Assembly (NCBI GenBank): GCA_951813565.1
Contig: OX638351.1
Location: forward strand, 4,000,001 to 4,064,000
Origin: an uncultured Poribacteria bacterium
GTDB lineage: Bacteria > Poribacteria > WGA-4E > WGA-3G
Direction of reading: 5' to 3'
DNA length: 64,000 bases
Shown here one piece after another: positions 1 through 64,000 of the stretch. The stretch's first letter is position 1, and the number at the start of each line of letters is the position of its first letter. The translations under genes were made by a program, and so were the position numbers. The notes beneath the pieces were generated by a model, which worked only from the letters and a program-made list of their open reading frames with translations, ran no database searches and had not been told where the DNA came from.

Positions 1-864
1 GCAAACTTTACAATCTCGGAGTGGATTTAATCCATCTAACATATTATATTGATCAAGAATCTTTACCAACCGTTCTAAGAAAGTTTTTGCTTTGCCAACA
101 TCAAGATTATCCCAAGCCTCGTATGCTGTGCATAGGTATTCATAAGCCTCGTAGGTTTTGGCTTTGTTGGCATCTCCTACTAATGATTTCAGTAGCTGAA
201 ATATTCGCAGTGCCCCTGCGTAATCATGCCTTTCGTATAGGTCTCTTGCTTTCTCAACCTCTAAATCACCAAATACGGTATAAGGATTATCCAAAAGATT
301 TAGATACTCACTACACGGTTCAGGTTTTCCATGCGTAAATTTGGTATTATCAACGTAAAATATAGCAGCACCGAGTACTGCACCCGCCATTGCTGCACCA
401 CCAACCATTGACTTTTTCCCGCCTGTGATATCCACAGCAATATTCGTAGGACGTTTCCACTTTTCATAGAGTTCCATGATTGCTTTGTAAACATCCACAG
501 CACTACTTCCGTCAATTTCGAGTGTATCAAGTTGGTCAAGCGTTAATTTTGTTTCATCTTGGATTCGTGGCAGTAATCTTTCTGTTTCCTTCGTGTAAAG
601 CAAACCAACCCGTTCCGGTTTTATGGCGAGGATAGAAAGAATCAACGGTTCAGGGGAATATCCAAGGGGTAAGATGAGTCCTTCGTATTCCTTGTCTTGG
701 CTATTATCTGGGTTATCGACAAATGCTTTTTTGACAAACGGGAAAATGTGTTCATCATAGAAAACAGATGCTGCTGCTTTCTCTTCGTGACTGTTATAGT
801 CCATTTTCTTCCATTCCTCAACGAGTGCATCAAATTCTTCTTGAGTAAATATCTCTTTTGGCAT
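1..864 (-). CDS. CRISPR-associated CARF-domain protein (TIGR02710/Csm6-like family), 3' end beyond the left window edge
   Basis: Missing from the ORF track because there is no stop codon in the window. ATG at 864 after an AAGGAG RBS; frame open to position 1. Manual translation MPKEIFTQEEF...LILPLGYSPEPLILSI...IAVDITGGKKSMVGGAAMA...DNPYTVFGDLE shows the CARF motifs GxSPEP and DxTGGKK. Last visible gene of the cas operon. Confidence 0.85.
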   Translation of the reverse strand, partial: MPKEIFTQEEFDALVEEWKKMDYNSHEEKAAASVFYDEHIFPFVKKAFVDNPDNSQDKEYEGLILPLGYSPEPLILSILAIKPERVGLLYTKETERLLPRIQDETKLTLDQLDTLEIDGSSAVDVYKAIMELYEKWKRPTNIAVDITGGKKSMVGGAAMAGAVLGAAIFYVDNTKFTHGKPEPCSEYLNLLDNPYTVFGDLEVEKARDLYERHDYAGALRIFQLLKSLVGDANKAKTYEAYEYLCTAYEAWDNLDVGKAKTFLERLVKILDQYNMLDGLNPLRDCKVC

Positions 865-889
865 GTTATTTTCTCCTTTTTTACAGGTA

Positions 890-1519
890 TTATGCAGGAA
901 CCACCTCTTTAATATTGCCATTGTCATCCACCGAAGTCACCTTTACATTTACTTCATCACCGACATTTTTTAGAAAATATCCAGTTTTAAAAACGATTTC
1001 TTGTTTATCGTCAGTTTGTAATTCCACGGTCACCTTACCGACCTGTTTTTTCAATACCTTTGCCTTGAGTTTAGTGCCTTGAATATACTTCGGTTTGGGT
1101 TTTTCTTCTGGCAGTGGAAGGGGTATAAACTTCGGTTTCTCTTCCAGTGGTTCTTGTTTCTGTTCTTGCGGACGTTGCTCCTCAGTTGCGCGTTTGGGTT
1201 CAACACGATAGTAACGCATCAACCGCAGACTCCAACCCAGTATAAGTAAAAGTTCAGTTGTGTCTTCTATGTCATGGAGATGTTCTTCAAAGCTTTCTTG
1301 TATGTTCCGATAGAATCGCTGTGTCTGATGGCTTCGGATTAGTGCGTTACGGGTGCTTGACAAGCGTTGAACCAACGATGTCAATCTATCTTTTATATCA
1401 CTCTCTGCCTTGTTCTGCCGCACAAAAGCAATGACTTTCCCCAACTCATTCGGGTCAGTGCCTCTGTCAACTAATTCAAAAGCAATGTCATGAGCACTAG
1501 ACCACTGTTTTTCTTCCAT
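890..1519 (-). CDS. uncharacterised CRISPR-linked protein: helical N-domain, Pro/Glu/Lys-rich linker, C-terminal OB/S1-like beta domain
   Basis: 209 aa with a GGAGG RBS, 12 bp after the cas7 stop. Contains LILGWSLRLMRYY and a C-terminal beta-rich segment KVLKKQVGKVTVEL...VGDEVNVKVTSVD. Confidence 0.7.
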   Translation of the reverse strand: MEEKQWSSAHDIAFELVDRGTDPNELGKVIAFVRQNKAESDIKDRLTSLVQRLSSTRNALIRSHQTQRFYRNIQESFEEHLHDIEDTTELLLILGWSLRLMRYYRVEPKRATEEQRPQEQKQEPLEEKPKFIPLPLPEEKPKPKYIQGTKLKAKVLKKQVGKVTVELQTDDKQEIVFKTGYFLKNVGDEVNVKVTSVDDNGNIKEVVPA

Positions 1520-1531
1520 TAGATGCCTCCG

Positions 1532-2521
1532 TTAGTATAACCCAGTAGGGCAGTTGCGGTCATTTGGATACTTGAGGATCTGTGCAAGTTGGGACAATAA
1601 TTCCTGCTGGATGAGTCTACCAGTTTCGGCATCGTTCACACACGTCTGCATCCACGTTTCCAATTCTTCATTTGTCCTTGAAGTATCTTGAGGAACATCC
1701 CAATTCAAGTAGCGGGAACCAGTATGTTGTTGAACTTGTATCTCATCAATCTGGAAATCAATTGACCCGAAACAGACAGGTTTCGCTCCACCGATTTTGA
1801 GTTTAAACGAATGTTCTGGATGATGTCCTAACGCTGTAAAGAGTAGTCCCCACTCGGACTGTTTAAGGTTGTCCACTTGCATAACGAAGCGGAATTGTGT
1901 TTCTTTTTCACACGCTTCAACGGGTGTGCTGCCAGTAGCCACTTCACCGTGCATGTAAAACTTACGTCCCGGTACCTCCCGCATACTTCTTTGTCCTCGT
2001 CCTGGCGCATAGAGTTCAGGGACATGTTTTGTAACGATGTCTCCTTCTATTCTGGGAGCATCTTGTATAGAAATGTTTCCTTGAAACCCCATTGCACCAA
2101 ACATTCTGCAGGCTACGCACAAGTTTTCTTTCTGTCGACATTCAGAAAACCATCTCGGCATTGCGCGACGGACTTGGGTCGAAACTTTACTGAGACAGCT
2201 TTCAGAGATTGCTTCAACAACACTTCGGATTGCTCCTTTGAGTGAACTTCCGGGAATTACGATGTTGCCGCCAGTTTTCACTGCTGTTTTAATGAGTTCT
2301 ACATCATCACCGATGTCTATAATGCCACTGCCGATATATATTGGCGTGAGTGCTTTAATAGTGCCGTGAATCCTACCTGTTGTGCGGTTATGTTGGTAAC
2401 GGTCATGTCTGGTAGGTCTATCTCTCTTGACACTACTCGGTAACTGTACAAAAGCAAAAGGTTTTGGTGCTGCTTGTTCTTCTTGTCTGCCGCCAGAGCC
2501 ACCGCGTTGGTATTGTCCCAT
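1532..2521 (-). CDS. cas7: type III-D Cas7/RAMP protein
   Basis: TPIYIGSG, IPGSSLKGAIRS, C..CRMFG, GRKFY and KIGGAKPVCFG RAMP motifs. Likely start is MGQYQR at 2521, after an AGGAG RBS. Confidence 0.85.
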   Translation of the reverse strand: MGQYQRGGSGGRQEEQAAPKPFAFVQLPSSVKRDRPTRHDRYQHNRTTGRIHGTIKALTPIYIGSGIIDIGDDVELIKTAVKTGGNIVIPGSSLKGAIRSVVEAISESCLSKVSTQVRRAMPRWFSECRQKENLCVACRMFGAMGFQGNISIQDAPRIEGDIVTKHVPELYAPGRGQRSMREVPGRKFYMHGEVATGSTPVEACEKETQFRFVMQVDNLKQSEWGLLFTALGHHPEHSFKLKIGGAKPVCFGSIDFQIDEIQVQQHTGSRYLNWDVPQDTSRTNEELETWMQTCVNDAETGRLIQQELLSQLAQILKYPNDRNCPTGLY

Positions 2522-2525
2522 AATT

Positions 2526-3020
2526 TTAGTCTCCTGATTTCTGCACAAATTTGGTGTATCGTGTGAAATGGATAGTCTGAGACTTACGTTCTTTGTATTG
2601 GATTACCTTGACACATGGATATTTACACCAATCCATTGGATAATCAAGTTTTCGGGGTATACGTGTGTCTCGCCACGGTTTTGTTTCACCACCACCGAGT
2701 AGATATATGTTTTGGGGATGAGTTGTCTCCCATTTGCCTTGTTCAGTAAAACCTTCCGGTAAGGTGTCTTCAGATAACCAAAGCAAAGTGTAACCGGTGT
2801 TGGTCTTTTGCCATCGGAGTTCGGCTTGACTCCCAAATAACCTGCCGCGTGAGAACTTCTCAATCTTGGCAGTGTCTGGTGTGCCTTTTTTCCAATTGGT
2901 GATTTTATTGGGTCTTTGAAGTAAGTAGTATTTAGTCTCACCAAATTGTAGACATTTTAATAGGTCATTGAGTGCTGACACATCAGTCACCTGTCTTGTA
3001 GCGACGATTGCTTTTCCCAT
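2526..3020 (-). CDS. csx19: type III-D Csx19 subunit
   Basis: GRLFGSQAELRW and YLLGG...DTRIPRKLDYP motifs; positioned between Cas7 genes. Likely start is MGKAIV at 3020. Confidence 0.75.
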   Translation of the reverse strand: MGKAIVATRQVTDVSALNDLLKCLQFGETKYYLLQRPNKITNWKKGTPDTAKIEKFSRGRLFGSQAELRWQKTNTGYTLLWLSEDTLPEGFTEQGKWETTHPQNIYLLGGGETKPWRDTRIPRKLDYPMDWCKYPCVKVIQYKERKSQTIHFTRYTKFVQKSGD

Positions 3021-3021
3021 G

Positions 3022-3951
3022 TTACTGATCCTCTTCAAAGATGTTTCGCCATGAATTGACACATCCACGCCATAATGCTGAGATGTCACCCTCGTCTTCA
3101 AATGTCAACGTTGCACCGAGCCCGTAGGCATCTGGTTGTGCTTCGACTCCCTCCACTTCAACGGTATCGGACTCTGGAAATCCATAGGCATCTGCATCGT
3201 TGACAAGTTTTCCAGCACCTGCAACGACGTTCTTGTTGAATGGATCAACAGGATTTCCCAGCATACGCACCTGTTCGTTTCCTACAATGGCGGTTGGGTA
3301 GTGGATTTCAACTTTATTGACTTTCATGTTCACCTGTCCTAAACCGCGCGATTTTGCGAAACCGATGCCGATACGTTGTTCGTCAAAATCACGGATTGCC
3401 AGTGCGATGAGTGCGAGTTGTGAAGTTGTGAAGTTTTTTAAGTTTATTGTCGTCGTGAATGTTCCGGCAGTCAACACCTGAAAGTTGAATAAAGCACCGG
3501 GGACAGCAGAACCAAAGATGCGATCAATTGCGACGCCGTTTCGCTCCTCTAACTTTATTTCTGATGGGTCAACAGGATAGGCATCAGTAATATTTGCCCG
3601 TGCGGAGATGTTTGTGCTACCGAAGATTTGACATATCGTGCATGTCCTTCTGTAGAGAGTAGCACTGTTTTCCTCCTCCAGATTTCTACATGGTGAGTTT
3701 CGCTTTACAGGATCACATGCTGAAACATTTCCACCAAGAGTCCGGACAATTCGTTCACAATGTGCGCGTATTGCACCTTTCAGAGAGGAACCGGGTAGAT
3801 AAACGCTTCTATCGCCACCATAGTACGTCTCCACGAACTCCATGTCAGGCTTTGTTGGGTCTGCCCCTTGGTCGCTTGCTTTGATAAGCAGGGGTCCGAC
3901 AGGAGAGATTGTTATTTTGATTTTCGCTTGATTAACCATCCGTTTGTGCAT
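3022..3951 (-). CDS. cas7: type III-D Cas7/Csm3-group RAMP
   Basis: YLPGSSLKGAIRAH, CTICQIFG, RNGVAIDR and G-rich loop IGFAKSRGLG. Confidence 0.9.
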   Translation of the reverse strand: MHKRMVNQAKIKITISPVGPLLIKASDQGADPTKPDMEFVETYYGGDRSVYLPGSSLKGAIRAHCERIVRTLGGNVSACDPVKRNSPCRNLEEENSATLYRRTCTICQIFGSTNISARANITDAYPVDPSEIKLEERNGVAIDRIFGSAVPGALFNFQVLTAGTFTTTINLKNFTTSQLALIALAIRDFDEQRIGIGFAKSRGLGQVNMKVNKVEIHYPTAIVGNEQVRMLGNPVDPFNKNVVAGAGKLVNDADAYGFPESDTVEVEGVEAQPDAYGLGATLTFEDEGDISALWRGCVNSWRNIFEEDQ

Positions 3952-4762
3952 CTGTTCCCTCCAATTGCTTATCTATTCTGTCTTTAAATGCCTCTATCCA
4001 CGATTCCCAGTTTGCATCGTCGCCTTTATCGTCTTTGGTAAGATAATCCATAATTTTTGTCTTGTCAATGTAGTGTGCGGAGTCCAGCGTTAGTGTGATA
4101 ACACCGAGTCCACGACTACTTGCGCCGCCGATAGTCAAATCGCCTTTCTCAAAAGCAGATAATCCCAAGTATAGCATACCGAGTTGCCAATCGGTTGCGT
4201 TGTCAACGATTGCATGGAAATCGAATGGTGTGCCTGCGGGAACAACCTCAAAATCGTAGAGGTGACCACTGACGGCGGTTTCAGTATCACGGTCAATTGC
4301 GACACCGTCCCTTTGTTGATACTGACCAAACCATAGGTCTTCTTGCACGTATAGGTCGCGGACCTGAAGCTTTGAGGCATACCATAAGGAACCGAAGAGT
4401 TTGCACACCCAGCATGTTTTGCTAAGCAGTTTCGCATTATACTTTTGTTCGTTCCAATTGTTATCGTCACGATCATCCTGGAGTTTTTTCATCTCATCTC
4501 TTGTGATACACTGTTCATCATTGTTCGTCGGGTTGCAGACGACTTTTTTATTCTTAGCGAAACTTCGGAGGATGCTTTCTACATAAGACCTTAACACTCC
4601 TTTGAAGCTTGAGCCGGGGATATAGGGAGCACCTTCAGCATCTCGCACAACAGGCAGGTCTGAACCGATAACCGCAGTTGAACGTCCCGCACCGACACGG
4701 ATTGCTGTCTGTGTTTCTACCGTGCCTTTCAGATTGAGTCGGGATTGGAATTTGTGAAACAT
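3932..4762 (-). CDS. cas7: type III-D Cas7/Csm3-group RAMP (Csx7-like)
   Basis: IRVGAG...SDLPVV, YIPGSSFKGVLRS, CWVCKLFG, RDGVAIDRDT and IGGASSRGLG. Confidence 0.9.
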   Translation of the reverse strand: MFHKFQSRLNLKGTVETQTAIRVGAGRSTAVIGSDLPVVRDAEGAPYIPGSSFKGVLRSYVESILRSFAKNKKVVCNPTNNDEQCITRDEMKKLQDDRDDNNWNEQKYNAKLLSKTCWVCKLFGSLWYASKLQVRDLYVQEDLWFGQYQQRDGVAIDRDTETAVSGHLYDFEVVPAGTPFDFHAIVDNATDWQLGMLYLGLSAFEKGDLTIGGASSRGLGVITLTLDSAHYIDKTKIMDYLTKDDKGDDANWESWIEAFKDRIDKQLEGTDAQTDG

Positions 4763-5226
4763 TAGTTGTTACCCCCTTCTTTCGCCAAATAGACCTGATA
4801 GCGAGCAAGGTTACCTAAGTAAAGCTGCATGAGTCTGAGATGGACTTTCTGAATCTGATCTTTGTTCGGTGGATTATTTGAATCAATAGATTTGACGATA
4901 TTCTCAGCATCAGTGGATAATTCCTCAATCTTTTCTACTAATGCGGTAGCGAAAGTTGTATCTCCATCAGCAGTATCTTGCCACATCCGATTTGCACCTC
5001 TCCGACCGAGTTGATAACGGATGTAGTTTTTGGTGACTTCAATGCCACTTCCTGGGTCTGTTGCGACGTTCAGCACATTGCGGAATGGCGAACGTTCATT
5101 GCTGAGATTATAACTATCCGCTAATTCTTGCATCTTTGGAATGATTTCTTCCATCTGTAAACTGATTGCGCGTTCTATTTTTAGATTGGTTTGTCTTTCA
5201 TCGGTGTTTTTATCTGTTTGGTTCAT
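4762..5226 (-). CDS. cas11: type III small subunit Cas11 (Csm2-like)
   Basis: 154-aa helical protein with NYIRYQLGR and LMQLYLGNLAR; canonical position after csx10. Confidence 0.75.
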   Translation of the reverse strand: MNQTDKNTDERQTNLKIERAISLQMEEIIPKMQELADSYNLSNERSPFRNVLNVATDPGSGIEVTKNYIRYQLGRRGANRMWQDTADGDTTFATALVEKIEELSTDAENIVKSIDSNNPPNKDQIQKVHLRLMQLYLGNLARYQVYLAKEGGNN

Positions 5227-7163
5227 TCTGTGTTCTCCTTATTGTTGTTCAGTGTGTCTCGTGTGTGAAGGTGAAATGGGTCGCAGATTGTTATCTGTCC
5301 GAATCCTTCTTCACGTCGGTTGCCGATGCCTGTGTTTTCAAGGTTTTGTAATGCGGGTAGCCATGCGTCAATATTCGTTGTGTGAAATACAAAGACACTG
5401 CCGATATTGGTTATGAGTTCCGTTTCTTTAGGCAATCCCCATGCAGCGTTCCAACCGCCTGCATATCCATAACTGGCGAAACTACGGACGCATGCTACTT
5501 CAGTATTACAGGCTACTTCAGTATTACAGGCAGCTATGTCCTGCAACATCCTCTCGGTGAGAACCATACTCCGTTGCCATCCATTTTCTGCTGTTAGAAT
5601 GGCTTCTGATTGTAAGTTGACGGTAAAGTAGCTGCCATCACATTCACCAATACTGGTATTTGATAGACACTTATATGCCTGCCATACTTCTGATAATGCT
5701 TCGTTGAAGTTTTTAATCCGTTCGCTGAGGGGTTCAGAGGACGATTTTTTTCCCACTGCGATGCTGACGTGTCCAAGTCCACGTGAACTTCCGCCACCCA
5801 ATCGCATTACCTTATGCTCTAAGGTCTGTGCGACTTTATCTACGAGTCCGGGTGGCACTCGGACGGAACCGTGTAAAACCACCGGTTTGCTTTCTTTCTC
5901 ATTCTGTGACTCTGCTTTTCCATCTTTCACGATGACAGGATCAATCGCAGTTAGATGATACAGTAGACCTTCCTCAGCGACTTTTCGCTGCCTGTTGATT
6001 GCCACGCGCGTGAGGAGTCGGGTGTTGAGGTGTCTCTCTTTGTGAGAACCGGTTGCATCTTCATAGAATCCACTATGTGATTCCACTCGTCCGCAACACT
6101 CGGGACAATTCGGTTGATACATCCAATCTGCTTTTTCAGAGACGATTCTCTCCATAAGTGTGTCAAAAACACCGTGCTTCCCATCGGCAATAAATCCTGG
6201 TGTATCCTTACAACTTATGGCGGTTGCTGGCAAGACATTTGCGGCGGGTGTGCAGTTTCGGAAGATAGCGGCATCATTCTCAATGAAAATTGTTTTGAAA
6301 TCTGCATCTGGTGTGCTATTCTCTAATTCTGCCAATAGTTCATTTGCAACAGCACCGCGTATCAAGCCACCGCGGATGTAATTGAGTGCTTCTACGGCTT
6401 GTCCGGAAGGTTTGCGTCCCCCCGTGATAATTGGAGATTGTAGTGTAACCTGCAGCGATAGTTCTGTGAAATCATCATTGGTATTTAGCGATTCAGTTTC
6501 AGGCGATTGTGTTTTGGTTTCAGATGGTTGCGGTTCGTGTGTGATGGTTATCCATCCGAGTCCGCGGGTTTTACCTGAGCCGATGGCATGGACGTATTTC
6601 AGTCCTGCAGTGAGGAATTCAATCTGTTTGCCTGTGATGTTGTTGCTCAGTAAGACATCTCCAGAGAATTTAAAGCCTGCGTTTGGGATGCTTGTTTCTG
6701 TGAAATAGAGACGTTGATCTTCTGCGACTCTGCGATTGCGATTGATGGTTACACCGCTCCGGATTGCTGTTGTTTCTATCTCCAAATTTGTATCATGTAT
6801 GAGATCACTGATAAATATTTTTGATTCCGATTTAGGTGAACCGAAAATCTGACAAATGATGCAGTGGTTATCCTGCATTGCTTTAGTATTTTCGTTTACA
6901 AGTTCTTTCTTTGGACGCGGACACATATTCTCGGCTCGCGGACTGTTGCAAACAAAGTGTTTCTTCTCACCTCTGGCAATTGCTTCGCATGCGTGTCGCC
7001 AGATACCTTTAAGTGTTGAAGCAGGGATATAAAGTTTGCCGTCGGTGGTTTTAACGGTTGCCTTATCAGTACCTGTATCGCTGGAGCCGCTATCACCGAT
7101 ACAGAGTGCGGAATCAATTGTGGCTGTGATTTTCCAATGTTTGTTAGTTGTTTGTTTAATCAA
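5223..7163 (-). CDS. csx10: Cas7-Cas5 fusion RAMP (Csx10-type)
   Basis: N-terminal Cas7 (YIPASTLKG, CIICQIFG, IGSGKTRGLG) followed by Cas5-like RAMP folds (LGGGSSRGLG, GIGNRREEGFG). Probable TTG start at 7163 overlaps the cas10 stop; the ORF track start is 7217. Confidence 0.85.
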   Translation of the reverse strand: MIKQTTNKHWKITATIDSALCIGDSGSSDTGTDKATVKTTDGKLYIPASTLKGIWRHACEAIARGEKKHFVCNSPRAENMCPRPKKELVNENTKAMQDNHCIICQIFGSPKSESKIFISDLIHDTNLEIETTAIRSGVTINRNRRVAEDQRLYFTETSIPNAGFKFSGDVLLSNNITGKQIEFLTAGLKYVHAIGSGKTRGLGWITITHEPQPSETKTQSPETESLNTNDDFTELSLQVTLQSPIITGGRKPSGQAVEALNYIRGGLIRGAVANELLAELENSTPDADFKTIFIENDAAIFRNCTPAANVLPATAISCKDTPGFIADGKHGVFDTLMERIVSEKADWMYQPNCPECCGRVESHSGFYEDATGSHKERHLNTRLLTRVAINRQRKVAEEGLLYHLTAIDPVIVKDGKAESQNEKESKPVVLHGSVRVPPGLVDKVAQTLEHKVMRLGGGSSRGLGHVSIAVGKKSSSEPLSERIKNFNEALSEVWQAYKCLSNTSIGECDGSYFTVNLQSEAILTAENGWQRSMVLTERMLQDIAACNTEVACNTEVACVRSFASYGYAGGWNAAWGLPKETELITNIGSVFVFHTTNIDAWLPALQNLENTGIGNRREEGFGQITICDPFHLHTRDTLNNNKENTE

Positions 7164-9690
7164 TGTCGTTGTCCTCTGTGTTATCATCAGGTTTCTGAAT
7201 AAATTCATAAGCCTCAATTAGATCCAATAAAAGCGTTTCATATTCTTTGTGTGCTTTTAATTTCTGATACCACGGACCGAGGTTGTTATTAGATACGCCG
7301 TGCCAGTTCTGTTCAATATACTTTTTGAGTATGTCTCCGTGCTTTTGTTCCAGTCGGCTGCGGAAGTATAGATAATCAAGCGTTGATGTTGCACGCCCAA
7401 GTTTAAGTGATTCCCGTAGTTGGTAGAGTTGTGAGTTTGGAAAATTCTCCTTCTTCAAGTCTTTTACGGTTTTAATAAAGCCTGATAGTTCGTGCAATGT
7501 GTAGGGTCGCATCGTGAGTGAGTTATCAGTTTCTGTCTTGTAAGCGTTTTTGCGGAAATCACTGAGATTGCTTGTAATCATTGAAATGGATTTGAGGACG
7601 AGGAAATCAACGGTGCCGCCACGGTATCCGACATCATCTTTTATCAATGTCTTTGCTCTACTCTTTGCAGATTTGAGTAAGCTTGCAGCGAGATGTTCTA
7701 AGAACGCAACAGGTGTATGTTCATCGGCTATGACGAAACCGAGTGATAGACTGAAAACGGGTTGCATCTCTTGTGCATCTACTATCCATTGTTCTGACCG
7801 GTAACGTTGTGATTTTTGAACTTCGTCTTTTTTCGACTCAGCCCATTTCGCACGACTATTGAATTGGCTATCAAAGTTTGTGCCGATGGCGTGAACGATG
7901 TCAAATGCATTACTGCCCGGCACGATCAGGAGCAGGTCGTCTCCACCAATGCTAATGATTTCAAATGGCAGGACACCCGCATTGGTAGGTTTAAGATGAT
8001 CGGTAAGTGTGTCGAATGCTGCCTTTTGCATAGCGACAAAGACGCGTTCCGAAAACTGCCGATACTGTGCAGGCGATGCGATCTTCTCCAAATATCCACC
8101 CATATTGTTACCATCAGCATAGATAAAAGTGATGAAGCCTTTAGGATTACTTGCGTCAGCAATGTCTGCAAGGTCTTGAGGACCACCGACATCTTTATAA
8201 GGTTGGTCTTCGGTAAAATACTGTTCCGCTTTTGCAGTAACTTTCAAATAATTCTTGAATAGCGTACTCCAGTCATTAAGATTCCATCCACCGTTTTCCT
8301 TTTGGGTTGCGGGTTGCCAACCAGAGAGTTTACTCAAATAACGATCAATATTGCCTTGTTCCTTTGATTTATCATTTTCTTTTTTTGTAATACGTCCAAT
8401 AACATATTTTCGTGTGCATGCTTCACAGAGTTTACGGGGATCGTGGAAGATTGCAGGTCGACGTTCACAACTTTCACATCGAAGATGATATGGGGCTATT
8501 TCAACGTGTGCGGGTAGGTCGCGTCGTGTTTTCCGGTTTGGCGTTATATTTCCTTCACGCCGTTTCATCTGCGCGCCTGCCAACCTGGCTGTCAATTCAC
8601 CAAAACATTTGCGCTCCAAGAATTCCTTGTTAGAACTGCCATAGTATGTCTCCATAAGTGTTTTAGTATCCTTTTGATCACAGGCAGCCCGATAGTCTTC
8701 AACCCAAAAGTTTGTGGGATTCAAGCCATATTGTAGTTCAAGTAGATTGAAGGTGTCTCCCACAGCGGCACTATTCGCGACGAGAGTTTGGTCTGTATAG
8801 ATGCGTTCAATTTCGTCTGCGATTTTGTGGACAACGGATGTCGGTGCGAATGCAAGCGTATTACCACCTGCTGCATAGATGATACATTCTGGTGCGGTGA
8901 GTTTGTGTCCTGTGCGTTGGTTAAAACTCTCACGGATCTGATTGTATCGTTGCTTGTCTTGTGTGGCTTTGCGTCCGAAGAGTGCTGGCACATCCTCCAA
9001 GTTTATTCTGTCCAGTAATGCGCTTGCCCCGCGAATTTCGGGGAGTTTTGCGGACTCCATAAAGTATCCCTTAATCTTTGTCGCGCCACCTAACACAAGC
9101 CCGATCTGTTGTTTTTCATCTTTAAGGGGGTACTTGTTAAATTCAACCTTATCCGGACAGATCCGTTCAGACGCTGCAGTCTTTGATAAAAACACGATAC
9201 GTTCATGATTATTTCCATCTTTATTAGGTTCAATCGGTTTGTGTCCTGCCCATAACGTATCGTAAACTGCACCGAGTTCATCATCGTCTTTCCAAGTGGC
9301 GGTCAATGCGGATAGGCGGAGATAATCTAAAGTTTCAATATCAGGACGGGGTTCTTCATCGTAGGCGAGACAGTATGCAATTGCGGATGCTGTGAGGGAG
9401 TGGTCTGCAACGGTCGCGCCGGGAAGTGAACGACAAGGCAGCCATCGGAACGGATGTGAACTGTCTTTCCCCTGCCATAATGTCTGAAGTGGTGGTAGCA
9501 GTAGATCCACCATGCAGTTGACACGTTCAGTTATCGTTTGAGCTGTCCAACTGCCAATGTGTGCAATAGTATCTTGGACGACAGCGTTCCAGTCTTTTTC
9601 AGTAATGCCAAATGTATCTTCAAGTATCAAATCTTCCCAGCAATAGTGGGCATTCTCAATCTGTTTACCTGTTTTCCAGTCTCGTGTCAT
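7156..9690 (-). CDS. cas10: Cas10 large subunit, type III-D; Palm GGDD intact, no recognisable HD nuclease motif
   Basis: IKGYFMESAKLPEIRGASALL, IIYAAGG, Zn ribbon CESC..CEAC, YADGNNMG and IGGDDLL. Confidence 0.93.
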   Translation of the reverse strand: MTRDWKTGKQIENAHYCWEDLILEDTFGITEKDWNAVVQDTIAHIGSWTAQTITERVNCMVDLLLPPLQTLWQGKDSSHPFRWLPCRSLPGATVADHSLTASAIAYCLAYDEEPRPDIETLDYLRLSALTATWKDDDELGAVYDTLWAGHKPIEPNKDGNNHERIVFLSKTAASERICPDKVEFNKYPLKDEKQQIGLVLGGATKIKGYFMESAKLPEIRGASALLDRINLEDVPALFGRKATQDKQRYNQIRESFNQRTGHKLTAPECIIYAAGGNTLAFAPTSVVHKIADEIERIYTDQTLVANSAAVGDTFNLLELQYGLNPTNFWVEDYRAACDQKDTKTLMETYYGSSNKEFLERKCFGELTARLAGAQMKRREGNITPNRKTRRDLPAHVEIAPYHLRCESCERRPAIFHDPRKLCEACTRKYVIGRITKKENDKSKEQGNIDRYLSKLSGWQPATQKENGGWNLNDWSTLFKNYLKVTAKAEQYFTEDQPYKDVGGPQDLADIADASNPKGFITFIYADGNNMGGYLEKIASPAQYRQFSERVFVAMQKAAFDTLTDHLKPTNAGVLPFEIISIGGDDLLLIVPGSNAFDIVHAIGTNFDSQFNSRAKWAESKKDEVQKSQRYRSEQWIVDAQEMQPVFSLSLGFVIADEHTPVAFLEHLAASLLKSAKSRAKTLIKDDVGYRGGTVDFLVLKSISMITSNLSDFRKNAYKTETDNSLTMRPYTLHELSGFIKTVKDLKKENFPNSQLYQLRESLKLGRATSTLDYLYFRSRLEQKHGDILKKYIEQNWHGVSNNNLGPWYQKLKAHKEYETLLLDLIEAYEFIQKPDDNTEDNDID

Positions 9691-9862
9691 AAACTTGTCC
9701 TATTTTACAAAATCATATCGGGACAATTTATTAACTCATAAGTTATAAATCTTGATTTCCCAATTTAAAACCTATCATACCATAATTCCATTAATCAGCC
9801 AACTTAAATTTGAAATAGCAGGGCTATTTAGTTTTAGGATTTTTACACATTTTTGTCGGGAA

Positions 9863-9887
9863 GTCGCGAGCTGGAGCTCGCTCCTAC
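9863..9887 (-). repeat. GTAG-type REP palindrome GTAGGAGCGAGCTCCAGCTCGCGAC
   Basis: Identical copy at 13013-13037; variants at 11168-11192 and 20158-20180. Confidence 0.8.
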
Positions 9888-10290
9888 AAGAAGCGGCACA
9901 TGGAATAATAAGCGAAAATATGAAGAACTAAATGACCCTGTTGAAATAGATAGAGTCAAATATTTTTCCATTATCAATTTTTCAATTTAAAACTTGATTT
10001 TAATATCCACATAGAATAAACTATAGTTTGGACAATTTTTCATACGTAAGTTCAATATAATACCAATTCTAAAGTACAATGTCCCATTTAACATACTGTA
10101 ATTTAATGGAATATCAAGAGAAAAAAGAATGTCCGAGGCGCAGCATGCCACACGGGGAATGCCCTTTGGCATTATCAGACACTTCCGATTAAATCATTAT
10201 AATGTCTAATATCTATCAGTTTTCTTTTGCTACACCAAAAGAAAACTGTTTATAATTTTCCAAATTTCTATTTTTGTCATAGGAGGGACA

Positions 10291-11046
10291 ATGATGACAT
10301 CAAAATTAGGCCGTTTGTTTTTAATAATTTCTATCGTTACGCTAATTGCATTTACAGGTTGTACGAGAGTACAAGACGTGGTAATGGATTCCATGCTACC
10401 AGAAGACAGCATGGTGGAAGTGGTTCCGGTGAAGTTTGTTTTGCTAATTGACTATCCAGAAGGTGAAAAAGATGCTTATATTGAATGGGTTAAATCCCTT
10501 GTTCCAACGCTGCAAGCCCCTGAAGAGGTACGTAGGATACGCTCTTATGACAATCAAGACCAAACGATGAGTCCGAATAGACTTGTTGAGTATGAATTTG
10601 ATAGTTTTCTTGATATGGCACTGTATCTAAATCGACCTGAGATAGCCGAAATTATGAGTGACATCCCAGACCATGCGACCGATGTAACCGTGCACACATT
10701 TATCCAACGTTCTGATTATGCAAAAACCGATGAAGGGAACTGGCCGGTTAAAGGCGTTTTGTTGATTGATTATCCTCTTGGTGGAAAACAGGCATATCTG
10801 GATTGGGTTGAATCCGTTTCTGCTACGACAATCGGACCGTCCCAGTTGAAGACAATAGCCTCTTACGACAACTACTATGGTGAATCTCCACACCGACTGG
10901 TTGAGTTTGAGTTTGCTAATTCCGAAGATTCCACTACTTATGGGGAATTGGAAGATATTAAGGCAATTGAAGCTGAGCTTGATGTGCGCACAGGCAGCTG
11001 GACACAGCATACGTTTGAGTTACGTTCAGATTACATCAATGAATAG
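10291..11046 (+). CDS. putative lipoprotein with two tandem homologous ~100-aa domains (possibly EthD/DABB-like)
   Basis: Lipobox AFTGC; duplicated motif VLLIDYP.G.K.AY..WV.S...SYDN.....P.RLVE.EF. Confidence 0.7.
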   Translation: MMTSKLGRLFLIISIVTLIAFTGCTRVQDVVMDSMLPEDSMVEVVPVKFVLLIDYPEGEKDAYIEWVKSLVPTLQAPEEVRRIRSYDNQDQTMSPNRLVEYEFDSFLDMALYLNRPEIAEIMSDIPDHATDVTVHTFIQRSDYAKTDEGNWPVKGVLLIDYPLGGKQAYLDWVESVSATTIGPSQLKTIASYDNYYGESPHRLVEFEFANSEDSTTYGELEDIKAIEAELDVRTGSWTQHTFELRSDYINE

Positions 11047-11130
11047 CAGCTTAATTAATAGGACGATGTTGCCTAACAAATGAACTGACCATATTATAGT
11101 GGATTTTAGAATTACTTTGACACTTTTAAG

Positions 11131-11192
11131 GTAGGAGGGAACTCCAATTCCCGACTGCCTTAAAAGTGTCGCGATTTGGAAATCGCTCCTAC
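11131..11192. repeat. inverted REP doublet (REPIN-like)
   Basis: GTAGGAGGGAACTCCAATTCCCGAC ... GTCGCGATTTGGAAATCGCTCCTAC. Confidence 0.7.
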
Positions 11193-11288
11193 AAGAGCAT
11201 TCGTCAAATAGGTAGCAACTTGGGTTATAATAGGTAGGCAATACCATTCTTTTATAATCTGTGGTCACGCGTAGTTAAAGGGCTTTAT

Positions 11289-12929
11289 ATGCCAAATAAA
11301 CAACTTACGATTGGTGAGTACCTTCTAAAAAAACTAAAGAGTTACGAAATCAATCATATTTTTGGCATACCTGGCGATTATGTAGTGCAGTTCTTTGATA
11401 TGATTGAGCAGAGTCCTATTCAACAGATCGGCACAACGCGAGAAGAAACAGCAGGATTCGCTGCAGATGCTTATGCCCGAACAAACGGCATGGGGGCTGC
11501 ATGTGTGACGTACGGTGTCGGTGGTTTATCTATGATTAACGCTGTTACCGCTGCCTACGCAGAAAAATCACCACTTGTTGTCATTAGCGGTAGCCCAGGG
11601 ATAAATGAACGTACTGAGGGTGCACTTTTGCACCATAAAGGTAAAGATTTTTTTACACAACAACGTATCTATGAAGAGATAACCGTCGCATCAGCACTAC
11701 TTGACGAACCTTTCACCGCCTTTAACGAGATAGATAGAGTGTTGGATGCAGTCTATTGGCATAAGCGTCCGGGCTACATTGAACTGCCACGCGATATGGT
11801 AGGCATAGAAGGATCAGTGCACCAACGTCCTTCAACGGGTGGACACCACAGTGACTCCGAAACGTTAGAAGCTGCACTATCTAATGCGATTGCGTTCATA
11901 AATCAATCCGAAAATCCTGTTATTTTAGCGGGTGCTGAACTCCATAGATTCGGATTTCGAGACAAATTACTTCGGCTTGCCGAAGAAAAACAGATTCCAG
12001 TGGTGACAACGTTGTTGGGGAAATCGGTGATGCCAGAGGCACATCCACTCTATTTGGGTATTTATGGCGGTGCAATGGGCAGAACAGAGATCACAACGCT
12101 TGTTGAAACCTCTGATTGTCTTATTATTCTTGGCGCATTTATGACCGATGTCAACCTTGGGATTTACACGGCAAACCTTGCGCGAAGTCGTTGTGTCTAT
12201 GCTACCTCGGATAAAATCACCGTCTGTTACTCCACGTATGAAGATGTTACGTTTGAGGATTTTTTGGATGGCTTGTGTTCTCCGCAACTCGCCAAACGCC
12301 CCGAAGTGAACTTGGAATGGGTGCTGGAAGTGGCAGAGCCCTTTGTTATGGTCCCCGACCAAACGCTAACAGTGAAACGCCTATTTCAACATCTCAATCT
12401 ATTTCTGCATGATGAGCTGACGGTTATTCCCGATGTGGGTGATTGTCTTTGGGGTTCTGCGGATTTACGTCTTCCGGAACACACGGAATTTATTTCTCAG
12501 GCATATTATACCTCAATGGGGTTTGCCATTCCCGCTGCTGTTGGTGCGCAGCTGGGCAAACCTGGTTCCAGGCCACTTGTTATTGTCGGAGATGGCGCCT
12601 TCCAAATGACAGGCACTGAGCTCTCAACGACTATCCGCTATGGACTTAACCCGATTATCCTTGTTCTCAACAATCACGGTTACGGCACTATGCGTCCCCT
12701 CGTTGAAGGACCTTTTAATGATATAATAAATTGGCGTTATACGCATCTACCGGAAATGTTAGGAGCAGGGCGCGCGTTTGCTGTCCGTACCGAAGGTGAA
12801 TTTGACAGTGCTATGAAGGCTGCACTTGCGGAAACGCAACATTTTGTCATGATTGAAGCGGAACTTGAAAAATCTGACATGTCACCTGCACTTATAAGGT
12901 TGGCTGAGAAGGTGTCTGAGCAAGTTTGA
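11289..12929 (+). CDS. TPP-dependent alpha-keto acid decarboxylase (pyruvate/indolepyruvate decarboxylase family)
   Basis: FGIPGDY, GFAADAYAR and TPP motif GDGAFQMTG...LNNHGY. Confidence 0.9.
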   Translation: MPNKQLTIGEYLLKKLKSYEINHIFGIPGDYVVQFFDMIEQSPIQQIGTTREETAGFAADAYARTNGMGAACVTYGVGGLSMINAVTAAYAEKSPLVVISGSPGINERTEGALLHHKGKDFFTQQRIYEEITVASALLDEPFTAFNEIDRVLDAVYWHKRPGYIELPRDMVGIEGSVHQRPSTGGHHSDSETLEAALSNAIAFINQSENPVILAGAELHRFGFRDKLLRLAEEKQIPVVTTLLGKSVMPEAHPLYLGIYGGAMGRTEITTLVETSDCLIILGAFMTDVNLGIYTANLARSRCVYATSDKITVCYSTYEDVTFEDFLDGLCSPQLAKRPEVNLEWVLEVAEPFVMVPDQTLTVKRLFQHLNLFLHDELTVIPDVGDCLWGSADLRLPEHTEFISQAYYTSMGFAIPAAVGAQLGKPGSRPLVIVGDGAFQMTGTELSTTIRYGLNPIILVLNNHGYGTMRPLVEGPFNDIINWRYTHLPEMLGAGRAFAVRTEGEFDSAMKAALAETQHFVMIEAELEKSDMSPALIRLAEKVSEQV

Positions 12930-13107
12930 GTCTAAAAATAATGCAAGAAGTGACTTCTGTGCTTATATTCAGAGGCATTCAATTGTCAAGTTTTTTCAAC
13001 ATTTTGCACATGGTCGCGAGCTGGAGCTCGCTCCTACAAGAAGAGGTTTTAGGGAAAAGAAGAAATTATTAGAGAATTGAATGGCTCTGGCTTGTATTCC
13101 TTAACCG

Positions 13108-13136
13108 TTGACAAAAAAGACGAACCCCGTTAAAAT
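13108..13136 (+). promoter_or_regulatory. near-consensus sigma70 promoter
   Basis: TTGACA (13108-13113), 17-nt spacer, TAAAAT (13131-13136). Confidence 0.75.
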
Positions 13137-13176
13137 TGCGGGAAATCCTCAAGCCCTAATACAGAGGGTAAATTAT

Positions 13177-13736
13177 CAAGTGTTTCGTTCAAAACCCCGT
13201 CCTTTAGGTCGGGGATGTCCAACGGCTCACAAGTGCGGGGTATCACGAAATGCCCAACGAAAGATTAGCGTCAGACTACATCGTCAATCATGCAGGTAGG
13301 TGGAGAGCGTCTATATCATGCCAGTCGAATGTGAACTGGAACACGTGAGCGGGTTGATATGCAGCACATATCTGCGATATGCGTTACCAAAGTCGCTATA
13401 GCGAACTCTCAAAAGGAGCGAGTAGACATATTGCATAAAAGACCCCCAAGAGAAGTGAGTCATCTCTTGTTGTGTTGGGGTGCCTGGTAGAAAGGGCAGA
13501 AATGAACTGTTTCAAGTGAAACAGTGCCACTTCACAAAAAAGAATCTTGCCATCTAAAGCAGGTGAAAATCTGCAATAGATGAATGGGCGGGGCATCGTC
13601 CAGTGCGGTAAGTGATGGAAGACGAACAAATGCTTTGCGAAAGCAATGCTGGCGTTCGCATTCACTGTTGATAGCAGAATTTACCCAGTGCAGAGGACCT
13701 AAGAATCCCCCTGCTTTAGCTGGGGGAGTATGTCAA
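13177..13736 (+). mobile_element. non-autonomous IS200/IS605-family element (no tnpA or tnpB)
   Basis: Left end follows TTAT (13173-13176) and has a subterminal hairpin AAAA-CCCCGTCCTTTAGGTCGGGG (13191-13214). Right end is GAAT-CCCCCTGCTTTAGCTGGGGG-AGTATG-TCAA (13703-13736), the GAAT guide/TCAA cleavage pair known from IS608. No TSD, as expected for this family. Confidence 0.8.
13233..13587 (+). ncRNA. group II intron 5' fragment (domains I-III, IIB/chloroplast-like class); RT ORF and DV-DVI absent
   Basis: Begins GTGCG. Ordered blocks AAATGCCCAAC, AGCGTCAGAC, GTAGGTG, GTGAACTGGAACACGTGAG and TAAAAGAC match IIB introns as recalled (not searched). DIII-like hairpin GCCATCTAAAGCAGGTGAAAATCTGCAATAGATGAATGG. 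An EBS1-like loop is complementary to the upstream exon. Confidence 0.75.
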
Positions 13737-13756
13737 AAATGTATAGCATTAGAAAG
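13586..13756 (+). ncRNA. TnpB omegaRNA (reRNA)-like scaffold plus predicted guide (13737-~13756)
   Basis: 5' hairpin GGGCG-GGGCAT-CGTCC, whose loop GGCAT (13592-13596) can pseudoknot with ATGTC (13730-13734) next to TCAA. Internal hairpin TGCTTTGCGAAAGCA and the RE hairpin are also present. Confidence 0.65.
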
Positions 13757-13764
13757 GAAAACTT

Positions 13765-14391
13765 ATGTTACAAACACCCCCAGAATCCGCTGTGATTCTC
13801 TTTGATGGAAAAGATTTAAGCAACTGGACAGGTCGTGACGGTGGCGAACCGAAATGGAAAGTTGAAGGTGACGCTATGATTGTTGAGCCACGCACCGGCG
13901 ACATATCAAGCAAGGAAACTTTCACGGATCATTTCCTACACGTTGAATTCATGTGTCCTGATATGCCCGAAGCAAGTGGACAGGCAAAAGGTAATAGTGG
14001 CGTTTTCCTCCAAGGCAGATATGAAATTCAGGTCTTGGATTCTTACGGTATTGAAGTGCCTGGCAAGGGCGATTGCGGCGCAATTTACAATCAATTTGCA
14101 GCACTTGTAAATGCTTGTTTACCCCCACTTCATTGGCAGACTTATGATGTTATCTTTCGTGCGCCTCGGTTTAACGATGCAGGTGAAATGACTGAAAACG
14201 TCAGAGTGACGGCACTACAGAATGGATTGGTAATCCTCAATAATGTGCAGTTGCCCGGCACTACAGCTGGTGGTGCTGATTCTGAGATTGCCAAACCGGG
14301 ACCGCTACGTTTACAGGACCACGGCAATTTAGTTCAGTATCGAAACATTTGGGCAGTACCACTTCCGCTTGAAGGATCGGATCAATATTAG
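13765..14391 (+). CDS. DUF1080 / 3-keto-disaccharide hydrolase family protein
   Basis: LFDGKDLSNW, GNSGVFLQGRYEIQVLDS and LRLQDHGNLVQYRNIW. Confidence 0.9.
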   Translation: MLQTPPESAVILFDGKDLSNWTGRDGGEPKWKVEGDAMIVEPRTGDISSKETFTDHFLHVEFMCPDMPEASGQAKGNSGVFLQGRYEIQVLDSYGIEVPGKGDCGAIYNQFAALVNACLPPLHWQTYDVIFRAPRFNDAGEMTENVRVTALQNGLVILNNVQLPGTTAGGADSEIAKPGPLRLQDHGNLVQYRNIWAVPLPLEGSDQY

Positions 14392-14433
14392 TGCTTTGCC
14401 AATTCCAAATTGTTTGTGAATTGAGATGTTTCA

Positions 14434-14460
14434 GTAGGCGAGATTTCAAAACTCGCCTAC
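14434..14460. repeat. GTAG-type REP palindrome
   Basis: GTAGGCGAGATTTCAAAACTCGCCTAC. Confidence 0.65.
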
Positions 14461-14540
14461 AATATAAAGATGGACAGAATAGTAATCCGCATACACAACG
14501 AGAACGTTCGTAGTTAACGTCTGAAATGGAGTTTCAAATT

Positions 14541-16948
14541 ATGAATAGAAAAAGAATTGCGTTGATTGTAGCCATTGCCATGTTTGTCTTTGTTGCACAG
14601 GGCATTTCTGAAGCAGCAGATGCTGAAATACTCAGAGGGCATACGGGCTATGTCTCCAGTGTGGCATTCAGTTCGGATGGTCAGACCCTCGCAAGTGGGA
14701 GTGGTGACAGGACCGTCCGCCTCTGGGATGTCAACACAGGCACACAACTGAAAATAATCACAGGGCATACGGGCTATGTCTCCAGTGTGGCATTCAGTTC
14801 GGATGGTCAGACCCTCGCAAGTGGGAGTTATGACAGGACCGTCCGCCTCTGGGATGTCAACACAGGCACACAACTGAAAATAATCACAGGGCATACGGGC
14901 TATGTCTCCAGTGTGGCATTCAGTTCGGATGGTCAGACCCTCGCAAGTGGGAGTTGGGACAAGACCGTCCGCCTCTGGGATGTCAGCGCGTTGGGTATTC
15001 CCGCTGATATCCTCGTTATCCCGCCAGGAGGCAGACCTTATGAGGATCTGACCAAACAGCACGGTGGAGATGTGCGATCTGTAGCGTATAGTCCGTGGGG
15101 TGTTGTGCTGGCAAGCGGTGGCACAGACGATACCATGCGCTTATGGCGAACAACCAACGGAGAAGCCTTGTCCACCTACGAACACGGTGGGGATGTTAAC
15201 AGCATCGCCTTTACGCCCAATGACACGTGGATAGCCAGTGGGAGCGATGATGGGACAGTGCGCGTATGGAAGTGGAATACCGATGAAGATACCTGGGTGG
15301 AAGCTCAGGAACTTGAAATTGAAGGGAATCGATTAAACAATAATGTCCTAAGTGTCGCTTTCAGTCATGATAATACCATGCTTGCGTGTGGCACAAACGG
15401 GAACGATGTGCTGCTATATGATTACAATCCAGATGACGATAAGTGGGTATACAGAACGGCACTAAAAGACCATCAGGATAATGTGAACAGTGTTGCGTTT
15501 CGTCCTGGAGTACTGTCCTGGCAAGTGCAAGCGATGACGACACGGTGTGGATGTGGGATGCGCGCGCAGGTGAGGCACTTCAAAAGATCGTTGGGCATAC
15601 AGCGGATGTCAACAGTATCGCCTTTAGCCAAGATGGTAGCCGTTTAGTGAGTGGGAGTGATGACGGTACAGTCATCCTATGGCAAGCGTGGGGAAATTTC
15701 TGGAGATACGACCGTACCGTCTCTTCCTATTATGGGAATGTCAATAGCGTTGCTTTTAGTCCAACAGGTAAGGTGTTTGCGATGGGTTGTGACGATGGTG
15801 CTGCGCTTTTGTGCGATCTGGACAGCGGTGCAATTCTACCGTTAGAAAGGCATGCGGCAAAGGTCAGAAGTGTTGCCTTCAGCAAGGATGGCGAAGTGCT
15901 TGCAAGTGGTAGCAGTGATGGCAGAGTGCGGCAGTGGGTGATTCCCGAGTTTTCCAGTACCTACGGACTTGAAATACCCGATAATATGGTGTGGCTACCA
16001 GCACATAACGCGTTGTCAACTTATTTCTTCTTCGGTGCCAGAGTTTCAAGCCTAACGGGTGCGCCACACGGCGCGGATATTGCGTATGAAAAATGTGAAG
16101 TAAAACTTCACATCCCAGATCAATCCTTCTATTTTATTTTACCGGTTACCACACAAACTGGACGCAAAATCAAAGCAGGCCAAGACATAGCAACTGCAAT
16201 AATTAACGTTATCGGAGCATTATCAATAAAGGGAGTCAGTGAGGCAGCAAGTGCAGCGAGTGCTATTATAGCCATAACTGAAGCATACGAATCTACAGTC
16301 AAAGCGTTCGGAGATGAATTAAAAATTACGCTGCCGAAATCTTTATTGGAAAAACCTGAGAGCTCAATGCCTTTTATTGTGATGACCATACCTCGCATGG
16401 ACTCAGTGAGTGTAACAGTCAAACAGGTTGTTAAGATAAACGGTGGTGAAAGCCAAACAGTGACAGCGAACCGCGTGTGGGATTTAAACGAAGATGTGTT
16501 AGCTGCGCCTATTGCACAGCCGAGCGCACTTAAGGACTGGTCCCCATTTCAATTGCTCTCTCCAGAAGGACAAGAAGTGCTTCTGAAGCTTTCGGAGATT
16601 GTAAACGGTCTAACACGTTCTACTTTAGCAAACTTAGAGGCGTGGCAAATTCCAGAGGAGACATCCCTATTGCCAAACTATCCCAATCCGTTCAACCCAG
16701 AGACATGGATACCTTACCAACTCGCCAAACCAGCAGACGTGACGCTGACGATCTATGATATCAATGGGCATGTTGTGCGGGACTTAGATTTAGGACATCA
16801 ACCTGTCGGTATCTATAAAGGCAAAAACCGTGCTGCGCATTGGGATGGCCGCAACGCTGAAGGTGAACCTGTGGCAAGTGGTGTCTATTTCTATACGTTG
16901 AAGGCAGGTGATTTCACTGCTACGCGAAAAATGTTGATACGGAAATAG
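14541..16948 (+). pseudogene. secreted WD40-repeat protein with C-terminal FlgD-Ig/Por-secretion-like tail, split by a frameshift near 15506
   Basis: Signal peptide, then GH...WD repeats in ORF 14526-15647. The WD register (STVLASASDDDTVWMWD) continues in the frame of ORF 15545-16948, which ends LLPNYPNPFNPETWIPYQL...TRKMLIRK. Could be a sequencing error. Confidence 0.75.
14636..14984 (+). repeat. ~2.8 near-identical 126-bp tandem repeats (WD40 units)
   Basis: Units start at 14636, 14762 and 14888 and differ only at the codons GGT/TAT/TGG and AGG/AGG/AAG. Confidence 0.95.
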
Positions 16949-17038
16949 GGAAAATATCAAACTTTCATACATACTACTGCGCAATGTATTGCGGTTCGTA
17001 ATAATGCAATGCATTGTGCGCTTATCAGGAGAAATTTT

Positions 17039-17989
17039 ATGGCAAATCAACCTTTACCTACAGTTCCTCGACGACGGTTAGGCAGAACAGAATTAAGCAT
17101 TCCTGTCGTTCCGTACGGGACACAAGGTTTCGGCAACAATTTTGGCTTTGTTTCAGATGAGGATGCAGTAGCACTGATTAAACACTCAGTCTCTATCGGT
17201 GTAAACCACTTTGATTGCGCTCGCTGTTACGGTGATTCGCAGCGGAAACTTGGCTTGGCAATGAAAGAAATTCCGCGCGAGGATGTAATTATAACTGCGA
17301 GACTTTGCTGTCACTCTGCAGCAGATTGGGGCGGCTATGGACAGGGAAGGCCTAACTATTCTGCCGAACGCGCAATTGCCGATCTGGAAGATCAACTTCA
17401 ATTGCTTAATGTTGATTATCTGGACGGGATGCTAATCCACGACCCGCATGAAATTGATCCAACACTTGAAAAAGGTGGTACTCTTGAAGGTTTGCTCAAA
17501 TGCAAGGCACGCGGACTTGTTCGTCATGTAGGCTATGGGATGCGCCAACACGATTTTCATCTTAAAGCCATTGCGACAGGTGACGTTGACCTTCTCTTGT
17601 GCTTCAACGATTATAACCTCGTCCGGCAATCTGTTAAGGACACTATCCTTCCCGCTGCTGCTGAAGCAGATATAGGCGTTATGAATGGATGGTCTATCTT
17701 GCGCGGTATCCTCACCGGTGTTGATATTGATGCAGAAATTGAACGCGGACGCTGGAAAAAGGAAGGTGATGTTGCAGCAGCGTATCCGATCTGGGAATGG
17801 TGTGTTGAAGAAGGTATAAGTTTGCTTCAACTTGCGCTTCAGTTTTGTCTGAAAGAAGAACGGATTCAAGGTAATAACATCGGCAGCCTCAATGCTGAGC
17901 AATTAGAGGCAAATGTCATCGCAGCCAGTACGCCGTTACCGGACAACGTATGGGAAAAATACGAGGCAAAGTTCGGTTCACAGAATTAA
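17039..17989 (+). CDS. aldo/keto reductase
   Basis: RRRLGRTELSI, GVNHFDCARCYG and LIHDP; start MANQ after an AGGAG RBS. Confidence 0.85.
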   Translation: MANQPLPTVPRRRLGRTELSIPVVPYGTQGFGNNFGFVSDEDAVALIKHSVSIGVNHFDCARCYGDSQRKLGLAMKEIPREDVIITARLCCHSAADWGGYGQGRPNYSAERAIADLEDQLQLLNVDYLDGMLIHDPHEIDPTLEKGGTLEGLLKCKARGLVRHVGYGMRQHDFHLKAIATGDVDLLLCFNDYNLVRQSVKDTILPAAAEADIGVMNGWSILRGILTGVDIDAEIERGRWKKEGDVAAAYPIWEWCVEEGISLLQLALQFCLKEERIQGNNIGSLNAEQLEANVIAASTPLPDNVWEKYEAKFGSQN

Positions 17990-19072
17990 TTTATCCAGAA
18001 ATTTGTGAGTCGCACGTGGAAGCGGATAATCCTGCAGGGCATCAAGTTTAACCCATTTTGCGTCTATCGGTCCGTTGAGAATTACCTCACCCGAATGATA
18101 ATCGCATTGAAATACATCCACGACTATTTTGAAATGGGTGAATGCGTGTTTGACACGGGTGAGGTATTTTATATTGGTAACAGAAAGATTGACAACATCG
18201 GTGATGTGACGGATACAAGCATCTTCTGCACTTTCGTCTTCTGTGAGTTGTCCATTGGGAAATTCCCAGAGTCCACCGAGTAAACCGTCAAGTGGTCGTT
18301 GAATAATTAAAACTTCTGATTCTTTGTAGATAACACCTGCAGCGATGTGGTGTTCAGGAACTGCCGCTGTCGGACGCCGATGCGGAAATTCATCTTGACG
18401 GACAGTGTAGAATGCCGCGCAAAATTGGTTCACAGGACAGATAAGACAGGTAGGGGATTGGGGACGACAGATAGTTGCGCCCAATTCCATCATTGCTTGA
18501 TTGAATAGTCCTGGCTCTTTCTGATCTAATAGGTCATCCGCTTTCTGTTGAAAGCTTTTTGCTGATGAAGTCTCGTTGATAGGTGCTTCCATTAGGTAGA
18601 GGCGTGCTAACACACGTTTTATGTTGCCATCAACTGCAGCGTGCGGTGTATTAAAGGCGATACTTTGCACCGCCGCAGCACTATAATCCCCTACTCCTGG
18701 CAATTTCCTAAAAGTAGCATAGTCACTTGGTATTTCCCCATCTAACTCCTTTATAATCAACTGTGCTGCTTTATGTAGATTCCGCGCTCGTGCGTAGTAT
18801 CCTAATCCTTCCCATACTTTTAGCACATCTTGTAATGGCGCAACTGCAAGTTGTTGAACATCTGGAAACCGTTCTATAAACCTTTCATAATATGCCACTA
18901 CCTTTTTGACCTGTGTCTGCTGTAGCATCACTTCTGAAACCCAAATGCGGTATGGATCATCAATGCCTCGCCACGGCATTTTCCGTTGATATTTTTTGAA
19001 CCATGTCAGCAACTTTTTACGGAATTCTTGTTGTGACTTCAATAACTGTTTTTTTGGCATTAGCTGCAGCAT
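17978..19072 (-). CDS. mutY: A/G-specific adenine glycosylase MutY
   Basis: WVSEVMLQQTQV, WEGLGYYARARNL, HhH-GPD, Fe-S C-x6-C-x2-C-x5-C and a C-terminal NUDIX-like domain. Confidence 0.95.
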   Translation of the reverse strand: MLQLMPKKQLLKSQQEFRKKLLTWFKKYQRKMPWRGIDDPYRIWVSEVMLQQTQVKKVVAYYERFIERFPDVQQLAVAPLQDVLKVWEGLGYYARARNLHKAAQLIIKELDGEIPSDYATFRKLPGVGDYSAAAVQSIAFNTPHAAVDGNIKRVLARLYLMEAPINETSSAKSFQQKADDLLDQKEPGLFNQAMMELGATICRPQSPTCLICPVNQFCAAFYTVRQDEFPHRRPTAAVPEHHIAAGVIYKESEVLIIQRPLDGLLGGLWEFPNGQLTEDESAEDACIRHITDVVNLSVTNIKYLTRVKHAFTHFKIVVDVFQCDYHSGEVILNGPIDAKWVKLDALQDYPLPRATHKFLDKLIL

Positions 19073-19197
19073 TGTAACTTCAGGTTGAATGGTATCGGGC
19101 TTACAAAGCCCTCCTACAATTGTGGAGTTAGTTGTTTTATTTTTTAATTCCTAAAATTTTGGTTCTGGCAATTACGAGTTGAAACTATTAATTTCCA

Positions 19198-19917
19198 CTA
19201 CATATCTGTCGCAATCCGAAACCCAACATTATGAACCGCACGGATCGGTTCGTAAGCAGCACGATTTGCACAACGGGCAGCGAACTCACCGCGCGGCAAC
19301 CACGAACCACCCCGAATTACTTTACGTCTACCTTCAGCAGCTCCCATAGGATTTTCTGCAGGCGAGTATTTGTATGTTTCCGCATGAAACCAATCGCTGC
19401 ACCAATCATAAGCATTTCCTGCCATATCGTAGCACCCAAAAGGACTAATACCCTCTGGATAACTACCAACTGGAGTCAACTTTTTTAATTGGGATTCAGA
19501 TGTGTTTGCCTTGGTTGCGTCCCATACATTTCCCCACGGATACTCTCTGCCATCGGTGCCGCGCGCAGCTTTTTCCCATTCTGCCTCTGTCGGTAGACGA
19601 TATGTTTCCCCTGTCGTGCTGCTAAGCCATTCTAAAAAATTAGTTGCATCGGACCAACTTACACCGACAACAGGAAAATCTTTCCCGTTGAAGCGTTCAT
19701 CTACCCAATACAGTGGTTGTCTATATCCTGTTGCCTTAACAAATTGCGCGTACTGTACATTTGTAACGTGATAGATACCGATGGCGTAAGCATCCAGTGT
19801 AACGCTGCGTTGTGGTTCTTCGGGATCGGTTTTCCGCAATCCTGTTGGATAAGTTCCCATTGTAAACGGACCGGCAGGGATTTGGGCTAATGGGTAGTTG
19901 AGATGTTCTATGTGCAT
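19198..19917 (-). CDS. formylglycine-generating enzyme (FGE/SUMF1) family protein
   Basis: RLPTEAEWEKAARG, DMAGN, RGGSW and VGFRIA. Confidence 0.9.
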   Translation of the reverse strand: MHIEHLNYPLAQIPAGPFTMGTYPTGLRKTDPEEPQRSVTLDAYAIGIYHVTNVQYAQFVKATGYRQPLYWVDERFNGKDFPVVGVSWSDATNFLEWLSSTTGETYRLPTEAEWEKAARGTDGREYPWGNVWDATKANTSESQLKKLTPVGSYPEGISPFGCYDMAGNAYDWCSDWFHAETYKYSPAENPMGAAEGRRKVIRGGSWLPRGEFAARCANRAAYEPIRAVHNVGFRIATDM

Positions 19918-20090
19918 ATTAGTGCGTAGAGAATAAGGGTCAGTGTATTATTTGTCTTAGTATAACACATCTGGATGCTATTTTCAATATACCCGGAGTT
20001 CAATAATCTTATCTTATTTGACATTCATTCAGTAGATATGTTATTATTTTCACACAAAAGTATTCATCTGTTTTGGAAGAGATATAACAT

Positions 20091-20296
20091 TATAGTGGAT
20101 TTTACAATTAACTGGACATTGTCACTCGGCACGGACAAAGTGTTCTACAGTTTTAAAGTCGCGACCTGGAGGTCGCTCCCGCCAAATACCAAACGCGTAT
20201 TTAGCGTTGATTCACAAGAAGAGGCGCAATGAATTGCGCGACTACAAACGCAGCAACCTATAAAGAACTGTCCAAGTAATTTTAGATTTCACTATA
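20091..20296. mobile_element. MITE-like element with imperfect TATAGTG...CACTATA termini, carrying REPs
   Basis: Terminal inverted TATAGTG/CACTATA plus inner ACTGGACA/TGTCCAAGT. Related termini at 42563-42738, ~11095 and ~50617. Confidence 0.5.
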
Positions 20297-20378
20297 AATA
20301 TAACAGGTGAAAAATGACTACGGATATCAGTTTGGAGACATGAAACAGTATATCCTTGCAAACAGAAGGAGTTGTCCG

Positions 20379-21113
20379 ATGACAGGTGAAGAAAAATTTA
20401 AGGTAGACCTTGAAGGGTATCTGATAATTAAGAACGTATTGACAGACGATGAAGTGGCAGAGATGAACGCCTTTATTGATAAAGGTGAAACGAATAGACG
20501 ACCAAGTCTTTGGGGAGAACCGTTCAGGAAGTTAATTGACCATCCGAGAATCCTGCCATATCTTATTGAGTTGTTGGGCCCGAATGTTCGTCTGGATCAC
20601 GATTACGCCATTTTCATGGACACAGGTAGCAAAAGAGGTGGATTGCACGGTGGTGAAGACGGTGGACACGCCCGTGGAAACGTGGGGGATCACTGGTATA
20701 AATATCGGGACGGTGTGATGCGAAACGGATTATGTGTAATGACCTACAATTTGGCGGATGCTCCTGAAGGTGCAGGCGGATTTGCGTGTATTCCAGCAAG
20801 TCACAAAAGCAACTTTGCTCCAGAAATTCCGAGAGAGGTTAGACTCTTTGAGCGTCCAGCACATTATGTGGTTCAACCACCGCTTGAAGCAGGGGATGTA
20901 CTGTTTTTCACTGAAGCACTTATCCACGGCACAATGCCATGGACAGCAACGCATCAGCGCCGTGCTTTGCTATACAAATATAGTCCGGGACATTCGGCTT
21001 GGTCAGGAAATTACTACGACATTAGCCAATACGGTGAGTTGACTGAACAACAGAAGCGGATGCTCTTACCACCATCTATAGGTGGAAGACCTCGCGTTGT
21101 TGAACAGAAGTAA
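20379..21113 (+). CDS. PhyH-family Fe(II)/2-oxoglutarate oxygenase (copy 1)
   Basis: EGYLIIKNVLT, LHGG, AGDVLFFTEALIHG and RRALLYKY; start MTGEE after an AAGGAG RBS. Confidence 0.85.
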   Translation: MTGEEKFKVDLEGYLIIKNVLTDDEVAEMNAFIDKGETNRRPSLWGEPFRKLIDHPRILPYLIELLGPNVRLDHDYAIFMDTGSKRGGLHGGEDGGHARGNVGDHWYKYRDGVMRNGLCVMTYNLADAPEGAGGFACIPASHKSNFAPEIPREVRLFERPAHYVVQPPLEAGDVLFFTEALIHGTMPWTATHQRRALLYKYSPGHSAWSGNYYDISQYGELTEQQKRMLLPPSIGGRPRVVEQK

Positions 21114-21153
21114 TATTAACTGGTAACGATCACATTGAAAGGAATTAACATTC

Positions 21154-21888
21154 ATGACAGGTGAAGAGAAATTTAAGGTAGACCTTGAAGGGTATCTGAT
21201 AATTAAGAACGTATTGACAGACGATGAAGTGGCAGAGATGAACGCCTTTATTGACAAAGGTGGGATGCAAGGACCTCCAAGTCTATGGGGAGAACCGTTC
21301 AAGCGCCTCATTGACCATCCGAAAATCCTGCCATATCTTATTGAGTTGTTGGGCCCGAATGTTCGTCTGGATCACGATTACCCTATTTTTATGAATAGTG
21401 GTGATGGACGTGGTGGGCTACACGGTGGTGAAGATGGCGGGCGTCCGGGCGGTCCCGAAGGGGATCACTGGTACAAGTACCGTGACGGTGTGATGCGTAA
21501 TGGATTATGTGTTATGACATATAACCTCGCTGATGCTTCAGAAGGAGCAGGTGGATTCGCTTGTATTCCGGGAAGCCACAAAAGCAATTTTTTGAGAGAA
21601 ATCCCACCAGACGTTCGCAACTTTGAGCGTCCAGTACACTATGTCGTCCAACCAGCCCTTGGAGCGGGGGATGTACTGTTTTTCACAGAGGCTCTCGTTC
21701 ATGGTACAATGCAGTGGAAAGCGGAGCATCAACGTCGTTCTTTGTTATATAAATATAGTCCGGGACATTCGGCTTGGTCAGGAAATTACTACGACATTAG
21801 CAAGTATGGCAATTTGACCGAACAGCAAAAACGGATGCTTTTGCAACCATCAATTGGAAAGAGACCACGCGTCGTAGATACGAATTGA
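21154..21888 (+). CDS. PhyH-family Fe(II)/2-oxoglutarate oxygenase (copy 2, tandem paralog)
   Basis: Highly similar to the preceding gene. Confidence 0.85.
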   Translation: MTGEEKFKVDLEGYLIIKNVLTDDEVAEMNAFIDKGGMQGPPSLWGEPFKRLIDHPKILPYLIELLGPNVRLDHDYPIFMNSGDGRGGLHGGEDGGRPGGPEGDHWYKYRDGVMRNGLCVMTYNLADASEGAGGFACIPGSHKSNFLREIPPDVRNFERPVHYVVQPALGAGDVLFFTEALVHGTMQWKAEHQRRSLLYKYSPGHSAWSGNYYDISKYGNLTEQQKRMLLQPSIGKRPRVVDTN

Positions 21889-22305
21889 GAATGGCTTTCG
21901 GTTATAGCTGCTGTCACCTGTCGTCCCGCTGGAGCTTGTATCTGGAGGTATCACGTTCTATATACATTCCGCCCTCTTGCGCTATACACATTCATAAAAT
22001 CGGATTCATGTCCTTAAGTTGACAGTTATGTGTTTCGCTTCGCTCTACCCAACGGACAATATAAACTTTCAGTAACAATCATCAACTGATAATTCTTAAA
22101 ACTAATTAATCCTAAATCGCATTATTACATTTCGTTTTTTAATTGGCACAAACTTCCAACTATGAAATAATAAGCAAGGTCAGGTTTCTAATATCAGAAT
22201 TTAGTTTAGAATACTTGACTTCATGTGGTTTTTGGATATAATGAAAGACTTGATACTAAATTCATTTTTCAGCGTTAACGTATTTGGGAGAGGTAGCAAC
22301 ATAAT

Positions 22306-23392
22306 CAGGACTTACGCATTTTTATAAAATGGTGTATACTATTCTATTATGATTACATTTTCCCACTCTCAAAAGAAGGAAAACCTATTTTCCGATTATT
22401 GTCAGTTTTTGATAGCAAGTGTCACGAATTGGACACAAACCTACTTTGCTGCTCGGACAGAAAAATGGAGCCACGATCAACTCAATCGTTTCTTGAGAAA
22501 TGAAAACATTTCTTCAAGCGAACTCTGGCAATCCGTAAAGGATGACATTGAGTATGATGAAGGATACATAGTTTTTGATGATTTTGTGCTTCCTAAACTC
22601 CATGCCAAAGAGATTGAAGCCCTTCGTTCTCAATGGAGTGATAGCGACAAAAAAGTCGTTGTAGGCATCGGTATTGTCACGTGTCTTTATGTCAATCCAA
22701 AGACGCAAGAATATTGGATCATTGATTATCGTATTTTTGACAAAGATCATGATGGTAAAACCAAAATAGACCATTTACTGGAAATGTTGCACAATGTCTA
22801 CTTGAAAAAACAACTCCCGTTTCGGACTGTGCTCATGGATGCTTGGTATGCGTCAATGAAAGTCATCAAAGCGATTGAAAAACTTTCCAAGATTTACTAT
22901 GTGCCTCTCAAGCGTAATCGTCTTGTCAATGATACGGATGGTGTTGAACAACACCAACAAGTCCAAGATTTATGTTGGACCCAAACAGAAATACGACAAG
23001 GAAAACGAGTGCACATCAATAAGTTTCCAAATGGACATCAAGTGAAGTTGTTCCGGATAGCGTCCTCTAACGGACACACGGTATATATCGCTACAAACGA
23101 TTTATCTCAATCAGATGCGGATGCCACAATCCAAGAATGTAAAGTGCGTTGGAAGATTGAGCAATTTCATCGTGAGATCAAACAAGTCACTGGTATTGGT
23201 AAATGTCAATGTCGCAAGTTGCGTGCGCAAAGAAATCATATTGCGTGTTGTTTTCAAGTATGGGTCTGTTTGGCACGCACTGCCCGTGCAGTTGGTAGAA
23301 CAATTTATGAGCTTAAAGATAGCTTATTGGACGATTATTTACGACATCAACTCTCAAATCCTTCAATAATCTTCAAGACTGCGTAAGTCCTG
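22306..23392 (+). mobile_element. IS701-family insertion sequence (transposase 22349-23386)
   Basis: TIR CAGGACTTACGCA at both ends; DDE motifs FDD, MDAWYA and RWKIEQFHREIKQ. Confidence 0.85.
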
Positions 23393-23398
23393 GAGAAA

Positions 23399-26383
23399 TT
23401 AATTTCGTGCTTCAGGAGTGACTTTAAGTTTCACCTGTTTCCCATCACGCATCACAACGATCTCAACTGGTTCACCAATTTTCACAGCATCAAGGGCATA
23501 GGTTAAATCATAGATATTTTCAATCTTTTTCGTGCCGAGTTCAACGATGACATCACCGCCCTTTAAACCTGCTTTATCTGCAGGACCGCCAGCGACAACG
23601 CCAGAGAGTTTAACACCAACGTCTTCAGTGGTATAATCAGGAATAGTCCCCAAATATGCACGTAACGTTCCACGACTTCCCTGCTCAGGCTTGTTCCGCT
23701 CCACTTTTACGTATTCTGGTCGCGTGTCCGCGCTAATTAGGTCTGAAACAATCCCATAAGCCAGACTTGAGATACGTTCCAAGCCAGCATAGTTGAGGGT
23801 TTCAGCATCATCTGTCGGACGGTTATAGTTCTTGTGTAAACCGGTGAAGAAACTGAGGACAGGAACGTTTTTCGGATAGAAGGCTGTCACATCTGTTGGC
23901 AGATACGGGTCTTTTTGTAGTGCCAGATTAAAACCGACAAGCACATTACGTTTTTCAATTAACTTTGTCCAAATAGGTGAAGATCCGATACCTTGCAGGA
24001 CAAGCTTATTTTTACGGAGACGTCCCACCATATCAAAGTTAATGTAGGCAGCAACATCGTTTAAAGGAAGCACTGGATCATTTACAAAATGAGTAGACCC
24101 AATGAGTCCGAGCTCTTCACCCGACCATAACGCAAAGATAACGCCTCTCTTAAATTTTTCTGGCTGATTTTGACGTTCTTCACTAAACATCTCTGCTAAT
24201 TTTAATATAACAGCAGTGCCTGAAGCGTTATCATCAGCACCGTTATGGATTTGTCCTTTTTCTTCATCTTTCGCGAGTGATCCAATCTCTCCATAGCCGA
24301 TATGATCGTAGTGTGCACCAACGATGATGTATTCACTGTCTTCAATCTGATGGGTTGGCGGGAGCATCGCGAGGACATTATTATCCGTTTTCTTAATCTT
24401 TTCAATGGAAGCAGTTATCTTGATTTTGACATCGGGTAACGGAAATTGTCCGACAAAGTGCGGATTCTCGTCGTCAAGTCCAGTTTGAACCTCTTTCAAG
24501 TTTTTGCCTGCTTGTGCTAATAGGGTATTTGCTACAGTATGGGTAATAGAACCAGCGACTATGCCAGAATCAGCACTGCCACTGTCAAAATTAAGTGGGA
24601 TTATCTTACCTGCGTTTGGTGAATTCGGACCGGCAACGGTAAGGAACGCTTTTGCACCGTTTTCCCGCGCTTGCACTGCCTTATAGCGGATTCCCGCATA
24701 CCGAATCAATTGCTGTCGGCGTTCAGCCTTCACGCCTTCTGGAACGTAGCGAAGTGCGACAACAATCTTATCCTTCACATCTATACCAACATAAGAATTA
24801 TATCCTTCGCTTGTTTCTCCAGGGACGACTAACCCATATCCAACAAACACGACTTCACCCTCAACGACACCATTGCTTGAAAAAGAGAGCGGTAAAAAAT
24901 CATGCTCTACCTTGAATTCAAGTTGCTCTTCAGACTTCTCTATTTTGCGTGTGATATGGAAACGGTTTTCATTTGGTATAATTTTTCTGCCTGCTGTGAA
25001 CTCAAAAGTTTGGAAATAACCGCCTTCCTCACCAGCAGGTTGGAGGTTGAGTTTGGTAAATTGATCAACGATGTAATCTGCAGCGCGTTTTGCACCTTTG
25101 GAACCGGTCATCCTACCTTCTAAAGCATCGTCTGCCAAGAATTCAACGTGCCGCTGAATACTGCCTTTGATTTCATCGGCAAAGTCGGTAAAAGACGAGT
25201 CGGGTTCGGACTCCTCTACAGCTGGTTCTGGAGTTCTTGAAATTGAACGCCTCGGTGAAATAGCGATTGCTTCTAATGCAGCTTCGTGATCCCACGATGC
25301 AAGATAGAGTTGCGAAACATTTTGATTGTTACGGTTAGATGTCCAACACAAGCGGTTGCCATCTGGTGAAAAAACAGGCAGTCCATCAAAACCATCAGTC
25401 GAGGTAACTTGAACGGGTTCATGTCTTCCGTTTGCGTCTACGAGATATAACTCAAAATTGGAAAATCCAAGTTTGTTAGAAGCAAAAATTACATAAGCTC
25501 CACTTGGATGAAAATAAGGTGCCCATGACATGCTATCGAAATCTGTCAAACGTTTCACACCTGATCCATCCAAGCGCATTGTATAGATGTCTGCAGTGCT
25601 TCCATCTTGTGAAAAATGCCGCCAGACGATATGTTGCCCATCAGGTGTAAAGAAAGGGCCGCCATCGTATCCGGGTGAATCTGTCAAACGTTTCTGGTTG
25701 GAACCATCAGCATTCATGATATAAATTTCACCGAAATATGCAGGATCAACTTCAAGCTGCTTGAGGTCCTTTGGGGAGAGTTCGCTTTTTGGATATGCGT
25801 CCCGCAGCGAGCAGAAAACGATATATTTTCCATCAGGTGAATATGAACCTTCAGCATCATAGCCATGCGCGTCTGTCAGCTGTGTTAGATTGCTTCCATC
25901 ACGGTTAGCGGAGAAGATGTCCATCGCTTCATCGTAATCCCAGCTATAGCGGCGTTCTTTGCCAGATTCTCGGAAATTGAGTTCCTCCTCCTGCTTTGCT
26001 TGCGCAAATACATCGTGATGTGTGGAGGCGTAAAGCACTTCATCGGAACCAGGGCGAAAGAAAGCGCACGTTGTTTTTCCAACACCAGGTGAAACGCGAT
26101 GCGTATCTCCTGTCAGTAGGTTGAGAAGATAAATTTGATAGAATGGGTTGTCCGGTTCGCGTTCACTTTGAAAGATCAGTGCGTTTCCATCTTCAGAGAA
26201 ATAGCCTTCTCCAGCACGTTTCCCGTCATAAGTGAGTTGTCGGATATTACTTAGAAATCGTGCCTCTCCAGCAGACTTGGTATCTGTTTCGTTTCCAGTA
26301 GCATCAGGTAATTCCGCGTTACTCGTTAGAGAAACAGCAATCAATATCGCGGATAACAGACTGATCCATTTGATGCGGTGCAT
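23399..26383 (-). CDS. secreted M28 peptidase with PD40/TolB-like propeller, PA and PDZ domains
   Basis: PFFTPDG repeats, GAHYDHIG, NGADDNASG, SGEELGL and C-terminal PDZ GPADKAGLKGGD. Confidence 0.9.
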   Translation of the reverse strand: MHRIKWISLLSAILIAVSLTSNAELPDATGNETDTKSAGEARFLSNIRQLTYDGKRAGEGYFSEDGNALIFQSEREPDNPFYQIYLLNLLTGDTHRVSPGVGKTTCAFFRPGSDEVLYASTHHDVFAQAKQEEELNFRESGKERRYSWDYDEAMDIFSANRDGSNLTQLTDAHGYDAEGSYSPDGKYIVFCSLRDAYPKSELSPKDLKQLEVDPAYFGEIYIMNADGSNQKRLTDSPGYDGGPFFTPDGQHIVWRHFSQDGSTADIYTMRLDGSGVKRLTDFDSMSWAPYFHPSGAYVIFASNKLGFSNFELYLVDANGRHEPVQVTSTDGFDGLPVFSPDGNRLCWTSNRNNQNVSQLYLASWDHEAALEAIAISPRRSISRTPEPAVEESEPDSSFTDFADEIKGSIQRHVEFLADDALEGRMTGSKGAKRAADYIVDQFTKLNLQPAGEEGGYFQTFEFTAGRKIIPNENRFHITRKIEKSEEQLEFKVEHDFLPLSFSSNGVVEGEVVFVGYGLVVPGETSEGYNSYVGIDVKDKIVVALRYVPEGVKAERRQQLIRYAGIRYKAVQARENGAKAFLTVAGPNSPNAGKIIPLNFDSGSADSGIVAGSITHTVANTLLAQAGKNLKEVQTGLDDENPHFVGQFPLPDVKIKITASIEKIKKTDNNVLAMLPPTHQIEDSEYIIVGAHYDHIGYGEIGSLAKDEEKGQIHNGADDNASGTAVILKLAEMFSEERQNQPEKFKRGVIFALWSGEELGLIGSTHFVNDPVLPLNDVAAYINFDMVGRLRKNKLVLQGIGSSPIWTKLIEKRNVLVGFNLALQKDPYLPTDVTAFYPKNVPVLSFFTGLHKNYNRPTDDAETLNYAGLERISSLAYGIVSDLISADTRPEYVKVERNKPEQGSRGTLRAYLGTIPDYTTEDVGVKLSGVVAGGPADKAGLKGGDVIVELGTKKIENIYDLTYALDAVKIGEPVEIVVMRDGKQVKLKVTPEARN

Positions 26384-26515
26384 CTCAATTCCTCCATTTT
26401 GGTTTAACTTTATATGAGGGCGTGCATAAATATTTGGCGCATCAACACAGACAGGGACAGACGCCAGGTGCCGCTTGATTTATAGAAATGCGTTTGTAGT
26501 CGCGCAATTCATTGC

Positions 26516-26644
26516 CAAATCAACGCAGCATGCGCCAAATCAAGAAATCAACGGTATGAATCATGGCGAATGCCAAAAGCGCATTCGTCTTTAGTCATTC
26601 ACCGGGTCCGAATGCCTTATGGCATTCCCCGTGTGGCATGCTGC
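26516..26644 (+). repeat. nested AATCAAC-hairpin micro-elements inside a GTAG REP
   Basis: The REP GTAGTCGCGCAATTCATTGC|GCCTC is split by this insert. Empty REP at 20221-20245 and ~59855; single 34-bp insert at 50766-50799. Confidence 0.75.
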
Positions 26645-27196
26645 GCCTCTTTGAACTTGTGGACGGAAACCCACGGCGTGTGCGGACTACCTTTAAGCGC
26701 ATATTTAACATCGGAATTATTTATGCACACCCCTCACTTTATTATAGAATCCTTTTTGAGTTCGGTAATTGTGCAGTATGTCGTAGGTTGGGTAGAGCGG
26801 TAAACAAAGTACTATTGTGTTTCCACGGAGTGTTACTATATATTCAGGAGCATTCGCATGGTTAGATATAGCGAAACCCAATCAACGCTATGAATGCCTT
26901 TTGGCGGAATACGCTTTTGGTATTCCGCATGATTCAGCCAAATCAACGTCAAATGCGCTTTTGGCATTTGGCGGGTGTCAATTTAGCGGTTCGCCACCTT
27001 AGTAGGCGCGTTTGTAAACGCGCCGTTAGACAATCTTTAGCACAGATATAGCGCGTTTACAAACGCGCCTACCTTTGGGTAATAAATTGGGCTTAGAAAG
27101 CCCTCCCACAAGAAAATCAGGCACTAAATTGATGGCTGTGGGTTCTACTTCGTTCAACCCAACCTACACGCTCTCACACTCAAATTATTGTACTTG

Positions 27197-28048
27197 TTAT
27201 AAATGCTCATCCGCCTTCTGTTTGAGGAAGGCAAGCCCATCCGTAGCAAGACTTTCGGCACTGGGTGCAATATCGCGCCAGATACATGTTGCAGCGGCAA
27301 TCTCCTTAACAGCAGGCGTGAACGACTCAATCACAAGCCATCTGTCGTAGCTTACCTTTGCGAGTGCACCAAATACACCATCCCAATCAACAAGTCCTGT
27401 GCCGGGAGTTCCGCGGTCATTTTCACAACAGTGCATGTGATGCAAGTAATCCCCAGTATTGATAATCGCGTCCGCCTGATTCTTCTCTTCAATATTCATG
27501 TGAAATGTGTCCAGATGCACTTTGAAATATGGACTACCCACCGCTTTACAAAGCTTGACAGCATCTTCTGCGATATTGACAAAATAGGTTTCAAATCGAT
27601 TGAGCGGTTCACTTGCAAGCGTGACACCGTGCTTCCCACCGAATTCGGCTACATCTTGTAAACCTTCAACGCACCATTCCCATTCCTGTTCGTTTCTACC
27701 ACGTCCAACAAGTTTGCCGACAGCACTGTACATAGGACCTACAAGCGTATCAGCACCCAATTCTGCAATTACCTCAATTGTGCGCTTGAGATAAGTAACC
27801 CCGTTTTCACGGATTGCGGGGTCTTCGTCAATTGGATTCCTATCGCCTGCCATGATATTACATCCGATGGTTTCTAAACCGGTATCCTTTAGTAATGCTT
27901 GCGTGTACGGAATGTCCACCGTCTCCGGATCAAAGATTGGGATTTCTACTCCATCAAAACCCAATTCAGCAACTTTCGGAATAAGATCAGCAGTTTCTTT
28001 GTCAAACTTATCTGCCCACAGCAATAAATTTACACCAAACTTTGGCAT
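27197..28048 (-). CDS. D-tagatose/D-psicose 3-epimerase-like sugar epimerase
   Basis: EPLNRFET, LDTFHMNIEE, ENDRGTPG and IESF. Confidence 0.88.
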   Translation of the reverse strand: MPKFGVNLLLWADKFDKETADLIPKVAELGFDGVEIPIFDPETVDIPYTQALLKDTGLETIGCNIMAGDRNPIDEDPAIRENGVTYLKRTIEVIAELGADTLVGPMYSAVGKLVGRGRNEQEWEWCVEGLQDVAEFGGKHGVTLASEPLNRFETYFVNIAEDAVKLCKAVGSPYFKVHLDTFHMNIEEKNQADAIINTGDYLHHMHCCENDRGTPGTGLVDWDGVFGALAKVSYDRWLVIESFTPAVKEIAAATCIWRDIAPSAESLATDGLAFLKQKADEHL

Positions 28049-28127
28049 TTTTTGTTATTCTCCTTATCGTCTATTTTTTGGTAGTTTAGCACAAATTGCA
28101 AAGCACTTCAACGTGAATGTATCAGGT

Positions 28128-28284
28128 GGGTGTGTAAAGTTTTTGTAGAAATCCGCACAACTCCTATTGTAGGGGCGGGTCTCCGGGGAATGCCTTATGG
28201 CATTCCCCGGGACCCCGCTCTACAGTGGAAAACGCCGCGTAATCATTGCAAATTGAACCTATGTAACCAAATATTTACACACCC
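28128..28284. mobile_element. MITE sharing ends with the ISKra4-like IS, 9-bp TSD
   Basis: TIR GGGTGTGTAAA; flanked by the direct repeat GTATCAGGT (28119-28127 and 28285-28293). Confidence 0.85.
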
Positions 28285-28315
28285 GTATCAGGTCATTTAG
28301 CGTAGAAACTATGTA

Positions 28316-30091
28316 TTAATCCGGATTATACTCAGACGCCAACACATAAAAGAATTGGCAAATTGTCTTTTCATCAGATAACTCAGAATTACGCTGATTT
28401 TCTGAATCTTCCTGCATATCAAATTCCAATTGTGAACCTGCCGGTAAGAAAATAGGCTCGCGGTAATGGTAAATATCCAACCATTGATTCAGCCATGCAA
28501 TGCGAGATTCCTTCACCCATAGCATCTTAATGTGTTCACCCGTGGGAGTTATGGCAACAACCCGCAGCCCCTGTTTATCCACATACAATGGTGAAAATAC
28601 TGCGAACACATAGGCATCGTTTTTAAATTCATAAGATAAATCAGCCTCTTGCTGATTAGCATCGTCATAGTTCGTCAGGGTTGCCTTGTGTAACCGTGCT
28701 GTTTCTGGTGTATTAGAAAAATAGAGGCTTAATTGTAAGTTTTCGCGTTCCTGACGGTCAGAGCCTTTGTATAACACATTTAGAATAATTTGACCACCCT
28801 TTGGTAGCAGATATCCCACCCCTTCAGGCAGAACAGTAGGCGTAAAACCTGGTGCCCAAGTTCCAAGTCTCACATCAACAGTGTGATTTTGATTGGTCTG
28901 TGCATTTAAATTAAACTGGTTGCCATCAGGTTTAACATTTCGCTGCGTTTTGAGGTATGTTGTAATACGGCGCGTCATCTTTGTATTTTTAGACTGAAAA
29001 TCGATCCCTCGCACAAACACATCTTTCCCAAAATCTGTTTGGATGGTGATAGTGAGCGATGCGTGTTTTCCTGCAGTCAACTCTTTAAAGATAATTGGGA
29101 TCTCTTTTTGCATATCCGGTTCTCCGAGTACCCATGTTTCTGAAGATTGCGCTACAAGTAAATCATTGATTTTAGGACCCGCTGGTGTGTCGGCATTAAC
29201 CCAATTTGCTATCATCTCAATTTCGGTATCTGTGAGTCTCAGTTCATTCTTGAATTTGCCGTAACTCTGCCCCAATCTCCACGGTGGCATCAGGCGCTTT
29301 TGTGTCTGTTCAGCGATTTTGGCTGCATGTGCTTTCGCATCGTCATAATCCTCAAGCGCGAACGGTGCAATCCCATCCTGATGGTGACAGGTAAGACAAT
29401 TTTTTTGGAGTATCGGTGCAATGTGTTCGCTATAGGTTATCTGTTTTTCAATGGGCAAGTCAGGAAGATGGATTGTGCAACCGAATGCCGCCGTTTCCTT
29501 CACAGACACAGGTTTTCCATCAAGAAGTGCAACTACAGCATCTTTCAAGTAATGATGTTTTATCCGTGTTTCATATCGATTATCGTCAATTGGACCACGG
29601 TAGCGGAGAACACCAGTTTTGTCAATAAGATGTACTTGCGGAGTCATCGTTGCCCCGAGATGGCGCGCCAAACTGCCATCTTTATCCTTCACAATCGGAA
29701 ATGTGAATTCTGCTCTTGCAATATATGCCTTGACATCATCTACCGAGTCGTTTTCGTTGGAATAGACACCGATAATGGTAACCTGTTTATCGGCAAATTC
29801 AGCGTGCATCCGCTTTAAGCGCATCGCGTATCTTTGGGCGACAGGACATTCTGTAGAGAGAAACACAAAGACGACTGGGCCTTGTTGTAGAAGTGAGGAT
29901 AAGGCGTGTGTGTTCCCTTGCAGTGTCGGAAAAGTAATATCCGAGAACTCGGTGCCGATTGGTACACTAAGAGATTGTGGCGATTTCTCTTGAATGACAC
30001 GGTGTTTTTTCGGTATCGTATAGTCTGTTTGTGCGTGTGCTGCTATTGGTATAAAAAAAATCAGTATAAGAATTGCAATTTTGTGATTCAT
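28316..30091 (-). CDS. secreted redoxin + cytochrome c-like + degenerate Cu-monooxygenase-like multidomain protein
   Basis: Signal peptide MNHKIAIL, AhpC/TSA FLSTECPVA, YRGPIDD, CLTCH and MPPW; likely start 30091. Confidence 0.75.
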   Translation of the reverse strand: MNHKIAILILIFFIPIAAHAQTDYTIPKKHRVIQEKSPQSLSVPIGTEFSDITFPTLQGNTHALSSLLQQGPVVFVFLSTECPVAQRYAMRLKRMHAEFADKQVTIIGVYSNENDSVDDVKAYIARAEFTFPIVKDKDGSLARHLGATMTPQVHLIDKTGVLRYRGPIDDNRYETRIKHHYLKDAVVALLDGKPVSVKETAAFGCTIHLPDLPIEKQITYSEHIAPILQKNCLTCHHQDGIAPFALEDYDDAKAHAAKIAEQTQKRLMPPWRLGQSYGKFKNELRLTDTEIEMIANWVNADTPAGPKINDLLVAQSSETWVLGEPDMQKEIPIIFKELTAGKHASLTITIQTDFGKDVFVRGIDFQSKNTKMTRRITTYLKTQRNVKPDGNQFNLNAQTNQNHTVDVRLGTWAPGFTPTVLPEGVGYLLPKGGQIILNVLYKGSDRQERENLQLSLYFSNTPETARLHKATLTNYDDANQQEADLSYEFKNDAYVFAVFSPLYVDKQGLRVVAITPTGEHIKMLWVKESRIAWLNQWLDIYHYREPIFLPAGSQLEFDMQEDSENQRNSELSDEKTICQFFYVLASEYNPD

Positions 30092-31050
30092 GGTTCGGAT
30101 ATTTGAAGCTGTGATGTGATTGTTGACATATATTGAAAGTATATATGCTATCGGTATGAACGTCAACTGTTTTTTGGAATTTGCTACTACAAACGTTGAA
30201 AGAAAAATGTTATAACCTACATTGCGCACTTCGAATTTCCGATTTTCGATATTTATTTCTCAAACCTGCGTGGCACCTACATCGAGCAAGCAATTTCAGG
30301 TGAATTAGAGAAAAAGAAAAGTGACAAGTGGAATCTTAATTCACGGCACCAAATCTCTATTATCCGGTACGGATCCTTTCGTGACACGGGTTTGTCCTAT
30401 AAATATTAAATTCTGATTAAACAACTGCGGAATGTGGGTTATAAGAAATTTAGGAATTAATTAAAATTTGCAATTCACTAACTTTATAATGTATAATTTC
30501 TGAATTAGTTTTTCTGTGATACTAAAATACAGTTAAAATCACGTTTTACACACAAAATGAGGAATTGGAAACCTTTAATATAAAATCACGTTGTTATTAC
30601 CTTAATGAAGGTTTTATGCCAATACTTTACGAATGGAATTGGTATAAAATATTTAAATTGGGGTTTCAATTGTAACACATCTAAAACATACACTCACCCA
30701 TTTTCAAAAGGGTGGACCGCTCACTTTTTTCGGGCGAAATACTCCTATTGGAGGAAGGAATTTGTTCAGGATTAGCCAATTATTCGATTGACAAGAACTG
30801 TAGAATTTTACGTAACTTTATGATAATCCGAAAATTGTTTTACATAGACTTTTAAGCATTAGCATTTTTAATTTTCACAAAGAGGAGGAAAACCTAACAC
30901 GTAGCGTTAATCTGGCTGTGGAAAGAATTCCACAATAGTGTCTTGCTTTTGCTTTGAAGCGTATCTTGGCAATTCGGAAATCGGACTCAGGTCAATTGAG
31001 TAATAGCATGGGAAAATAGTAAAATATTTTACCTCATGCCCGAATAAAAT

Positions 31051-31803
31051 ATGGATACGATAAACGATAAACGAATAGAGTTTGCTCACAAAAAAAGATT
31101 TAGAAAAATATGTTTAATTGTGTTTGTTGTGTTTTCATCAATAGTTTTTTCAATACCATCTTTCAGCCAGTTTACTGACTTGCCAGAAGATAAGAAGACA
31201 GTAGACCTTGGTGTTTCTGGTAATGGTATTTTGCAAACGTTCTCCTTAACTACAGTATTGCCAATTAGTAATATCAACGGTTGGGCAGGATTTTTTGGTT
31301 CCCGTGCTGCAGGTGAAGAAGGTGTAATTTCTGAAATCATTAAACTCCACATAGAAGGTGGGATTCCAATCAACAAAGTTGAGTTTGAGATATTCTCTTA
31401 TCTTGAACGTAACATAACTGATGGGACTGCGTTAACAGCGCAAGTAGGAGGTAGTATTGAACTGGAGAAATATAAGAAAGGCTCTCTTATTATTTCTGCT
31501 AATTTTGGTTATTTCTTAGAAACTATTCAACCGTTAGAAAACCTTTCAGTAAGACAATTTGATCCAACCTCGTTTAGATGGTTAATTTCCTCTACTGTAG
31601 ATTGGCAGAAACTTAATACAGAATTAACGTTTACCCCAGAAATAGGCTTCAAAAACTACAGATTTTGTGCGGAGCCCACTTTTACGTTTGATATTACAAC
31701 TCGGTTAGGTTTACGTTTGAGTGGAACTTTTACCTATAATAGTGCTCCGTTAACAGAAAATCTAAAATATAACTATCAATCAATTTTACGAATCACGCTA
31801 TAA
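31051..31803 (+). CDS. hypothetical AT-rich protein, possible outer-membrane beta-barrel
   Basis: N-terminal hydrophobic segment, alternating amphipathic beta strands and C-terminal YQSILRITL. Confidence 0.5.
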   Translation: MDTINDKRIEFAHKKRFRKICLIVFVVFSSIVFSIPSFSQFTDLPEDKKTVDLGVSGNGILQTFSLTTVLPISNINGWAGFFGSRAAGEEGVISEIIKLHIEGGIPINKVEFEIFSYLERNITDGTALTAQVGGSIELEKYKKGSLIISANFGYFLETIQPLENLSVRQFDPTSFRWLISSTVDWQKLNTELTFTPEIGFKNYRFCAEPTFTFDITTRLGLRLSGTFTYNSAPLTENLKYNYQSILRITL

Positions 31804-31911
31804 CAGTTTGTTTCTTGATAGAATCTAATAACATACAATCTGAATTAAGATTGTTTGGTACTCCATAAAAATGGAGTGCCAATTTCTTTTTAAACTTCAA
31901 TCATAATTGGA

Positions 31912-32443
31912 CAGGACTTACGCAGTCTTGAAGATTATTGAAGGATTTGAGAGTTGATATCGTAAATAATCGTCCAATAAGCTATCTTTAAGCTCATAAA
32001 TTGTTCTACCAACTGCACGGGCAGTGCGTGTCAAACAGACCCATACTTGAAAACAACACGCAATATGATTTCTTTGCGCACGCAACTTGCGACATTGACA
32101 TTTACCAATACCAGTGGCTTGTTTGATCTCACGATGAAATTGCTCAATCTTCCAACGCACTTTACATTCTTGGATTGTGGCATCCGCATCATCATACTCA
32201 ATGTCATCCTTTACGGATTGCCAGAGTTCGCTTGAAGAAATGTTTTCATTTCTCAAGAAACGATTGAGTTGATCGTGGCTCCATTTTTCTGTCCGAGCAG
32301 CAAAGTAGGTTTGTGTCCAATTCGTGACACTTGCTATCAAAAACTGACAATAATCGGAAAATAGGTTTTCCTTCTTTTGAGAGTGGGTAAATGTAATCAT
32401 AATAGAATAGTATACACCATTTTATAAAAATGCGTAAGTCCTG
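31912..32443 (-). mobile_element. internally deleted copy of the IS701-family element
   Basis: Same TIRs; the transposase is fused in frame at IEYD|DADAT, with 185 codons missing relative to 22349-23386. Confidence 0.9.
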
Positions 32444-32562
32444 TTAAGAAAAGCGCGTTGTGTTTTCTGTTTAATCAGCAAACCTCGGTGGATACCAAAT
32501 CAATATCTTATGATTCTGTTATTTTCTACCATGTAAACATACAGATGCAAATTTAACATAAT

Positions 32563-34914
32563 CTATCGTGTGCGGCTTTTTGTCCACTGACACCGTTGGA
32601 CCCAATCTTGGGCAGAAAGTTTCATTCCCAAGGGTTGTGTTCGATCAGTCGCTATTGCTGAAAACATTTCTTCTGCGATTCTATAATCTTTCATGTAAAA
32701 AGCGTTCATCCCCAATAACCAGCGTGATTTCAATGCAAATTGGGGCGGTATTGTTCGCATCTGTTCTTTTTGGCTCAAGTCAATGGCATGGTGAAGATAT
32801 TGTGTGCTTAGTTCCCACGCTTTTTCTTTGTGAAGTAACTCACCTATTAAAAAATAGGCTAACCAATCGTCCGGTTCAGTTCCAATAACCCGCAATAAAA
32901 GAGTCGTTTTCTTCCCATTTCCTGTACGACCTGAAGAACTTTTAGGAAGTATAACAGTACGTAGCCGTTTTCTTGATTGAGGTGTATATGTTCCCGAAAG
33001 CGCTGCAATACGTTTAAGAATGCTCTGTTCAATAGTTTCGTGGGTAGCCAACAAAACGGTTTCTTTGTATAGATTTAACGCTTTTTCTGCATCCCCTTGC
33101 AGCCAGTAGATATCTCCCAGTAATTGCGCTGCTTCGGTTCTGTATTGTGAATTTACATCTGCAATCATACGTTTTGCAAGTGAGGTAGTTAATTTATAAT
33201 CCCCAATTCTAAATGCGCTATACATCAATCCCAACAGTGTTCTTGGATTTTCTGGTTCATCTGACAGCATTTGATGAAAAGTGTCCATTGCAAACATAAA
33301 ATCATTGCGGTAATATGCTTGCCAGGCTTTATTCCGTAACGCTGCCATTTCGTGAGCACATACTTGTTCAAAGATTCCACCCCGTTTTAGGCGGCGTGCA
33401 GCATAGCCTATGTCAGTATCTTGCAATTGTACTTCGTTTGATAAGAATTTAACCCATTCTGCTTCCAAAACGCTGAAGTCTTTTGGATAACTCTTGGATA
33501 AATTCCCGAATGGAAAAGCCTGTTTTAACTTATCTAATCCGTATGTATCAACAAGGAAACGGATAAAAGAACCCGCAAGTAGATAACTTCGTGAACCTGC
33601 ATGTCTCCAAAATCCGATGCCCATGACGCTGGAGAGAGGGGGTGCAACCTTTAATTGGCGCATCGCTTTCGCCCATTGATGGACTGTAAGCTGTCCTTCA
33701 TCCCAGTCTGCTGCGACAGCAATACCTTCATGCACTCCTACGTTCAAGCTAACCTTCCATGAAGACCAGTCGGCAGTCAATACGTGTGCCAACTCATGTT
33801 TTAGCACAGGATGCGGAAAACCTGTCGAATGAAGATGAAAACCGTAACCAAACGGGTCTTCAACAAACGTATTACCAGCCCCGATCAACCTCTTTTTCTG
33901 TTCAGGGGAAGCGTATAGATAAGCACGAACTTTCCTTGAACTTGTTGTCTGTAAGTAGTCAGATAGCTGAACATAACGAAACTCGCAATCGTCAGCGAAT
34001 AAATCTATTTCATTTTCAAGTTCCCGCGCATAGAAGATTTCAAAATGCTCCGTTTCTCTATAACCACCTAACGCTTGCGCGATGTCAGCACGCGTTGGAC
34101 GAATCATTAATTTTCCGGAAAAGAATTCTAAACTGACTAATGCTACAATCAGTATGCATACTGTTGTAACCCGCCAAAGCGACTTCGTAGTAGTAAATTT
34201 AATAAGATTACGCCATTGAAGTTTGGGGACAAAACCGGTCTCCCTACTAATTTCACACGTATAGATTGAAATCGTTAAGAATAACAGTGCCCATAGCAAC
34301 GTTTCTCCTCGTGCTATCAGTAGGGTGCTTGTTATTGAAATAACGAAATCATAAATGGGTCCGGGGAAATATCCTAAAATAGGATGAAAAGCAAATACTG
34401 GTGGATGGAATATCAGATTTATACCTACTGGGATGCATGAAAGAAGGAGAAATCCCAGGTATGTAAGATATGCTAACCATCTCTTTTGTATCCACACATT
34501 GAAGAATAAACCTGCTGCTGTTGCTGTGGCGCAGCTGAGTGTAGGCAAGATAAGAAAAAAGAGGAATCCTTCACCGAAATTGCAGTTTTTTATGCGGAAT
34601 GCGTTTAGCAAAATTATGGTGAGTGCTGCTATCAGTAATATAACATTCGATAAAAATGCGCGCCAGAAACATCCTAAAATAACCTGACTGGGCGTGCCAG
34701 TTAAGTTATCAGGGTCACGTTTCATTGTTTGGAATTCGGTCATGGCAACGTGGGAACAGGCAAAAGCAACGCAGAGGGTAATAATCGCGCAAAACTCAAA
34801 AGCAAGTATATTGAATAGAGGTTTGGCGGCAAGCACTAATGCTAAAACACAAAAAATAGAGAACCACAGCCAATATGAAACGGTTTTATAGATCATAAGA
34901 TTTGAACTTGTCAC
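32563..34914 (-). CDS. membrane protein with HExxH peptidase-like domain and TPR repeats
   Basis: Multiple TM helices, LKHELAHV...EGIAVA and a C-terminal TPR-like region. Confidence 0.7.
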   Translation of the reverse strand: MTSSNLMIYKTVSYWLWFSIFCVLALVLAAKPLFNILAFEFCAIITLCVAFACSHVAMTEFQTMKRDPDNLTGTPSQVILGCFWRAFLSNVILLIAALTIILLNAFRIKNCNFGEGFLFFLILPTLSCATATAAGLFFNVWIQKRWLAYLTYLGFLLLSCIPVGINLIFHPPVFAFHPILGYFPGPIYDFVISITSTLLIARGETLLWALLFLTISIYTCEISRETGFVPKLQWRNLIKFTTTKSLWRVTTVCILIVALVSLEFFSGKLMIRPTRADIAQALGGYRETEHFEIFYARELENEIDLFADDCEFRYVQLSDYLQTTSSRKVRAYLYASPEQKKRLIGAGNTFVEDPFGYGFHLHSTGFPHPVLKHELAHVLTADWSSWKVSLNVGVHEGIAVAADWDEGQLTVHQWAKAMRQLKVAPPLSSVMGIGFWRHAGSRSYLLAGSFIRFLVDTYGLDKLKQAFPFGNLSKSYPKDFSVLEAEWVKFLSNEVQLQDTDIGYAARRLKRGGIFEQVCAHEMAALRNKAWQAYYRNDFMFAMDTFHQMLSDEPENPRTLLGLMYSAFRIGDYKLTTSLAKRMIADVNSQYRTEAAQLLGDIYWLQGDAEKALNLYKETVLLATHETIEQSILKRIAALSGTYTPQSRKRLRTVILPKSSSGRTGNGKKTTLLLRVIGTEPDDWLAYFLIGELLHKEKAWELSTQYLHHAIDLSQKEQMRTIPPQFALKSRWLLGMNAFYMKDYRIAEEMFSAIATDRTQPLGMKLSAQDWVQRCQWTKSRTR

Positions 34915-35061
34915 GGTTACCTCGGCTATGAACAGTATGAGGTCCCTGTGTCAAGGTTATGTATTGTGTTTGTGTCATATATCAGTGTTATAGGGTTCTT
35001 CATCCGTATTATTTTAACCAACCTTTGTTCGCTTGTCAAAAGAAATTTGCCATTAAGCTGC

Positions 35062-35090
35062 TTGACATAGCCCCATAATTTTGTTAAAAT
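35062..35090 (+). promoter_or_regulatory. sigma70 promoter for the sod operon
   Basis: TTGACA-N17-TAAAAT. Confidence 0.7.
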
Positions 35091-35120
35091 TCTATTCAAA
35101 CTACACGATGAGGAGAACTC

Positions 35121-35846
35121 ATGAACCGTAGAAACTTTTTAATTACTGGAAGTGCCGCATTAGCAGGAATGTTTATGGTTAAGAGTCCACAGCGTCTTTA
35201 CGCAGATCACCATTTACATGGTGACCATACCCATGGTTATGAACTTCCAAAGTTACATTATGCCTATGATGCACTTGAACCGCATATTGACAAACGCACG
35301 ATGGAAATTCATCATGGTAAACACCACCAAGGTTATGTGAATAAACTTAACGCAGCAGTCGGAGACGATCATGCCTTAGTTGACCAGTCAATCGAGAATT
35401 TGCTTCAAAATATCGAAAAAGTGCCTATGAAAATTCGCCAAGCGGTTATTAACAGCGGCGGTGGACACGCCAATCATACGCTTTTCTGGAGCACGATGAT
35501 TCCCGATGGTAGAGGACTGACGGGCAAAGTTGCCGAAGCAATGCAGTCCACTTTTGGTTCCCTTGATGCTGCAAAAGAGAAATTAGCCAATACCGCAAAA
35601 ACACATTTCGGATCAGGATGGGCCTGGCTTGTTGTTGATGATAAGAAGAAATTGCAGATTTACGCCACGAAAAATCAGGATAGTCCGTTGATGAAGGGAC
35701 ATACACCTATTCTTGGAATTGATGTTTGGGAACACGCCTACTACCTGAAATACCAAAACAGACGCGCCGATTATATTGATGCGTGGAGCAAAGTTGTCAA
35801 TTGGAAACAGGTTAACGTTAACTACCTTGCAGCAATGAAAGCGTAG
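35121..35846 (+). CDS. sodA: Mn/Fe superoxide dismutase with Tat signal peptide
   Basis: MNRRNFL Tat motif, [21 protein letters not shown] and DVWEHAYY. Confidence 0.9.
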
Positions 35847-35856
35847 AGGAATTCTT

Positions 35857-36993
35857 ATGGATCGCAGAGATTTTTTACGGCGCAGCGGCTTAACGCTTAC
35901 AGGATTACTGCTTAGTCCTTGGGCAGTTTATGCCTTCCCCAGTCGAGAAGGTGAAGAATTGATCCCATTTTCAGATCAACCCCCCGAACCGCCTTCAAAG
36001 CGAGGTTTGTTGGATTGGAATGAATTGGATTCGTTCATTACACCGAACGATAAATTCTTCAATGTTTCACATTATGGCAAGCCTAAAGTTGATCTTGAAA
36101 CGTGGAAATTAGAGATCAGTGGGTTGGTTGAAAATCCGTTGATGCTTACTATTGAAAATATTAAAGCTCGGTCTAAGCAGGATGTAACCTTTACATTAGA
36201 ATGCTCTGGCAACCATGGTTTTCCTACGTTTACCGGAGCAATTGGCAACGCAAAATGGGGAGGCACGCCTCTCGCTCCGATTCTCAAAGAGGCTGGCATT
36301 CAAGAGAACGGCATTGAAGTAATTTTCTTCGGACATGATACTGGTGAAGAGAAACGGCGGGGTGTTACCATGCGTCAGAACTTTGCACGGAGTATGTCTG
36401 TTGAGGACGCGCTGCAAGAGACTAACCTACTCTGTTATGAGATGAACGGTGAACCCTTACCACACCCAAACGGTGCCCCACTTCGCTTGATCGCCCCTGG
36501 TTGGTACGGCATCGCATGCGTCAAATGGCTTAAACGCATTGAAGTTCGTGATACCCGCTTTATGGGAAAATTCATGGCGCGCGATTATGTTACCATGCGA
36601 AAAGAAACACGTCCTGATGATGAAGTTGTGTGGATGGAGACATCAGTTGGCAAAACGCAGTTAAAGTCATTGGCAGCGAAGGTCACGCGCATTGGAAATG
36701 AATACCGAATCTATGGTGCTGCCTGGGGTGCACCTATCCAAAAAGTTGAAGTAAGCATTGATGGTGGACAGTGGCAAAAGGCTACAATAGACCCTGAAGA
36801 AGATGCTGAATTTGCATGGAAAATCTGGCATCTCAACTGGGACAACCCACCCAAAGGTGAACATACTGTCGTTTCCAGAGCTATTGATATAAAAGGCAAC
36901 ATTCAACCTGCAGGTGATTCTGATTATATAAAAGGGAAACACACCTATTGGGAGAGTAATGGTCAGGTTGTTCGCAAGATTAACATTAAATAG
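35857..36993 (+). CDS. sulfite oxidase-family molybdoenzyme with Tat signal
   Basis: MDRRDFL, LECSGN, MNGEPLPHPNGAPLR, KWL and a C-terminal dimerisation domain. Confidence 0.88.
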   Translation: MDRRDFLRRSGLTLTGLLLSPWAVYAFPSREGEELIPFSDQPPEPPSKRGLLDWNELDSFITPNDKFFNVSHYGKPKVDLETWKLEISGLVENPLMLTIENIKARSKQDVTFTLECSGNHGFPTFTGAIGNAKWGGTPLAPILKEAGIQENGIEVIFFGHDTGEEKRRGVTMRQNFARSMSVEDALQETNLLCYEMNGEPLPHPNGAPLRLIAPGWYGIACVKWLKRIEVRDTRFMGKFMARDYVTMRKETRPDDEVVWMETSVGKTQLKSLAAKVTRIGNEYRIYGAAWGAPIQKVEVSIDGGQWQKATIDPEEDAEFAWKIWHLNWDNPPKGEHTVVSRAIDIKGNIQPAGDSDYIKGKHTYWESNGQVVRKINIK

Positions 36994-37002
36994 GAGACTC
37001 AA

Positions 37003-37773
37003 TTGATCAACATAACCGATGAACAGAAGCAGCAGTATCAAGAGGAAGGCTATTTCATCTTGGAGCGTGTTATTCCAGAACCACTTTTGGAACTGCTTCG
37101 CGGCGAATGCGGAACATTTATTACCCAAATGGATGAGCGAATGGAGCAAGAGAACACAGATGTGCTCGGTCTTAATCATCGCAACAAACGCTACTTTGTT
37201 TCTAACTGCTTCAGGAAACAGCCGAAACTCCGTGAATTTCTGTTCAGCGATCTAATGGCGGAAGTCTGTCGTGCGGCATTGGGCGATACTGCTTATCTGT
37301 TTTGGGAACAGTATGTCGTCAAAGGCGCAGAGGCAGGCATGAAGTTCAGTTGGCATCAAGATTCAGGTTATGTCGGTTACCCTGATCACAAACCATACCT
37401 AACTTGTTGGTGTGCACTTGATGATATGTCCGAGGAAAATGGCACTGTCTATGTGATGCCGTATTCACATATCGGTATCCGTTCATGGGTAAAGCATATC
37501 CGAGAAGAAGGAAGCAACGATTTGGTCGGATATTTTGGGTCCGAAAAAGGTGTGCCTGCGATTGTGCCTGCGGGTAGCATTGTGGCGTTCACGAGTATTA
37601 ATTTCCATAGTAGTGGAACAAATACTACCGATTCAATGCGGCGAGCGTACCTTGCGCAGTATTCTGCGGAGCCGCTTCTTTCACATGACGGCAGCCGTCT
37701 ATGGGGCAATGCTGAACCGATATTGAAAGATGGAAAGTCTGCTGTGGGTGAACCGCCACCGGAGATTTCATAG
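37003..37773 (+). CDS. PhyH-family dioxygenase
   Basis: EEGYFI, WHQD, ALDD..EENG, H-S-S-G and RRAY. Confidence 0.9.
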   Translation: MINITDEQKQQYQEEGYFILERVIPEPLLELLRGECGTFITQMDERMEQENTDVLGLNHRNKRYFVSNCFRKQPKLREFLFSDLMAEVCRAALGDTAYLFWEQYVVKGAEAGMKFSWHQDSGYVGYPDHKPYLTCWCALDDMSEENGTVYVMPYSHIGIRSWVKHIREEGSNDLVGYFGSEKGVPAIVPAGSIVAFTSINFHSSGTNTTDSMRRAYLAQYSAEPLLSHDGSRLWGNAEPILKDGKSAVGEPPPEIS

Positions 37774-37795
37774 CGTTTTGGCTTAAGGTAGTGCG

Positions 37796-39064
37796 TTAGT
37801 TTCCGTTTGCAGGGTGCCGACTAAACTGAGTCAGATAATTCCCAATTTTATCCTGAATCCCCCGCGCTGATGCTGCCGACCCAACGTAATGGCTAATCAA
37901 AATACCGAATGCTAATACCTCACCGTCTGCCGTTTTGGTATAGCCAGCAAGCGCGGAAACACCACTTAACGTCCCTGTTTTAGCACGCAGTGTCTTTTCT
38001 GCATACATCCCTTGCATCCGATTTCTTAAGGTGCCGTCAACACCTGCGATCGGGAGTGAAGCCATAAATTCCGGCATCAACTCAAAATTGTGGGACATAT
38101 AGACAAGAAGCTTAGCCAGCAATTCAGTGTTGAGGAGATTGTAGCGAGAAAGACCTGAACCGTCTACAAACCGATGTGCTGGCGGTTCACCCATAATCTC
38201 ACCTAAGAATTCTGTAACAGCCTCACTTCCTTTTTTCCACGTTCCCGGTTCACCTTTCACTTCAGCACCAATTGTTTTGAAAAGGAACTCAGCAATCCAA
38301 TTGTCACTCGGTTTGTTCATCAATTTAATGATGTCAGCAAGGGGCAGTGATAAATGTGTAGCAACACTGCGGGCATTTGATGGAACCGTTCCTGAGACAA
38401 CCTCACCCATTACGTCAATACCTTTTTGCATCAATGTGGATTTCAAAATGTGTCCACATGCGATAGCTCTGCTGCCGGTTTTTGCATCAGGTTCAACGCC
38501 TCGGATACTTAATGCACTAATCCGAAGTGGTTTATCATCCCACATCCAGCCCGGCCCTTCCCTAACAGTGTCAAGGTAAGTTTCGTCAACAACAATGTCT
38601 CCTTGTATTGTTTTAACATCGGTTTGTGCTAAAGCATCGCACAATTCTACTATATCGTCTGATTGAAGCACTGGGTCAGCTCTACCTTTGAGATAGACGT
38701 TTCTTGCACCTTGTGCCTCCGAAGCATTATCAATATAAAGCGTTGTTGCGAACTGATAATCTGATCCAAATTTAGCCAAGGCGGTTGCTGCTGTGAAGAG
38801 TTTCGTTGTAGAAGCAGGGTGGTGCAATTTGTTAGCGTTTTTGGCGTAAATCACCTCACCTGTTTCAACTGCAACGACCTTTATGCCGATGCTTGCAGTT
38901 ATAAACAGCGCATCTTGCAATACGGCATCAATATTGGCTTGCAGTTTTTCGTGCGGATTGATAGAGGTTGTTGACGGTTGCGTTTCGACAGGTTTTGTTC
39001 CCAGTATTCCACAACTTGACAGCAACAACACATAGCAGATTAGAAAGATACTATAGGTTCTCAT
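37796..39064 (-). CDS. dacB: D-Ala-D-Ala carboxypeptidase/endopeptidase (PBP4, S13), lipoprotein
   Basis: PASTTK, SDN, DGSGLSR and KTGTL; lipobox LSSC. Confidence 0.92.
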   Translation of the reverse strand: MRTYSIFLICYVLLLSSCGILGTKPVETQPSTTSINPHEKLQANIDAVLQDALFITASIGIKVVAVETGEVIYAKNANKLHHPASTTKLFTAATALAKFGSDYQFATTLYIDNASEAQGARNVYLKGRADPVLQSDDIVELCDALAQTDVKTIQGDIVVDETYLDTVREGPGWMWDDKPLRISALSIRGVEPDAKTGSRAIACGHILKSTLMQKGIDVMGEVVSGTVPSNARSVATHLSLPLADIIKLMNKPSDNWIAEFLFKTIGAEVKGEPGTWKKGSEAVTEFLGEIMGEPPAHRFVDGSGLSRYNLLNTELLAKLLVYMSHNFELMPEFMASLPIAGVDGTLRNRMQGMYAEKTLRAKTGTLSGVSALAGYTKTADGEVLAFGILISHYVGSAASARGIQDKIGNYLTQFSRHPANGN

Positions 39065-39158
39065 GATGTATTAATAGTAGCATAAATTTTTAGATTTTGA
39101 AAGCAAAACATGCTGTGAATTTACAAGATTCACCAACAGAGATACGATTGCAATAATC

Positions 39159-39187
39159 TTGACTTTTACTCCAAAATGTGATAGAAT
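39159..39187 (+). promoter_or_regulatory. sigma70 promoter upstream of cimA
   Basis: TTGACT-N17-TAGAAT. Confidence 0.55.
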
Positions 39188-39302
39188 TCCAAGAAGAAAA
39201 TAAACGGATATTGCCATTAAAGGAGACATCGGATTTTGGCGTTGTAGGGTGAAGTTTGCATGCCCATATTCAAAGCACAAGTCAAAACTAATGTAAAAAC
39301 AC

Positions 39303-40874
39303 ATGGTTGAATTTTACGATACAACACTCAGGGATGGTAGCCAAGCTGAGGGCGTAACATTTTCGGTTGAAGACAAACTTATCATCATAGAGGCATTAGA
39401 TGAATTAGGTATCCGCTACATTGAGGGTGGCTATCCCGGTTCTAATCCGAAAGATATAGAGTTCTTCAAACGGGCAAAAGATATGTCGTTGGAAACAGCA
39501 ACGATTGTGCCGTTCGGCAGTACCCGCTATCCCACCTATGCCCCCGATGATGACCCGAATCTCGCTGCTTTGCTTGATACAGGCGCAAGAACTGTTACAA
39601 TTTTTGGAAAAAGTTGGCGGCTCCATGCAACAGATGTACTGCGGGTTACAGCAGAAGAGAACTTAGAATTAATTGAGAGCTCTGTTAAATATCTTGTAGA
39701 AAATGGGCGTGAAGTAATTTACGATGCAGAACACTTTTTTGATGGTTATGCTGACGATTCGGAGTATGCAATTGAAACGCTCCGGGCAGCTGCAGCAGGT
39801 GGTGCAAAATGTATCGTCCTCTGTGATACCAATGGAGGTAGATTGCCCTTAGAAATACAGGAGGGTGTGAAAGCAGCGATGTCGGCACTGCCTTTGCCTA
39901 TCGGTATCCATGCACACAACGATGCGGGTATGGGAGCGGCAAACTCTGTGTTAGCCGTTGAAGCTGGAGCGAACCATGTTCAGGGGACATTCAATGGCTA
40001 TGGTGAGCGGTGTGGAAATGCCAATCTTGCCTCTATTATTCCCACAATTCAACTTAAGTTAGGTATTAAATGTATCAGCAATACCCAACTGCAAGCAATT
40101 ACCAGCGTATCTCGGTTAATTAGTGAGTTGGCAAACCTGCCGCATGATGAACGTCAACCTTATGTTGGGCGTTCCGCTTTCGCGCACAAAGGCGGATTAC
40201 ACACAGATGCAATCCGTAAAAACCGCCTCACGTATGAACATATCGTCCCTGAAAAAGTCGGCAATACACAACGCATCCTTGTCTCCGACCAAGCGGGCCG
40301 GGGCACCATCATGAAAAAGATTGAGAAGGAATATCCCAATTACGACAAAAACTCACCACAGGTACTTGAACTCTTCAATCGTCTCAAAGAAGCTGAGAAT
40401 GAAGGGTATCAGTATGAAGCCGCTGAGGCATCTTTTGAACTTTTGACACGCAAAGTCTTTAATGGGTATGAATCCTTTTTTGAACGTCTCGGTTTTCGCG
40501 TCATTATTGAGAAGTTCACTGACCACACCATGCGTTCAGAGGCAACAGTAAAGGTTACCACACCAGATGGTGCTATGACCCACACAGCGGCGGATGGAGA
40601 TGGTCCCGTCAATGCATTGGATACCGCACTTCGAAAGGCACTTGAACAGTTCTATCCTGCCTTACAGACAGTCAGATTGATAGATTACAAAGTTCGGGTA
40701 TTGGATACGAAAGCAGGAACTGGTTCAAAGGTGCGTGTCCTTATTGAAGCAAGTGATGGCGAAATGAGTTGGAGAACCGTCGGTGTTTCTGAGAACATCA
40801 TATCGGCAAGTTACGAAGCGCTCATTGATAGTTTTGAATATAAATTGCATAAAGATGAAGGTTCAGTCAAATAA
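39303..40874 (+). CDS. cimA: citramalate synthase
   Basis: DTTLRDGSQ, YIEGGYPGSNPKD, HAHND, AFAHKGGLH and LeuA regulatory domain GDGPVNALD. Confidence 0.9.
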   Translation: MVEFYDTTLRDGSQAEGVTFSVEDKLIIIEALDELGIRYIEGGYPGSNPKDIEFFKRAKDMSLETATIVPFGSTRYPTYAPDDDPNLAALLDTGARTVTIFGKSWRLHATDVLRVTAEENLELIESSVKYLVENGREVIYDAEHFFDGYADDSEYAIETLRAAAAGGAKCIVLCDTNGGRLPLEIQEGVKAAMSALPLPIGIHAHNDAGMGAANSVLAVEAGANHVQGTFNGYGERCGNANLASIIPTIQLKLGIKCISNTQLQAITSVSRLISELANLPHDERQPYVGRSAFAHKGGLHTDAIRKNRLTYEHIVPEKVGNTQRILVSDQAGRGTIMKKIEKEYPNYDKNSPQVLELFNRLKEAENEGYQYEAAEASFELLTRKVFNGYESFFERLGFRVIIEKFTDHTMRSEATVKVTTPDGAMTHTAADGDGPVNALDTALRKALEQFYPALQTVRLIDYKVRVLDTKAGTGSKVRVLIEASDGEMSWRTVGVSENIISASYEALIDSFEYKLHKDEGSVK

Positions 40875-40908
40875 ATCCTACCGACTATTTTGTAACGCTA
40901 AACTTTCC

Positions 40909-40937
40909 TTGACACTATTTTACATAAGTGTTATAAT
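40909..40937 (+). promoter_or_regulatory. perfect-consensus sigma70 promoter
   Basis: TTGACA-N17-TATAAT. Confidence 0.8.
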
Positions 40938-40964
40938 TATCATAACACTTATTGGAGGTGTGAC

Positions 40965-41528
40965 ATGGGAAATTTAGATCAAATTGGGAAAGCGGCGCAA
41001 AAACTCATCGCGTTATGTGAGAAAGAAAAGCCGACAAAGACCGATAAGCAAAAGATGTTGGCACTACATACCGACATCCTTTCTGGTATTGAAAACCTTA
41101 CGGAATGTGAACTTTGTGGTGCCATCAGTGAAGTGATTGTAACAATGACATTGGCTGAAGTTACAGCGAAATTGTGTAAGGAATGTGGTCTTAAAGCGTT
41201 GGACGCTGGAAAAATTCAGAAGCCTACGTCACGAAAACGCACTCGCACTGTGAAAACGCGCAATACAGGTTCAAAGCAGGCAACCCCAAAACCTAATGAA
41301 GAAGTAGAGGAACCAGAATCCCCTGCGGCATTATATACTCGCGTGGAAGAACAGACCGGAATTAAGAAAACAGATGTCAAACGTCTACACAAAATTGTAC
41401 AGGAAATTGCCACACCGATGAACTTGGCAAATACCTTGACCTATGTGAAACGCGAGGTAGAAAATGCTAAACTGAAAGTGGATCAAGAAGCATTGGAGAA
41501 GGCAGTAGAAATCTTGACTGCTGCTTAA
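40965..41528 (+). CDS. hypothetical protein with Zn-ribbon (CELC...CKEC) and basic linker
   Basis: GGAGGTG RBS, its own promoter and two CxxC motifs. Confidence 0.7.
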   Translation: MGNLDQIGKAAQKLIALCEKEKPTKTDKQKMLALHTDILSGIENLTECELCGAISEVIVTMTLAEVTAKLCKECGLKALDAGKIQKPTSRKRTRTVKTRNTGSKQATPKPNEEVEEPESPAALYTRVEEQTGIKKTDVKRLHKIVQEIATPMNLANTLTYVKREVENAKLKVDQEALEKAVEILTAA

Positions 41529-41557
41529 AGAAGTATTAGACATACTCCGTTGTGTTG

Positions 41558-42529
41558 TTACCCGGTTGGAATATCCTTTACCCAAGCGCGATGCTCTTGA
41601 TACCATTCAACGAGTGCTGTGATCCCTTCACGAAAAGTCACCTGTGGTTGCCATCCTAAAAGTTGTTCTGCTTTTTGAATATTTGCCCACGTAGCGCGTA
41701 CGTCGGCAGGATGGAACGGTTGATGTGATAGTTCTGCCTTCTTACCGACGAGTTCCTCTATTAACCTAATGGTGTCAATTAACACAATTGGACTATCTGA
41801 ACCAAGGTTTATAACCGAATATCCCAGCGGTTTCAATCCTGCGATCACGCCACGTGCAATATCTTCAACATAGGTATAATCGCGTGAGGATTGTTTGCCA
41901 TCACCATAGACGATAACCGGTTTTCCCTCACTAATCCATTGGACAAAACGGAATGCGCTCATATCCGGGCGACCTGCGGGACCGTAAACGGTAAAAAAAC
42001 GAAATATCGTTACGTCAATGTCATAGAGATGGTGGTAACTATGGCAGAGCGCTTCTGCGCCTTTTTTTGAGGCAGCATAAGGGGAAAGTGGTCCGTCTGT
42101 GTTTGCCTCTTCACTGAATGGAAGCGGATTATTGGCACCGTATAAGCTTGAGGTAGAGGCTAACACAAATTTCTTTATATCAGATGTACGACAGAGTTCC
42201 AGTAGGTTTAGTGTACCTGTGACGTTTGTATCAATGTAGGCCCAAGGGTTTTCTACGGACTGTCGAACACCTGCACGTGCTGCAAGGTTAATCACAGCAT
42301 CATAAGAAAAGTTAAATATCGTATCTAACGAAGCATAATCGCAAATATCTACAGATTGAAAATGAAAATCAGAGAACTCTTGAAGTTGTGCAAGTCTCCA
42401 TTTTTTTATTTTCACATCATAAGCATCGTTTAAGTTATCAATTCCCACCACGGTATGTCCGTCTGCTATCAGGAATTCTGTAACTTTCCACCCTATGAAT
42501 CCTGCACATCCTGTGACAAGATATTTCAT
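41558..42529 (-). CDS. NAD-dependent epimerase (UDP-glucuronate 4-epimerase-like)
   Basis: VTGCAGFIG, LAARAGVR, YAASK and FFTVYGPAGRPDM; start MKYLV at 42529. Confidence 0.9.
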   Translation of the reverse strand: MKYLVTGCAGFIGWKVTEFLIADGHTVVGIDNLNDAYDVKIKKWRLAQLQEFSDFHFQSVDICDYASLDTIFNFSYDAVINLAARAGVRQSVENPWAYIDTNVTGTLNLLELCRTSDIKKFVLASTSSLYGANNPLPFSEEANTDGPLSPYAASKKGAEALCHSYHHLYDIDVTIFRFFTVYGPAGRPDMSAFRFVQWISEGKPVIVYGDGKQSSRDYTYVEDIARGVIAGLKPLGYSVINLGSDSPIVLIDTIRLIEELVGKKAELSHQPFHPADVRATWANIQKAEQLLGWQPQVTFREGITALVEWYQEHRAWVKDIPTG

Positions 42530-42649
42530 ACTAATCCTACTATTCTTTCTGTCTAACCCAATTATAGTGAACTTTGAAATTATTGGGACACTATCAGAAT
42601 GCTTCGTTTTGATAAACTTGTCTTGGAAAGATAATGGACAATAGAAATT

Positions 42650-42705
42650 GTAGCACAAACTTTTAGTTTGTGCCTTATGAGACGCAAACTAAAAGTTTGC
42701 GCTAC
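42650..42705. repeat. inverted REP doublet
   Basis: GTAGCACAAACTTTTAGTTTGTGC ... CGCAAACTAAAAGTTTGCGCTAC; an interrupted homolog lies at 44989-45193. Confidence 0.7.
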
Positions 42706-42810
42706 AGAAGTGTCCCATTAATTATAGGTTTTACTATAAATAGAATTCTTTTGAATCAACTAAAAAACGTGCTACTCTGGAGCGCCATCATAGAAGCGTG
42801 AATCGCTTTT

Positions 42811-43473
42811 TTAACCACTCAAAAACTTTTGCTGAACTGTTTCTGAAGCTTTCCTCACAGGCCTCACATCAGCAATAGCGGAGACGCGTCCCTTGTCATC
42901 AAAGACATAATCGCCCCGGTAGGCACGATTACAGAACTGATATTGAGGGATAATATTATCTTTAGTAATAGGCTTTGATGGATCTTTATGTCCTCGTTGC
43001 AATTTAACTTTGTCTTCACCATAGCGATGGCTTGCTTCTCCTTCCTTAGTCCCGCAAGTTGCACACCGCATATCATAAGCAGCTTTTATGTCCTCAAATG
43101 TCTTTGCGTTTAGTATACCTTCTTTCTGTTTTTTTAAAGTTTCCCATTCGGGTGAAGGTTTATAGGGGTCAAGAAGATGATTGCCTTTGCCGTCACTTGT
43201 TAGATGCCACCCATCCCGTTTTAGATGTCTAACTTGTTGATCTCCTCCTAAACCGGGTTTGTCTCGTTGGCAGACTTTGCTTATATCGTCTTTGTGAATT
43301 TCTTCACCTTTGTAGTAGTGTAAGACAGCAAGCCAGATAGATTTAGCTATCTGGTTATACCTTTTAACCTTAGGGATTTTCACCTCATGCTGTTTCAAAT
43401 GCTGCGCATAGATATTGCACAAATCTACTGATGACTTTTGTAAATCATCCGGCGTTGGGAGATTGTTGTTCAT
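42811..43473 (-). CDS. HNH-type restriction endonuclease, possibly degenerate
   Basis: CATCG...LQRGHKDP...NIIPQYQFCNR; overlaps the MTase gene. Confidence 0.7.
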   Translation of the reverse strand: MNNNLPTPDDLQKSSVDLCNIYAQHLKQHEVKIPKVKRYNQIAKSIWLAVLHYYKGEEIHKDDISKVCQRDKPGLGGDQQVRHLKRDGWHLTSDGKGNHLLDPYKPSPEWETLKKQKEGILNAKTFEDIKAAYDMRCATCGTKEGEASHRYGEDKVKLQRGHKDPSKPITKDNIIPQYQFCNRAYRGDYVFDDKGRVSAIADVRPVRKASETVQQKFLSG

Positions 43474-44413
43474 AAAATGTTGCCTTTATTCTCTCTTGTG
43501 CGCGATTTGCCATTTCAGACTCGATCTCATATCCGATAAAATCCCTGCCTTCAAGTATAGCTGCGACTCCAGTTGACCCGGACCCTGCGAAAGAATCAAA
43601 GACGATCGCACGGGGCGCGGAGAAAATGCGAATAAGATGCTGCAGTAAATCAACAGGTTTGGCGGTTATGTGTCCATATCGCTCTTTGGGCTTATTTGCT
43701 GGAATGACAGTTCCGGGGAATTGCGTTGCATTAATCAAAGGATTATCGACATCAATTAGTCCCGTTTCCCACTTATCCCAGTTATCCACAAAGGTGCCAT
43801 CTCTGGGGGCTTGTGCGAGGATAATCATTTCACCTTGTGGCTTCAGTTGTGGTGTTTTCCGTCCGCCTATTTTGCGGAGGAGTCTGTCCTTTTCCTCCTC
43901 TGGTAGTTTCCGCTTCCGAATAAAATGATCTTGCGAGAATGCTTTTGCTTGCCCTTCATATCGCCATATCAAAACGTCGCGTATTTCAAACCCTGCATCT
44001 TCTAATGCGATCGCGGTTCTATGTACAAGACGATTTTGGCTAAACACGAGACAGAATCCACCTGGGCGAATAACACGCATCCATTCTTCGGCGACAGGTG
44101 AAAGAAACTTTTGCAATTCTTGTCCCTGCTCAACAGAAAACTTCATCCCTGCTGGTAGTGACCCGATAACCCCCGGTTTCACACGGGCATCTAACTTTTT
44201 GGAGTTCCAATCATCCCCCATGCCATCAATGAAATAGGGTGGATCCGTAAGCACAAGCGAGACAGAATTATCCTCAAGTTGTTTCATTCCGATTCGACAA
44301 TCCTCATTTTCTATAATTGCAGTTAAGTCCTTATAAGGTGGCGGTGAATGGAATAACTTTTGCTGACGCGCTGTGGATAGGTCTACGTCATCAGTGATGT
44401 TTTCATTTTTCAC
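43445..44413 (-). CDS. beta-class N6-A/N4-C DNA methyltransferase
   Basis: DPPY precedes HITAKP and FAGSGST. Confidence 0.9.
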   Translation of the reverse strand: MKNENITDDVDLSTARQQKLFHSPPPYKDLTAIIENEDCRIGMKQLEDNSVSLVLTDPPYFIDGMGDDWNSKKLDARVKPGVIGSLPAGMKFSVEQGQELQKFLSPVAEEWMRVIRPGGFCLVFSQNRLVHRTAIALEDAGFEIRDVLIWRYEGQAKAFSQDHFIRKRKLPEEEKDRLLRKIGGRKTPQLKPQGEMIILAQAPRDGTFVDNWDKWETGLIDVDNPLINATQFPGTVIPANKPKERYGHITAKPVDLLQHLIRIFSAPRAIVFDSFAGSGSTGVAAILEGRDFIGYEIESEMANRAQERIKATFYEQQSPNAG

Positions 44414-44486
44414 AATTGGGTGTCTCCGTTTGTAATGGTAGAACGACCACCTATATTATATAGTTCTTTGTTCGTTTACTAAATAA

Positions 44487-44964
44487 ACGTGAGTTTGATA
44501 ATTAGACTTAAATGTAGATGTCCGTTGGGTAGAGCGAAGCGAAACCTATAGGCGTCAATTTAGTGCCTGATTTTCTTGTGGGAGGGCTTTCTAAGCCCGA
44601 TATTGTGAGACTCAAATCGTTATATCGGGGTTGAAAACCCGCAGCATGCCAAACGCGCATGCTGCGTTGATTTGGACAAATGCCAAAAAGCGCATTTGGC
44701 GTTGATTTGGCAGCATGCCAAACGCGCATGCTGCGTTGATTCGCTCCCACAATAGGATATATCCTAAAATTGACGCCTATGAGTAGAGCGAAGCGAAACC
44801 CAACAATTCAACCGTCTTGGAAGTAATTTAAAGTTGAGTTTCACTCATTTTCCTGTTATTTCGGCATCAAATGGAGAAAAAATCGCTCTTTTATGTCCGA
44901 TTTTTTGTTTATTCCGTTCTACCCAACGGACAGTGGTTATTGAATTTTATTATCAAACTCACGT
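44487..44964. mobile_element. MITE with ACGTGAGTTTGATAA TIRs containing nested elements
   Basis: Same TIRs as 48186-48345. Contains an ATAGGCGTCAATTT-TIR element (44548-44780), REPs and a micro-element trimer. Confidence 0.75.
44641..44742 (-). repeat. tandem trimer of 33-35-bp AATCAAC-hairpin micro-elements
   Basis: Units at 44641-44674, 44675-44709 and 44710-44742; the homologous uninterrupted REP region is at ~48509-48578. Confidence 0.8.
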
Positions 44965-45003
44965 TAAATAACCTAAGTTGCTACCTATGTAGCACAAACT
45001 TTA

Positions 45004-45116
45004 TGAAGATTAATTTTTTAATTCGGTAATTTTCTGTCCGCACAAGGCAGGTGTACCCACCTGCTGGCGAGGTTTCCTAACCTCGCTAAATTGCCGATTT
45101 ATTTTTTTAAACTTCA
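45004..45116. mobile_element. small MITE (TGAAG...CTTCA) with TTTA TSD in a REP loop
   Basis: Removing it plus one TTTA restores GTAGCACAAAC-TTTA-GTTTGTG. Confidence 0.65.
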
Positions 45117-45376
45117 TTTAGTTTGTGTCATAAGGGCGCAAACTGAAAGTGCTATCAACGGTATGAATGCCTTAATGGCATTCCCCGTGCTACAAAATCT
45201 ATGCTAATAGTGAACTATCCGATTAAAAAGGTGTTTTTTATGTCAATTATCTTGTAGGTAACAACTTGAGTTAAATAGGTAAGGTGGTTTGAGCAAAAAT
45301 GCTAATGAAACAAATGAGTATTAATGAGATACGTTCTGGTTAACGTTTCGGTTTCTGCTATCTTCAAGAATTACGC

Positions 45377-46234
45377 TCACTCACTATCTATCTGCGAATC
45401 ATCAAGCTGCTGTTTAAAAAGCGATAACTCCATTTTAGCTTCTTCACATTTTGTATCTATTTCTATTTCAAGTTCTTGTAGTCGCTTTTCCTGAAGGATT
45501 ATCAAATTGTCAACCTTATCAACTTTCTGCTTCGCATTATTAATATTATCATAATTTGTGTCTGAGCGGTTACAAAGTATCATTAACTCGCGATAGTATT
45601 TTATGCCTTGGTCTAATTGAGCCAATCCACCGTTAATATGTATTAGTTCAACGCGATACTGCTCTAAGTTTGCTCCTGTAAAGAAGCCAGAAAGTTTCTC
45701 TAAGGCTTCATTCAATTCGGTCAGCTGAATCTGTTTTTCAGACCAAAGTATCTTTTTAGCGATGCCATCAGCACTATCGTTGTCGATTATCGGTGCGTGA
45801 TTCCTAAGATTTTCTTGAAGTTGTTTTTCCAAGTCCCTTAACATTGATCGTAGATTTCTAATATCTTTTTTAAATTCATCGCAAAAATTACGAAATTCTG
45901 GAAATTTTCCATGGAGTTCTTGATGTTTCTGCTTCAGTTTTTCAACTTTTAAAATATAAGATGGATATTGAATTTTAAGATTCTTTGATATTTCAAACTT
46001 GAGATTTCGTAATTTAGTTGGACTTGGAGCGGTTCTTTCAAGACTCATCAGACCGCATAGAGTTGCCATTGAACCTGAAAATGAGAGAAGCATTGAACCA
46101 ACAAAAAATAGGATACTTTCCGCCGCTTGAGCCAATCCCAACCAACCTATTACACCAACAAATGAACCACTGCCTATGAGAACCATTGGAAAGGACAAAT
46201 ATTTTTTTATTTCATCTTTGGCTTTGGAATCCAT
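45377..46234 (-). CDS. hypothetical membrane-anchored coiled-coil protein (AT-rich)
   Basis: Two N-terminal TM segments and a long heptad-rich C-terminus; AGGAG RBS. Confidence 0.65.
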   Translation of the reverse strand: MDSKAKDEIKKYLSFPMVLIGSGSFVGVIGWLGLAQAAESILFFVGSMLLSFSGSMATLCGLMSLERTAPSPTKLRNLKFEISKNLKIQYPSYILKVEKLKQKHQELHGKFPEFRNFCDEFKKDIRNLRSMLRDLEKQLQENLRNHAPIIDNDSADGIAKKILWSEKQIQLTELNEALEKLSGFFTGANLEQYRVELIHINGGLAQLDQGIKYYRELMILCNRSDTNYDNINNAKQKVDKVDNLIILQEKRLQELEIEIDTKCEEAKMELSLFKQQLDDSQIDSE

Positions 46235-46287
46235 ATTTATCTCCTATGTGTAGCATAATATCTCAACCCATTATGGGCAAACGCAGC

Positions 46288-46818
46288 TTAAGGTTTTTCA
46301 GCTAATAAAGTATCAATTTGTTTCTTGAGTTCCATGTAAATTTCTGGTTTGAAATTCGCTTTGCGATGAAAGACAATTTTTCCCTGCGATGAAATCAGAT
46401 ACAGATTAGGCTTCTTTTTTTCTGTCCGATAGCGTTGATGTACTTGCCCTTTCCAATCCATTAGGAACGTCACGGGTGGAGGCTTTCTCTTTATTCGGGA
46501 CCGAATAAATCCTTTTGGTATAAATCCTGGTACGCTCCGCATATCCGCAATAATATAAGCGGTGACCTGTTCGTTATCCTTATAATCTTTCTGGAACGCT
46601 TCTGCCCATTTGTCATCTTCTTTCCGAATCTTTCGATTGCCCATAATCAGAAGAACAAGTTTTCCACGCAGCTTCTTCAAATTGTGCTGTTTCTCCTCAG
46701 CATCTTGAAGGGTAAAATCTGGCGCGACATCGCCTACTTTGGGCGGTTTATCCTCTGCAAGGCTTATAACACTTACTAACATAACGCAAATGAACAGATA
46801 TGTAGCAACTTTCATCAT
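46288..46818 (-). CDS. exported redoxin-fold protein lacking the catalytic Cys (YtfJ-like)
   Basis: Signal peptide and VGDVAPDFTLQD...LRGKLVLL. Upstream TTGACA-N18-TACAAT suggests a leaderless transcript. Confidence 0.7.
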   Translation of the reverse strand: MMKVATYLFICVMLVSVISLAEDKPPKVGDVAPDFTLQDAEEKQHNLKKLRGKLVLLIMGNRKIRKEDDKWAEAFQKDYKDNEQVTAYIIADMRSVPGFIPKGFIRSRIKRKPPPVTFLMDWKGQVHQRYRTEKKKPNLYLISSQGKIVFHRKANFKPEIYMELKKQIDTLLAEKP

Positions 46819-46870
46819 ATTTGCATTGTATCATAAGAGGTAAATTGATGTCAAGCCGATCCCGAACACC

Positions 46871-48468
46871 GGGTGTGTAAAGTTTTTGGCATGAATATCA
46901 CGCTGCTTTTGTGTTTGTATACCAATAATTATTCCATGCTTCATTTTTCAACAAACACCTCCACTTCAGCACAGCATTGATACCCGGTTTCTCCCATCTC
47001 ATAGCAGCTTGTTTGCATCTTTGTCCGACAACATGTTTACACGCACTTTCAATCACACCACTGCCAATCTGATACCCTTTTTCTCTAAACGCTTTATACT
47101 GCATTCGCTTCGCGTGTTTTTCGAAATACCGCGCTTCTCTTTCTAAAATATCCGATACTTCCGGGGTCTGTGTGTCTAAGCCACGAATGCGTGCGGCTAC
47201 TTCTGTAATGTTGCCATCATAAAGGATAGGTTCTGTCGTTTTTACCCAGTCTTGTATCGCCTCTGTTTCAGTCTCTCCGAACGCAACTTTAGCAACATCA
47301 TATAGATGAGACTTCGCATGCATATAATCCACAATCTCTACAGCATTGGGGAAGTATTCATCCGCTAAGTTCCATATCCACGCTGCACCATCACCAAGAA
47401 ACACAATCTCTTGCGTATCTATCGCTTCTTGGTAGATGCCACTATTGGTTGCTAACGCATATAACTCCTTACCAAAATGTGCCGCATCATTACGCGTTGC
47501 GACATAACGGATACTTGTCTCTCTCGCACTTGACACCGCATCAGAACCACATTGTGGATAATCTCTGTAAACACAACCGACTTTTGTCTCTTTCCATCCA
47601 TCAGTAGAGTTGGTGTAGCATCCATCACAACTTACATACCAACGCTGATTAGCCGCAAGTATTTGCGGTGCAACTTGTGCTGACACGCTCAAGTCTGATG
47701 ACCACTCAAGCACTTTTTCGCGCACTATCGTATGGCTCACTTCTATCCCTTGAAAAGCCAACGCTTTCGCAGCAGCTCTATAGTCAAAATGCGCCGCAAC
47801 ATAACACATCCGCTCTACGACACGACGCGTCCATTTACCTCGCAACTTTTGACACGCATCCCAAGGTCTATGATAATGACCCGACGCACAACAATACACC
47901 CAACGCTGCACCGGATCTTGCCACAAAGTGTCGTGATATTTACACCGCGTTTCTGTATCGGACGACACGCTTGTTCACATTGTAGACATTCAACAGGTGC
48001 TGCTGATTGCTGAGATGCTGCTTCTGATACACACACTTCCAGCAACTTTTGACCACTTCTAAGCATCAGGTCTCACATACAAGTCTCAGCTGCTTCTAAT
48101 GATATGCAACGGGATGACGAAAGTTCGCTTGCCACCTGAGCAATCTCTTCTAAAATCTCTTTGACTTCTGGGTTCTCTAATGATAACGTGAGTTTGATAA
48201 TTAACTGGACAGGCAAAAATTGAACAGAGAACGGGCATATTTGCTGAAAAAATCGTTATTTTGGTGTTTTTAACCCCTAAATCCCCCTTATCAGAGGGAC
48301 TTTAAGAGGAAATGTGGAAGTTCTAAATATTTATCAAACTCACGTTAATGATATATTAAACATTGGTATCCTCTTCCTTTTTTGAATTTATTAGGATAGG
48401 ATACCCATTTTTATTGTAACTCGCAATAACTCTGGACATCAGAGTTGCTACAAAAACTTTACACACCC
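46871..48468 (-). mobile_element. ISKra4-family IS with pseudogenised transposase
   Basis: Perfect 18-bp TIR GGGTGTGTAAAGTTTTTG; motifs GDGAAWIW, VDYMH and IGSGVIESACK. The ORF from ATG 48363 is broken by a MITE, a TGA (~48073-48075) and a frameshift (~47915). Confidence 0.85.
48186..48345. mobile_element. MITE (ACGTGAGTTTGATAA TIR, TA TSD) inserted in the transposase 5' end
   Basis: TA at 48184-48185 and 48346-48347; excision restores the frame MFNISLSLENPEVKE. Confidence 0.85.
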
Positions 48469-48752
48469 ATAGGTGTCAACTTAAGAAAAAAATGCTGGCT
48501 TATCTCTTGTGGGAGGGCTTTGAAAGCCCGATTTTTGAGACTCAAACCGTTATATCGGGGTTGAAAACCTTCTTACAAGAGATGATATAGTTAATGCCAA
48601 ATATTTACACACCCATTTACTTGCAAAGCATTAAGACCAATCGTGTAGCGGAAGAACATAATTTGGTTTAAACGAATCAATTATTATTTTTTGCGCTCCC
48701 TAAAGTCGGATTATGGTATAATGATTTCAGGATTAGTATAAGATTATGGAGA

Positions 48753-49805
48753 ATGGCGTTGATTAACGAAAGGGATCTAAAGGCACTCCTATTCCAATTT
48801 CAAGACCTGCGAATCCTCGTGATTGGGGATTTCTATCTGGATGCCTACTGGTATATTGACAAAACACGTTCAACATTATCGTTGGAAACACCGTGGCATA
48901 CCAATCCTGTGGTTGAACAACGTTATAGTCCAGGGGCAGCAGGAACCGTCACAAATAATCTCAAGGCATTGGGAGTAGGAACAGTCTATACTTTAGGTGT
49001 CATAGGTGAAGATGGATTCGGAGGAACACTTCAGGCATGTTTAGAAGAAAAAGGATGTCGGACAGATTTTATGGTGAGCGCACCGAAGTGGGTTACCCCT
49101 ACATATCTAAAACCTATTCACCGTGGCTATGAAGATGTTGAAACAGAAGGATCGCGTTTTGATATTGAAAATCAAGCACCGATGGATGATAGTGTTGAAA
49201 ATGCGGTTTTGGATGCGCTTCAAACGTGTATTTCACAGGTTGATGGAATAATCATTGGAGATCAGATGCCTCATCAGAATTTAGGCGTTATCACCAACCG
49301 CGTGCGCGAAGAACTGTGTGATCTTGCGGTGGTTTATCCCGATAAGATTTTCTTTGCTGACTCCCGTACGCGGATCGGAACATATCAAAACGTAATTATA
49401 AAACCTAATCGCTTTGAAGCACAACGCGTACTTGTTCCAAATTGGGACGGAAAATCTGTTGACACTGAATCAGCAAAAAGGTGTGCAGTCGCGCTTGCAG
49501 AACAGGCGCAAAACATGGTATTCGTCACACTCGGTGAGGAAGGTATTCTCGTTTATCATAACGATCAACTTACCCATATTCCCGGTATCCCGAATGCTGA
49601 CAAAACTGATCCTGTTGGGGCCGGAGATAGCGTTTCAGCAGGGATAGTTCCTACGCTCTGTAGTTTAGGCAGTGAGGCTGCAGTTCAAGCAGCATATCTT
49701 GGGAATCTGATTGCGTCCATTACTGTAACTAAGATAGGCACAACAGGCACAGCCACACCAGAGGAAGTACTGGAAAGATATCGGAGTCTAAATGAACGTA
49801 TTTGA
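48753..49805 (+). CDS. PfkB-family kinase (HldA/RfaE heptose-7-P kinase-like)
   Basis: VIGDFYLD, PGAAG, IKPNRFE, VTLGEEG and DPVGAGD. Confidence 0.85.
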   Translation: MALINERDLKALLFQFQDLRILVIGDFYLDAYWYIDKTRSTLSLETPWHTNPVVEQRYSPGAAGTVTNNLKALGVGTVYTLGVIGEDGFGGTLQACLEEKGCRTDFMVSAPKWVTPTYLKPIHRGYEDVETEGSRFDIENQAPMDDSVENAVLDALQTCISQVDGIIIGDQMPHQNLGVITNRVREELCDLAVVYPDKIFFADSRTRIGTYQNVIIKPNRFEAQRVLVPNWDGKSVDTESAKRCAVALAEQAQNMVFVTLGEEGILVYHNDQLTHIPGIPNADKTDPVGAGDSVSAGIVPTLCSLGSEAAVQAAYLGNLIASITVTKIGTTGTATPEEVLERYRSLNERI

Positions 49806-50577
49806 AGCAATAACCCAACGTCGCAGCTATCGTGGTGAATTTCAGAATCGTCCAATTGATGAAGCTGACCAGAATCGGTTGATTGAGGCGGCGCGATGGA
49901 CACCTTCCCCTTTTAACGTTCAACCATGGGAGTTAGTGATCATTCAAGAGGCTGAGGGAAAAGAGATACTGGCCGATATAACTCAACAAGCAATTATTGA
50001 ACAGTTCAAAGATTCCAAGTTTTTGGACGACAATAGCCGATGGATGTGTCTAAACGAAACAGAATGGCAAGACCGTGGCGATGGTGTTCTACTGAAAGAC
50101 CATGTTACCCTACCGAAATTGCTTCAAAATTGCCCTGAGAAACTGACAGGCAGCATATTGAAAGGGTTGTTAAAAAATGCGAAGTCGTTGGCGATTGTGG
50201 GGCATTTAGGCGCAGGTAAAATGCCTGCAAAGGAAATTGCTACACAAGTACGCGAAGCGCCATTGTTAGTATTGGTTACGATGAATACCGAAAGGTGTCC
50301 ACCGGGTGAAGGGGCAACCCGATGGATGTGGCTGAGCATGGGGATGTTAATACAGAATATGCTTCTCGCTGCGACATCGCGTGGTATCGGTGTGCAATTT
50401 GTCAGTGCGCCTTTAGAAAGCGAAGCGGATCGCGAAAATATCCGCCAACTTTTCAATATCCCTGACTATCATGAGGTAATCACGCTATTAAGGATAGGTT
50501 ACGTAAGTTCGGAGGGTGGAAGTTCTGTCAGGTTAAAACCTTCAGAGTTTGTTCATCATGAGAAGATTTCGAATTAG
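49792..50577 (+). CDS. nitroreductase family protein
   Basis: AITQRRSYR, ARWTPSPFNVQPW and QNMLLAATSRGIG. Confidence 0.88.
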   Translation: MNVFEAITQRRSYRGEFQNRPIDEADQNRLIEAARWTPSPFNVQPWELVIIQEAEGKEILADITQQAIIEQFKDSKFLDDNSRWMCLNETEWQDRGDGVLLKDHVTLPKLLQNCPEKLTGSILKGLLKNAKSLAIVGHLGAGKMPAKEIATQVREAPLLVLVTMNTERCPPGEGATRWMWLSMGMLIQNMLLAATSRGIGVQFVSAPLESEADRENIRQLFNIPDYHEVITLLRIGYVSSEGGSSVRLKPSEFVHHEKISN

Positions 50578-50920
50578 GAACTACTCTTGTAGGAGGGAGA
50601 CTTTGTCCGACCGATTTATGGTAGATTTTACAATTAACTGGACATGGTGATTCGGTGTTCACAAAGGGTCATATAGCTGAGGGGTGTGCATAAATAATTC
50701 AATGTCAAATTTATGCTTAAAGGTAGTAGGCACGCGCCGCGTGCCGTAACCAAATTCAAAGAGGCGCAGCATGCCACACGCGCATGCTGCGTTGATTTGG
50801 CAATGAATTGCGCGACTACAAACGTATCAAAAAAAGAAAATGTCAACTTATCTTTATACTTCACGATATAGCGATACTACATTCCAGAAAACCGAATATA
50901 TCTGCTTGAGAAAAAAGCAG

Positions 50921-51937
50921 TCATACACCATCTGTAATCAACTCTTCATTATAGGCAAACAAAGCAGGCGTTCCGCCAGTATGTAGGAATATAACAGTAT
51001 CGCTTGAATCAAATTTACCTTGTTTGATATGGTCTATTAGGCATGCCATTGCCTTAGCAGTATAAACTGGATCAAGAATTATACCTTCCGTGCTTGCTAC
51101 CAATTTGAGAGCGGAGATACACTCAGGAGTTAGATATCCATAAGCGTCCCCAATGTAATCATCGGTATTTTGGATATCAGAATCGTTGATTTGGATATTA
51201 AGTTTTAAGATAGAAGCCGCAAGATTTGCAGCATCGCGTATCCGATCGATCTTACCTTCCCAATGGATAGGCGCGCAGGCAAAAGGTTTTAATTTTATTC
51301 CAAGTGCTTTAGTACCAAGCACCAAACCTGCTTGAGTTCCACCTACCGAAGCGGTATAGATCCAATCAGCATCAATCCCGATTTGTGTTTGCTGTTCATG
51401 AATTTCAGCGATGCACCATGTAAATGCAACTGCTGCGAGTGCAGTGGAGCGAGGCGAGGCAATAACATAAGGTTTTAATCCGTCTGCTTTCAATTTCTCA
51501 GCAAGTTCGAATTTGAACTCCTCTAATTCTGGACCAAACGGAATATCGACAACTTCAACATCCGCACCTGCCAAATGGTCTAACAAAAGATTACCTTGCA
51601 CGATACTTTTATGATCGCGTGCGAGGCGTAGATAGCAGTTCAACCCAAGCTTACTACAAGCTGCGGCAGCTTGTCGACAATGGTTTGATTGCGAAGCGGC
51701 TCCCTGTATAATCGTATCCGCCCCTTGATCCACACCTTCACCGATTGTAAAAGTCAATTGTCTAACCTTATTTCCACCAAACGCTAATCCAGAACAATCT
51801 TCACGTTTTATGAAGATGCGTGGACCACCAAGTGCTTCAGATAGGCGCGGACATTCTTCAAAAGGAGTGGGAAAATGCCCTATATTAACTTGTGGGATTT
51901 GGGCGATACGTTGAAGTAGGTTTTGTCTGGTTATCAC
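50921..51937 (-). CDS. D-cysteine desulfhydrase / ACC deaminase family PLP enzyme
   Basis: KREDCSGLAFGGNKVR, QSNH, LDPVYTAK and FLHTGG. Confidence 0.9.
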   Translation of the reverse strand: MITRQNLLQRIAQIPQVNIGHFPTPFEECPRLSEALGGPRIFIKREDCSGLAFGGNKVRQLTFTIGEGVDQGADTIIQGAASQSNHCRQAAAACSKLGLNCYLRLARDHKSIVQGNLLLDHLAGADVEVVDIPFGPELEEFKFELAEKLKADGLKPYVIASPRSTALAAVAFTWCIAEIHEQQTQIGIDADWIYTASVGGTQAGLVLGTKALGIKLKPFACAPIHWEGKIDRIRDAANLAASILKLNIQINDSDIQNTDDYIGDAYGYLTPECISALKLVASTEGIILDPVYTAKAMACLIDHIKQGKFDSSDTVIFLHTGGTPALFAYNEELITDGV

Positions 51938-51940
51938 ATC

Positions 51941-53626
51941 CTACTCCGCTTGAACCACGACAGCATTTTGGATAACCCTTTCTCCGTCTTTTGATTGCAA
52001 ACCTGGTGAGACAACCTCAACGATTGTATCGGATTCAAATTCGCCGCTGCGTTTCTCTTTGAGTTCATGATACTGAGGAGAGAATTTCGTTTTACCTGGC
52101 TCAATCGGCATTAACTCATAATCAACCAAATCAAGAAACCAGTTTAACCTTGATTGTACCATGTTGAGCGAACTGAACTCAGCAACATTTGGAAAGATTT
52201 TATCTCGTATAAACTCAACCAAAAACTTTTTGAATGCTGGGATTTTAACTTTTTCGGCATGCTTCTGTTCCAAGGCAGCCAACTTTTCAGAAAAACGTTG
52301 GAGGTAAGTATCACAGTCTTTCTGAATATCCATCAAATCTTTGTCGGTTGATGCAGTTCTATCGGGAAAGAGGGTAGGTGCTGGCGCCTTAATACCTCTT
52401 GTGTGTTTTAGAGTTTGCTTGAGTTCATTCTCAATAGTCTCAAGAGATTTGGCGAGAGTGTCTTTAGTTGTGTTTCCTTTTTTTGCAGCCTTTTTCCATT
52501 CATTTACCTCATTGACCATTAGATTCAGGAGTAGAACAGCAGTCTGTTGTTCATTCAGCGCTTCTATGTCCCAATTTTCAAGTGAAATCCCACATCCATT
52601 GTTGTAGTCGCTTTCTAATTTTTCCAAAGTAGCATGAAATTTGTCATATAAGTGTCGGTTTTGCTGCACATAATATTCCTTTTTCTTAGGGAGAGTGAAT
52701 CCGAATGTACCCGCTAATTGTCCAAATAATCCATCTTTTTTCCCATTAGATTTTGATGTAGAGGTAGCACGCGGCGGTATAAAAGTCGCTTGCTTCTTAG
52801 ATGCACTTTTTGGTAATGATGGCACTTTGATTTTAAATTGTAGTTCGGAATTTACGCTCGGAATGTAATGACCTATATATTGTGTTTTTCGTTTTGGATT
52901 CTTAACATGTTCATTACTGGAGCCGGATTTTGGTGGGATAGGTGCTACCTCAGGCTTTTCTTCCAGTGTCGTTTCACCCGGTATATATTCCTGTTGTACT
53001 CTGTGGTTTCCATCTCCGTTTGGAGTCACATCTATGTCTTGTAGTTCTAATGATGTGGGCTCATGAAACTCTGGTATTGTATTGTGTTCAACATCAATAT
53101 TTTCCTCAAAGTCCGGATTTTCAGGGGTCTGCAGGTTTGATAGTGTCGTTGCTACTTCAGATTTTTGTTGTGATGTTTTATCATACAACCCATTTTCTTG
53201 TTCGTAGGTTTGATGGTTAAACTCGTCTTTTTGCACTTGTTCAACTTCGGGATATAGAGGCGTCTGTAGTTCTGCCTCGTATGCCGAACTTTTTGGCTGA
53301 TTATCCATCAATCGTTGGTTTTGAATCTGCTTTAATTCTTCTAATATTTTTTCAGTATAAGTTGAAATTGGTTCATGATTGTCAACGTAAAATGCCAATT
53401 TGTGTGACTGAATTACCTCAACAGGGACTACAACCTCTTGTGTTTGTCTCGATAGTTGAAAAGCGGTCCAATTTACGCGTCCACTGAGTGGCTGCTGTTG
53501 GAACATCACGCGTAAACGTCTACCGTCTTCAGCTTTATTTAAAACACTCATGACAATATGGGGGCCGTTATATGTAAAACTTACCTCAATATCCCGAAAA
53601 CTACCAGTTACACTGCTTGCTGCCAT
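51941..53626 (-). CDS. large hypothetical protein with C-terminal GrpE-like domain
   Basis: C-terminus FSPQYHE...TIVEVVSPGL...VIQNAVVV; long low-complexity central region. Confidence 0.6.
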   Translation of the reverse strand: MAASSVTGSFRDIEVSFTYNGPHIVMSVLNKAEDGRRLRVMFQQQPLSGRVNWTAFQLSRQTQEVVVPVEVIQSHKLAFYVDNHEPISTYTEKILEELKQIQNQRLMDNQPKSSAYEAELQTPLYPEVEQVQKDEFNHQTYEQENGLYDKTSQQKSEVATTLSNLQTPENPDFEENIDVEHNTIPEFHEPTSLELQDIDVTPNGDGNHRVQQEYIPGETTLEEKPEVAPIPPKSGSSNEHVKNPKRKTQYIGHYIPSVNSELQFKIKVPSLPKSASKKQATFIPPRATSTSKSNGKKDGLFGQLAGTFGFTLPKKKEYYVQQNRHLYDKFHATLEKLESDYNNGCGISLENWDIEALNEQQTAVLLLNLMVNEVNEWKKAAKKGNTTKDTLAKSLETIENELKQTLKHTRGIKAPAPTLFPDRTASTDKDLMDIQKDCDTYLQRFSEKLAALEQKHAEKVKIPAFKKFLVEFIRDKIFPNVAEFSSLNMVQSRLNWFLDLVDYELMPIEPGKTKFSPQYHELKEKRSGEFESDTIVEVVSPGLQSKDGERVIQNAVVVQAE

Positions 53627-53993
53627 CCCTAAGTCTCCTTTTGCAAGAACTGCATTCGCAAAATGAATTTGGTATCTACCTATTACTATATGCGATTTTA
53701 AGAGGGGTCCGAACGGTGTACTAACCTACCCAAGTGTGTGCTATAGAACCGTTCGGACATTAAGGAATACAAACGCTATAAGTGCCCATATCATGTTGGC
53801 AACTTACGCTGAGAATACATTATGGAAACAGAACATTTGCGTATCGCATTCCATCTCTATTTATACATTTTAACGTTTGCAATTAATTATGGGTTACAGA
53901 AACGCTTTTATAAGAAATATATTTATTAGAGTTTTTGAAGTAGAAAAAGTGAAGTGAAGGGTGTCTTTATCCTTTTAATCTCAGCAAGGGGCA

Positions 53994-56900
53994 TTAATGC
54001 TGTATAACCATTTTCCGAGTGGCTGAAAAATTGCCCGCAGTGAGCGTATAAAAATAGATACCGCTCGCAACAGGTTCACCCAATTCATTTCGTCCATTCC
54101 AATGGACAGTATGTTTCCCTGATCGTTTATAACCGAGAAATTGATTGGACACTAAACGGCCATTTGCATCATGGATTGAGAGCGTGACTTGCGTGTCTTT
54201 AGCAAGTGAGTAGGGAATCCAAGTTTCGGGGTTAAACGGGTTGGGGAAGTTTTGGAAAAGTTGATTGTGGACAACTATTGTGGAAAGTGTTGGTTGATAT
54301 CGTTCATTGTGTTCTGGTTCTTCTACTGCAAGGTTCAAAAGGTGTGTGTTGACACGAAAGACACTGAGTTGGTATAGATCGGTGACATATAGTGCAGAGC
54401 CAGAGACTGCAATGTCAGTTGGTGACTGTAGTCGTGAATAGCGTGCGCTGAGACGCATCGTGCGCGAGTCGATAATTTGAAGCGTATCACTATCAAGCAA
54501 ATAGAGATAATGTCCCTGAATCGCTGCAGCAATAGGCAGTTGCGTTTCAACATAGCTTGCTAACAGCGTAAGCTGCTGAGGGTCTTTCCCATCTAATTTT
54601 AAAACACCTTGATGGCTATCCAAGACATATACAAATTCACCAGCAAGACATACATTTGTTGCTGTGCCTTCTGTAGTGAAGTGAGCAATTGGATGGGGAA
54701 GTGCTGGTTCAGAAATATCTAAAATGTGGACGCCACCTTCAAGTGCAGCAACATAAGCGTTTGAGGTGTTAAAATCAATTTTATATGCACTACCTATGAA
54801 CTCGCGTTGGGAAACAATTTGACTGCGTTTCGGTTCGCTAATGTCAACTACAATAAGAGACTTCGCACATAGATAAGCATAATCGTCAATTATCGCAATT
54901 CCCCAAACAGGGTTTGTAGTGTTTATATGTGTGAGAGTTTTTCCTGTTTCCAGCTCAACAATTTCCATTCCCACATCCGTGCCAACGAAGGCGTGTTCCT
55001 TCTCAATCTGAACACTTAGCACTCCTTGATCACTTGAAAAAGCGCGGATATCTTGCGTAATTTTACCGTTGTAAGAATCAGTCATTTCAGCTATTTTTAA
55101 TCCGCTGGTGCCGTTTGCTATAGCAATGGTAGTTTTATCACCGTCGCTGCTTACATCAAGCCCATAAGCAATGCCGCTTGCATTATAGTGATTTATCCAG
55201 ATTGGAATGTCAGGCTTTGTAACATCAAGAGTTTGTATACCCCCTTTTCCATCTGCAATATATGCATAAGTTGTCTTCTCTGCAGCCGAATACCGTAGTG
55301 CGATATCTTGTGCATTGCCAACAGTAGGATGCGATGAAATCAAGCGTGGAGTATTTGGATTATTCACATTAATAATGTGAAGACCGGACTGCTCATCTGT
55401 CAGGTAAAGTGCCCCTTCGTAGAACTTCACCCCTGAAGTCAAACCCGGTGTATTCACCTGCGAAATTGGTTCTGGTATTATAAGGGGACCGATATTCAGA
55501 ATGCGTAGATCACTGGAAATGGTGAGCGCATATTTTCCAAAAATCTCAAAATCAAGTGCAAGCAATGGAACAGTGCCCGTAACCGTAAATCCGCCAAGCG
55601 GGTCCGGAGTCAAAATGTATAATCCCCGTGCATTATCGCTTAAATAGATGGTTCCTTCATCATTTGTTGAGACTTTAAAAGGGGTTCCTGCTGTTTTAAA
55701 AGTTCTTCGCGGATGTGGATTTTCACTGTTGAGTACATCCTGTTCTGTGAAGACCAAGAGTCCACGAACTGCATCAAGTGCGTATAGGTTTCCGTTTGCT
55801 AAATGTACATCGCGTGCATCTTGAAACCCTCCAAGTGTTTTGACAATGCGGGGCAAAGTTGGTGGATTGACTTCAATAAGATGTACTCCTGATTCACCAT
55901 CTGCAATATAAACAACATCTCCATCAATGGCGATGGCTTGCGCGTTCCCCGGTGTCGCAATTTCACCTATCCGTGTCGGTGAAGGGTTTAATGTAAAAAT
56001 TTCAAGTCCCCAATCGCTTGTAGCAAAAGCATTTTCTTCTTGAATAACAATCTTGTTATAGTTGCTTGAGAGATGGATTTGGGTCATCGGTTCTAATTTT
56101 GTGGAGTGATTCGATGGGATTAAGGAAGTTCCCAAACGGCGTCCTAAACTTATCGGTTGCGAATTATTACCAGAGAGATGCGTTACTGAGTTAGGATACA
56201 AAAGGTATCGAGATTGTTCTATATTCCTTTGGGATATGTTTGTCGATTCTCCTATATCAATTCCTGCATCTCCTGTGCCAGACTTAGCAATATATTGAAA
56301 CGTTTGGGGATATTCGGAGGTGACGATTAACAGAATCTGTGCCTCACGATTTAAATTATCAATTTCGATCTTGTGCGTATGAGGTGTAGCTGCAGCATTC
56401 GGTTCTGATACGGGCGGAATGGGTTTGATAACTGAAAGGTTCGTATTCGGTGCAAGATATGCTATGTTGGCGTACAGGCGTGCTTGTGAGTCTGCTTGTA
56501 GCATGAGTTCAATGTTTTCAGGCAGATTTTGAAAGAGAACATACTGTGTTCCCCAACTATCAATTGTAACTTCGTCAGAAGTTGTTGGATAACGTGTAAT
56601 GCGTGGGGTCTGTGCTGTAATTTTTCGATTGGGCAGGTTCAGATAACTAAAGGGTTTTCCTCGCCTGGGATCGTTTAACCAATTTGCAATTCCCCAATTG
56701 AAGAATGCATCAACGAAATGTCTGTTTTCCCCTAAAGTTACGTCAATAGCGGACAGACCAAGTGTATCTTCCGCGGCAAGTTGGCGAATAAAGTTAATAC
56801 CTCCGTAGTTTTCATAGAGGTAAAGGAGAAGCATAAACGCCGCGCCATAATAGATATCCGTATTATTGGCAGTCGTTAGTGACATAGTAGGGTTAGCGAG

Positions 56901-57659
56901 GTAATTATCAACGAATAGTGTGTGGACTGTCCCATAGATACCCCATTCTGTAAAGGACGCAATGCCTTCCTCTAACCAACGCTGATCGCTTGTGCCACCA
57001 TTCTGATACCAATTAATAAGATGTGCAAATTCGTGTGTAAGACTACTATAGAAGGTATGCCGAGAACGTTCTTTGAACTGGAATATATCCATATAGAGCA
57101 TATCGCGGCGATTACTCGTTGGGTATGTGGGATGCTGGTCGGTAGGAGAGAAATAGCCACCGTAATCCCGTCCTGAAGCGTTCATGCCGACATCGTGGAA
57201 TAAGATAGTTATTCTGTTGTCGCGGTCTAAACCGGGTTGAAGTTCTGAACCAATCCAGTGATGTACTTTAGGATAAATATTCGTGTCAAACGTATTGGCA
57301 ACTGCAACTGCCTCGTTTTTAGTAAGCATATCCGAAACAGTGTTTTCGATGTAAATATAACAGTGCACGCCTACTGCAACACAGGTGGCTTTGACAGACG
57401 TTTCAGGAATGTGAATAAAAAATCGGTCTATTTGTCCTAATTTTGCAGGTGCTGCGGGTGCTGCCAAAACCCTCTCAGCGTTTGTCGACTTAAAATCTTG
57501 AATTAACGGTGAGTTTTCAATTAACAACGGAGTACCGCACTTCCAAGGATCCGCGTGAAGAACGGAAGCAAAACTACAGAACCATGCAAGAAAAGAAATT
57601 ATACAGGCTATCGCAAAATTTCGTCGTATTAAGGGGTGAGTGTATAAAGCTTTTGACAT
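53994..57659 (-). CDS. secreted zinc metallopeptidase-domain protein with LVIVD repeats and FlgD-Ig/Por-like C-terminal tail
   Basis: Signal peptide, HEFAH...WLEEG, repeated AYIADG/LDV..P units and NFPNPFNPETWIPY...TRKMVIQH. Confidence 0.82.
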   Translation of the reverse strand: MSKALYTHPLIRRNFAIACIISFLAWFCSFASVLHADPWKCGTPLLIENSPLIQDFKSTNAERVLAAPAAPAKLGQIDRFFIHIPETSVKATCVAVGVHCYIYIENTVSDMLTKNEAVAVANTFDTNIYPKVHHWIGSELQPGLDRDNRITILFHDVGMNASGRDYGGYFSPTDQHPTYPTSNRRDMLYMDIFQFKERSRHTFYSSLTHEFAHLINWYQNGGTSDQRWLEEGIASFTEWGIYGTVHTLFVDNYLANPTMSLTTANNTDIYYGAAFMLLLYLYENYGGINFIRQLAAEDTLGLSAIDVTLGENRHFVDAFFNWGIANWLNDPRRGKPFSYLNLPNRKITAQTPRITRYPTTSDEVTIDSWGTQYVLFQNLPENIELMLQADSQARLYANIAYLAPNTNLSVIKPIPPVSEPNAAATPHTHKIEIDNLNREAQILLIVTSEYPQTFQYIAKSGTGDAGIDIGESTNISQRNIEQSRYLLYPNSVTHLSGNNSQPISLGRRLGTSLIPSNHSTKLEPMTQIHLSSNYNKIVIQEENAFATSDWGLEIFTLNPSPTRIGEIATPGNAQAIAIDGDVVYIADGESGVHLIEVNPPTLPRIVKTLGGFQDARDVHLANGNLYALDAVRGLLVFTEQDVLNSENPHPRRTFKTAGTPFKVSTNDEGTIYLSDNARGLYILTPDPLGGFTVTGTVPLLALDFEIFGKYALTISSDLRILNIGPLIIPEPISQVNTPGLTSGVKFYEGALYLTDEQSGLHIINVNNPNTPRLISSHPTVGNAQDIALRYSAAEKTTYAYIADGKGGIQTLDVTKPDIPIWINHYNASGIAYGLDVSSDGDKTTIAIANGTSGLKIAEMTDSYNGKITQDIRAFSSDQGVLSVQIEKEHAFVGTDVGMEIVELETGKTLTHINTTNPVWGIAIIDDYAYLCAKSLIVVDISEPKRSQIVSQREFIGSAYKIDFNTSNAYVAALEGGVHILDISEPALPHPIAHFTTEGTATNVCLAGEFVYVLDSHQGVLKLDGKDPQQLTLLASYVETQLPIAAAIQGHYLYLLDSDTLQIIDSRTMRLSARYSRLQSPTDIAVSGSALYVTDLYQLSVFRVNTHLLNLAVEEPEHNERYQPTLSTIVVHNQLFQNFPNPFNPETWIPYSLAKDTQVTLSIHDANGRLVSNQFLGYKRSGKHTVHWNGRNELGEPVASGIYFYTLTAGNFSATRKMVIQH

Positions 57660-57729
57660 TAGGAGCCCAAATTCCTTATAATGGGTATTATTTTTTTCTT
57701 GTTTTAGCTATGATCAAATATATAAAACT

Positions 57730-58149
57730 ATGAAACCTTTTGAATACATTGAACATACTGCAGATGCGGGAATGCGTGTTAGTGGAAAAACGTTACACTC
57801 TCTCTTTAATCATGCCGCACAGGGGGTATTTGAAATGATTGCTGTTGTGGACACAATTGATGAAACCTTATCAATTGACGTTGACATTGTGGCTGAATCT
57901 GTTGAAATGTTATTTGTTAAATGGTTAGATGAATTAATTTTCAGACACGAAACAGATGAGATTTTCTTTAAGCGATCGAATATTCGGAGTATCAGTACTA
58001 CAGAACTGTCTGCTCAGGTGTTTGGCGAACCCACAAATTTCGACAAACATATCGTTTATACAGAAATTAAGGCTGTAACCTATCATCAGTTATATGTAAT
58101 TCAAAATCCCAACGGTATTTGGGAAGCGCAAGTTATTTTTGATTTATAA
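57730..58149 (+). CDS. archease
   Basis: FEYIEHTAD, WLDELIF, EIKAVTYH and terminal FDL. Confidence 0.93.
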   Translation: MKPFEYIEHTADAGMRVSGKTLHSLFNHAAQGVFEMIAVVDTIDETLSIDVDIVAESVEMLFVKWLDELIFRHETDEIFFKRSNIRSISTTELSAQVFGEPTNFDKHIVYTEIKAVTYHQLYVIQNPNGIWEAQVIFDL

Positions 58150-58183
58150 TTGATCTTGTGGAAAGCAAATAACACATTAGGTT

Positions 58184-59962
58184 TTACAACTTTTCTTTTA
58201 CGAGAATCACCTGATTCGGTTTGACATCTTCAAATTTATTTATTTTTCCACTGGGCCAAAACACCTCAATAGTTTCAATAATCTCGTCTTTTTTTATTCC
58301 GAAGATTGCTGTCAGTTCGCTTTGAGAACAGTAACTTGAACCACTTTTAACAGTTTGCGTTTGTGTGCCAGTGGCGGAAGTAATTCGGATGCGTGCGCCT
58401 ATACCGTTACGGTTACTCAATCGTCCAAGAAGTTGTATTTTAATCCAACTGTTGCGGTTGCCACCATCATTACGGTATAGATGCACTTGCCCATTGGATG
58501 TGGTAACAAGTATATCTAAATCCCCGTCATTATCTATGTCACCGTAGGCTGCACCTCTCCCGACAATCGGTTTTGCTAAATCTGGCCCTACCTCGTGAAG
58601 AACATCAGTGAACTTTCCATCGGAGACATTGTGAAATAGGTGTGGTCGTTGTGCGTATGTAACTTCACTCTGGACGATGTTTATGTCAGTTTCGACATGC
58701 CCGTTTGCCGTAAAGATATCCAAATGTCCATCTAAGTCAAAATCGAAAAAAAAGCAGCCAAAGGTAAGCGTCAATAAAGTTGCCTTTCCGAGTTGGGCAA
58801 CTGGTGCATCGTCAAGAAAAAAATCACCTTCGTCGTGGTAAAGATTCAACATTTCATTGGAAAAATTACCGACGATGAGGCTTTCTCTACCACTACGGTT
58901 GTAGTCAGCGGCATCAACACCCATTGCACCGGTGGCAACGCCGCTTTCATTATACGCTACGCCAGCCAGCATCCCGACTTCAATGAAAGTGCCATCGCCA
59001 TTGTTTTGATAGAGTTTATTCGGTTGTGTGTCATTTGCTTCAAAGATGTCGGGTAAACCATCTTGGTTGTGGTCCAAGATGCAAACACCTAATGATTTAC
59101 TTGAGGAGTCGCTTATACCTGATATACCAGAGACATCCAGAAATGTGCCATCGCCGCGATTTCGAAAAAGTTTACTCGCTTGACCAGTATATGATTCGGG
59201 CGTACAATAGGATTTGTTTTTACCATCAAGAGTGCAGAAAATGTCTGTCTCTATACTCCACTCAACGTAGTTTGCCACATATATGTCGAGGTGTCCATCC
59301 AGATCATAATCGAACCATGCACAACTTGTTCCAAAACCTTGATTATCAATTCCTGCGGTTTCAGTCACATCCAGAAATGTGCCATCTCCCTTGTTTTGAA
59401 ATAATTTGTCAGCATTCAGGCAACTCAGATAAATGTCATTATCTCCATCGTTATCGTAATCCGCTATTGCAACGCCCATACCGTAGAGTGGAATATCTAA
59501 GCCTGCATCTTCGGTAACATCGCTGAAGCTACCATCCTGATTGTTGCGATAGAGTGCTAAGGTTTGTCGCTTTCCAGTTGAGTGTCCTTTCCAGTCTTTT
59601 CCATTAACGAGAAGGATGTCCTGCCACCCATCTGCATTGTAGTCAAAGAATGCACAACCTGATCCCATTGTTTCTGGTAAATATTTCTTCCCGAATGCTC
59701 CATTATTATGGACGAAGTCTATCCCCGCTGCTTGAGTGATTTCAGTGAATTTGGGCAGTGGATTTGCAGATACGCTCGCAATTGTAAGAAAACAATAAAG
59801 CAGCACTATAATACCATTTCTAAATAATAGCTTCTCATTAACAAAAATGCGTTTGTAGTCGCGCAATTTATTGCGCCTCGGACATTCATCTAAAAATTTG
59901 TTACACAATCTCATAAATGGGAGTTTCTTTATTGGAATTGGTATAACTTTCAATTTTTTCAT
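58184..59962 (-). CDS. CRTAC1-family protein (FG-GAP/VCBS repeats + ASPIC/UnbV); true start probably downstream of 59962
   Basis: DYNADGWQD/DYDNDGDND repeats and a C-terminal ASPIC-UnbV segment. The first ~40 predicted residues overlap a REP at ~59855. Confidence 0.85.
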   Translation of the reverse strand: MKKLKVIPIPIKKLPFMRLCNKFLDECPRRNKLRDYKRIFVNEKLLFRNGIIVLLYCFLTIASVSANPLPKFTEITQAAGIDFVHNNGAFGKKYLPETMGSGCAFFDYNADGWQDILLVNGKDWKGHSTGKRQTLALYRNNQDGSFSDVTEDAGLDIPLYGMGVAIADYDNDGDNDIYLSCLNADKLFQNKGDGTFLDVTETAGIDNQGFGTSCAWFDYDLDGHLDIYVANYVEWSIETDIFCTLDGKNKSYCTPESYTGQASKLFRNRGDGTFLDVSGISGISDSSSKSLGVCILDHNQDGLPDIFEANDTQPNKLYQNNGDGTFIEVGMLAGVAYNESGVATGAMGVDAADYNRSGRESLIVGNFSNEMLNLYHDEGDFFLDDAPVAQLGKATLLTLTFGCFFFDFDLDGHLDIFTANGHVETDINIVQSEVTYAQRPHLFHNVSDGKFTDVLHEVGPDLAKPIVGRGAAYGDIDNDGDLDILVTTSNGQVHLYRNDGGNRNSWIKIQLLGRLSNRNGIGARIRITSATGTQTQTVKSGSSYCSQSELTAIFGIKKDEIIETIEVFWPSGKINKFEDVKPNQVILVKEKL

Positions 59963-59989
59963 TAAGGACTCTGAAAACGGTTATTTTAA

Positions 59990-60154
59990 TAGGACTTACG
60001 CAATTTTCACGGTTTTTCCAATAATTATGACTCAAATGATGTAATTTTCAGCAGAATTCAGAGTTCTCAGCGCGTTTACAAAACGCCAAATCAAGAAATC
60101 AACGGTATGAATGCCATTTAGACATTCCCGCCTACCGTTTGTGCGTAAGCCCTG
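59990..60154. mobile_element. MITE with the IS701-element TIRs
   Basis: AGGACTTACGCA ... TGCGTAAGCCCTG; contains a REP split by a micro-element (60087-60129). Confidence 0.7.
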
Positions 60155-60228
60155 TTTAAGTAGATGAAAGGGTTTATACCATTTCTATGTGATTTATACA
60201 GAAAACAGGTATGATATGGTATTATACC

Positions 60229-60963
60229 TCACTTCATTTTAAGTTTTGCCCAAGTCGTTGCAAGTTTAGAGCGCGATGAGACAACCTGAGGTGTTCGTCT
60301 GCCGGGACCACCATTTGGTATATTGTCTCCAGTAATTTCAACATCATCAAACCTTACCCGCGCATCTGCGACCACGAGACCAGCTTGACCGCCATCTAAT
60401 GGCTCAGGATCAAATGCTGTGAAAACTTGGGGCTCAGCATCAGGCTCTGCATCCAAATTTTGTATACTAAACTCAAGATCTCCTTCTTCATAAACAGTAG
60501 CTTTAAGTTGATACCATGTATCTTCTTCTGGGGCAAAAAAGTGTCGCACGGTTGACCAGTCATCGTGAACGGATTTCACAATTCTGACAGAGTCATAGAC
60601 ATAATCAATAAAAAATAAATAGCGACTATCTTCCTCACCTCTATCGTGAAGCGTCAGTCCAATGGTTGGTGGTTCGTTTCTATCGTCAACTAACTTTGCG
60701 CTGCAGGAGACACTATAGTTTTCCCACTTCAGGTCTCCTGTCAGCCAGAGACTCATAAAACCCGGTTCAAAGATTTCACCAACAGCCTCGTTGTTATTAA
60801 TCCACCATTTTTCGGCTTGGCGATTGAGGTTATAGATTTTCCATTCGCGCGTGTCATTGTCTTCAAAATCATCTCGCCACGTGCCTGCAAAAGTAGGTAA
60901 AACCGTATAAATTGATAGACAGACAATAACGGTGAAAATAATTGTTACCATAGATTTTTTCAT
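60229..60963 (-). CDS. secreted ConA/DUF1080-like beta-sandwich protein with KLATTW C-terminal motif
   Basis: Signal peptide, WRDDFED, RFDDVEITG and terminal SKLATTWAKLKMK. Confidence 0.7.
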   Translation of the reverse strand: MKKSMVTIIFTVIVCLSIYTVLPTFAGTWRDDFEDNDTREWKIYNLNRQAEKWWINNNEAVGEIFEPGFMSLWLTGDLKWENYSVSCSAKLVDDRNEPPTIGLTLHDRGEEDSRYLFFIDYVYDSVRIVKSVHDDWSTVRHFFAPEEDTWYQLKATVYEEGDLEFSIQNLDAEPDAEPQVFTAFDPEPLDGGQAGLVVADARVRFDDVEITGDNIPNGGPGRRTPQVVSSRSKLATTWAKLKMK

Positions 60964-60972
60964 AATATCCTC

Positions 60973-63900
60973 CTAAAGTCCTTTTACGATGCATTGTGCA
61001 TGTGAATCTGCATAAGGACAAGAACAACAATGCTCAAGGTTTTTTGTAAAGATGCCCTGCTGCAGCGATGTAATTTGATTTTGCAACTGCTTAGAAATCT
61101 CCGCAAAATCATCGTTGTTGAAGCACATCTGTTCAGAATCGTTTTGTTCCGTAAAATAAAAGGCAATACCCACATTCTGTTCATTTGGATAGGCTTTATG
61201 GAAGAGTAACGCATATAAACCCATTTCTGGTTTACAACATTCTAAATTTTGTGTTTCAAAAATTTTGAAATTGATAATCTGCCATTGCCCAGTTTGATCT
61301 TTAAAAAGCCTATCAAACCGACTTGATATGATATGTCCATTAATATCGGCATGGAGTTGCTGGTTGGTATAGGATTCAGTTGCGGAGAACGCTGTTGCTG
61401 CAAGTTCAGAATTCAGAAAATTATTGATGTGTGTTTCAAGTGTAATTTTTAAATCCTCCGCTGTTGATTGATTTATAGTCTTGAGATAATTCTCGAATGT
61501 TGTCTCAATCAGGTTGTCAAGATTTTCTGCGTGTGGTGGGTGTTTGATTCTTGCAAAGATGTGGCGGATTGCTACCTCCACTTCAGTTTTACCCAAATCT
61601 CTTTGTACTTCATCAATCGGTGGAATTCTTAACACATTTTCCAACTGGTACCGTAATGGACAAAGCGCGTAGTTAGCAAGTTCAGTAACAGAAAAAGAGG
61701 CATCAAAATTTGATGGTCTCAGAGGTAGAAACGGTTTCTCTGGAAAATCATCTGAAAATATTTCATAGGATATTTTATTTGCATCACCAGTGTCATATAC
61801 TTGTTCGATAATCGGAATGTTTAGTTGAAAAGATTCACTATCACCAGTGTTATTTGAATATATTTCCAACATAACAAGTAGGCTAACAGAATCGTTTTCT
61901 TTACTGATTCCAATGTGTTCGTATAACCATTTAAGCATGTTTTGGAGGTTGTTGAAATGATTGAGTGAACCCGATAGGATAAGTCGATCTTCCGCTCGGG
62001 TTGCGCCAACATAAAACAAACGCTTCATTTCGGCTTCATCTTTAGCATTAGCACGTTCTTTCATCAGTTCAACAATCTCTGGCGCAGTTTTCTCGTAACC
62101 CTTCTTTGGATCAAGTGGACTGAAACCGATACCGAGTCTTTCATCAATGAACGGTTCTTTTGCGAATTGCCCTATACGATTTAGACAAGGCAGTATAACC
62201 ACAGGAAATTGTTTGCCTTTAGCGGAATGGATAGTCATAATTTGAACTGATCCGCTGGTATCTTCAATTGGTGCTTGTCCCTCCAGGGGTTCTTCGGTAA
62301 TTAGTGTATCTAAAAAATCAATGAAATTAGTTAGCGTTTGTTCGTTTTCATCGCTATCAAAATTTCTTGCGAGTTCTAAAAGTTTTTGGTAATTTGCCCA
62401 TCGTTGTTGCCCTTGTTTACCTAATTTTAGTGTTCCGATCATTCCTGTTTCATTAACAATCGTTAGAATGAGTTGGTTTACTGGCATGCGGTGGACAACA
62501 TGCATGTGATTTTTTAAGGTATCAATTGCGTTTTGGAGATATTCTGTAGGTGTTTGGTAGTTTAACACTTTTTCCCAGAAACTTTTTCCGTTTTGCAGCG
62601 AAATTTCGTACAGTTCGGTGTCGGATATACCGAAAGCAGGACCGCGCAGGATTCCAACAAGGGATGTCCCATATTCTGATGGCGCGTTAAGAAAGTTGAG
62701 GTAGTTCCAAACATCGTAAATCTCTTGTCGTTGATAGAAACCGACACCTCCTGTCGTGAGATAAGGGATGTCTGCGGAAAGTAGCGCATGTTCAATATCA
62801 GGGAGGTGTCTTCTACTGCGGATGAGGATGGCAATGTCGCCATACTTAATAGGTCGTGGTTCTTCATCTCTATCTTCACCTCGCACCCATACCTTTTCCT
62901 CGTTTTCTATCATTTTTTTAATGTGTTGTGCTATGAGTGTGCATTCGTTGGCTTCCTCGTTGTCATATTGTCCGAGAATGATTTCTATGGCACCGTTTGC
63001 ATCAACAGCGCGCGCTTTGGTAAGAGAGTCATACGACACCTCAAATTCAGTTTCGCTTCCATCCTTCATCAAACGTTCAAAAAAGTGATTAACAAACCCT
63101 ACCGCATCGCGTAGGGAACGGAAATTTTCTTTGAGTTGAATATCCATTCCATCGTTGTTAATTATTTTTTGCTTTGTTTTATCAAAAACGCGTACATCAG
63201 CACCGCGGAATCCATAAATGCTTTGTTTGGGGTCCCCTACGATAAATAGATTCGCATCATTCAATTCGTTTGTAAGTAGCATTACTAATTGATACTGTAA
63301 TTCGTTTGTGTCCTGATATTCGTCTATCATGTAGTATTTGTGGCGATTTACTAATTCCCTGCGGATTTTTTCGTTATTACGGAGTAGATCGCGCGTTTTT
63401 ATTTGTAGGTCGGCAAAGTCAAGTTTACCTTGAGCGAGTTTGTCATTTTGGTATTTCTCAAAGATTTGGGTATAAAGGGTGAGTAAGTCTCGCGTAGTAC
63501 TAAGCAGAAATTCATCATCTGTTTTGTCCGCTTGCATATCAGGTGATGGCACTTCTTTAATCTTCGCTGCAACTGATTCAAGAAATTTGATTTCAGTCTC
63601 AATGGCGGTTGTATCAACACCTTTTTTAAGAAAATTGGTTGTTGCAATGCTACCATTTTTAATAGTAATTAAATCCGCAATCTCTTTAAGCAATTTTAGC
63701 ACATCGGGCGATCTTGGATTTCGATCCGGTAATATTTCTAATTTTGCGTTTAATATATTGACCTCTGATACATTCTTACCTCTGGCAACCTGTAAAACAA
63801 CTGTTAGACATTGGCTGAATTCTTCTATATCAGTTTCTGACGGTAGTCCATCTTGAAAAGCGTTTTTCCATACATCTGGAATCTGTTGATCGGTAGGATT

Positions 63901-64000
63901 AGGATAAACATTTTCTATCAGATTTTCAATTAACTCTCGTTTTTCAACCATATTCGAAAACAGGTCTACCAATTTTTTACGGTTTCCATAGCGTTGCAAA
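60973..64000 (-). CDS. AddA/RecB-like UvrD helicase-nuclease, 5' end beyond the right window edge
   Basis: IDEYQDTN, VGDPKQSIYGFRGA, ENFRS, MTIHSAKG and YVGATRA; C-terminal PD-(D/E)xK-like domain with Fe-S Cys residues. Confidence 0.88.
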   Translation of the reverse strand, partial: LQRYGNRKKLVDLFSNMVEKRELIENLIENVYPNPTDQQIPDVWKNAFQDGLPSETDIEEFSQCLTVVLQVARGKNVSEVNILNAKLEILPDRNPRSPDVLKLLKEIADLITIKNGSIATTNFLKKGVDTTAIETEIKFLESVAAKIKEVPSPDMQADKTDDEFLLSTTRDLLTLYTQIFEKYQNDKLAQGKLDFADLQIKTRDLLRNNEKIRRELVNRHKYYMIDEYQDTNELQYQLVMLLTNELNDANLFIVGDPKQSIYGFRGADVRVFDKTKQKIINNDGMDIQLKENFRSLRDAVGFVNHFFERLMKDGSETEFEVSYDSLTKARAVDANGAIEIILGQYDNEEANECTLIAQHIKKMIENEEKVWVRGEDRDEEPRPIKYGDIAILIRSRRHLPDIEHALLSADIPYLTTGGVGFYQRQEIYDVWNYLNFLNAPSEYGTSLVGILRGPAFGISDTELYEISLQNGKSFWEKVLNYQTPTEYLQNAIDTLKNHMHVVHRMPVNQLILTIVNETGMIGTLKLGKQGQQRWANYQKLLELARNFDSDENEQTLTNFIDFLDTLITEEPLEGQAPIEDTSGSVQIMTIHSAKGKQFPVVILPCLNRIGQFAKEPFIDERLGIGFSPLDPKKGYEKTAPEIVELMKERANAKDEAEMKRLFYVGATRAEDRLILSGSLNHFNNLQNMLKWLYEHIGISKENDSVSLLVMLEIYSNNTGDSESFQLNIPIIEQVYDTGDANKISYEIFSDDFPEKPFLPLRPSNFDASFSVTELANYALCPLRYQLENVLRIPPIDEVQRDLGKTEVEVAIRHIFARIKHPPHAENLDNLIETTFENYLKTINQSTAEDLKITLETHINNFLNSELAATAFSATESYTNQQLHADINGHIISSRFDRLFKDQTGQWQIINFKIFETQNLECCKPEMGLYALLFHKAYPNEQNVGIAFYFTEQNDSEQMCFNNDDFAEISKQLQNQITSLQQGIFTKNLEHCCSCPYADSHAQCIVKGL

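What the first reader, a model, noticed from the sequence alone, without database searches (positions are those of the whole stretch)
13177..13736. Protein-free chimeric element: IS605 left end + group II intron domains I-III + TnpB omegaRNA-like right end
Seen: IS200/IS605 ends (TTAT|...AAAA+hairpin; GAAT+hairpin...TCAA) enclose no credible ORF. 56 nt inside, a GTGCG-initiated group II-like ribozyme runs through a DIII-like hairpin ending at ~13587. It joins, over a shared GG, the first stem-loop of an omegaRNA-like scaffold. No DV/DVI, RT, tnpA or tnpB is present. Known: described IStrons pair IS605/IS607 elements with group I introns, and trans-spliced group II introns are commonly broken in domain IV. 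Inference: both RNA modules end on structural boundaries, which a random deletion need not produce. It may therefore be a selected composite ncRNA, such as a half-ribozyme completed in trans by a DV-DVI RNA that processes or regulates the guide RNA, or a group II analogue of an IStron. The simpler alternative is an intron that homed into an IS, followed by one deletion.
Basis: partly seen in the sequence, partly recalled or inferred. Interest (0 to 1): 0.88.

Follow-up and report, generated by a model that had tools for sequence, protein, structure and literature searches.

The report
Gene-less transposon carrying oversized guide RNA
This 560-base stretch is a protein-free jumping element of a sponge symbiont that carries one long folded RNA: a guide-RNA scaffold for a TnpB nuclease made elsewhere in the genome, fused to a large conserved RNA domain of unknown kind that is not a group II intron.

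Summary
The element (13177-13736) is real. It has IS200/IS605 ends, sits after TTAT, ends in TCAA and has no conserved ORF. It is multi-copy in this Candidatus Poribacteria genome and its relatives.

The last ~150 nt are homologous to the 3' end and right end of the resident 386-390-aa TnpB elements, so they are an omegaRNA scaffold.

The 5' ~300 nt are not a group II intron. No Rfam family matched at E<=10, GUGYG is not conserved, and the genome has no DV/DVI or maturase hit.

This 5' part is a separate, strongly covarying RNA domain. A shorter version of it sits in a second protein-free family with different ends, a different target motif and the omegaRNA of a different TnpB. A covarying helix locks it to the 5' edge of the omegaRNA.

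It was found in 2 of 22 genera sampled. Insertions lie mostly just upstream of same-strand genes. A related genome's CRISPR array holds a perfect spacer against it.

Verdict: a known kind (PATE / stand-alone omegaRNA) with a new, unexplained RNA domain.

The parts
13108..13136 (+). Host promoter-like site (TTGACA, 17 nt, TAAAAT; 11 of 12) lying 41 nt upstream of the insertion. It would transcribe the element and the downstream gene together.
   Evidence: No promoter-like site was found inside the element.
13173..13176 (+). TTAT target motif (the likely TAM), just outside the left end.
   Evidence: 5 of 5 TnpB-A elements have the same motif.
13177..13736 (+). The whole non-autonomous IS200/IS605 (PATE-type) element, called family 1 here.
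13195..13214 (+). Left-end subterminal hairpin (CCCCG...CGGGG) with an outer stem. It is the presumed TnpA recognition structure.
   Evidence: Covarying pairs, helix 1. Shared with TnpB elements.
13233..13524 (+). Conserved 5' RNA domain made of a string of covarying hairpins:
- 13238-13255
- 13257-13284
- 13301-13313
- 13321-13339
- 13354-13375
- a family-1-specific branched insert at about 13376-13440
- 13446-13469
- 13482-13497, with the conserved loop GGUAGAAAG
- 13507-13524
   Evidence: No Rfam match.
13470..13537 (+). Closing helix. UUGUG..GGGGU (13470-13481) pairs with GCCAC..CACAA (13526-13537). It brackets the last two hairpins and ties the 5' domain to the 5' edge of the omegaRNA unit.
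   Evidence: helix 11 and helix 6 (pairs CG:10/UA:6/UG:1 and CG:9/UA:8). The cross-family comparison was read.
13521..13736 (+). OmegaRNA unit. Profile homology to the 3' end of TnpB-A elements runs from about 13585 to 13736. A module-less fragment in a relative (L029) starts at the equivalent of about 13521.
   Evidence: Covarying helices 15-19.
13707..13726 (+). Right-end hairpin (CCCCC...GGGGG). It is preceded by GAAT and followed by the cleavage motif TCAA (13733-13736).
   Evidence: It is 92-95% identical to the right ends of 4 TnpB-A elements.
13737..13756 (+). Predicted guide: the flank read through from the scaffold. It overlaps the 5' UTR of the ORF starting at 13765. This is inferred, not shown.
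   Evidence: Inference from how TnpB omegaRNAs work (passages of PMC10691335). ORF.
13325..13364 (-). Protospacer matched 40 of 40 by spacer 10 of a CRISPR array in a related genome (G023).
   Evidence: Cas genes.

Best explanation
The element is a palindrome-associated (PATE-type), protein-free derivative of the IS200/IS605 family. Its whole interior is one long structured RNA read from the + strand.

The 3' ~150-215 nt are the guide-RNA (omegaRNA) scaffold of the resident 386-390-aa TnpB lineage ('TnpB-A'). It ends at the right end, so the flanking DNA supplies the guide.

The 5' ~300 nt are a separate, conserved RNA domain. It is unknown to Rfam and is base-paired to the 5' edge of the scaffold.

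Shown:
- the anatomy;
- the copy number;
- the homology of both ends and of the 3' part to TnpB-A elements;
- the covariation;
- the reuse of the same 5' domain in a second PATE family built on a different TnpB, omegaRNA and target motif.

Inferred:
- A Y1 TnpA made elsewhere moves it as single-stranded DNA into TTAT sites.
- It has no promoter of its own and is transcribed from host promoters, because it sits in 5' UTRs in the sense direction.
- TnpB-A made elsewhere loads the RNA and cuts empty TTAT+flank sites, so the copy is restored by recombination.

For the 5' domain I commit to a cis-acting accessory role on the omegaRNA: folding, protection from RNases, or better competition for TnpB. 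I give that about 40-45%. The rest is split between self-processing, an effect on the downstream host mRNA, and no function.
For: Ends and target:
- TTAT|...TCAA| with subterminal hairpins.
- The same left end, right end and TTAT in 5 of 5 TnpB-A elements.
- Left-end and right-end similarity to 12 other loci, mostly tnpB elements.

Mobility:
- 3 full copies and 1 truncated copy in this genome at 85-86% identity.
- Present in 9 of 36 same-genus genomes and 0 of 24 genomes of 7 other genera.
- 33 stretches in genome contigs, all in Candidatus Poribacteria records.
- At least 23 near-identical copies in G031.
- G031 also has 5 tnpA genes directly beside TnpB-A orthologues.

No protein.

OmegaRNA:
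- A profile of 13500-13736 hits 4 TnpB-A 3' ends at E 1.4e-7 to 7.8e-6, and a fifth at 0.03.
- Without the right end (13500-13700), those ends are still the best non-self hits genome-wide, at E 0.05-0.8.
- The hairpin GGGCG/CGUCC corresponds to GGUUG/CAACC with the same loop.

Second family:
- 8 copies plus 1 deleted variant in this genome.
- Its 3' ~120 nt are 87-94% identical to the ends of about 29 TnpB-B genes.
- It has a different left end, the target TTTAA/TTTAG and the end TATGAC, but the same 5' domain motifs.

Structure:
- Family 1, full length: 96 pairs, 96.2% of cells paired against 87.6% in shuffles. 42 pairs changed on both sides against 14.4 +/- 2.8 (0 of 500 shuffles reach this); slid controls gave 8-13.
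- Second family, 5' domain, 17 sequences from two genera: 46 pairs, 96.0% against 88.9%. 18 pairs against 8.4 +/- 1.9; slid controls 1-6.
- G.U cells outnumber A.C cells 133 to 10 and 71 to 3, so the + strand is the one that folds.

Context:
- 40 of 57 unique sites have a same-strand ORF of at least 100 aa starting within 200 nt after the right end. Only 6 of 57 have a divergent ORF before the left end.
- Sense promoter-like sites scoring at least 10 of 12 lie within 120 nt upstream at 10 of 57 sites, against 3 of 57 antisense and 1.9 expected from shuffles.
- This copy has an 11 of 12 promoter-like site.

In this genome every ORF-free copy of either omegaRNA carries the 5' domain.

Contigs from RNA libraries of 3 studies hold the element almost end to end.

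PATEs encoding omegaRNAs, and stand-alone omegaRNAs acting in trans, are described in print (passages of PMC10055086, and PMC10691335).
Against: - No experiment or read-level data show that TnpB binds this RNA, or where the RNA starts and ends. The RNA evidence is assembled contigs only, which can contain DNA and cannot give strand or ends.
- Outside the right-end hairpin the similarity to TnpB-A omegaRNA is weak (E 0.05-0.8). The true partner could be another TnpB.
- 4 of the 9 other genomes with family 1 (G009, G010, G020, G023) showed no TnpB more than 64% identical to TnpB-A. At least 3 genomes with close TnpB-A (G024, G030, G036) showed no element.
- The sense bias could partly reflect the strand bias of IS200/IS605 insertion combined with gene orientation. 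I did not control for that.
- The role given to the 5' domain is inference only.
- Two alternative pairings for the closing-helix strands exist and were not resolved.
Confidence: 0.6

Rival explanations
1. One reading: the 5' part is group II intron domains I-III, a half-ribozyme completed in trans by a DV-DVI RNA, or the relic of an intron that homed into an IS and then lost its 3' part.
For: GTGCG at 13233-13237 matches the group II 5' consensus in this copy. The region is large and highly structured.
Against: - No group II model of Rfam 15 matched at E<=10 in this copy or in two divergent members, and none at gathering score in the whole window.
- RF00029 (DV/DVI) gave no hit over cut-off in the 5.4-Mb genome.
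- The GIIM maturase domain gave 0 hits.
- GUGYG is not conserved (GUGCA, GUGCU, GUGAU, GUCCG) and lies 56 nt inside the element.
- No longer parent was found in any locus.
Confidence: 0.03
2. It is an ORF-less IStron: a group I self-splicing intron fused to an IS605 element and its omegaRNA. Splicing would remove the element from host transcripts.
For: - The architecture is the same as in described IStrons: left end, then a structured RNA, then the omegaRNA and right end (passages of 10.1101/2023.11.20.567912; PMC4227781).
- ORF-less IStrons and a PATE with IStron ends are reported there.
- The sense orientation in transcribed 5' UTRs fits.
Against: - IStron ribozymes match Rfam's group I model. 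Here RF00028 gave nothing at E<=10 in the element, and none of its 7 weak genome hits lies in a copy.
- The boundary nucleotides do not fit. Family 1 ends in A and the second family in C, so there is no terminal G. The second family follows A or G, not U.
- IStrons are reported only from Firmicutes and Fusobacteria (abstract of PMC4227781).
Confidence: 0.03
3. The 5' domain is a new self-processing RNA, unrelated to group I or II introns. It would be a ribozyme or nuclease-recruiting fold that releases the omegaRNA, or frees the downstream host mRNA from the 400-570-nt insertion.
For: - It has a ribozyme-like pattern: invariant junction sequences, variable hairpin tips and a pseudoknot-like closing helix.
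- It was retained while the ends and the omegaRNA were swapped.
- It sits in 5' UTRs in the sense direction.
- Only domain-bearing ORF-free copies have multiplied in this genome.
Against: - No known self-cleaving family matched.
- RNA-library contigs span the domain and scaffold as one piece: a 550-nt contig in X3 and a 470-nt contig in X1 that runs 81 nt into a flank.
- The only element-free joint seen comes from a diverged relative at depth 3.8 and is most simply an empty site.
Confidence: 0.1
4. The 5' part has no function of its own. It is a hitch-hiking remnant, for example scrambled old coding or intergenic sequence, that happens to fold.
For: Its sequence has no match outside these elements, and no function is demonstrated.
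Against: - Covariation is far above the shuffled and slid controls in two families.
- It is conserved across two genera and across a change of ends, target motif and omegaRNA.
- G.U greatly outnumbers A.C.
- No coding remnant was found.
Confidence: 0.07

Closest known systems
PATE-like protein-free IS200/IS605 elements that encode omegaRNAs (Geobacillus stearothermophilus; Meers et al., PMC10055086, passages read)
   Same: - IS200/IS605 left and right ends, no ORF, multi-copy.
- An omegaRNA at the right end that must be served in trans by a TnpB from another element.
- Ends shared with autonomous or TnpB-only relatives.
   Different: Here about 215-355 nt of extra, strongly covarying RNA precede the scaffold and are base-paired to it. 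The same extra domain is shared by two PATE families with different TnpB partners. I saw no such domain described in the passages read.
Stand-alone omegaRNAs of OMEGA systems (as summarised in PMC10691335, passage read)
   Same: Mobilised guide-RNA loci that lack an effector and a transposase, found in genomes that also hold effector loci. They are reported to work in trans.
   Different: Same difference as above. In addition there is a strong sense-strand placement just upstream of host genes (40 of 57 sites).
IStrons: group I intron + IS605/IS607 + TnpB omegaRNA (PMC4227781; 10.1101/2023.11.20.567912)
   Same: A three-part layout: transposon ends, a large structured RNA at the 5' side and an omegaRNA at the 3' side. 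ORF-less derivatives exist.
   Different: The 5' RNA is not a group I intron by covariance model or by splice-site nucleotides. The phylum is different. No evidence of splicing was seen.
Large omegaRNAs of IscB/IsrB (Rfam HEARO, RF02033)
   Same: A large multi-helix guide-RNA scaffold carried by an IS200/IS605 element.
   Different: There the guide is at the 5' end and the partner is IscB/IsrB. The genome's single IscB has its own HEARO-like RNA (56 bits). None of the 5 HEARO hits at E<=10 lies in a copy of this element.

Membership tests
IS200/IS605 non-autonomous element (PATE) | Inserts 3' of a short conserved motif without target duplication; ends are not inverted repeats | tested here: met
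   TTAT precedes the window copy and sits at, or 1-4 nt inside, the extrapolated boundary of 31 of 31 other distinct copies: exactly at it in 16. The right flanks are unrelated to each other.
IS200/IS605 non-autonomous element (PATE) | Subterminal hairpins at both ends, shared with transposase- or TnpB-bearing relatives | tested here: met
   Hairpins at 13195-13214 and 13707-13726. The same ends occur in 5 of 5 TnpB-A elements. Pairs covary (helix 1).
IS200/IS605 non-autonomous element (PATE) | No protein-coding gene; a Y1 transposase is available in trans | tested here: met
   No conserved ORF. The genome has 10 Y1_Tnp hits. That TnpA actually acts on these ends was not testable.
TnpB omegaRNA | Scaffold homologous to the 3' end of a tnpB element, same strand, ending at the right end | tested here: met
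   nhmmer E 1.4e-7 to 7.8e-6 to 4 TnpB-A ends with the right end included, and E 0.05-0.8 without it. There is a compensatory hairpin. The second family is 87-94% identical to TnpB-B ends.
TnpB omegaRNA | Bound by TnpB and guides cleavage of TAM + guide targets | not testable with these tools
   Needs RIP-seq and interference assays.
Group II intron (domains I-III) | Match to Rfam group-II-D1D4 models or Intron_gpII | tested here: not met
   No such hit at E<=10 in 3 members, and none at gathering score in the window.
Group II intron (domains I-III) | Conserved 5' GUGYG at the intron boundary | tested here: not met
   It lies 56 nt inside the element and varies: GUGCA, GUGCU, GUGAU, GUCCG.
Group II intron (domains I-III) | DV/DVI and an intron-encoded protein somewhere in the genome | tested here: not met
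   RF00029 best hit 15.1 bits against a cut-off of 40. GIIM gave 0 hits. The genome is one contig, 95% complete.
Group I intron / IStron | Match to Rfam Intron_gpI, which described IStron ribozymes do match | tested here: not met
Group I intron / IStron | U before the 5' splice site and a terminal G | tested here: not met
   Family 1: U, ending in A. Second family: A or G, ending in C.
IscB/IsrB omegaRNA (HEARO) | Match to RF02033 | tested here: not met

The most novel reading that the evidence does not exclude
The 5' domain is a new class of functional RNA that has teamed up with TnpB guide RNAs. It would be a self-processing or TnpB-modulating fold that lets promoter-less, protein-less transposons live inside host 5' UTRs. 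That would be an IStron-like three-way partnership built on a ribozyme-like RNA unrelated to group I or II introns, and exchangeable between omegaRNA types.
Probability: 0.12. Interest if true: 0.85.

Novelty: new variant of a known kind. Interest (0 to 1): 0.58.

Why it matters
Protein-free omegaRNA transposons are already known. This one shows that a guide-RNA scaffold can acquire a large, independently conserved RNA domain.

That domain was kept while the transposon ends, the target motif and the guide scaffold were all exchanged. This argues that it helps the parasite-of-a-parasite to be transcribed, loaded or tolerated.

It gives a compact, testable case for:
- how RNA parts are added to RNA-guided nucleases, which bears on TnpB engineering;
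- how gene-less elements exploit host promoters;
- how hosts respond, given a type I-D-like CRISPR array that holds a perfect spacer against it.

It is also a candidate new Rfam family: more than 40 distinct sequences, with strong covariation.

Tried and rejected
- Rfam. Gathering scan of the whole window gave 0 hits. Permissive scans of three divergent members gave only scattered E>0.4 hits. These included HgcC on the end hairpins (E 1.6 and 2.6), snoRNAs and a CRISPR repeat, with no family in common.
- Genome-wide group I, group II DV/DVI, HEARO and GIIM searches found nothing in any copy.
- tRNA-like fold: ARAGORN found none.
- Coding remnant: tblastn with four TnpB proteins gave E>=0.7. 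The 89-aa antisense ORF is not conserved.
- Longer parents: no ORF-bearing version in 6 loci, and no TnpB within 1.5 kb of 23 new loci.
- Metagenome pattern scan. Of 116 stretches, only 6 are family members by nhmmer. The rest are chance matches to a 19-nt degenerate motif.
- Internal promoter: none found.
- Earlier notes by place and by sequence: nothing.
- RNA contigs:
  - The lack of cover at 13187-13227 is due to divergence of the left end in the copies that were laid.
  - The 13152->13737 joint (depth 3.8, 23 other letters, right side 8 differences in 75) cannot distinguish a relative's empty site from splicing.
  - X10 holds only the flanks.
  - Depths are per contig and are not used as expression levels.
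- Structure alternatives left open:
  - ACCCC/GGGGU against GGGGU/GCCAC in family 1.
  - GCGUG/CGCGU, GGC/GCU and AAAGUUG/CGACAUU in the second family.
  - A long-range GAAUCUUGC/GCAGAAUU pairing without covariation.
- Replichore test of orientation from the 13 copies in this genome: no clean pattern, so not pursued.
- The covariance model R1 covers only the 5' half of the domain, with 13 pairs. MAFFT misaligns one helix between the families.
Full report
**What is there**

The window lies at 4,000,001-4,064,000 of a single-contig 5.43-Mb genome. Its relatives in public records are titled Candidatus Poribacteria.

- TTAT at 13173-13176, with the element starting at C13177.
- A left-end hairpin CCCCG...CGGGG at 13195-13214, preceded by CAAAA.
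- GTGCG at 13233-13237.
- GAAT plus the hairpin CCCCC...GGGGG at 13703-13726.
- TCAA at 13733-13736.

No conserved ORF exists. The longest ORF (89 aa, minus strand) has internal stops or frameshifts in 11 of 12 representative copies. tblastn with four resident TnpB proteins gave nothing better than E 0.7.

**It is a mobile, multi-copy element**

- This genome holds 3 full copies and 1 truncated copy at 85-86% identity, at different sites.
- With a 486-nt query it was found in 9 of 36 other genomes of the genus and in 0 of 24 genomes of seven other genera of the order.
- A 27-nt degenerate pattern found 33 stretches in genome contigs, all in Poribacteria records. About 25 of them are in one assembly.
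- 31 further distinct copies were extracted. TTAT sits exactly at my extrapolated boundary in 16 of them and 1-4 nt inside it in the other 15 (alignment).
- All copies are 541-573 nt long. None has a longer, gene-bearing interior.
- The window copy and two copies in other genomes (L059, L062) share both flanks, so they are one old insertion.

So the junction between the two RNA parts is not a single-copy accident.

**The right part is a TnpB guide-RNA scaffold**

The genome has 51 hits to the TnpB zinc-ribbon domain, 10 to the Y1 transposase and one IscB.

Five TnpB-only elements of 386-418 aa ('TnpB-A') have the same TTAT|left end and ...GTCAA| right end as the element. Four of their right ends are 92-95% identical to 13701-13740.

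A DNA profile of 13500-13736, built from 32 copies, hits four TnpB-A 3' ends at E 1.4e-7 to 7.8e-6. The alignments start at profile position 87, which is about 13585. With the right end cut off, the same ends are still the best non-self hits in the genome, at E 0.05-0.8.

In the pairwise alignment the hairpin GGGCG-GGGCAU-CGUCC of the element corresponds to GGUUG-GGGCGU-CAACC at the end of the tnpB-A reading frame.

**The left part is not a group II intron**

- Rfam 15 gave no hit at gathering score in the 64-kb window.
- It gave no group II, group I, HEARO or ribozyme hit at E<=10 in this copy or in two divergent members.
- Genome-wide, RF00029 (DV/DVI) reached 15.1 bits at one unrelated place against a cut-off of 40. 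RF00028 reached 16.2 bits at best, and none of its 7 hits lies in a copy.
- The group II maturase domain GIIM gave 0 hits.
- GUGCG is 56 nt inside the element. In other copies it reads GUGCA, GUGCU, GUGAU or GUCCG, and its last base belongs to a covarying hairpin.
- The described IStron ribozymes do match Rfam's group I model (passage). This RNA does not.
- The boundary nucleotides do not fit group I splicing. Family 1 ends in A. The second family follows A or G and ends in C.

**What the left part is: a separate, reused RNA domain**

The left-end similarity led to loci L008 and L009, which hold a second protein-free family of ~410 nt. This genome has 8 copies plus one deleted variant.

The second family differs from family 1 in several ways:
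- It inserts after TTTAA/TTTAG and ends in TATGAC.
- Its left end is that of the tnpA+tnpB 'TnpB-B' (375 aa) elements.
- Its last ~120 nt are 87-94% identical to the 3' ends of about 29 TnpB-B genes.

Between those parts it carries a shorter version (~215 nt) of the same 5' domain as family 1. The helices come in the same order and the junction sequences are shared.

One copy is chimeric, with a family-1 left end on a second-family body.

In this genome every ORF-free copy of either omegaRNA carries the domain. The other omegaRNA-B copies all sit beside a tnpB, whole or truncated.

A covariance model of the 5' half of the domain found it in 24 of 151 genomes of the phylum:
- 15 of 37 genomes in the window's genus (not counting the window's own genome);
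- 8 of 57 in a second genus of the same family;
- 0 of 56 in the 20 other genera.

None of 23 new loci has a TnpB within 1.5 kb. A degenerate-motif scan of metagenome contigs added only 6 members among 116 stretches.

**Structure**

For 12 representative family-1 elements, using a structure of 96 pairs:
- 96.2% of cells form standard pairs, against 87.6 +/- 0.5% in shuffles.
- 42 pairs changed on both sides, against 14.4 +/- 2.8. None of 500 shuffles reaches either value.
- Sliding the partners by 1-3 columns gives 8-13 such pairs.

For 17 second-family domains from two genera:
- 46 pairs, 96.0% against 88.9%.
- 18 pairs changed on both sides, against 8.4 +/- 1.9; slid controls gave 1-6.

The tool warns that related sequences can beat shuffles without any structure. 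The slid controls, which keep relatedness, are the stronger control here.

G.U cells outnumber A.C cells 133 to 10 and 71 to 3. The folded strand is therefore the + strand, the sense of tnpB and the omegaRNA.

The most informative helix is the closing helix. In the second family YCGC-GYGGCGU pairs with ACGACRU-(U)-GCGR. Two of its pairs show clean covariation: CG:10/UA:6/UG:1 and CG:9/UA:8. In family 1 the equivalent is UUGUG..GGGGU with GCCAC..CACAA (13470-13481 with 13526-13537), and one member reads UAGUG/CACUA.

This helix brackets the hairpin with the invariant loop GGUAGRAAG and the next hairpin. Its 3' strand lies in sequence shared with the tnpB-B 3' region (CCACGACA). In family 1 that strand lies in a part that also occurs in a domain-less omegaRNA fragment of a relative (L029).

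The domain is thus interlocked with the 5' edge of the guide scaffold. That is my main reason to think the two act as one RNA. Some alternative pairings remain open.

**Context and expression**

- Of 57 unique insertion sites from both families, 40 have a same-strand ORF of at least 100 aa starting within 200 nt after the right end. Only 6 have a divergent ORF starting within 200 nt before the left end.
- Boundary finding in that script required a target-like motif, so it says nothing about target choice.
- Sense promoter-like sites scoring at least 10 of 12 lie within 120 nt upstream of the left end at 10 of 57 sites. The antisense count is 3 of 57, and mononucleotide shuffles give 1.9.
- The window copy has TTGACA-17-TAAAAT at 13108-13136 and no promoter-like site inside.
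- I infer that these promoter-less elements are transcribed with the host gene they precede, and that transcribed copies are the ones a TnpB can protect.
- A strand bias of insertion relative to replication could add to the orientation bias. I recall this property of IS200/IS605 from memory and did not control for it.
- Assembled contigs from RNA libraries of three studies hold the element. One is a 550-nt contig spanning almost the whole element. Another is a 470-nt contig that runs 81 nt into another copy's flank.
- Contigs cannot show strand, ends or level, and DNA can be present in such libraries.
- One low-depth contig joins the two flanks without the element. Its flanks differ from the window's, so it is most simply a relative's empty site.

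**Partners**

G031, where at least 23 near-identical copies indicate a recent burst, has five tnpA genes directly beside TnpB-A orthologues of 86-88% identity. In the window's genome the TnpB-A elements lack tnpA, and its copies are older (85-86% identity).

The match is not perfect:
- G009, G010, G020 and G023 hold family-1 members, mostly divergent ones, but no TnpB more than 64% identical to TnpB-A.
- G024, G030 and G036 hold close TnpB-A but showed no element.

**Host response**

A 42-nt perfect match in G023 turned out to be a CRISPR spacer. The array has 74 repeats and 73 spacers. It lies next to genes for Csc2, a DEAD-box helicase, Cas6 and a Cas4-Cas1 fusion. From memory, that gene set is type I-D.

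- Spacer 10 matches window 13325-13364 at 40 of 40, and the other family-1 copies at 38-39 of 40.
- Spacers 12 and 55 match loci of a 378-aa TnpB lineage at 90-93%.
- The base triplet next to the protospacer reads GTG on the spacer-sense strand. This fits the GTN motif I recall for type I-D, but I did not test it.
- G023's own single copy (L022) differs in that stretch, and G023 gave 0 Y1 transposase hits.

**Comparison with what is known, and verdict**

Protein-free PATE-like IS200/IS605 elements that encode omegaRNAs served in trans are in print (passages of PMC10055086). So are stand-alone mobilised omegaRNAs (passage of PMC10691335).

Earlier notes of this scan describe several such elements. 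One of them has 'a conserved, undescribed RNA domain at the front of the guide RNA' (unchecked).

A full-text search for Poribacteria together with IS200/TnpB terms listed no paper holding 'Poribacteria' among the 12 shown. I did not search further, so I make no claim about print beyond that.

The element is therefore a member of a known kind. What is new is the large 5' domain:
- its conservation;
- its reuse with two different TnpB/omegaRNA/target systems;
- its pairing to the scaffold.

Its function is not shown. I favour a cis accessory role on the omegaRNA (about 40-45%) over self-processing (about 10%), an effect on the host mRNA, or no function.

Noticed in passing
L034 / L276-L277 (G023:C1:3087497-3092983); protospacer at window 13325-13364: A 74-repeat CRISPR array lies next to genes for Csc2, a DEAD helicase, Cas6 and a Cas4-Cas1 fusion. 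Spacer 10 matches the element's 5' domain 40 of 40. Spacers 12 and 55 match a 378-aa TnpB lineage at 90-93%. This looks like host immunity aimed at IS200/IS605 elements.
   Followed up: partly
L029:1493-1670 (G023:C1, about 4449110-4449290): An omegaRNA-like 3' part plus right end of family 1, without the left end or the 5' domain. It sits directly after the end of an ORF, following TTAT. It could be a solo guide-RNA fragment or a remnant.
   Followed up: no
G000:C1:2994597-2996920 (L004, L009): Two neighbouring copies lie in a locally duplicated region with identical left flank and left end. One is a family-1 body truncated at element position ~415 and followed by GATTGCGATGACGGC-type short repeats. 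The other is a second-family body with a family-1 left end, i.e. a chimera.
   Followed up: partly
window 13150-13760 vs L059 and L062: The same insertion site, with both flanks alignable at ~86%, occurs in two other Poribacteria genomes. The insertion is therefore old and has been retained through speciation.
   Followed up: partly
G000:C1:2829564-2830624: The genome's single IscB (519-aa open frame) has a HEARO-like RNA just upstream. It scores 56 bits, below Rfam's gathering score of 83.
   Followed up: no
L259:1790-1915 and L275 (second-family copies): Insertions of 80-125 nt sit inside the omegaRNA part. In L259 the insertion is rich in CCAGTTAC-type repeats.
   Followed up: no
window 13183-13214 and 13592-13749: Weak Rfam matches to HgcC (E 1.6 and 2.6, 13-14 bits) fall on the left-end and right-end hairpins. 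They are far below the gathering score.
   Followed up: no
G000, about 25 tnpB-B genes (e.g. 229687, 186099): The 11-nt loop motif YGGTAGRAAGR of the 5' domain also occurs on the antisense strand at the start of the zinc-ribbon region of TnpB-B genes. It is probably one coincidence multiplied by copy number.
   Followed up: no

Follow-up and report, generated by a model that had tools for sequence, protein, structure and literature searches.

Tagged hairpins of 33–36 bases are mobile insertions in the repeats and genes of a Poribacteria genome

The genome of an uncultured Poribacteria bacterium (GenBank assembly GCA_951813565.1) carries a family of non-coding DNA units of 33–36 bases, each consisting of a constant 7-base tag, AATCAAC, and one hairpin. 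These units are mobile, discrete insertions that have inserted repeatedly and independently, into REPs, into protein genes and into one another. The analysis covered a window of 64,000 nucleotides (contig OX638351.1, positions 4,000,001 to 4,064,000), the whole source genome, other genomes of the genus and metagenomes.

About 900–950 unit starts are found in the source genome. A stem with at least eight of nine Watson–Crick pairs directly follows AATCAAC at 404 of its 2358 sites, whereas each of nine control heptamers (682–1593 sites each) yields only 0–7 stems by the same measure. Counted from the hairpins, the foot is AATCAAC for 372 of the 455 A-like ones and for 134 of the 242 of type B. 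The tag itself is unpaired, so that one end of the unit is not a terminal inverted repeat. One CRISPR spacer of the genome also contains the tag, without a stem. In 72 A-type stem variants, Watson–Crick pairs fill 566 of the 648 stem cells, and positions 1, 3–6 and 8 show more than one pair type, in agreement with the original prediction that the stems vary yet keep pairing. Folding of single units against shuffles gives z values of −1.9 to −4.0. An extragenic bias is evident, since long ORFs contain just 8 of the 618 pattern hits. Units also nest, in composites reaching over 200 nt; the recursive peeling of such nests used an energy cut that was too strict (219 of 681 loci fully peeled), and it serves here for examples only. 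An apparent excess of A–C over G–T in the stems (36 versus 14) falls to 10 versus 5 in multi-context variants, and the rare-variant spectrum is balanced (C>T 20, G>A 20); as the excess is gone in both sets, no active strand is claimed. Replichore orientation is 52% leading, in a genome with weak GC skew where the IS605 positive control is likewise unbiased.

Table 1. Units, nests and empty host repeats in the window.
Feature	Position	Strand	Remark
Truncated right halves of nested A+B pair, before GCCTC	10140..10173	-	
A-type unit (G-AATCAAC + hairpin) in GTAG tag of GTAGGAGCGA REP	20181..20213	-	Target A replaced: TGTAGG to TGT-unit-GGG
Empty host REP1, GTAGTCGCGCAATT family	20221..20245	-	128 empty versus 62 filled genome-wide
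MITE-like host repeat with REP1 and nested units	26409..26746	.	Ends approximate; 32 long paralogues
Four-layer nest	26516..26644	+	Outer A unit: 26516-26535 + 26631-26644
Nest layer 2: B unit inside A unit	26536-26543 + 26605-26630	+	Part of 26516..26644
Nest layer 3: second B unit at tag/stem boundary of first B	26544-26604	+	Part of 26516..26644
Nest layer 4: C module inside second B unit	about 26562-26589	+	Part of 26516..26644
B-type unit with nested C module	26879..26938	+	C module 26906-26931: hairpin + ATG tail
A-type unit, tandem, at 3' foot of preceding B-type unit (26879..26938)	26939..26972	+	
Empty host REP, GCGCGTTTACAAACGC family	27051..27072	+	
Tagless perfect palindrome, two B-unit right arms	28185..28208	.	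Centre of GTAGGGGCGGG REP
Three tandem A units, two stem variants	44641..44742	-	In GTGGGAG-GGGTTTTCAACCCC REP inside MITE-like repeat (about 44486-44971)
B unit with short tag variant TATCAAC	45153..45186	+	In GTAGCAC REP arm
Single 34-bp A unit in REP1	50766..50799	-	
Empty REP1 variant	59855..59879	+	1-base variant, ATTTATT
Long-tag B unit (doubled tag) in GCGCGTTTAC REP arm	60087..60129	+	

The unit types told apart in the window are the A-type, the B-type and the C module (Table 1). The nine stretches listed in the original prediction, units as well as empty and filled sites, read as described where they had been placed, with some corrections of detail: the palindrome at 28185 lacks the AATCAAC tag and is likely a fused or strand-switched derivative, and the tag at 45153 is TATCAAC. 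Empty and filled sites do coexist; the REP at 59855 differs by one base, and the filled host at 60087 has one A more than the empty copy at 27051, its unit being one C short. The stretch at 26516–26644 is indeed nested, although it comprises four layers, one of them a module type that had not been told apart before. In five close relatives, the region orthologous to 50766..50799 is intergenic, measures about 117–119 bp and contains neither REP1 nor a unit. No Rfam match at gathering score lies within the window.

The predicted mobility of these minimal hairpins is borne out by their presence and absence in unique genes and by different units at one site. Of 25 orthologues of a lipoate-ligase-family gene, 3 contain a 36-bp B unit that keeps the reading frame, and the other 22 lack it. 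Two unrelated protein genes carry units without any host repeat, and relatives without the unit exist. At one ISAs1 transposase site, three species carry three different units (36, 35 and 36 bp), while 19 copies are empty and three loci do not cover the site. Neighbouring units in tandem, which are direct, differ in 69 of 89 pairs. Nested-unit composites occur at many different sites, with 21 left contexts for the long-tag composite. Among 39 further genomes of the genus, 38 carry the family; it also occurs at 124 metagenome loci, and 114 of the 116 matches in the collection are from Poribacteria; viral contigs gave no unit match. A single Psychromonas match was rejected as chance, since it lacks the flanking signature.

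The junctions are asymmetric, with a fixed hairpin end followed by G and a tag end that varies by 1–2 bases. In the source genome, 458 of 477 units have G as the base after the hairpin, as do 32 of 33 site families, which makes this G the constant feature. The predicted rule that most units follow GC covers a subset only: it describes five window junctions but not those at 20213, 26879, 44742 and 28185. A second G follows in 22 of the 33 site families (background, 23% G in repeat DNA) and is absent from the other 11, so that a C^N nick cannot account for every site. Between none and two target bases are replaced, with 1–2 lost at several site types. Thus, empty sites read TAG 227 times and TGG 16 times, with 13 filled sites reading TG-unit-GG; ACG 213 times and AAG twice, with 31 filled sites reading AGA-unit-GG; and CAG 106 times and CGG four times. 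Ahead of the tag, one REP loop shows six different dinucleotides (TA 8, GA 8, CG 7, CA 7, TG 2, AA 2), whereas the empty copies in the source genome have GA in 64 of 67. Genome-wide, 77 left-context and 66 right-context site families are distinguished. Some sites lie in palindrome arms, as had been proposed, but units also occupy loops, stem feet and the inside of the GTAG tag. No target-site duplication is seen at unit junctions, consistent with the earlier observation that a clear long one is missing.

Host repeats contribute to the abundance of the family, as 25 of the 62 filled REP1 sites belong to one MITE family; unit copy number is in part inflated by host MITE amplification. Strand-switch products are found as well, namely 12 units tagged on both sides and nine tagless palindromes. 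The host REPs are of the RAYT type: locus L010 passes NF047646 and has inverted GTAG REPs on its flanks, one of them filled.

Our preferred reading, held tentatively, is that the units are moved as ssDNA by a trans-acting hairpin-binding nicking enzyme, most probably a REP-associated Y1 (HUH) transposase. The target strand would be nicked after C, the complement of G–G, and the hairpin end joined or primed at the nick, while resolution of the tag end would be imprecise. Once inserted, units would travel to further loci in filled sites of host MITEs and REPs, and strand switching would homogenise the stems. TnpA-REP cuts at C^T (PMC3333891), and the Marinomonas enzyme additionally at C^A and, guided by GTGG, at CC (PMC8266576). 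C^T or C^A is likewise found on the opposite strand of several sites that lose bases. Against this reading stand the missing link of any enzyme gene to the units and the lack of a GT[AG]G tag in them, a tag that TnpA-REP needs (PMC3333891, PMC8266576). The base loss at unit sites also speaks against it, as strand transfer of the IS200/IS605 type is precise. The HUH (Y1/RAYT-like) mover of the original prediction is plausible, but a search for an enzyme gene flanked by units found none among 74 Y1 and 20 GIY-YIG loci. None of the 74 Y1 loci with an HUH frame (from 79 taken among about 146 listed matches) has units on both sides, and seven have a unit within 400 nt. Y1 counts do not track unit counts (rho 0.12, p 0.46). 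Of the 40 genus genomes, 36 have Y1 genes, and the sole unit-free genome has none; three unit-bearing genomes give no Y1 match, among them a single-contig genome with 45 units. The IS110 recombinase was found in none of the 40 genus genomes.

It is rather unlikely that the mover is a different kind of ssDNA nuclease, either an Ssn-like GIY-YIG enzyme or a small nuclease of unrecognised type that the source genome may have lost. Such an enzyme would cut upstream of the tagged hairpin, at a distance of a few bases, and host repair would copy the freed piece into nicked hairpin sites via G–G microhomology. This would account for the variable tag end and the G–G preference, and the anatomy of the units fits Ssn substrates, which, as far as the accessible text of PMC11893778 describes them, comprise a hairpin, a conserved orienting upstream sequence and a key base directly after the palindrome, with a cut a few bases upstream that may shift by one base between homologues. 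However, the source genome has only GIY-YIG proteins of the 249–627-aa class (Pfam PF01541, E≤0.001), and the small forms of the genus have no tblastn match there. None of 20 GIY-YIG loci taken from 182 matches is flanked by a unit, DUF559 is absent from the genome, none of six Uma2-like genes is close to a unit, and none of the 48 ORFs between close unit clusters looks like a dedicated small nuclease by eye at its N-terminus. An origin without any dedicated mover is unlikely; in this reading, a small number of old insertions would have been copied along with their host MITEs and REPs, and gene conversion together with strand switching during replication would have made them diverge. It draws on the MITE-borne REP1 sites and the strand-switch products described above, and strand switching can yield compensatory stem changes; yet the units in two genes without host repeats, the three units at one ISAs1 site, the number of left-context families and the six junction forms at one loop all argue against it.

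Copying through RNA, in which a short transcript or processed RNA would be reverse-transcribed at a nick by target priming, so that the 3' end is exact and the 5' end ragged, appears improbable. The junction asymmetry and G–G microhomology may fit target priming, and the source genome has one RT beside cas1 and one DRT4-like RT, but RT is present in only 18 of 40 genus genomes (rho 0.00 against units) and missing from the high-copy genomes G006, G012, G048, G017 and G049. Moreover, unit sense between co-directional genes shows no significant bias (151 versus 182, p 0.10), no G–U excess is seen on the tag strand and the three CRISPR arrays of the source genome contain no units. There is very little likelihood that the IS605 TnpA of the source genome mobilises the unit as a one-hairpin derivative. 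The family is abundant there (5 TnpA copies, over 100 TnpB elements and derivatives), but tag and stems are absent from the IS ends examined, and the units have no fixed target tetranucleotide and lose bases at the site. Finally, an assembly or long-read artefact is barely conceivable: although short-read contigs break at most units, the nested unit at L307:18361 is bridged by contigs of all four short-read runs, some of which may underlie the assembly, and this read support and the occurrence in other genomes and metagenomes uphold the units as real. Against the preferred reading, no contig joint among those listed skips exactly one unit, and no gain or loss of a unit between strains is seen among them; given that contigs break at repeats, this is no evidence for fixation.

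The closest known class is the small dispersed repeats (SDRs) of Nostocaceae. Elhai et al. (2008, Genome Res 18:1484) reportedly described SDRs of 21–27 nt that are said to nest in their own copies, as the Poribacteria units do. We know of no mover for SDR-like elements. In the accessible text of the papers concerned, SDRs are very small, dispersed, structured and inserted at exact points in other repeats, as with SDR5 in HIP1 (PMC4390886, PMC2884548, PMC5861425, PMC3116915), all of which also holds for the units; papers citing Elhai et al. 2008, where accessible, place such repeats only in Nostocaceae among HIP1-rich cyanobacteria. Compared with SDRs by description only, the units differ in their length (33–36 nt, composites >200), phylum, fixed 7-nt tag and replacement of 1–2 target bases. 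Thus, the original view that they do not belong to a described class gives way, as far as these sources go, to a class of the same kind, while the units themselves were found described nowhere in a search that covered few subscription papers and no supplements.

Like REPs and REPINs with RAYTs, the units are imperfect hairpins of 20–40 bp whose 5' foot is conserved and which number in the hundreds and lie mostly outside genes, as the accessible text of the REP literature has it (PMC3116915, PMC3333891, PMC8266576, PMC6006769, PMC3733652), and they fall within the usual definition of a REP as a high-copy extragenic palindrome. However, they have no GT[AG]G or CGTC tag at the foot, which sets them apart from the known GTAG/CGTC REP classes, and they are passengers inside REPs. 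Unlike REPINs and REPtrons they are single, for example in unique genes, rather than inverted doublets, and unlike REPtrons they flank none of the Y1 genes examined on both sides. The NTS/SRM hairpins of Ssn nucleases, abundant in symbionts, share the hairpin and the conserved orienting upstream sequence, but they are not known to be mobile (PMC11893778), and an Ssn-like gene was found neither in the source genome nor beside units at the genus loci examined. The units lack the terminal inverted repeats and target-site duplications of MITEs. PATEs are non-autonomous IS200/IS605 derivatives with hairpin-defined ends and no target-site duplication. Cleavage in IS200/IS605 is guide-directed (PMC6006769). 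The units share both traits of PATEs, but each has a single hairpin where such derivatives have two, subterminal and homologous to a cognate IS; the units also have no fixed 4–5-nt target and lose target bases. Among organelles, the GC42 clusters of yeast mitochondria are, in the accessible text of PMC4478555, palindromic mobile units of about 40 nt that merge and whose presence is tied to flanking base changes; the likeness extends to having no mover in hand, but these clusters have AG/ACT direct repeats at their flanks and the bacterial units have no duplication.

More speculatively, the units may represent a one-hairpin transposon, in which a single stem and a 7-base tag, 33–36 bases in all, would suffice for pick-up, for nested cargo of >100 bases and for pasting by a swap, rather than a duplication, of 1–2 target bases. 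They would then be a class of REP parasites whose junction chemistry is their own, and the Nostoc SDRs might be a further instance of this class.

The spread of REPs and sub-50-bp repeats is an old open question. To this question the family brings 34-mers of defined sequence as substrates, natural target sites by the dozen and a recognisable junction pattern, in which the G end is fixed, the tag end varies and bases are replaced. With synthetic oligos, and only a few candidate enzymes to try, that pattern can be confirmed or rejected in vitro. Genome-editing work would also have an interest in a minimal signal for ssDNA insertion. In the organism, a major sponge symbiont, proteins gain 12 codons in frame from the units, and intergenic DNA is enlarged by them.

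The units are real and make up a family of very small mobile insertions that extends across the genus. All of the stretches named in the original prediction were found at their places, with minor corrections, and the genome that contains the window (G000, a single contig of 5.43 Mb) holds 955 tag-plus-arm starts grouped in 564 clusters. Two patterns recovered 618 un-nested units (467 A-type and 151 B-type), with 590 being kept by a stem filter. Of 2358 AATCAAC sites, 404 are directly followed by a stem in which 8 or more of 9 positions pair, compared with 0–7 for nine control heptamers, so the association of tag and stem exceeds chance. Stems differ from one another by paired changes (across 72 variants, Watson–Crick pairs make up 566 of 648 cells), although this is no proof of selection, since strand switching can also produce them. 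The nested unit at position 18361 of locus L307 is spanned by contigs from 4 of 4 public runs, so that assembly error does not account for the units; inside the window, public-run contigs break at units.

Within the genus, the strict pattern matched 22 of 24 genomes; in other families of the order it matched none of 16. With a looser pattern, 38 of 39 other genus genomes were matched, with 1 to 382 copies each. A scan covering 5 of the 64 parts of the species collection gave 116 loci, 114 of them in records titled Poribacteria. The B pattern identified 124 metagenome loci, and the A pattern had no match among viral contigs.

For 280 of the 618 units there is an empty paralogue whose flanks match over 22+22 bases. 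Host MITEs do inflate unit numbers: a single MITE family accounts for 25 of the 62 filled REP1 sites, and empty copies occur together with filled ones in only 4 of 125 host-context groups. Insertion, rather than mere co-amplification, is settled decisively by unique sequence. G000, G006 and G052 share an in-frame 36-bp B unit in a lipoate-ligase-family gene, and the 22 other orthologues (25 loci) lack it. At one ISAs1 transposase site three genomes (G000, G048 and G014) each hold a different unit; the site is empty at 19 loci and not covered at 3. The predicted mobility is thereby borne out, and the units very probably represent genuine repeated insertions. In one REP loop, six different dinucleotides precede the tag, with GA in 64 of 67 empty G000 copies; the evidence here is the number of forms rather than their counts, since metagenome loci may repeat one organism. 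Filled and empty copies also alternate in a tandem REP array (L226; 52/86-bp periods). B units occur within short CAGGATT-type tandem repeats at L320, L325, L338, L350, L393 and L412, and the small dispersed repeats (SDRs) of Nostocaceae are likewise said to be situated in tandem heptamers.

In the A unit the stem is 9 bp long and the loop asymmetric; the B unit has a core of 7 bp and, close to the base, an internal loop. A further module, C, consists of an A-like hairpin that bears an ATG tail and is carried within an arm of A or B units; it accounts for 53 of 455 A-like hairpins and was never seen with a tag. The positions used for nesting are the loop of A units, the 3' foot of a preceding unit (giving tandems, whose neighbours are unlike each other in 69 of 89 pairs) and the tag/stem boundary of the units themselves, where an insertion doubles the tag. 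Nested composites likely move whole, because the doubled-tag composite has 21 distinct left contexts. Multimers of two to four partial tags precede a B hairpin at metagenome loci L339, L398, L400 and L402, consistent with repeated insertion at that boundary.

Coordinates of unit features and of other loci observed (G000:C1, contig of the genome under study)
Feature	Position	Observation
Predicted nest	window 26516-26644	confirmed; four layers
Module C	window 26906-26931	only inside arms of A or B units
Module C	window about 26562-26589	only inside arms of A or B units
Intergenic region	window 50577-50921	about 370 bp; 39-122 bp in most relatives; G002 and G020 counterparts hold unrelated inserted repeats
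Single-copy 183-bp stretch	L307:12977-13159 (G000:C1:1872976-1873158)	contained in contigs of runs X5 and X8 but not in those of X6 and X9
CRISPR locus	G000:C1:3988994-3996440 (just before window) and window 7156-9690	separate 465-aa reverse transcriptase adjoining cas1; 54-repeat array; Cas10-like gene inside window (part at 7156-9690)
DRT4-like defence reverse transcriptase (L048)	G000:C1:811737-813281	

The hairpin end of the unit is fixed. G comes next in 458 of the 477 units that have no tandem tag after them, and in 32 of 33 site families, and it pairs with the final C of the tag. In 22 of the 33 families another G comes after it, compared with a G content of 23% in repeat DNA. At the tag end the sequence varies (CA, G, TG, CG, GA, TA or AG). 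Sites reading C/G appear as clean insertions (104 of the 280 units with an empty paralogue). At other sites, the G of the unit occupies a position where the empty allele has a different base: empty copies read TAG (227) versus TGG (16), with TG-unit-GG in 13 filled ones; ACG (213) versus AAG (2), with 31 filled; and CAG (106) versus CGG (4). At a further site, TT is missing in 20 filled copies. The simplest single rule would be that G belongs to the unit and one or two target bases are replaced. The proposed preference for positions after GC in a palindrome arm holds for one subset and fails as a general rule, since loops, stem feet and the GTAG tag itself are used as well as arms.

The favoured, though tentative, candidate for the mover is an HUH enzyme of RAYT type that would act in trans on ssDNA. 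On the opposite strand, several of the base-losing sites show C^T or C^A, the cuts described for TnpA-REP in PMC3333891 and PMC8266576. G000 encodes five IS605-type TnpA and five other Y1 proteins, including a REP-associated tyrosine transposase (L010; score above cut-off) flanked by REPs of the kind that units invade. However, the anticipated enzyme gene flanked by units did not emerge (0 of 74 Y1 loci have units on both sides), the GTAG guide is missing from the units, and Y1 counts do not track unit counts across the genomes, which are related and not independent. An Ssn-type GIY-YIG nuclease is an unlikely mover: the anatomy of the units resembles Ssn substrates, as portrayed in PMC11893778, but G000 yielded no gene of this type, and none stood beside units at the 20 loci retrieved. 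Reverse transcriptase was found in 18 of 40 genomes and is missing from several high-copy genomes. IS110 was rejected as mover, being absent from all 40. Strand and replichore tests gave no signal, the IS605 control in the latter also being unbiased.

Among related genes, a conserved GIY-YIG protein of ~122 aa occurs in 12 genus genomes (L289-L300) and is absent from G000, and a 92-aa GIY-YIG gene lies immediately upstream of a 525-aa reverse transcriptase at L287 (G055:C21). The Y1 proteins of the genus (L128-L167, L001-L010, L099-L127) form six clusters, with distinct flanking REP types among the clusters listed. Genome-wide, G000 carries over 100 IS605/TnpB-related copies, including internally deleted derivatives of about 420 bp, and several MITE families carrying REPs.

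The units differ from REPs, REPINs, MITEs, IS200/IS605 derivatives and SRMs (the hairpin substrates of Ssn nucleases) in the defining tests of each. The closest described class, compared by description only, is the Nostocaceae SDRs, which reportedly nest and measure 21–27 nt. According to citing papers, SDRs are about 20 bp, possibly mobile, precisely inserted in HIP1 and reported solely from Nostocaceae. A literature search that reached few subscription journals found no description of such units in Poribacteria. The value of the family lies in its testable junction signature and in the ready-made substrates that it offers.
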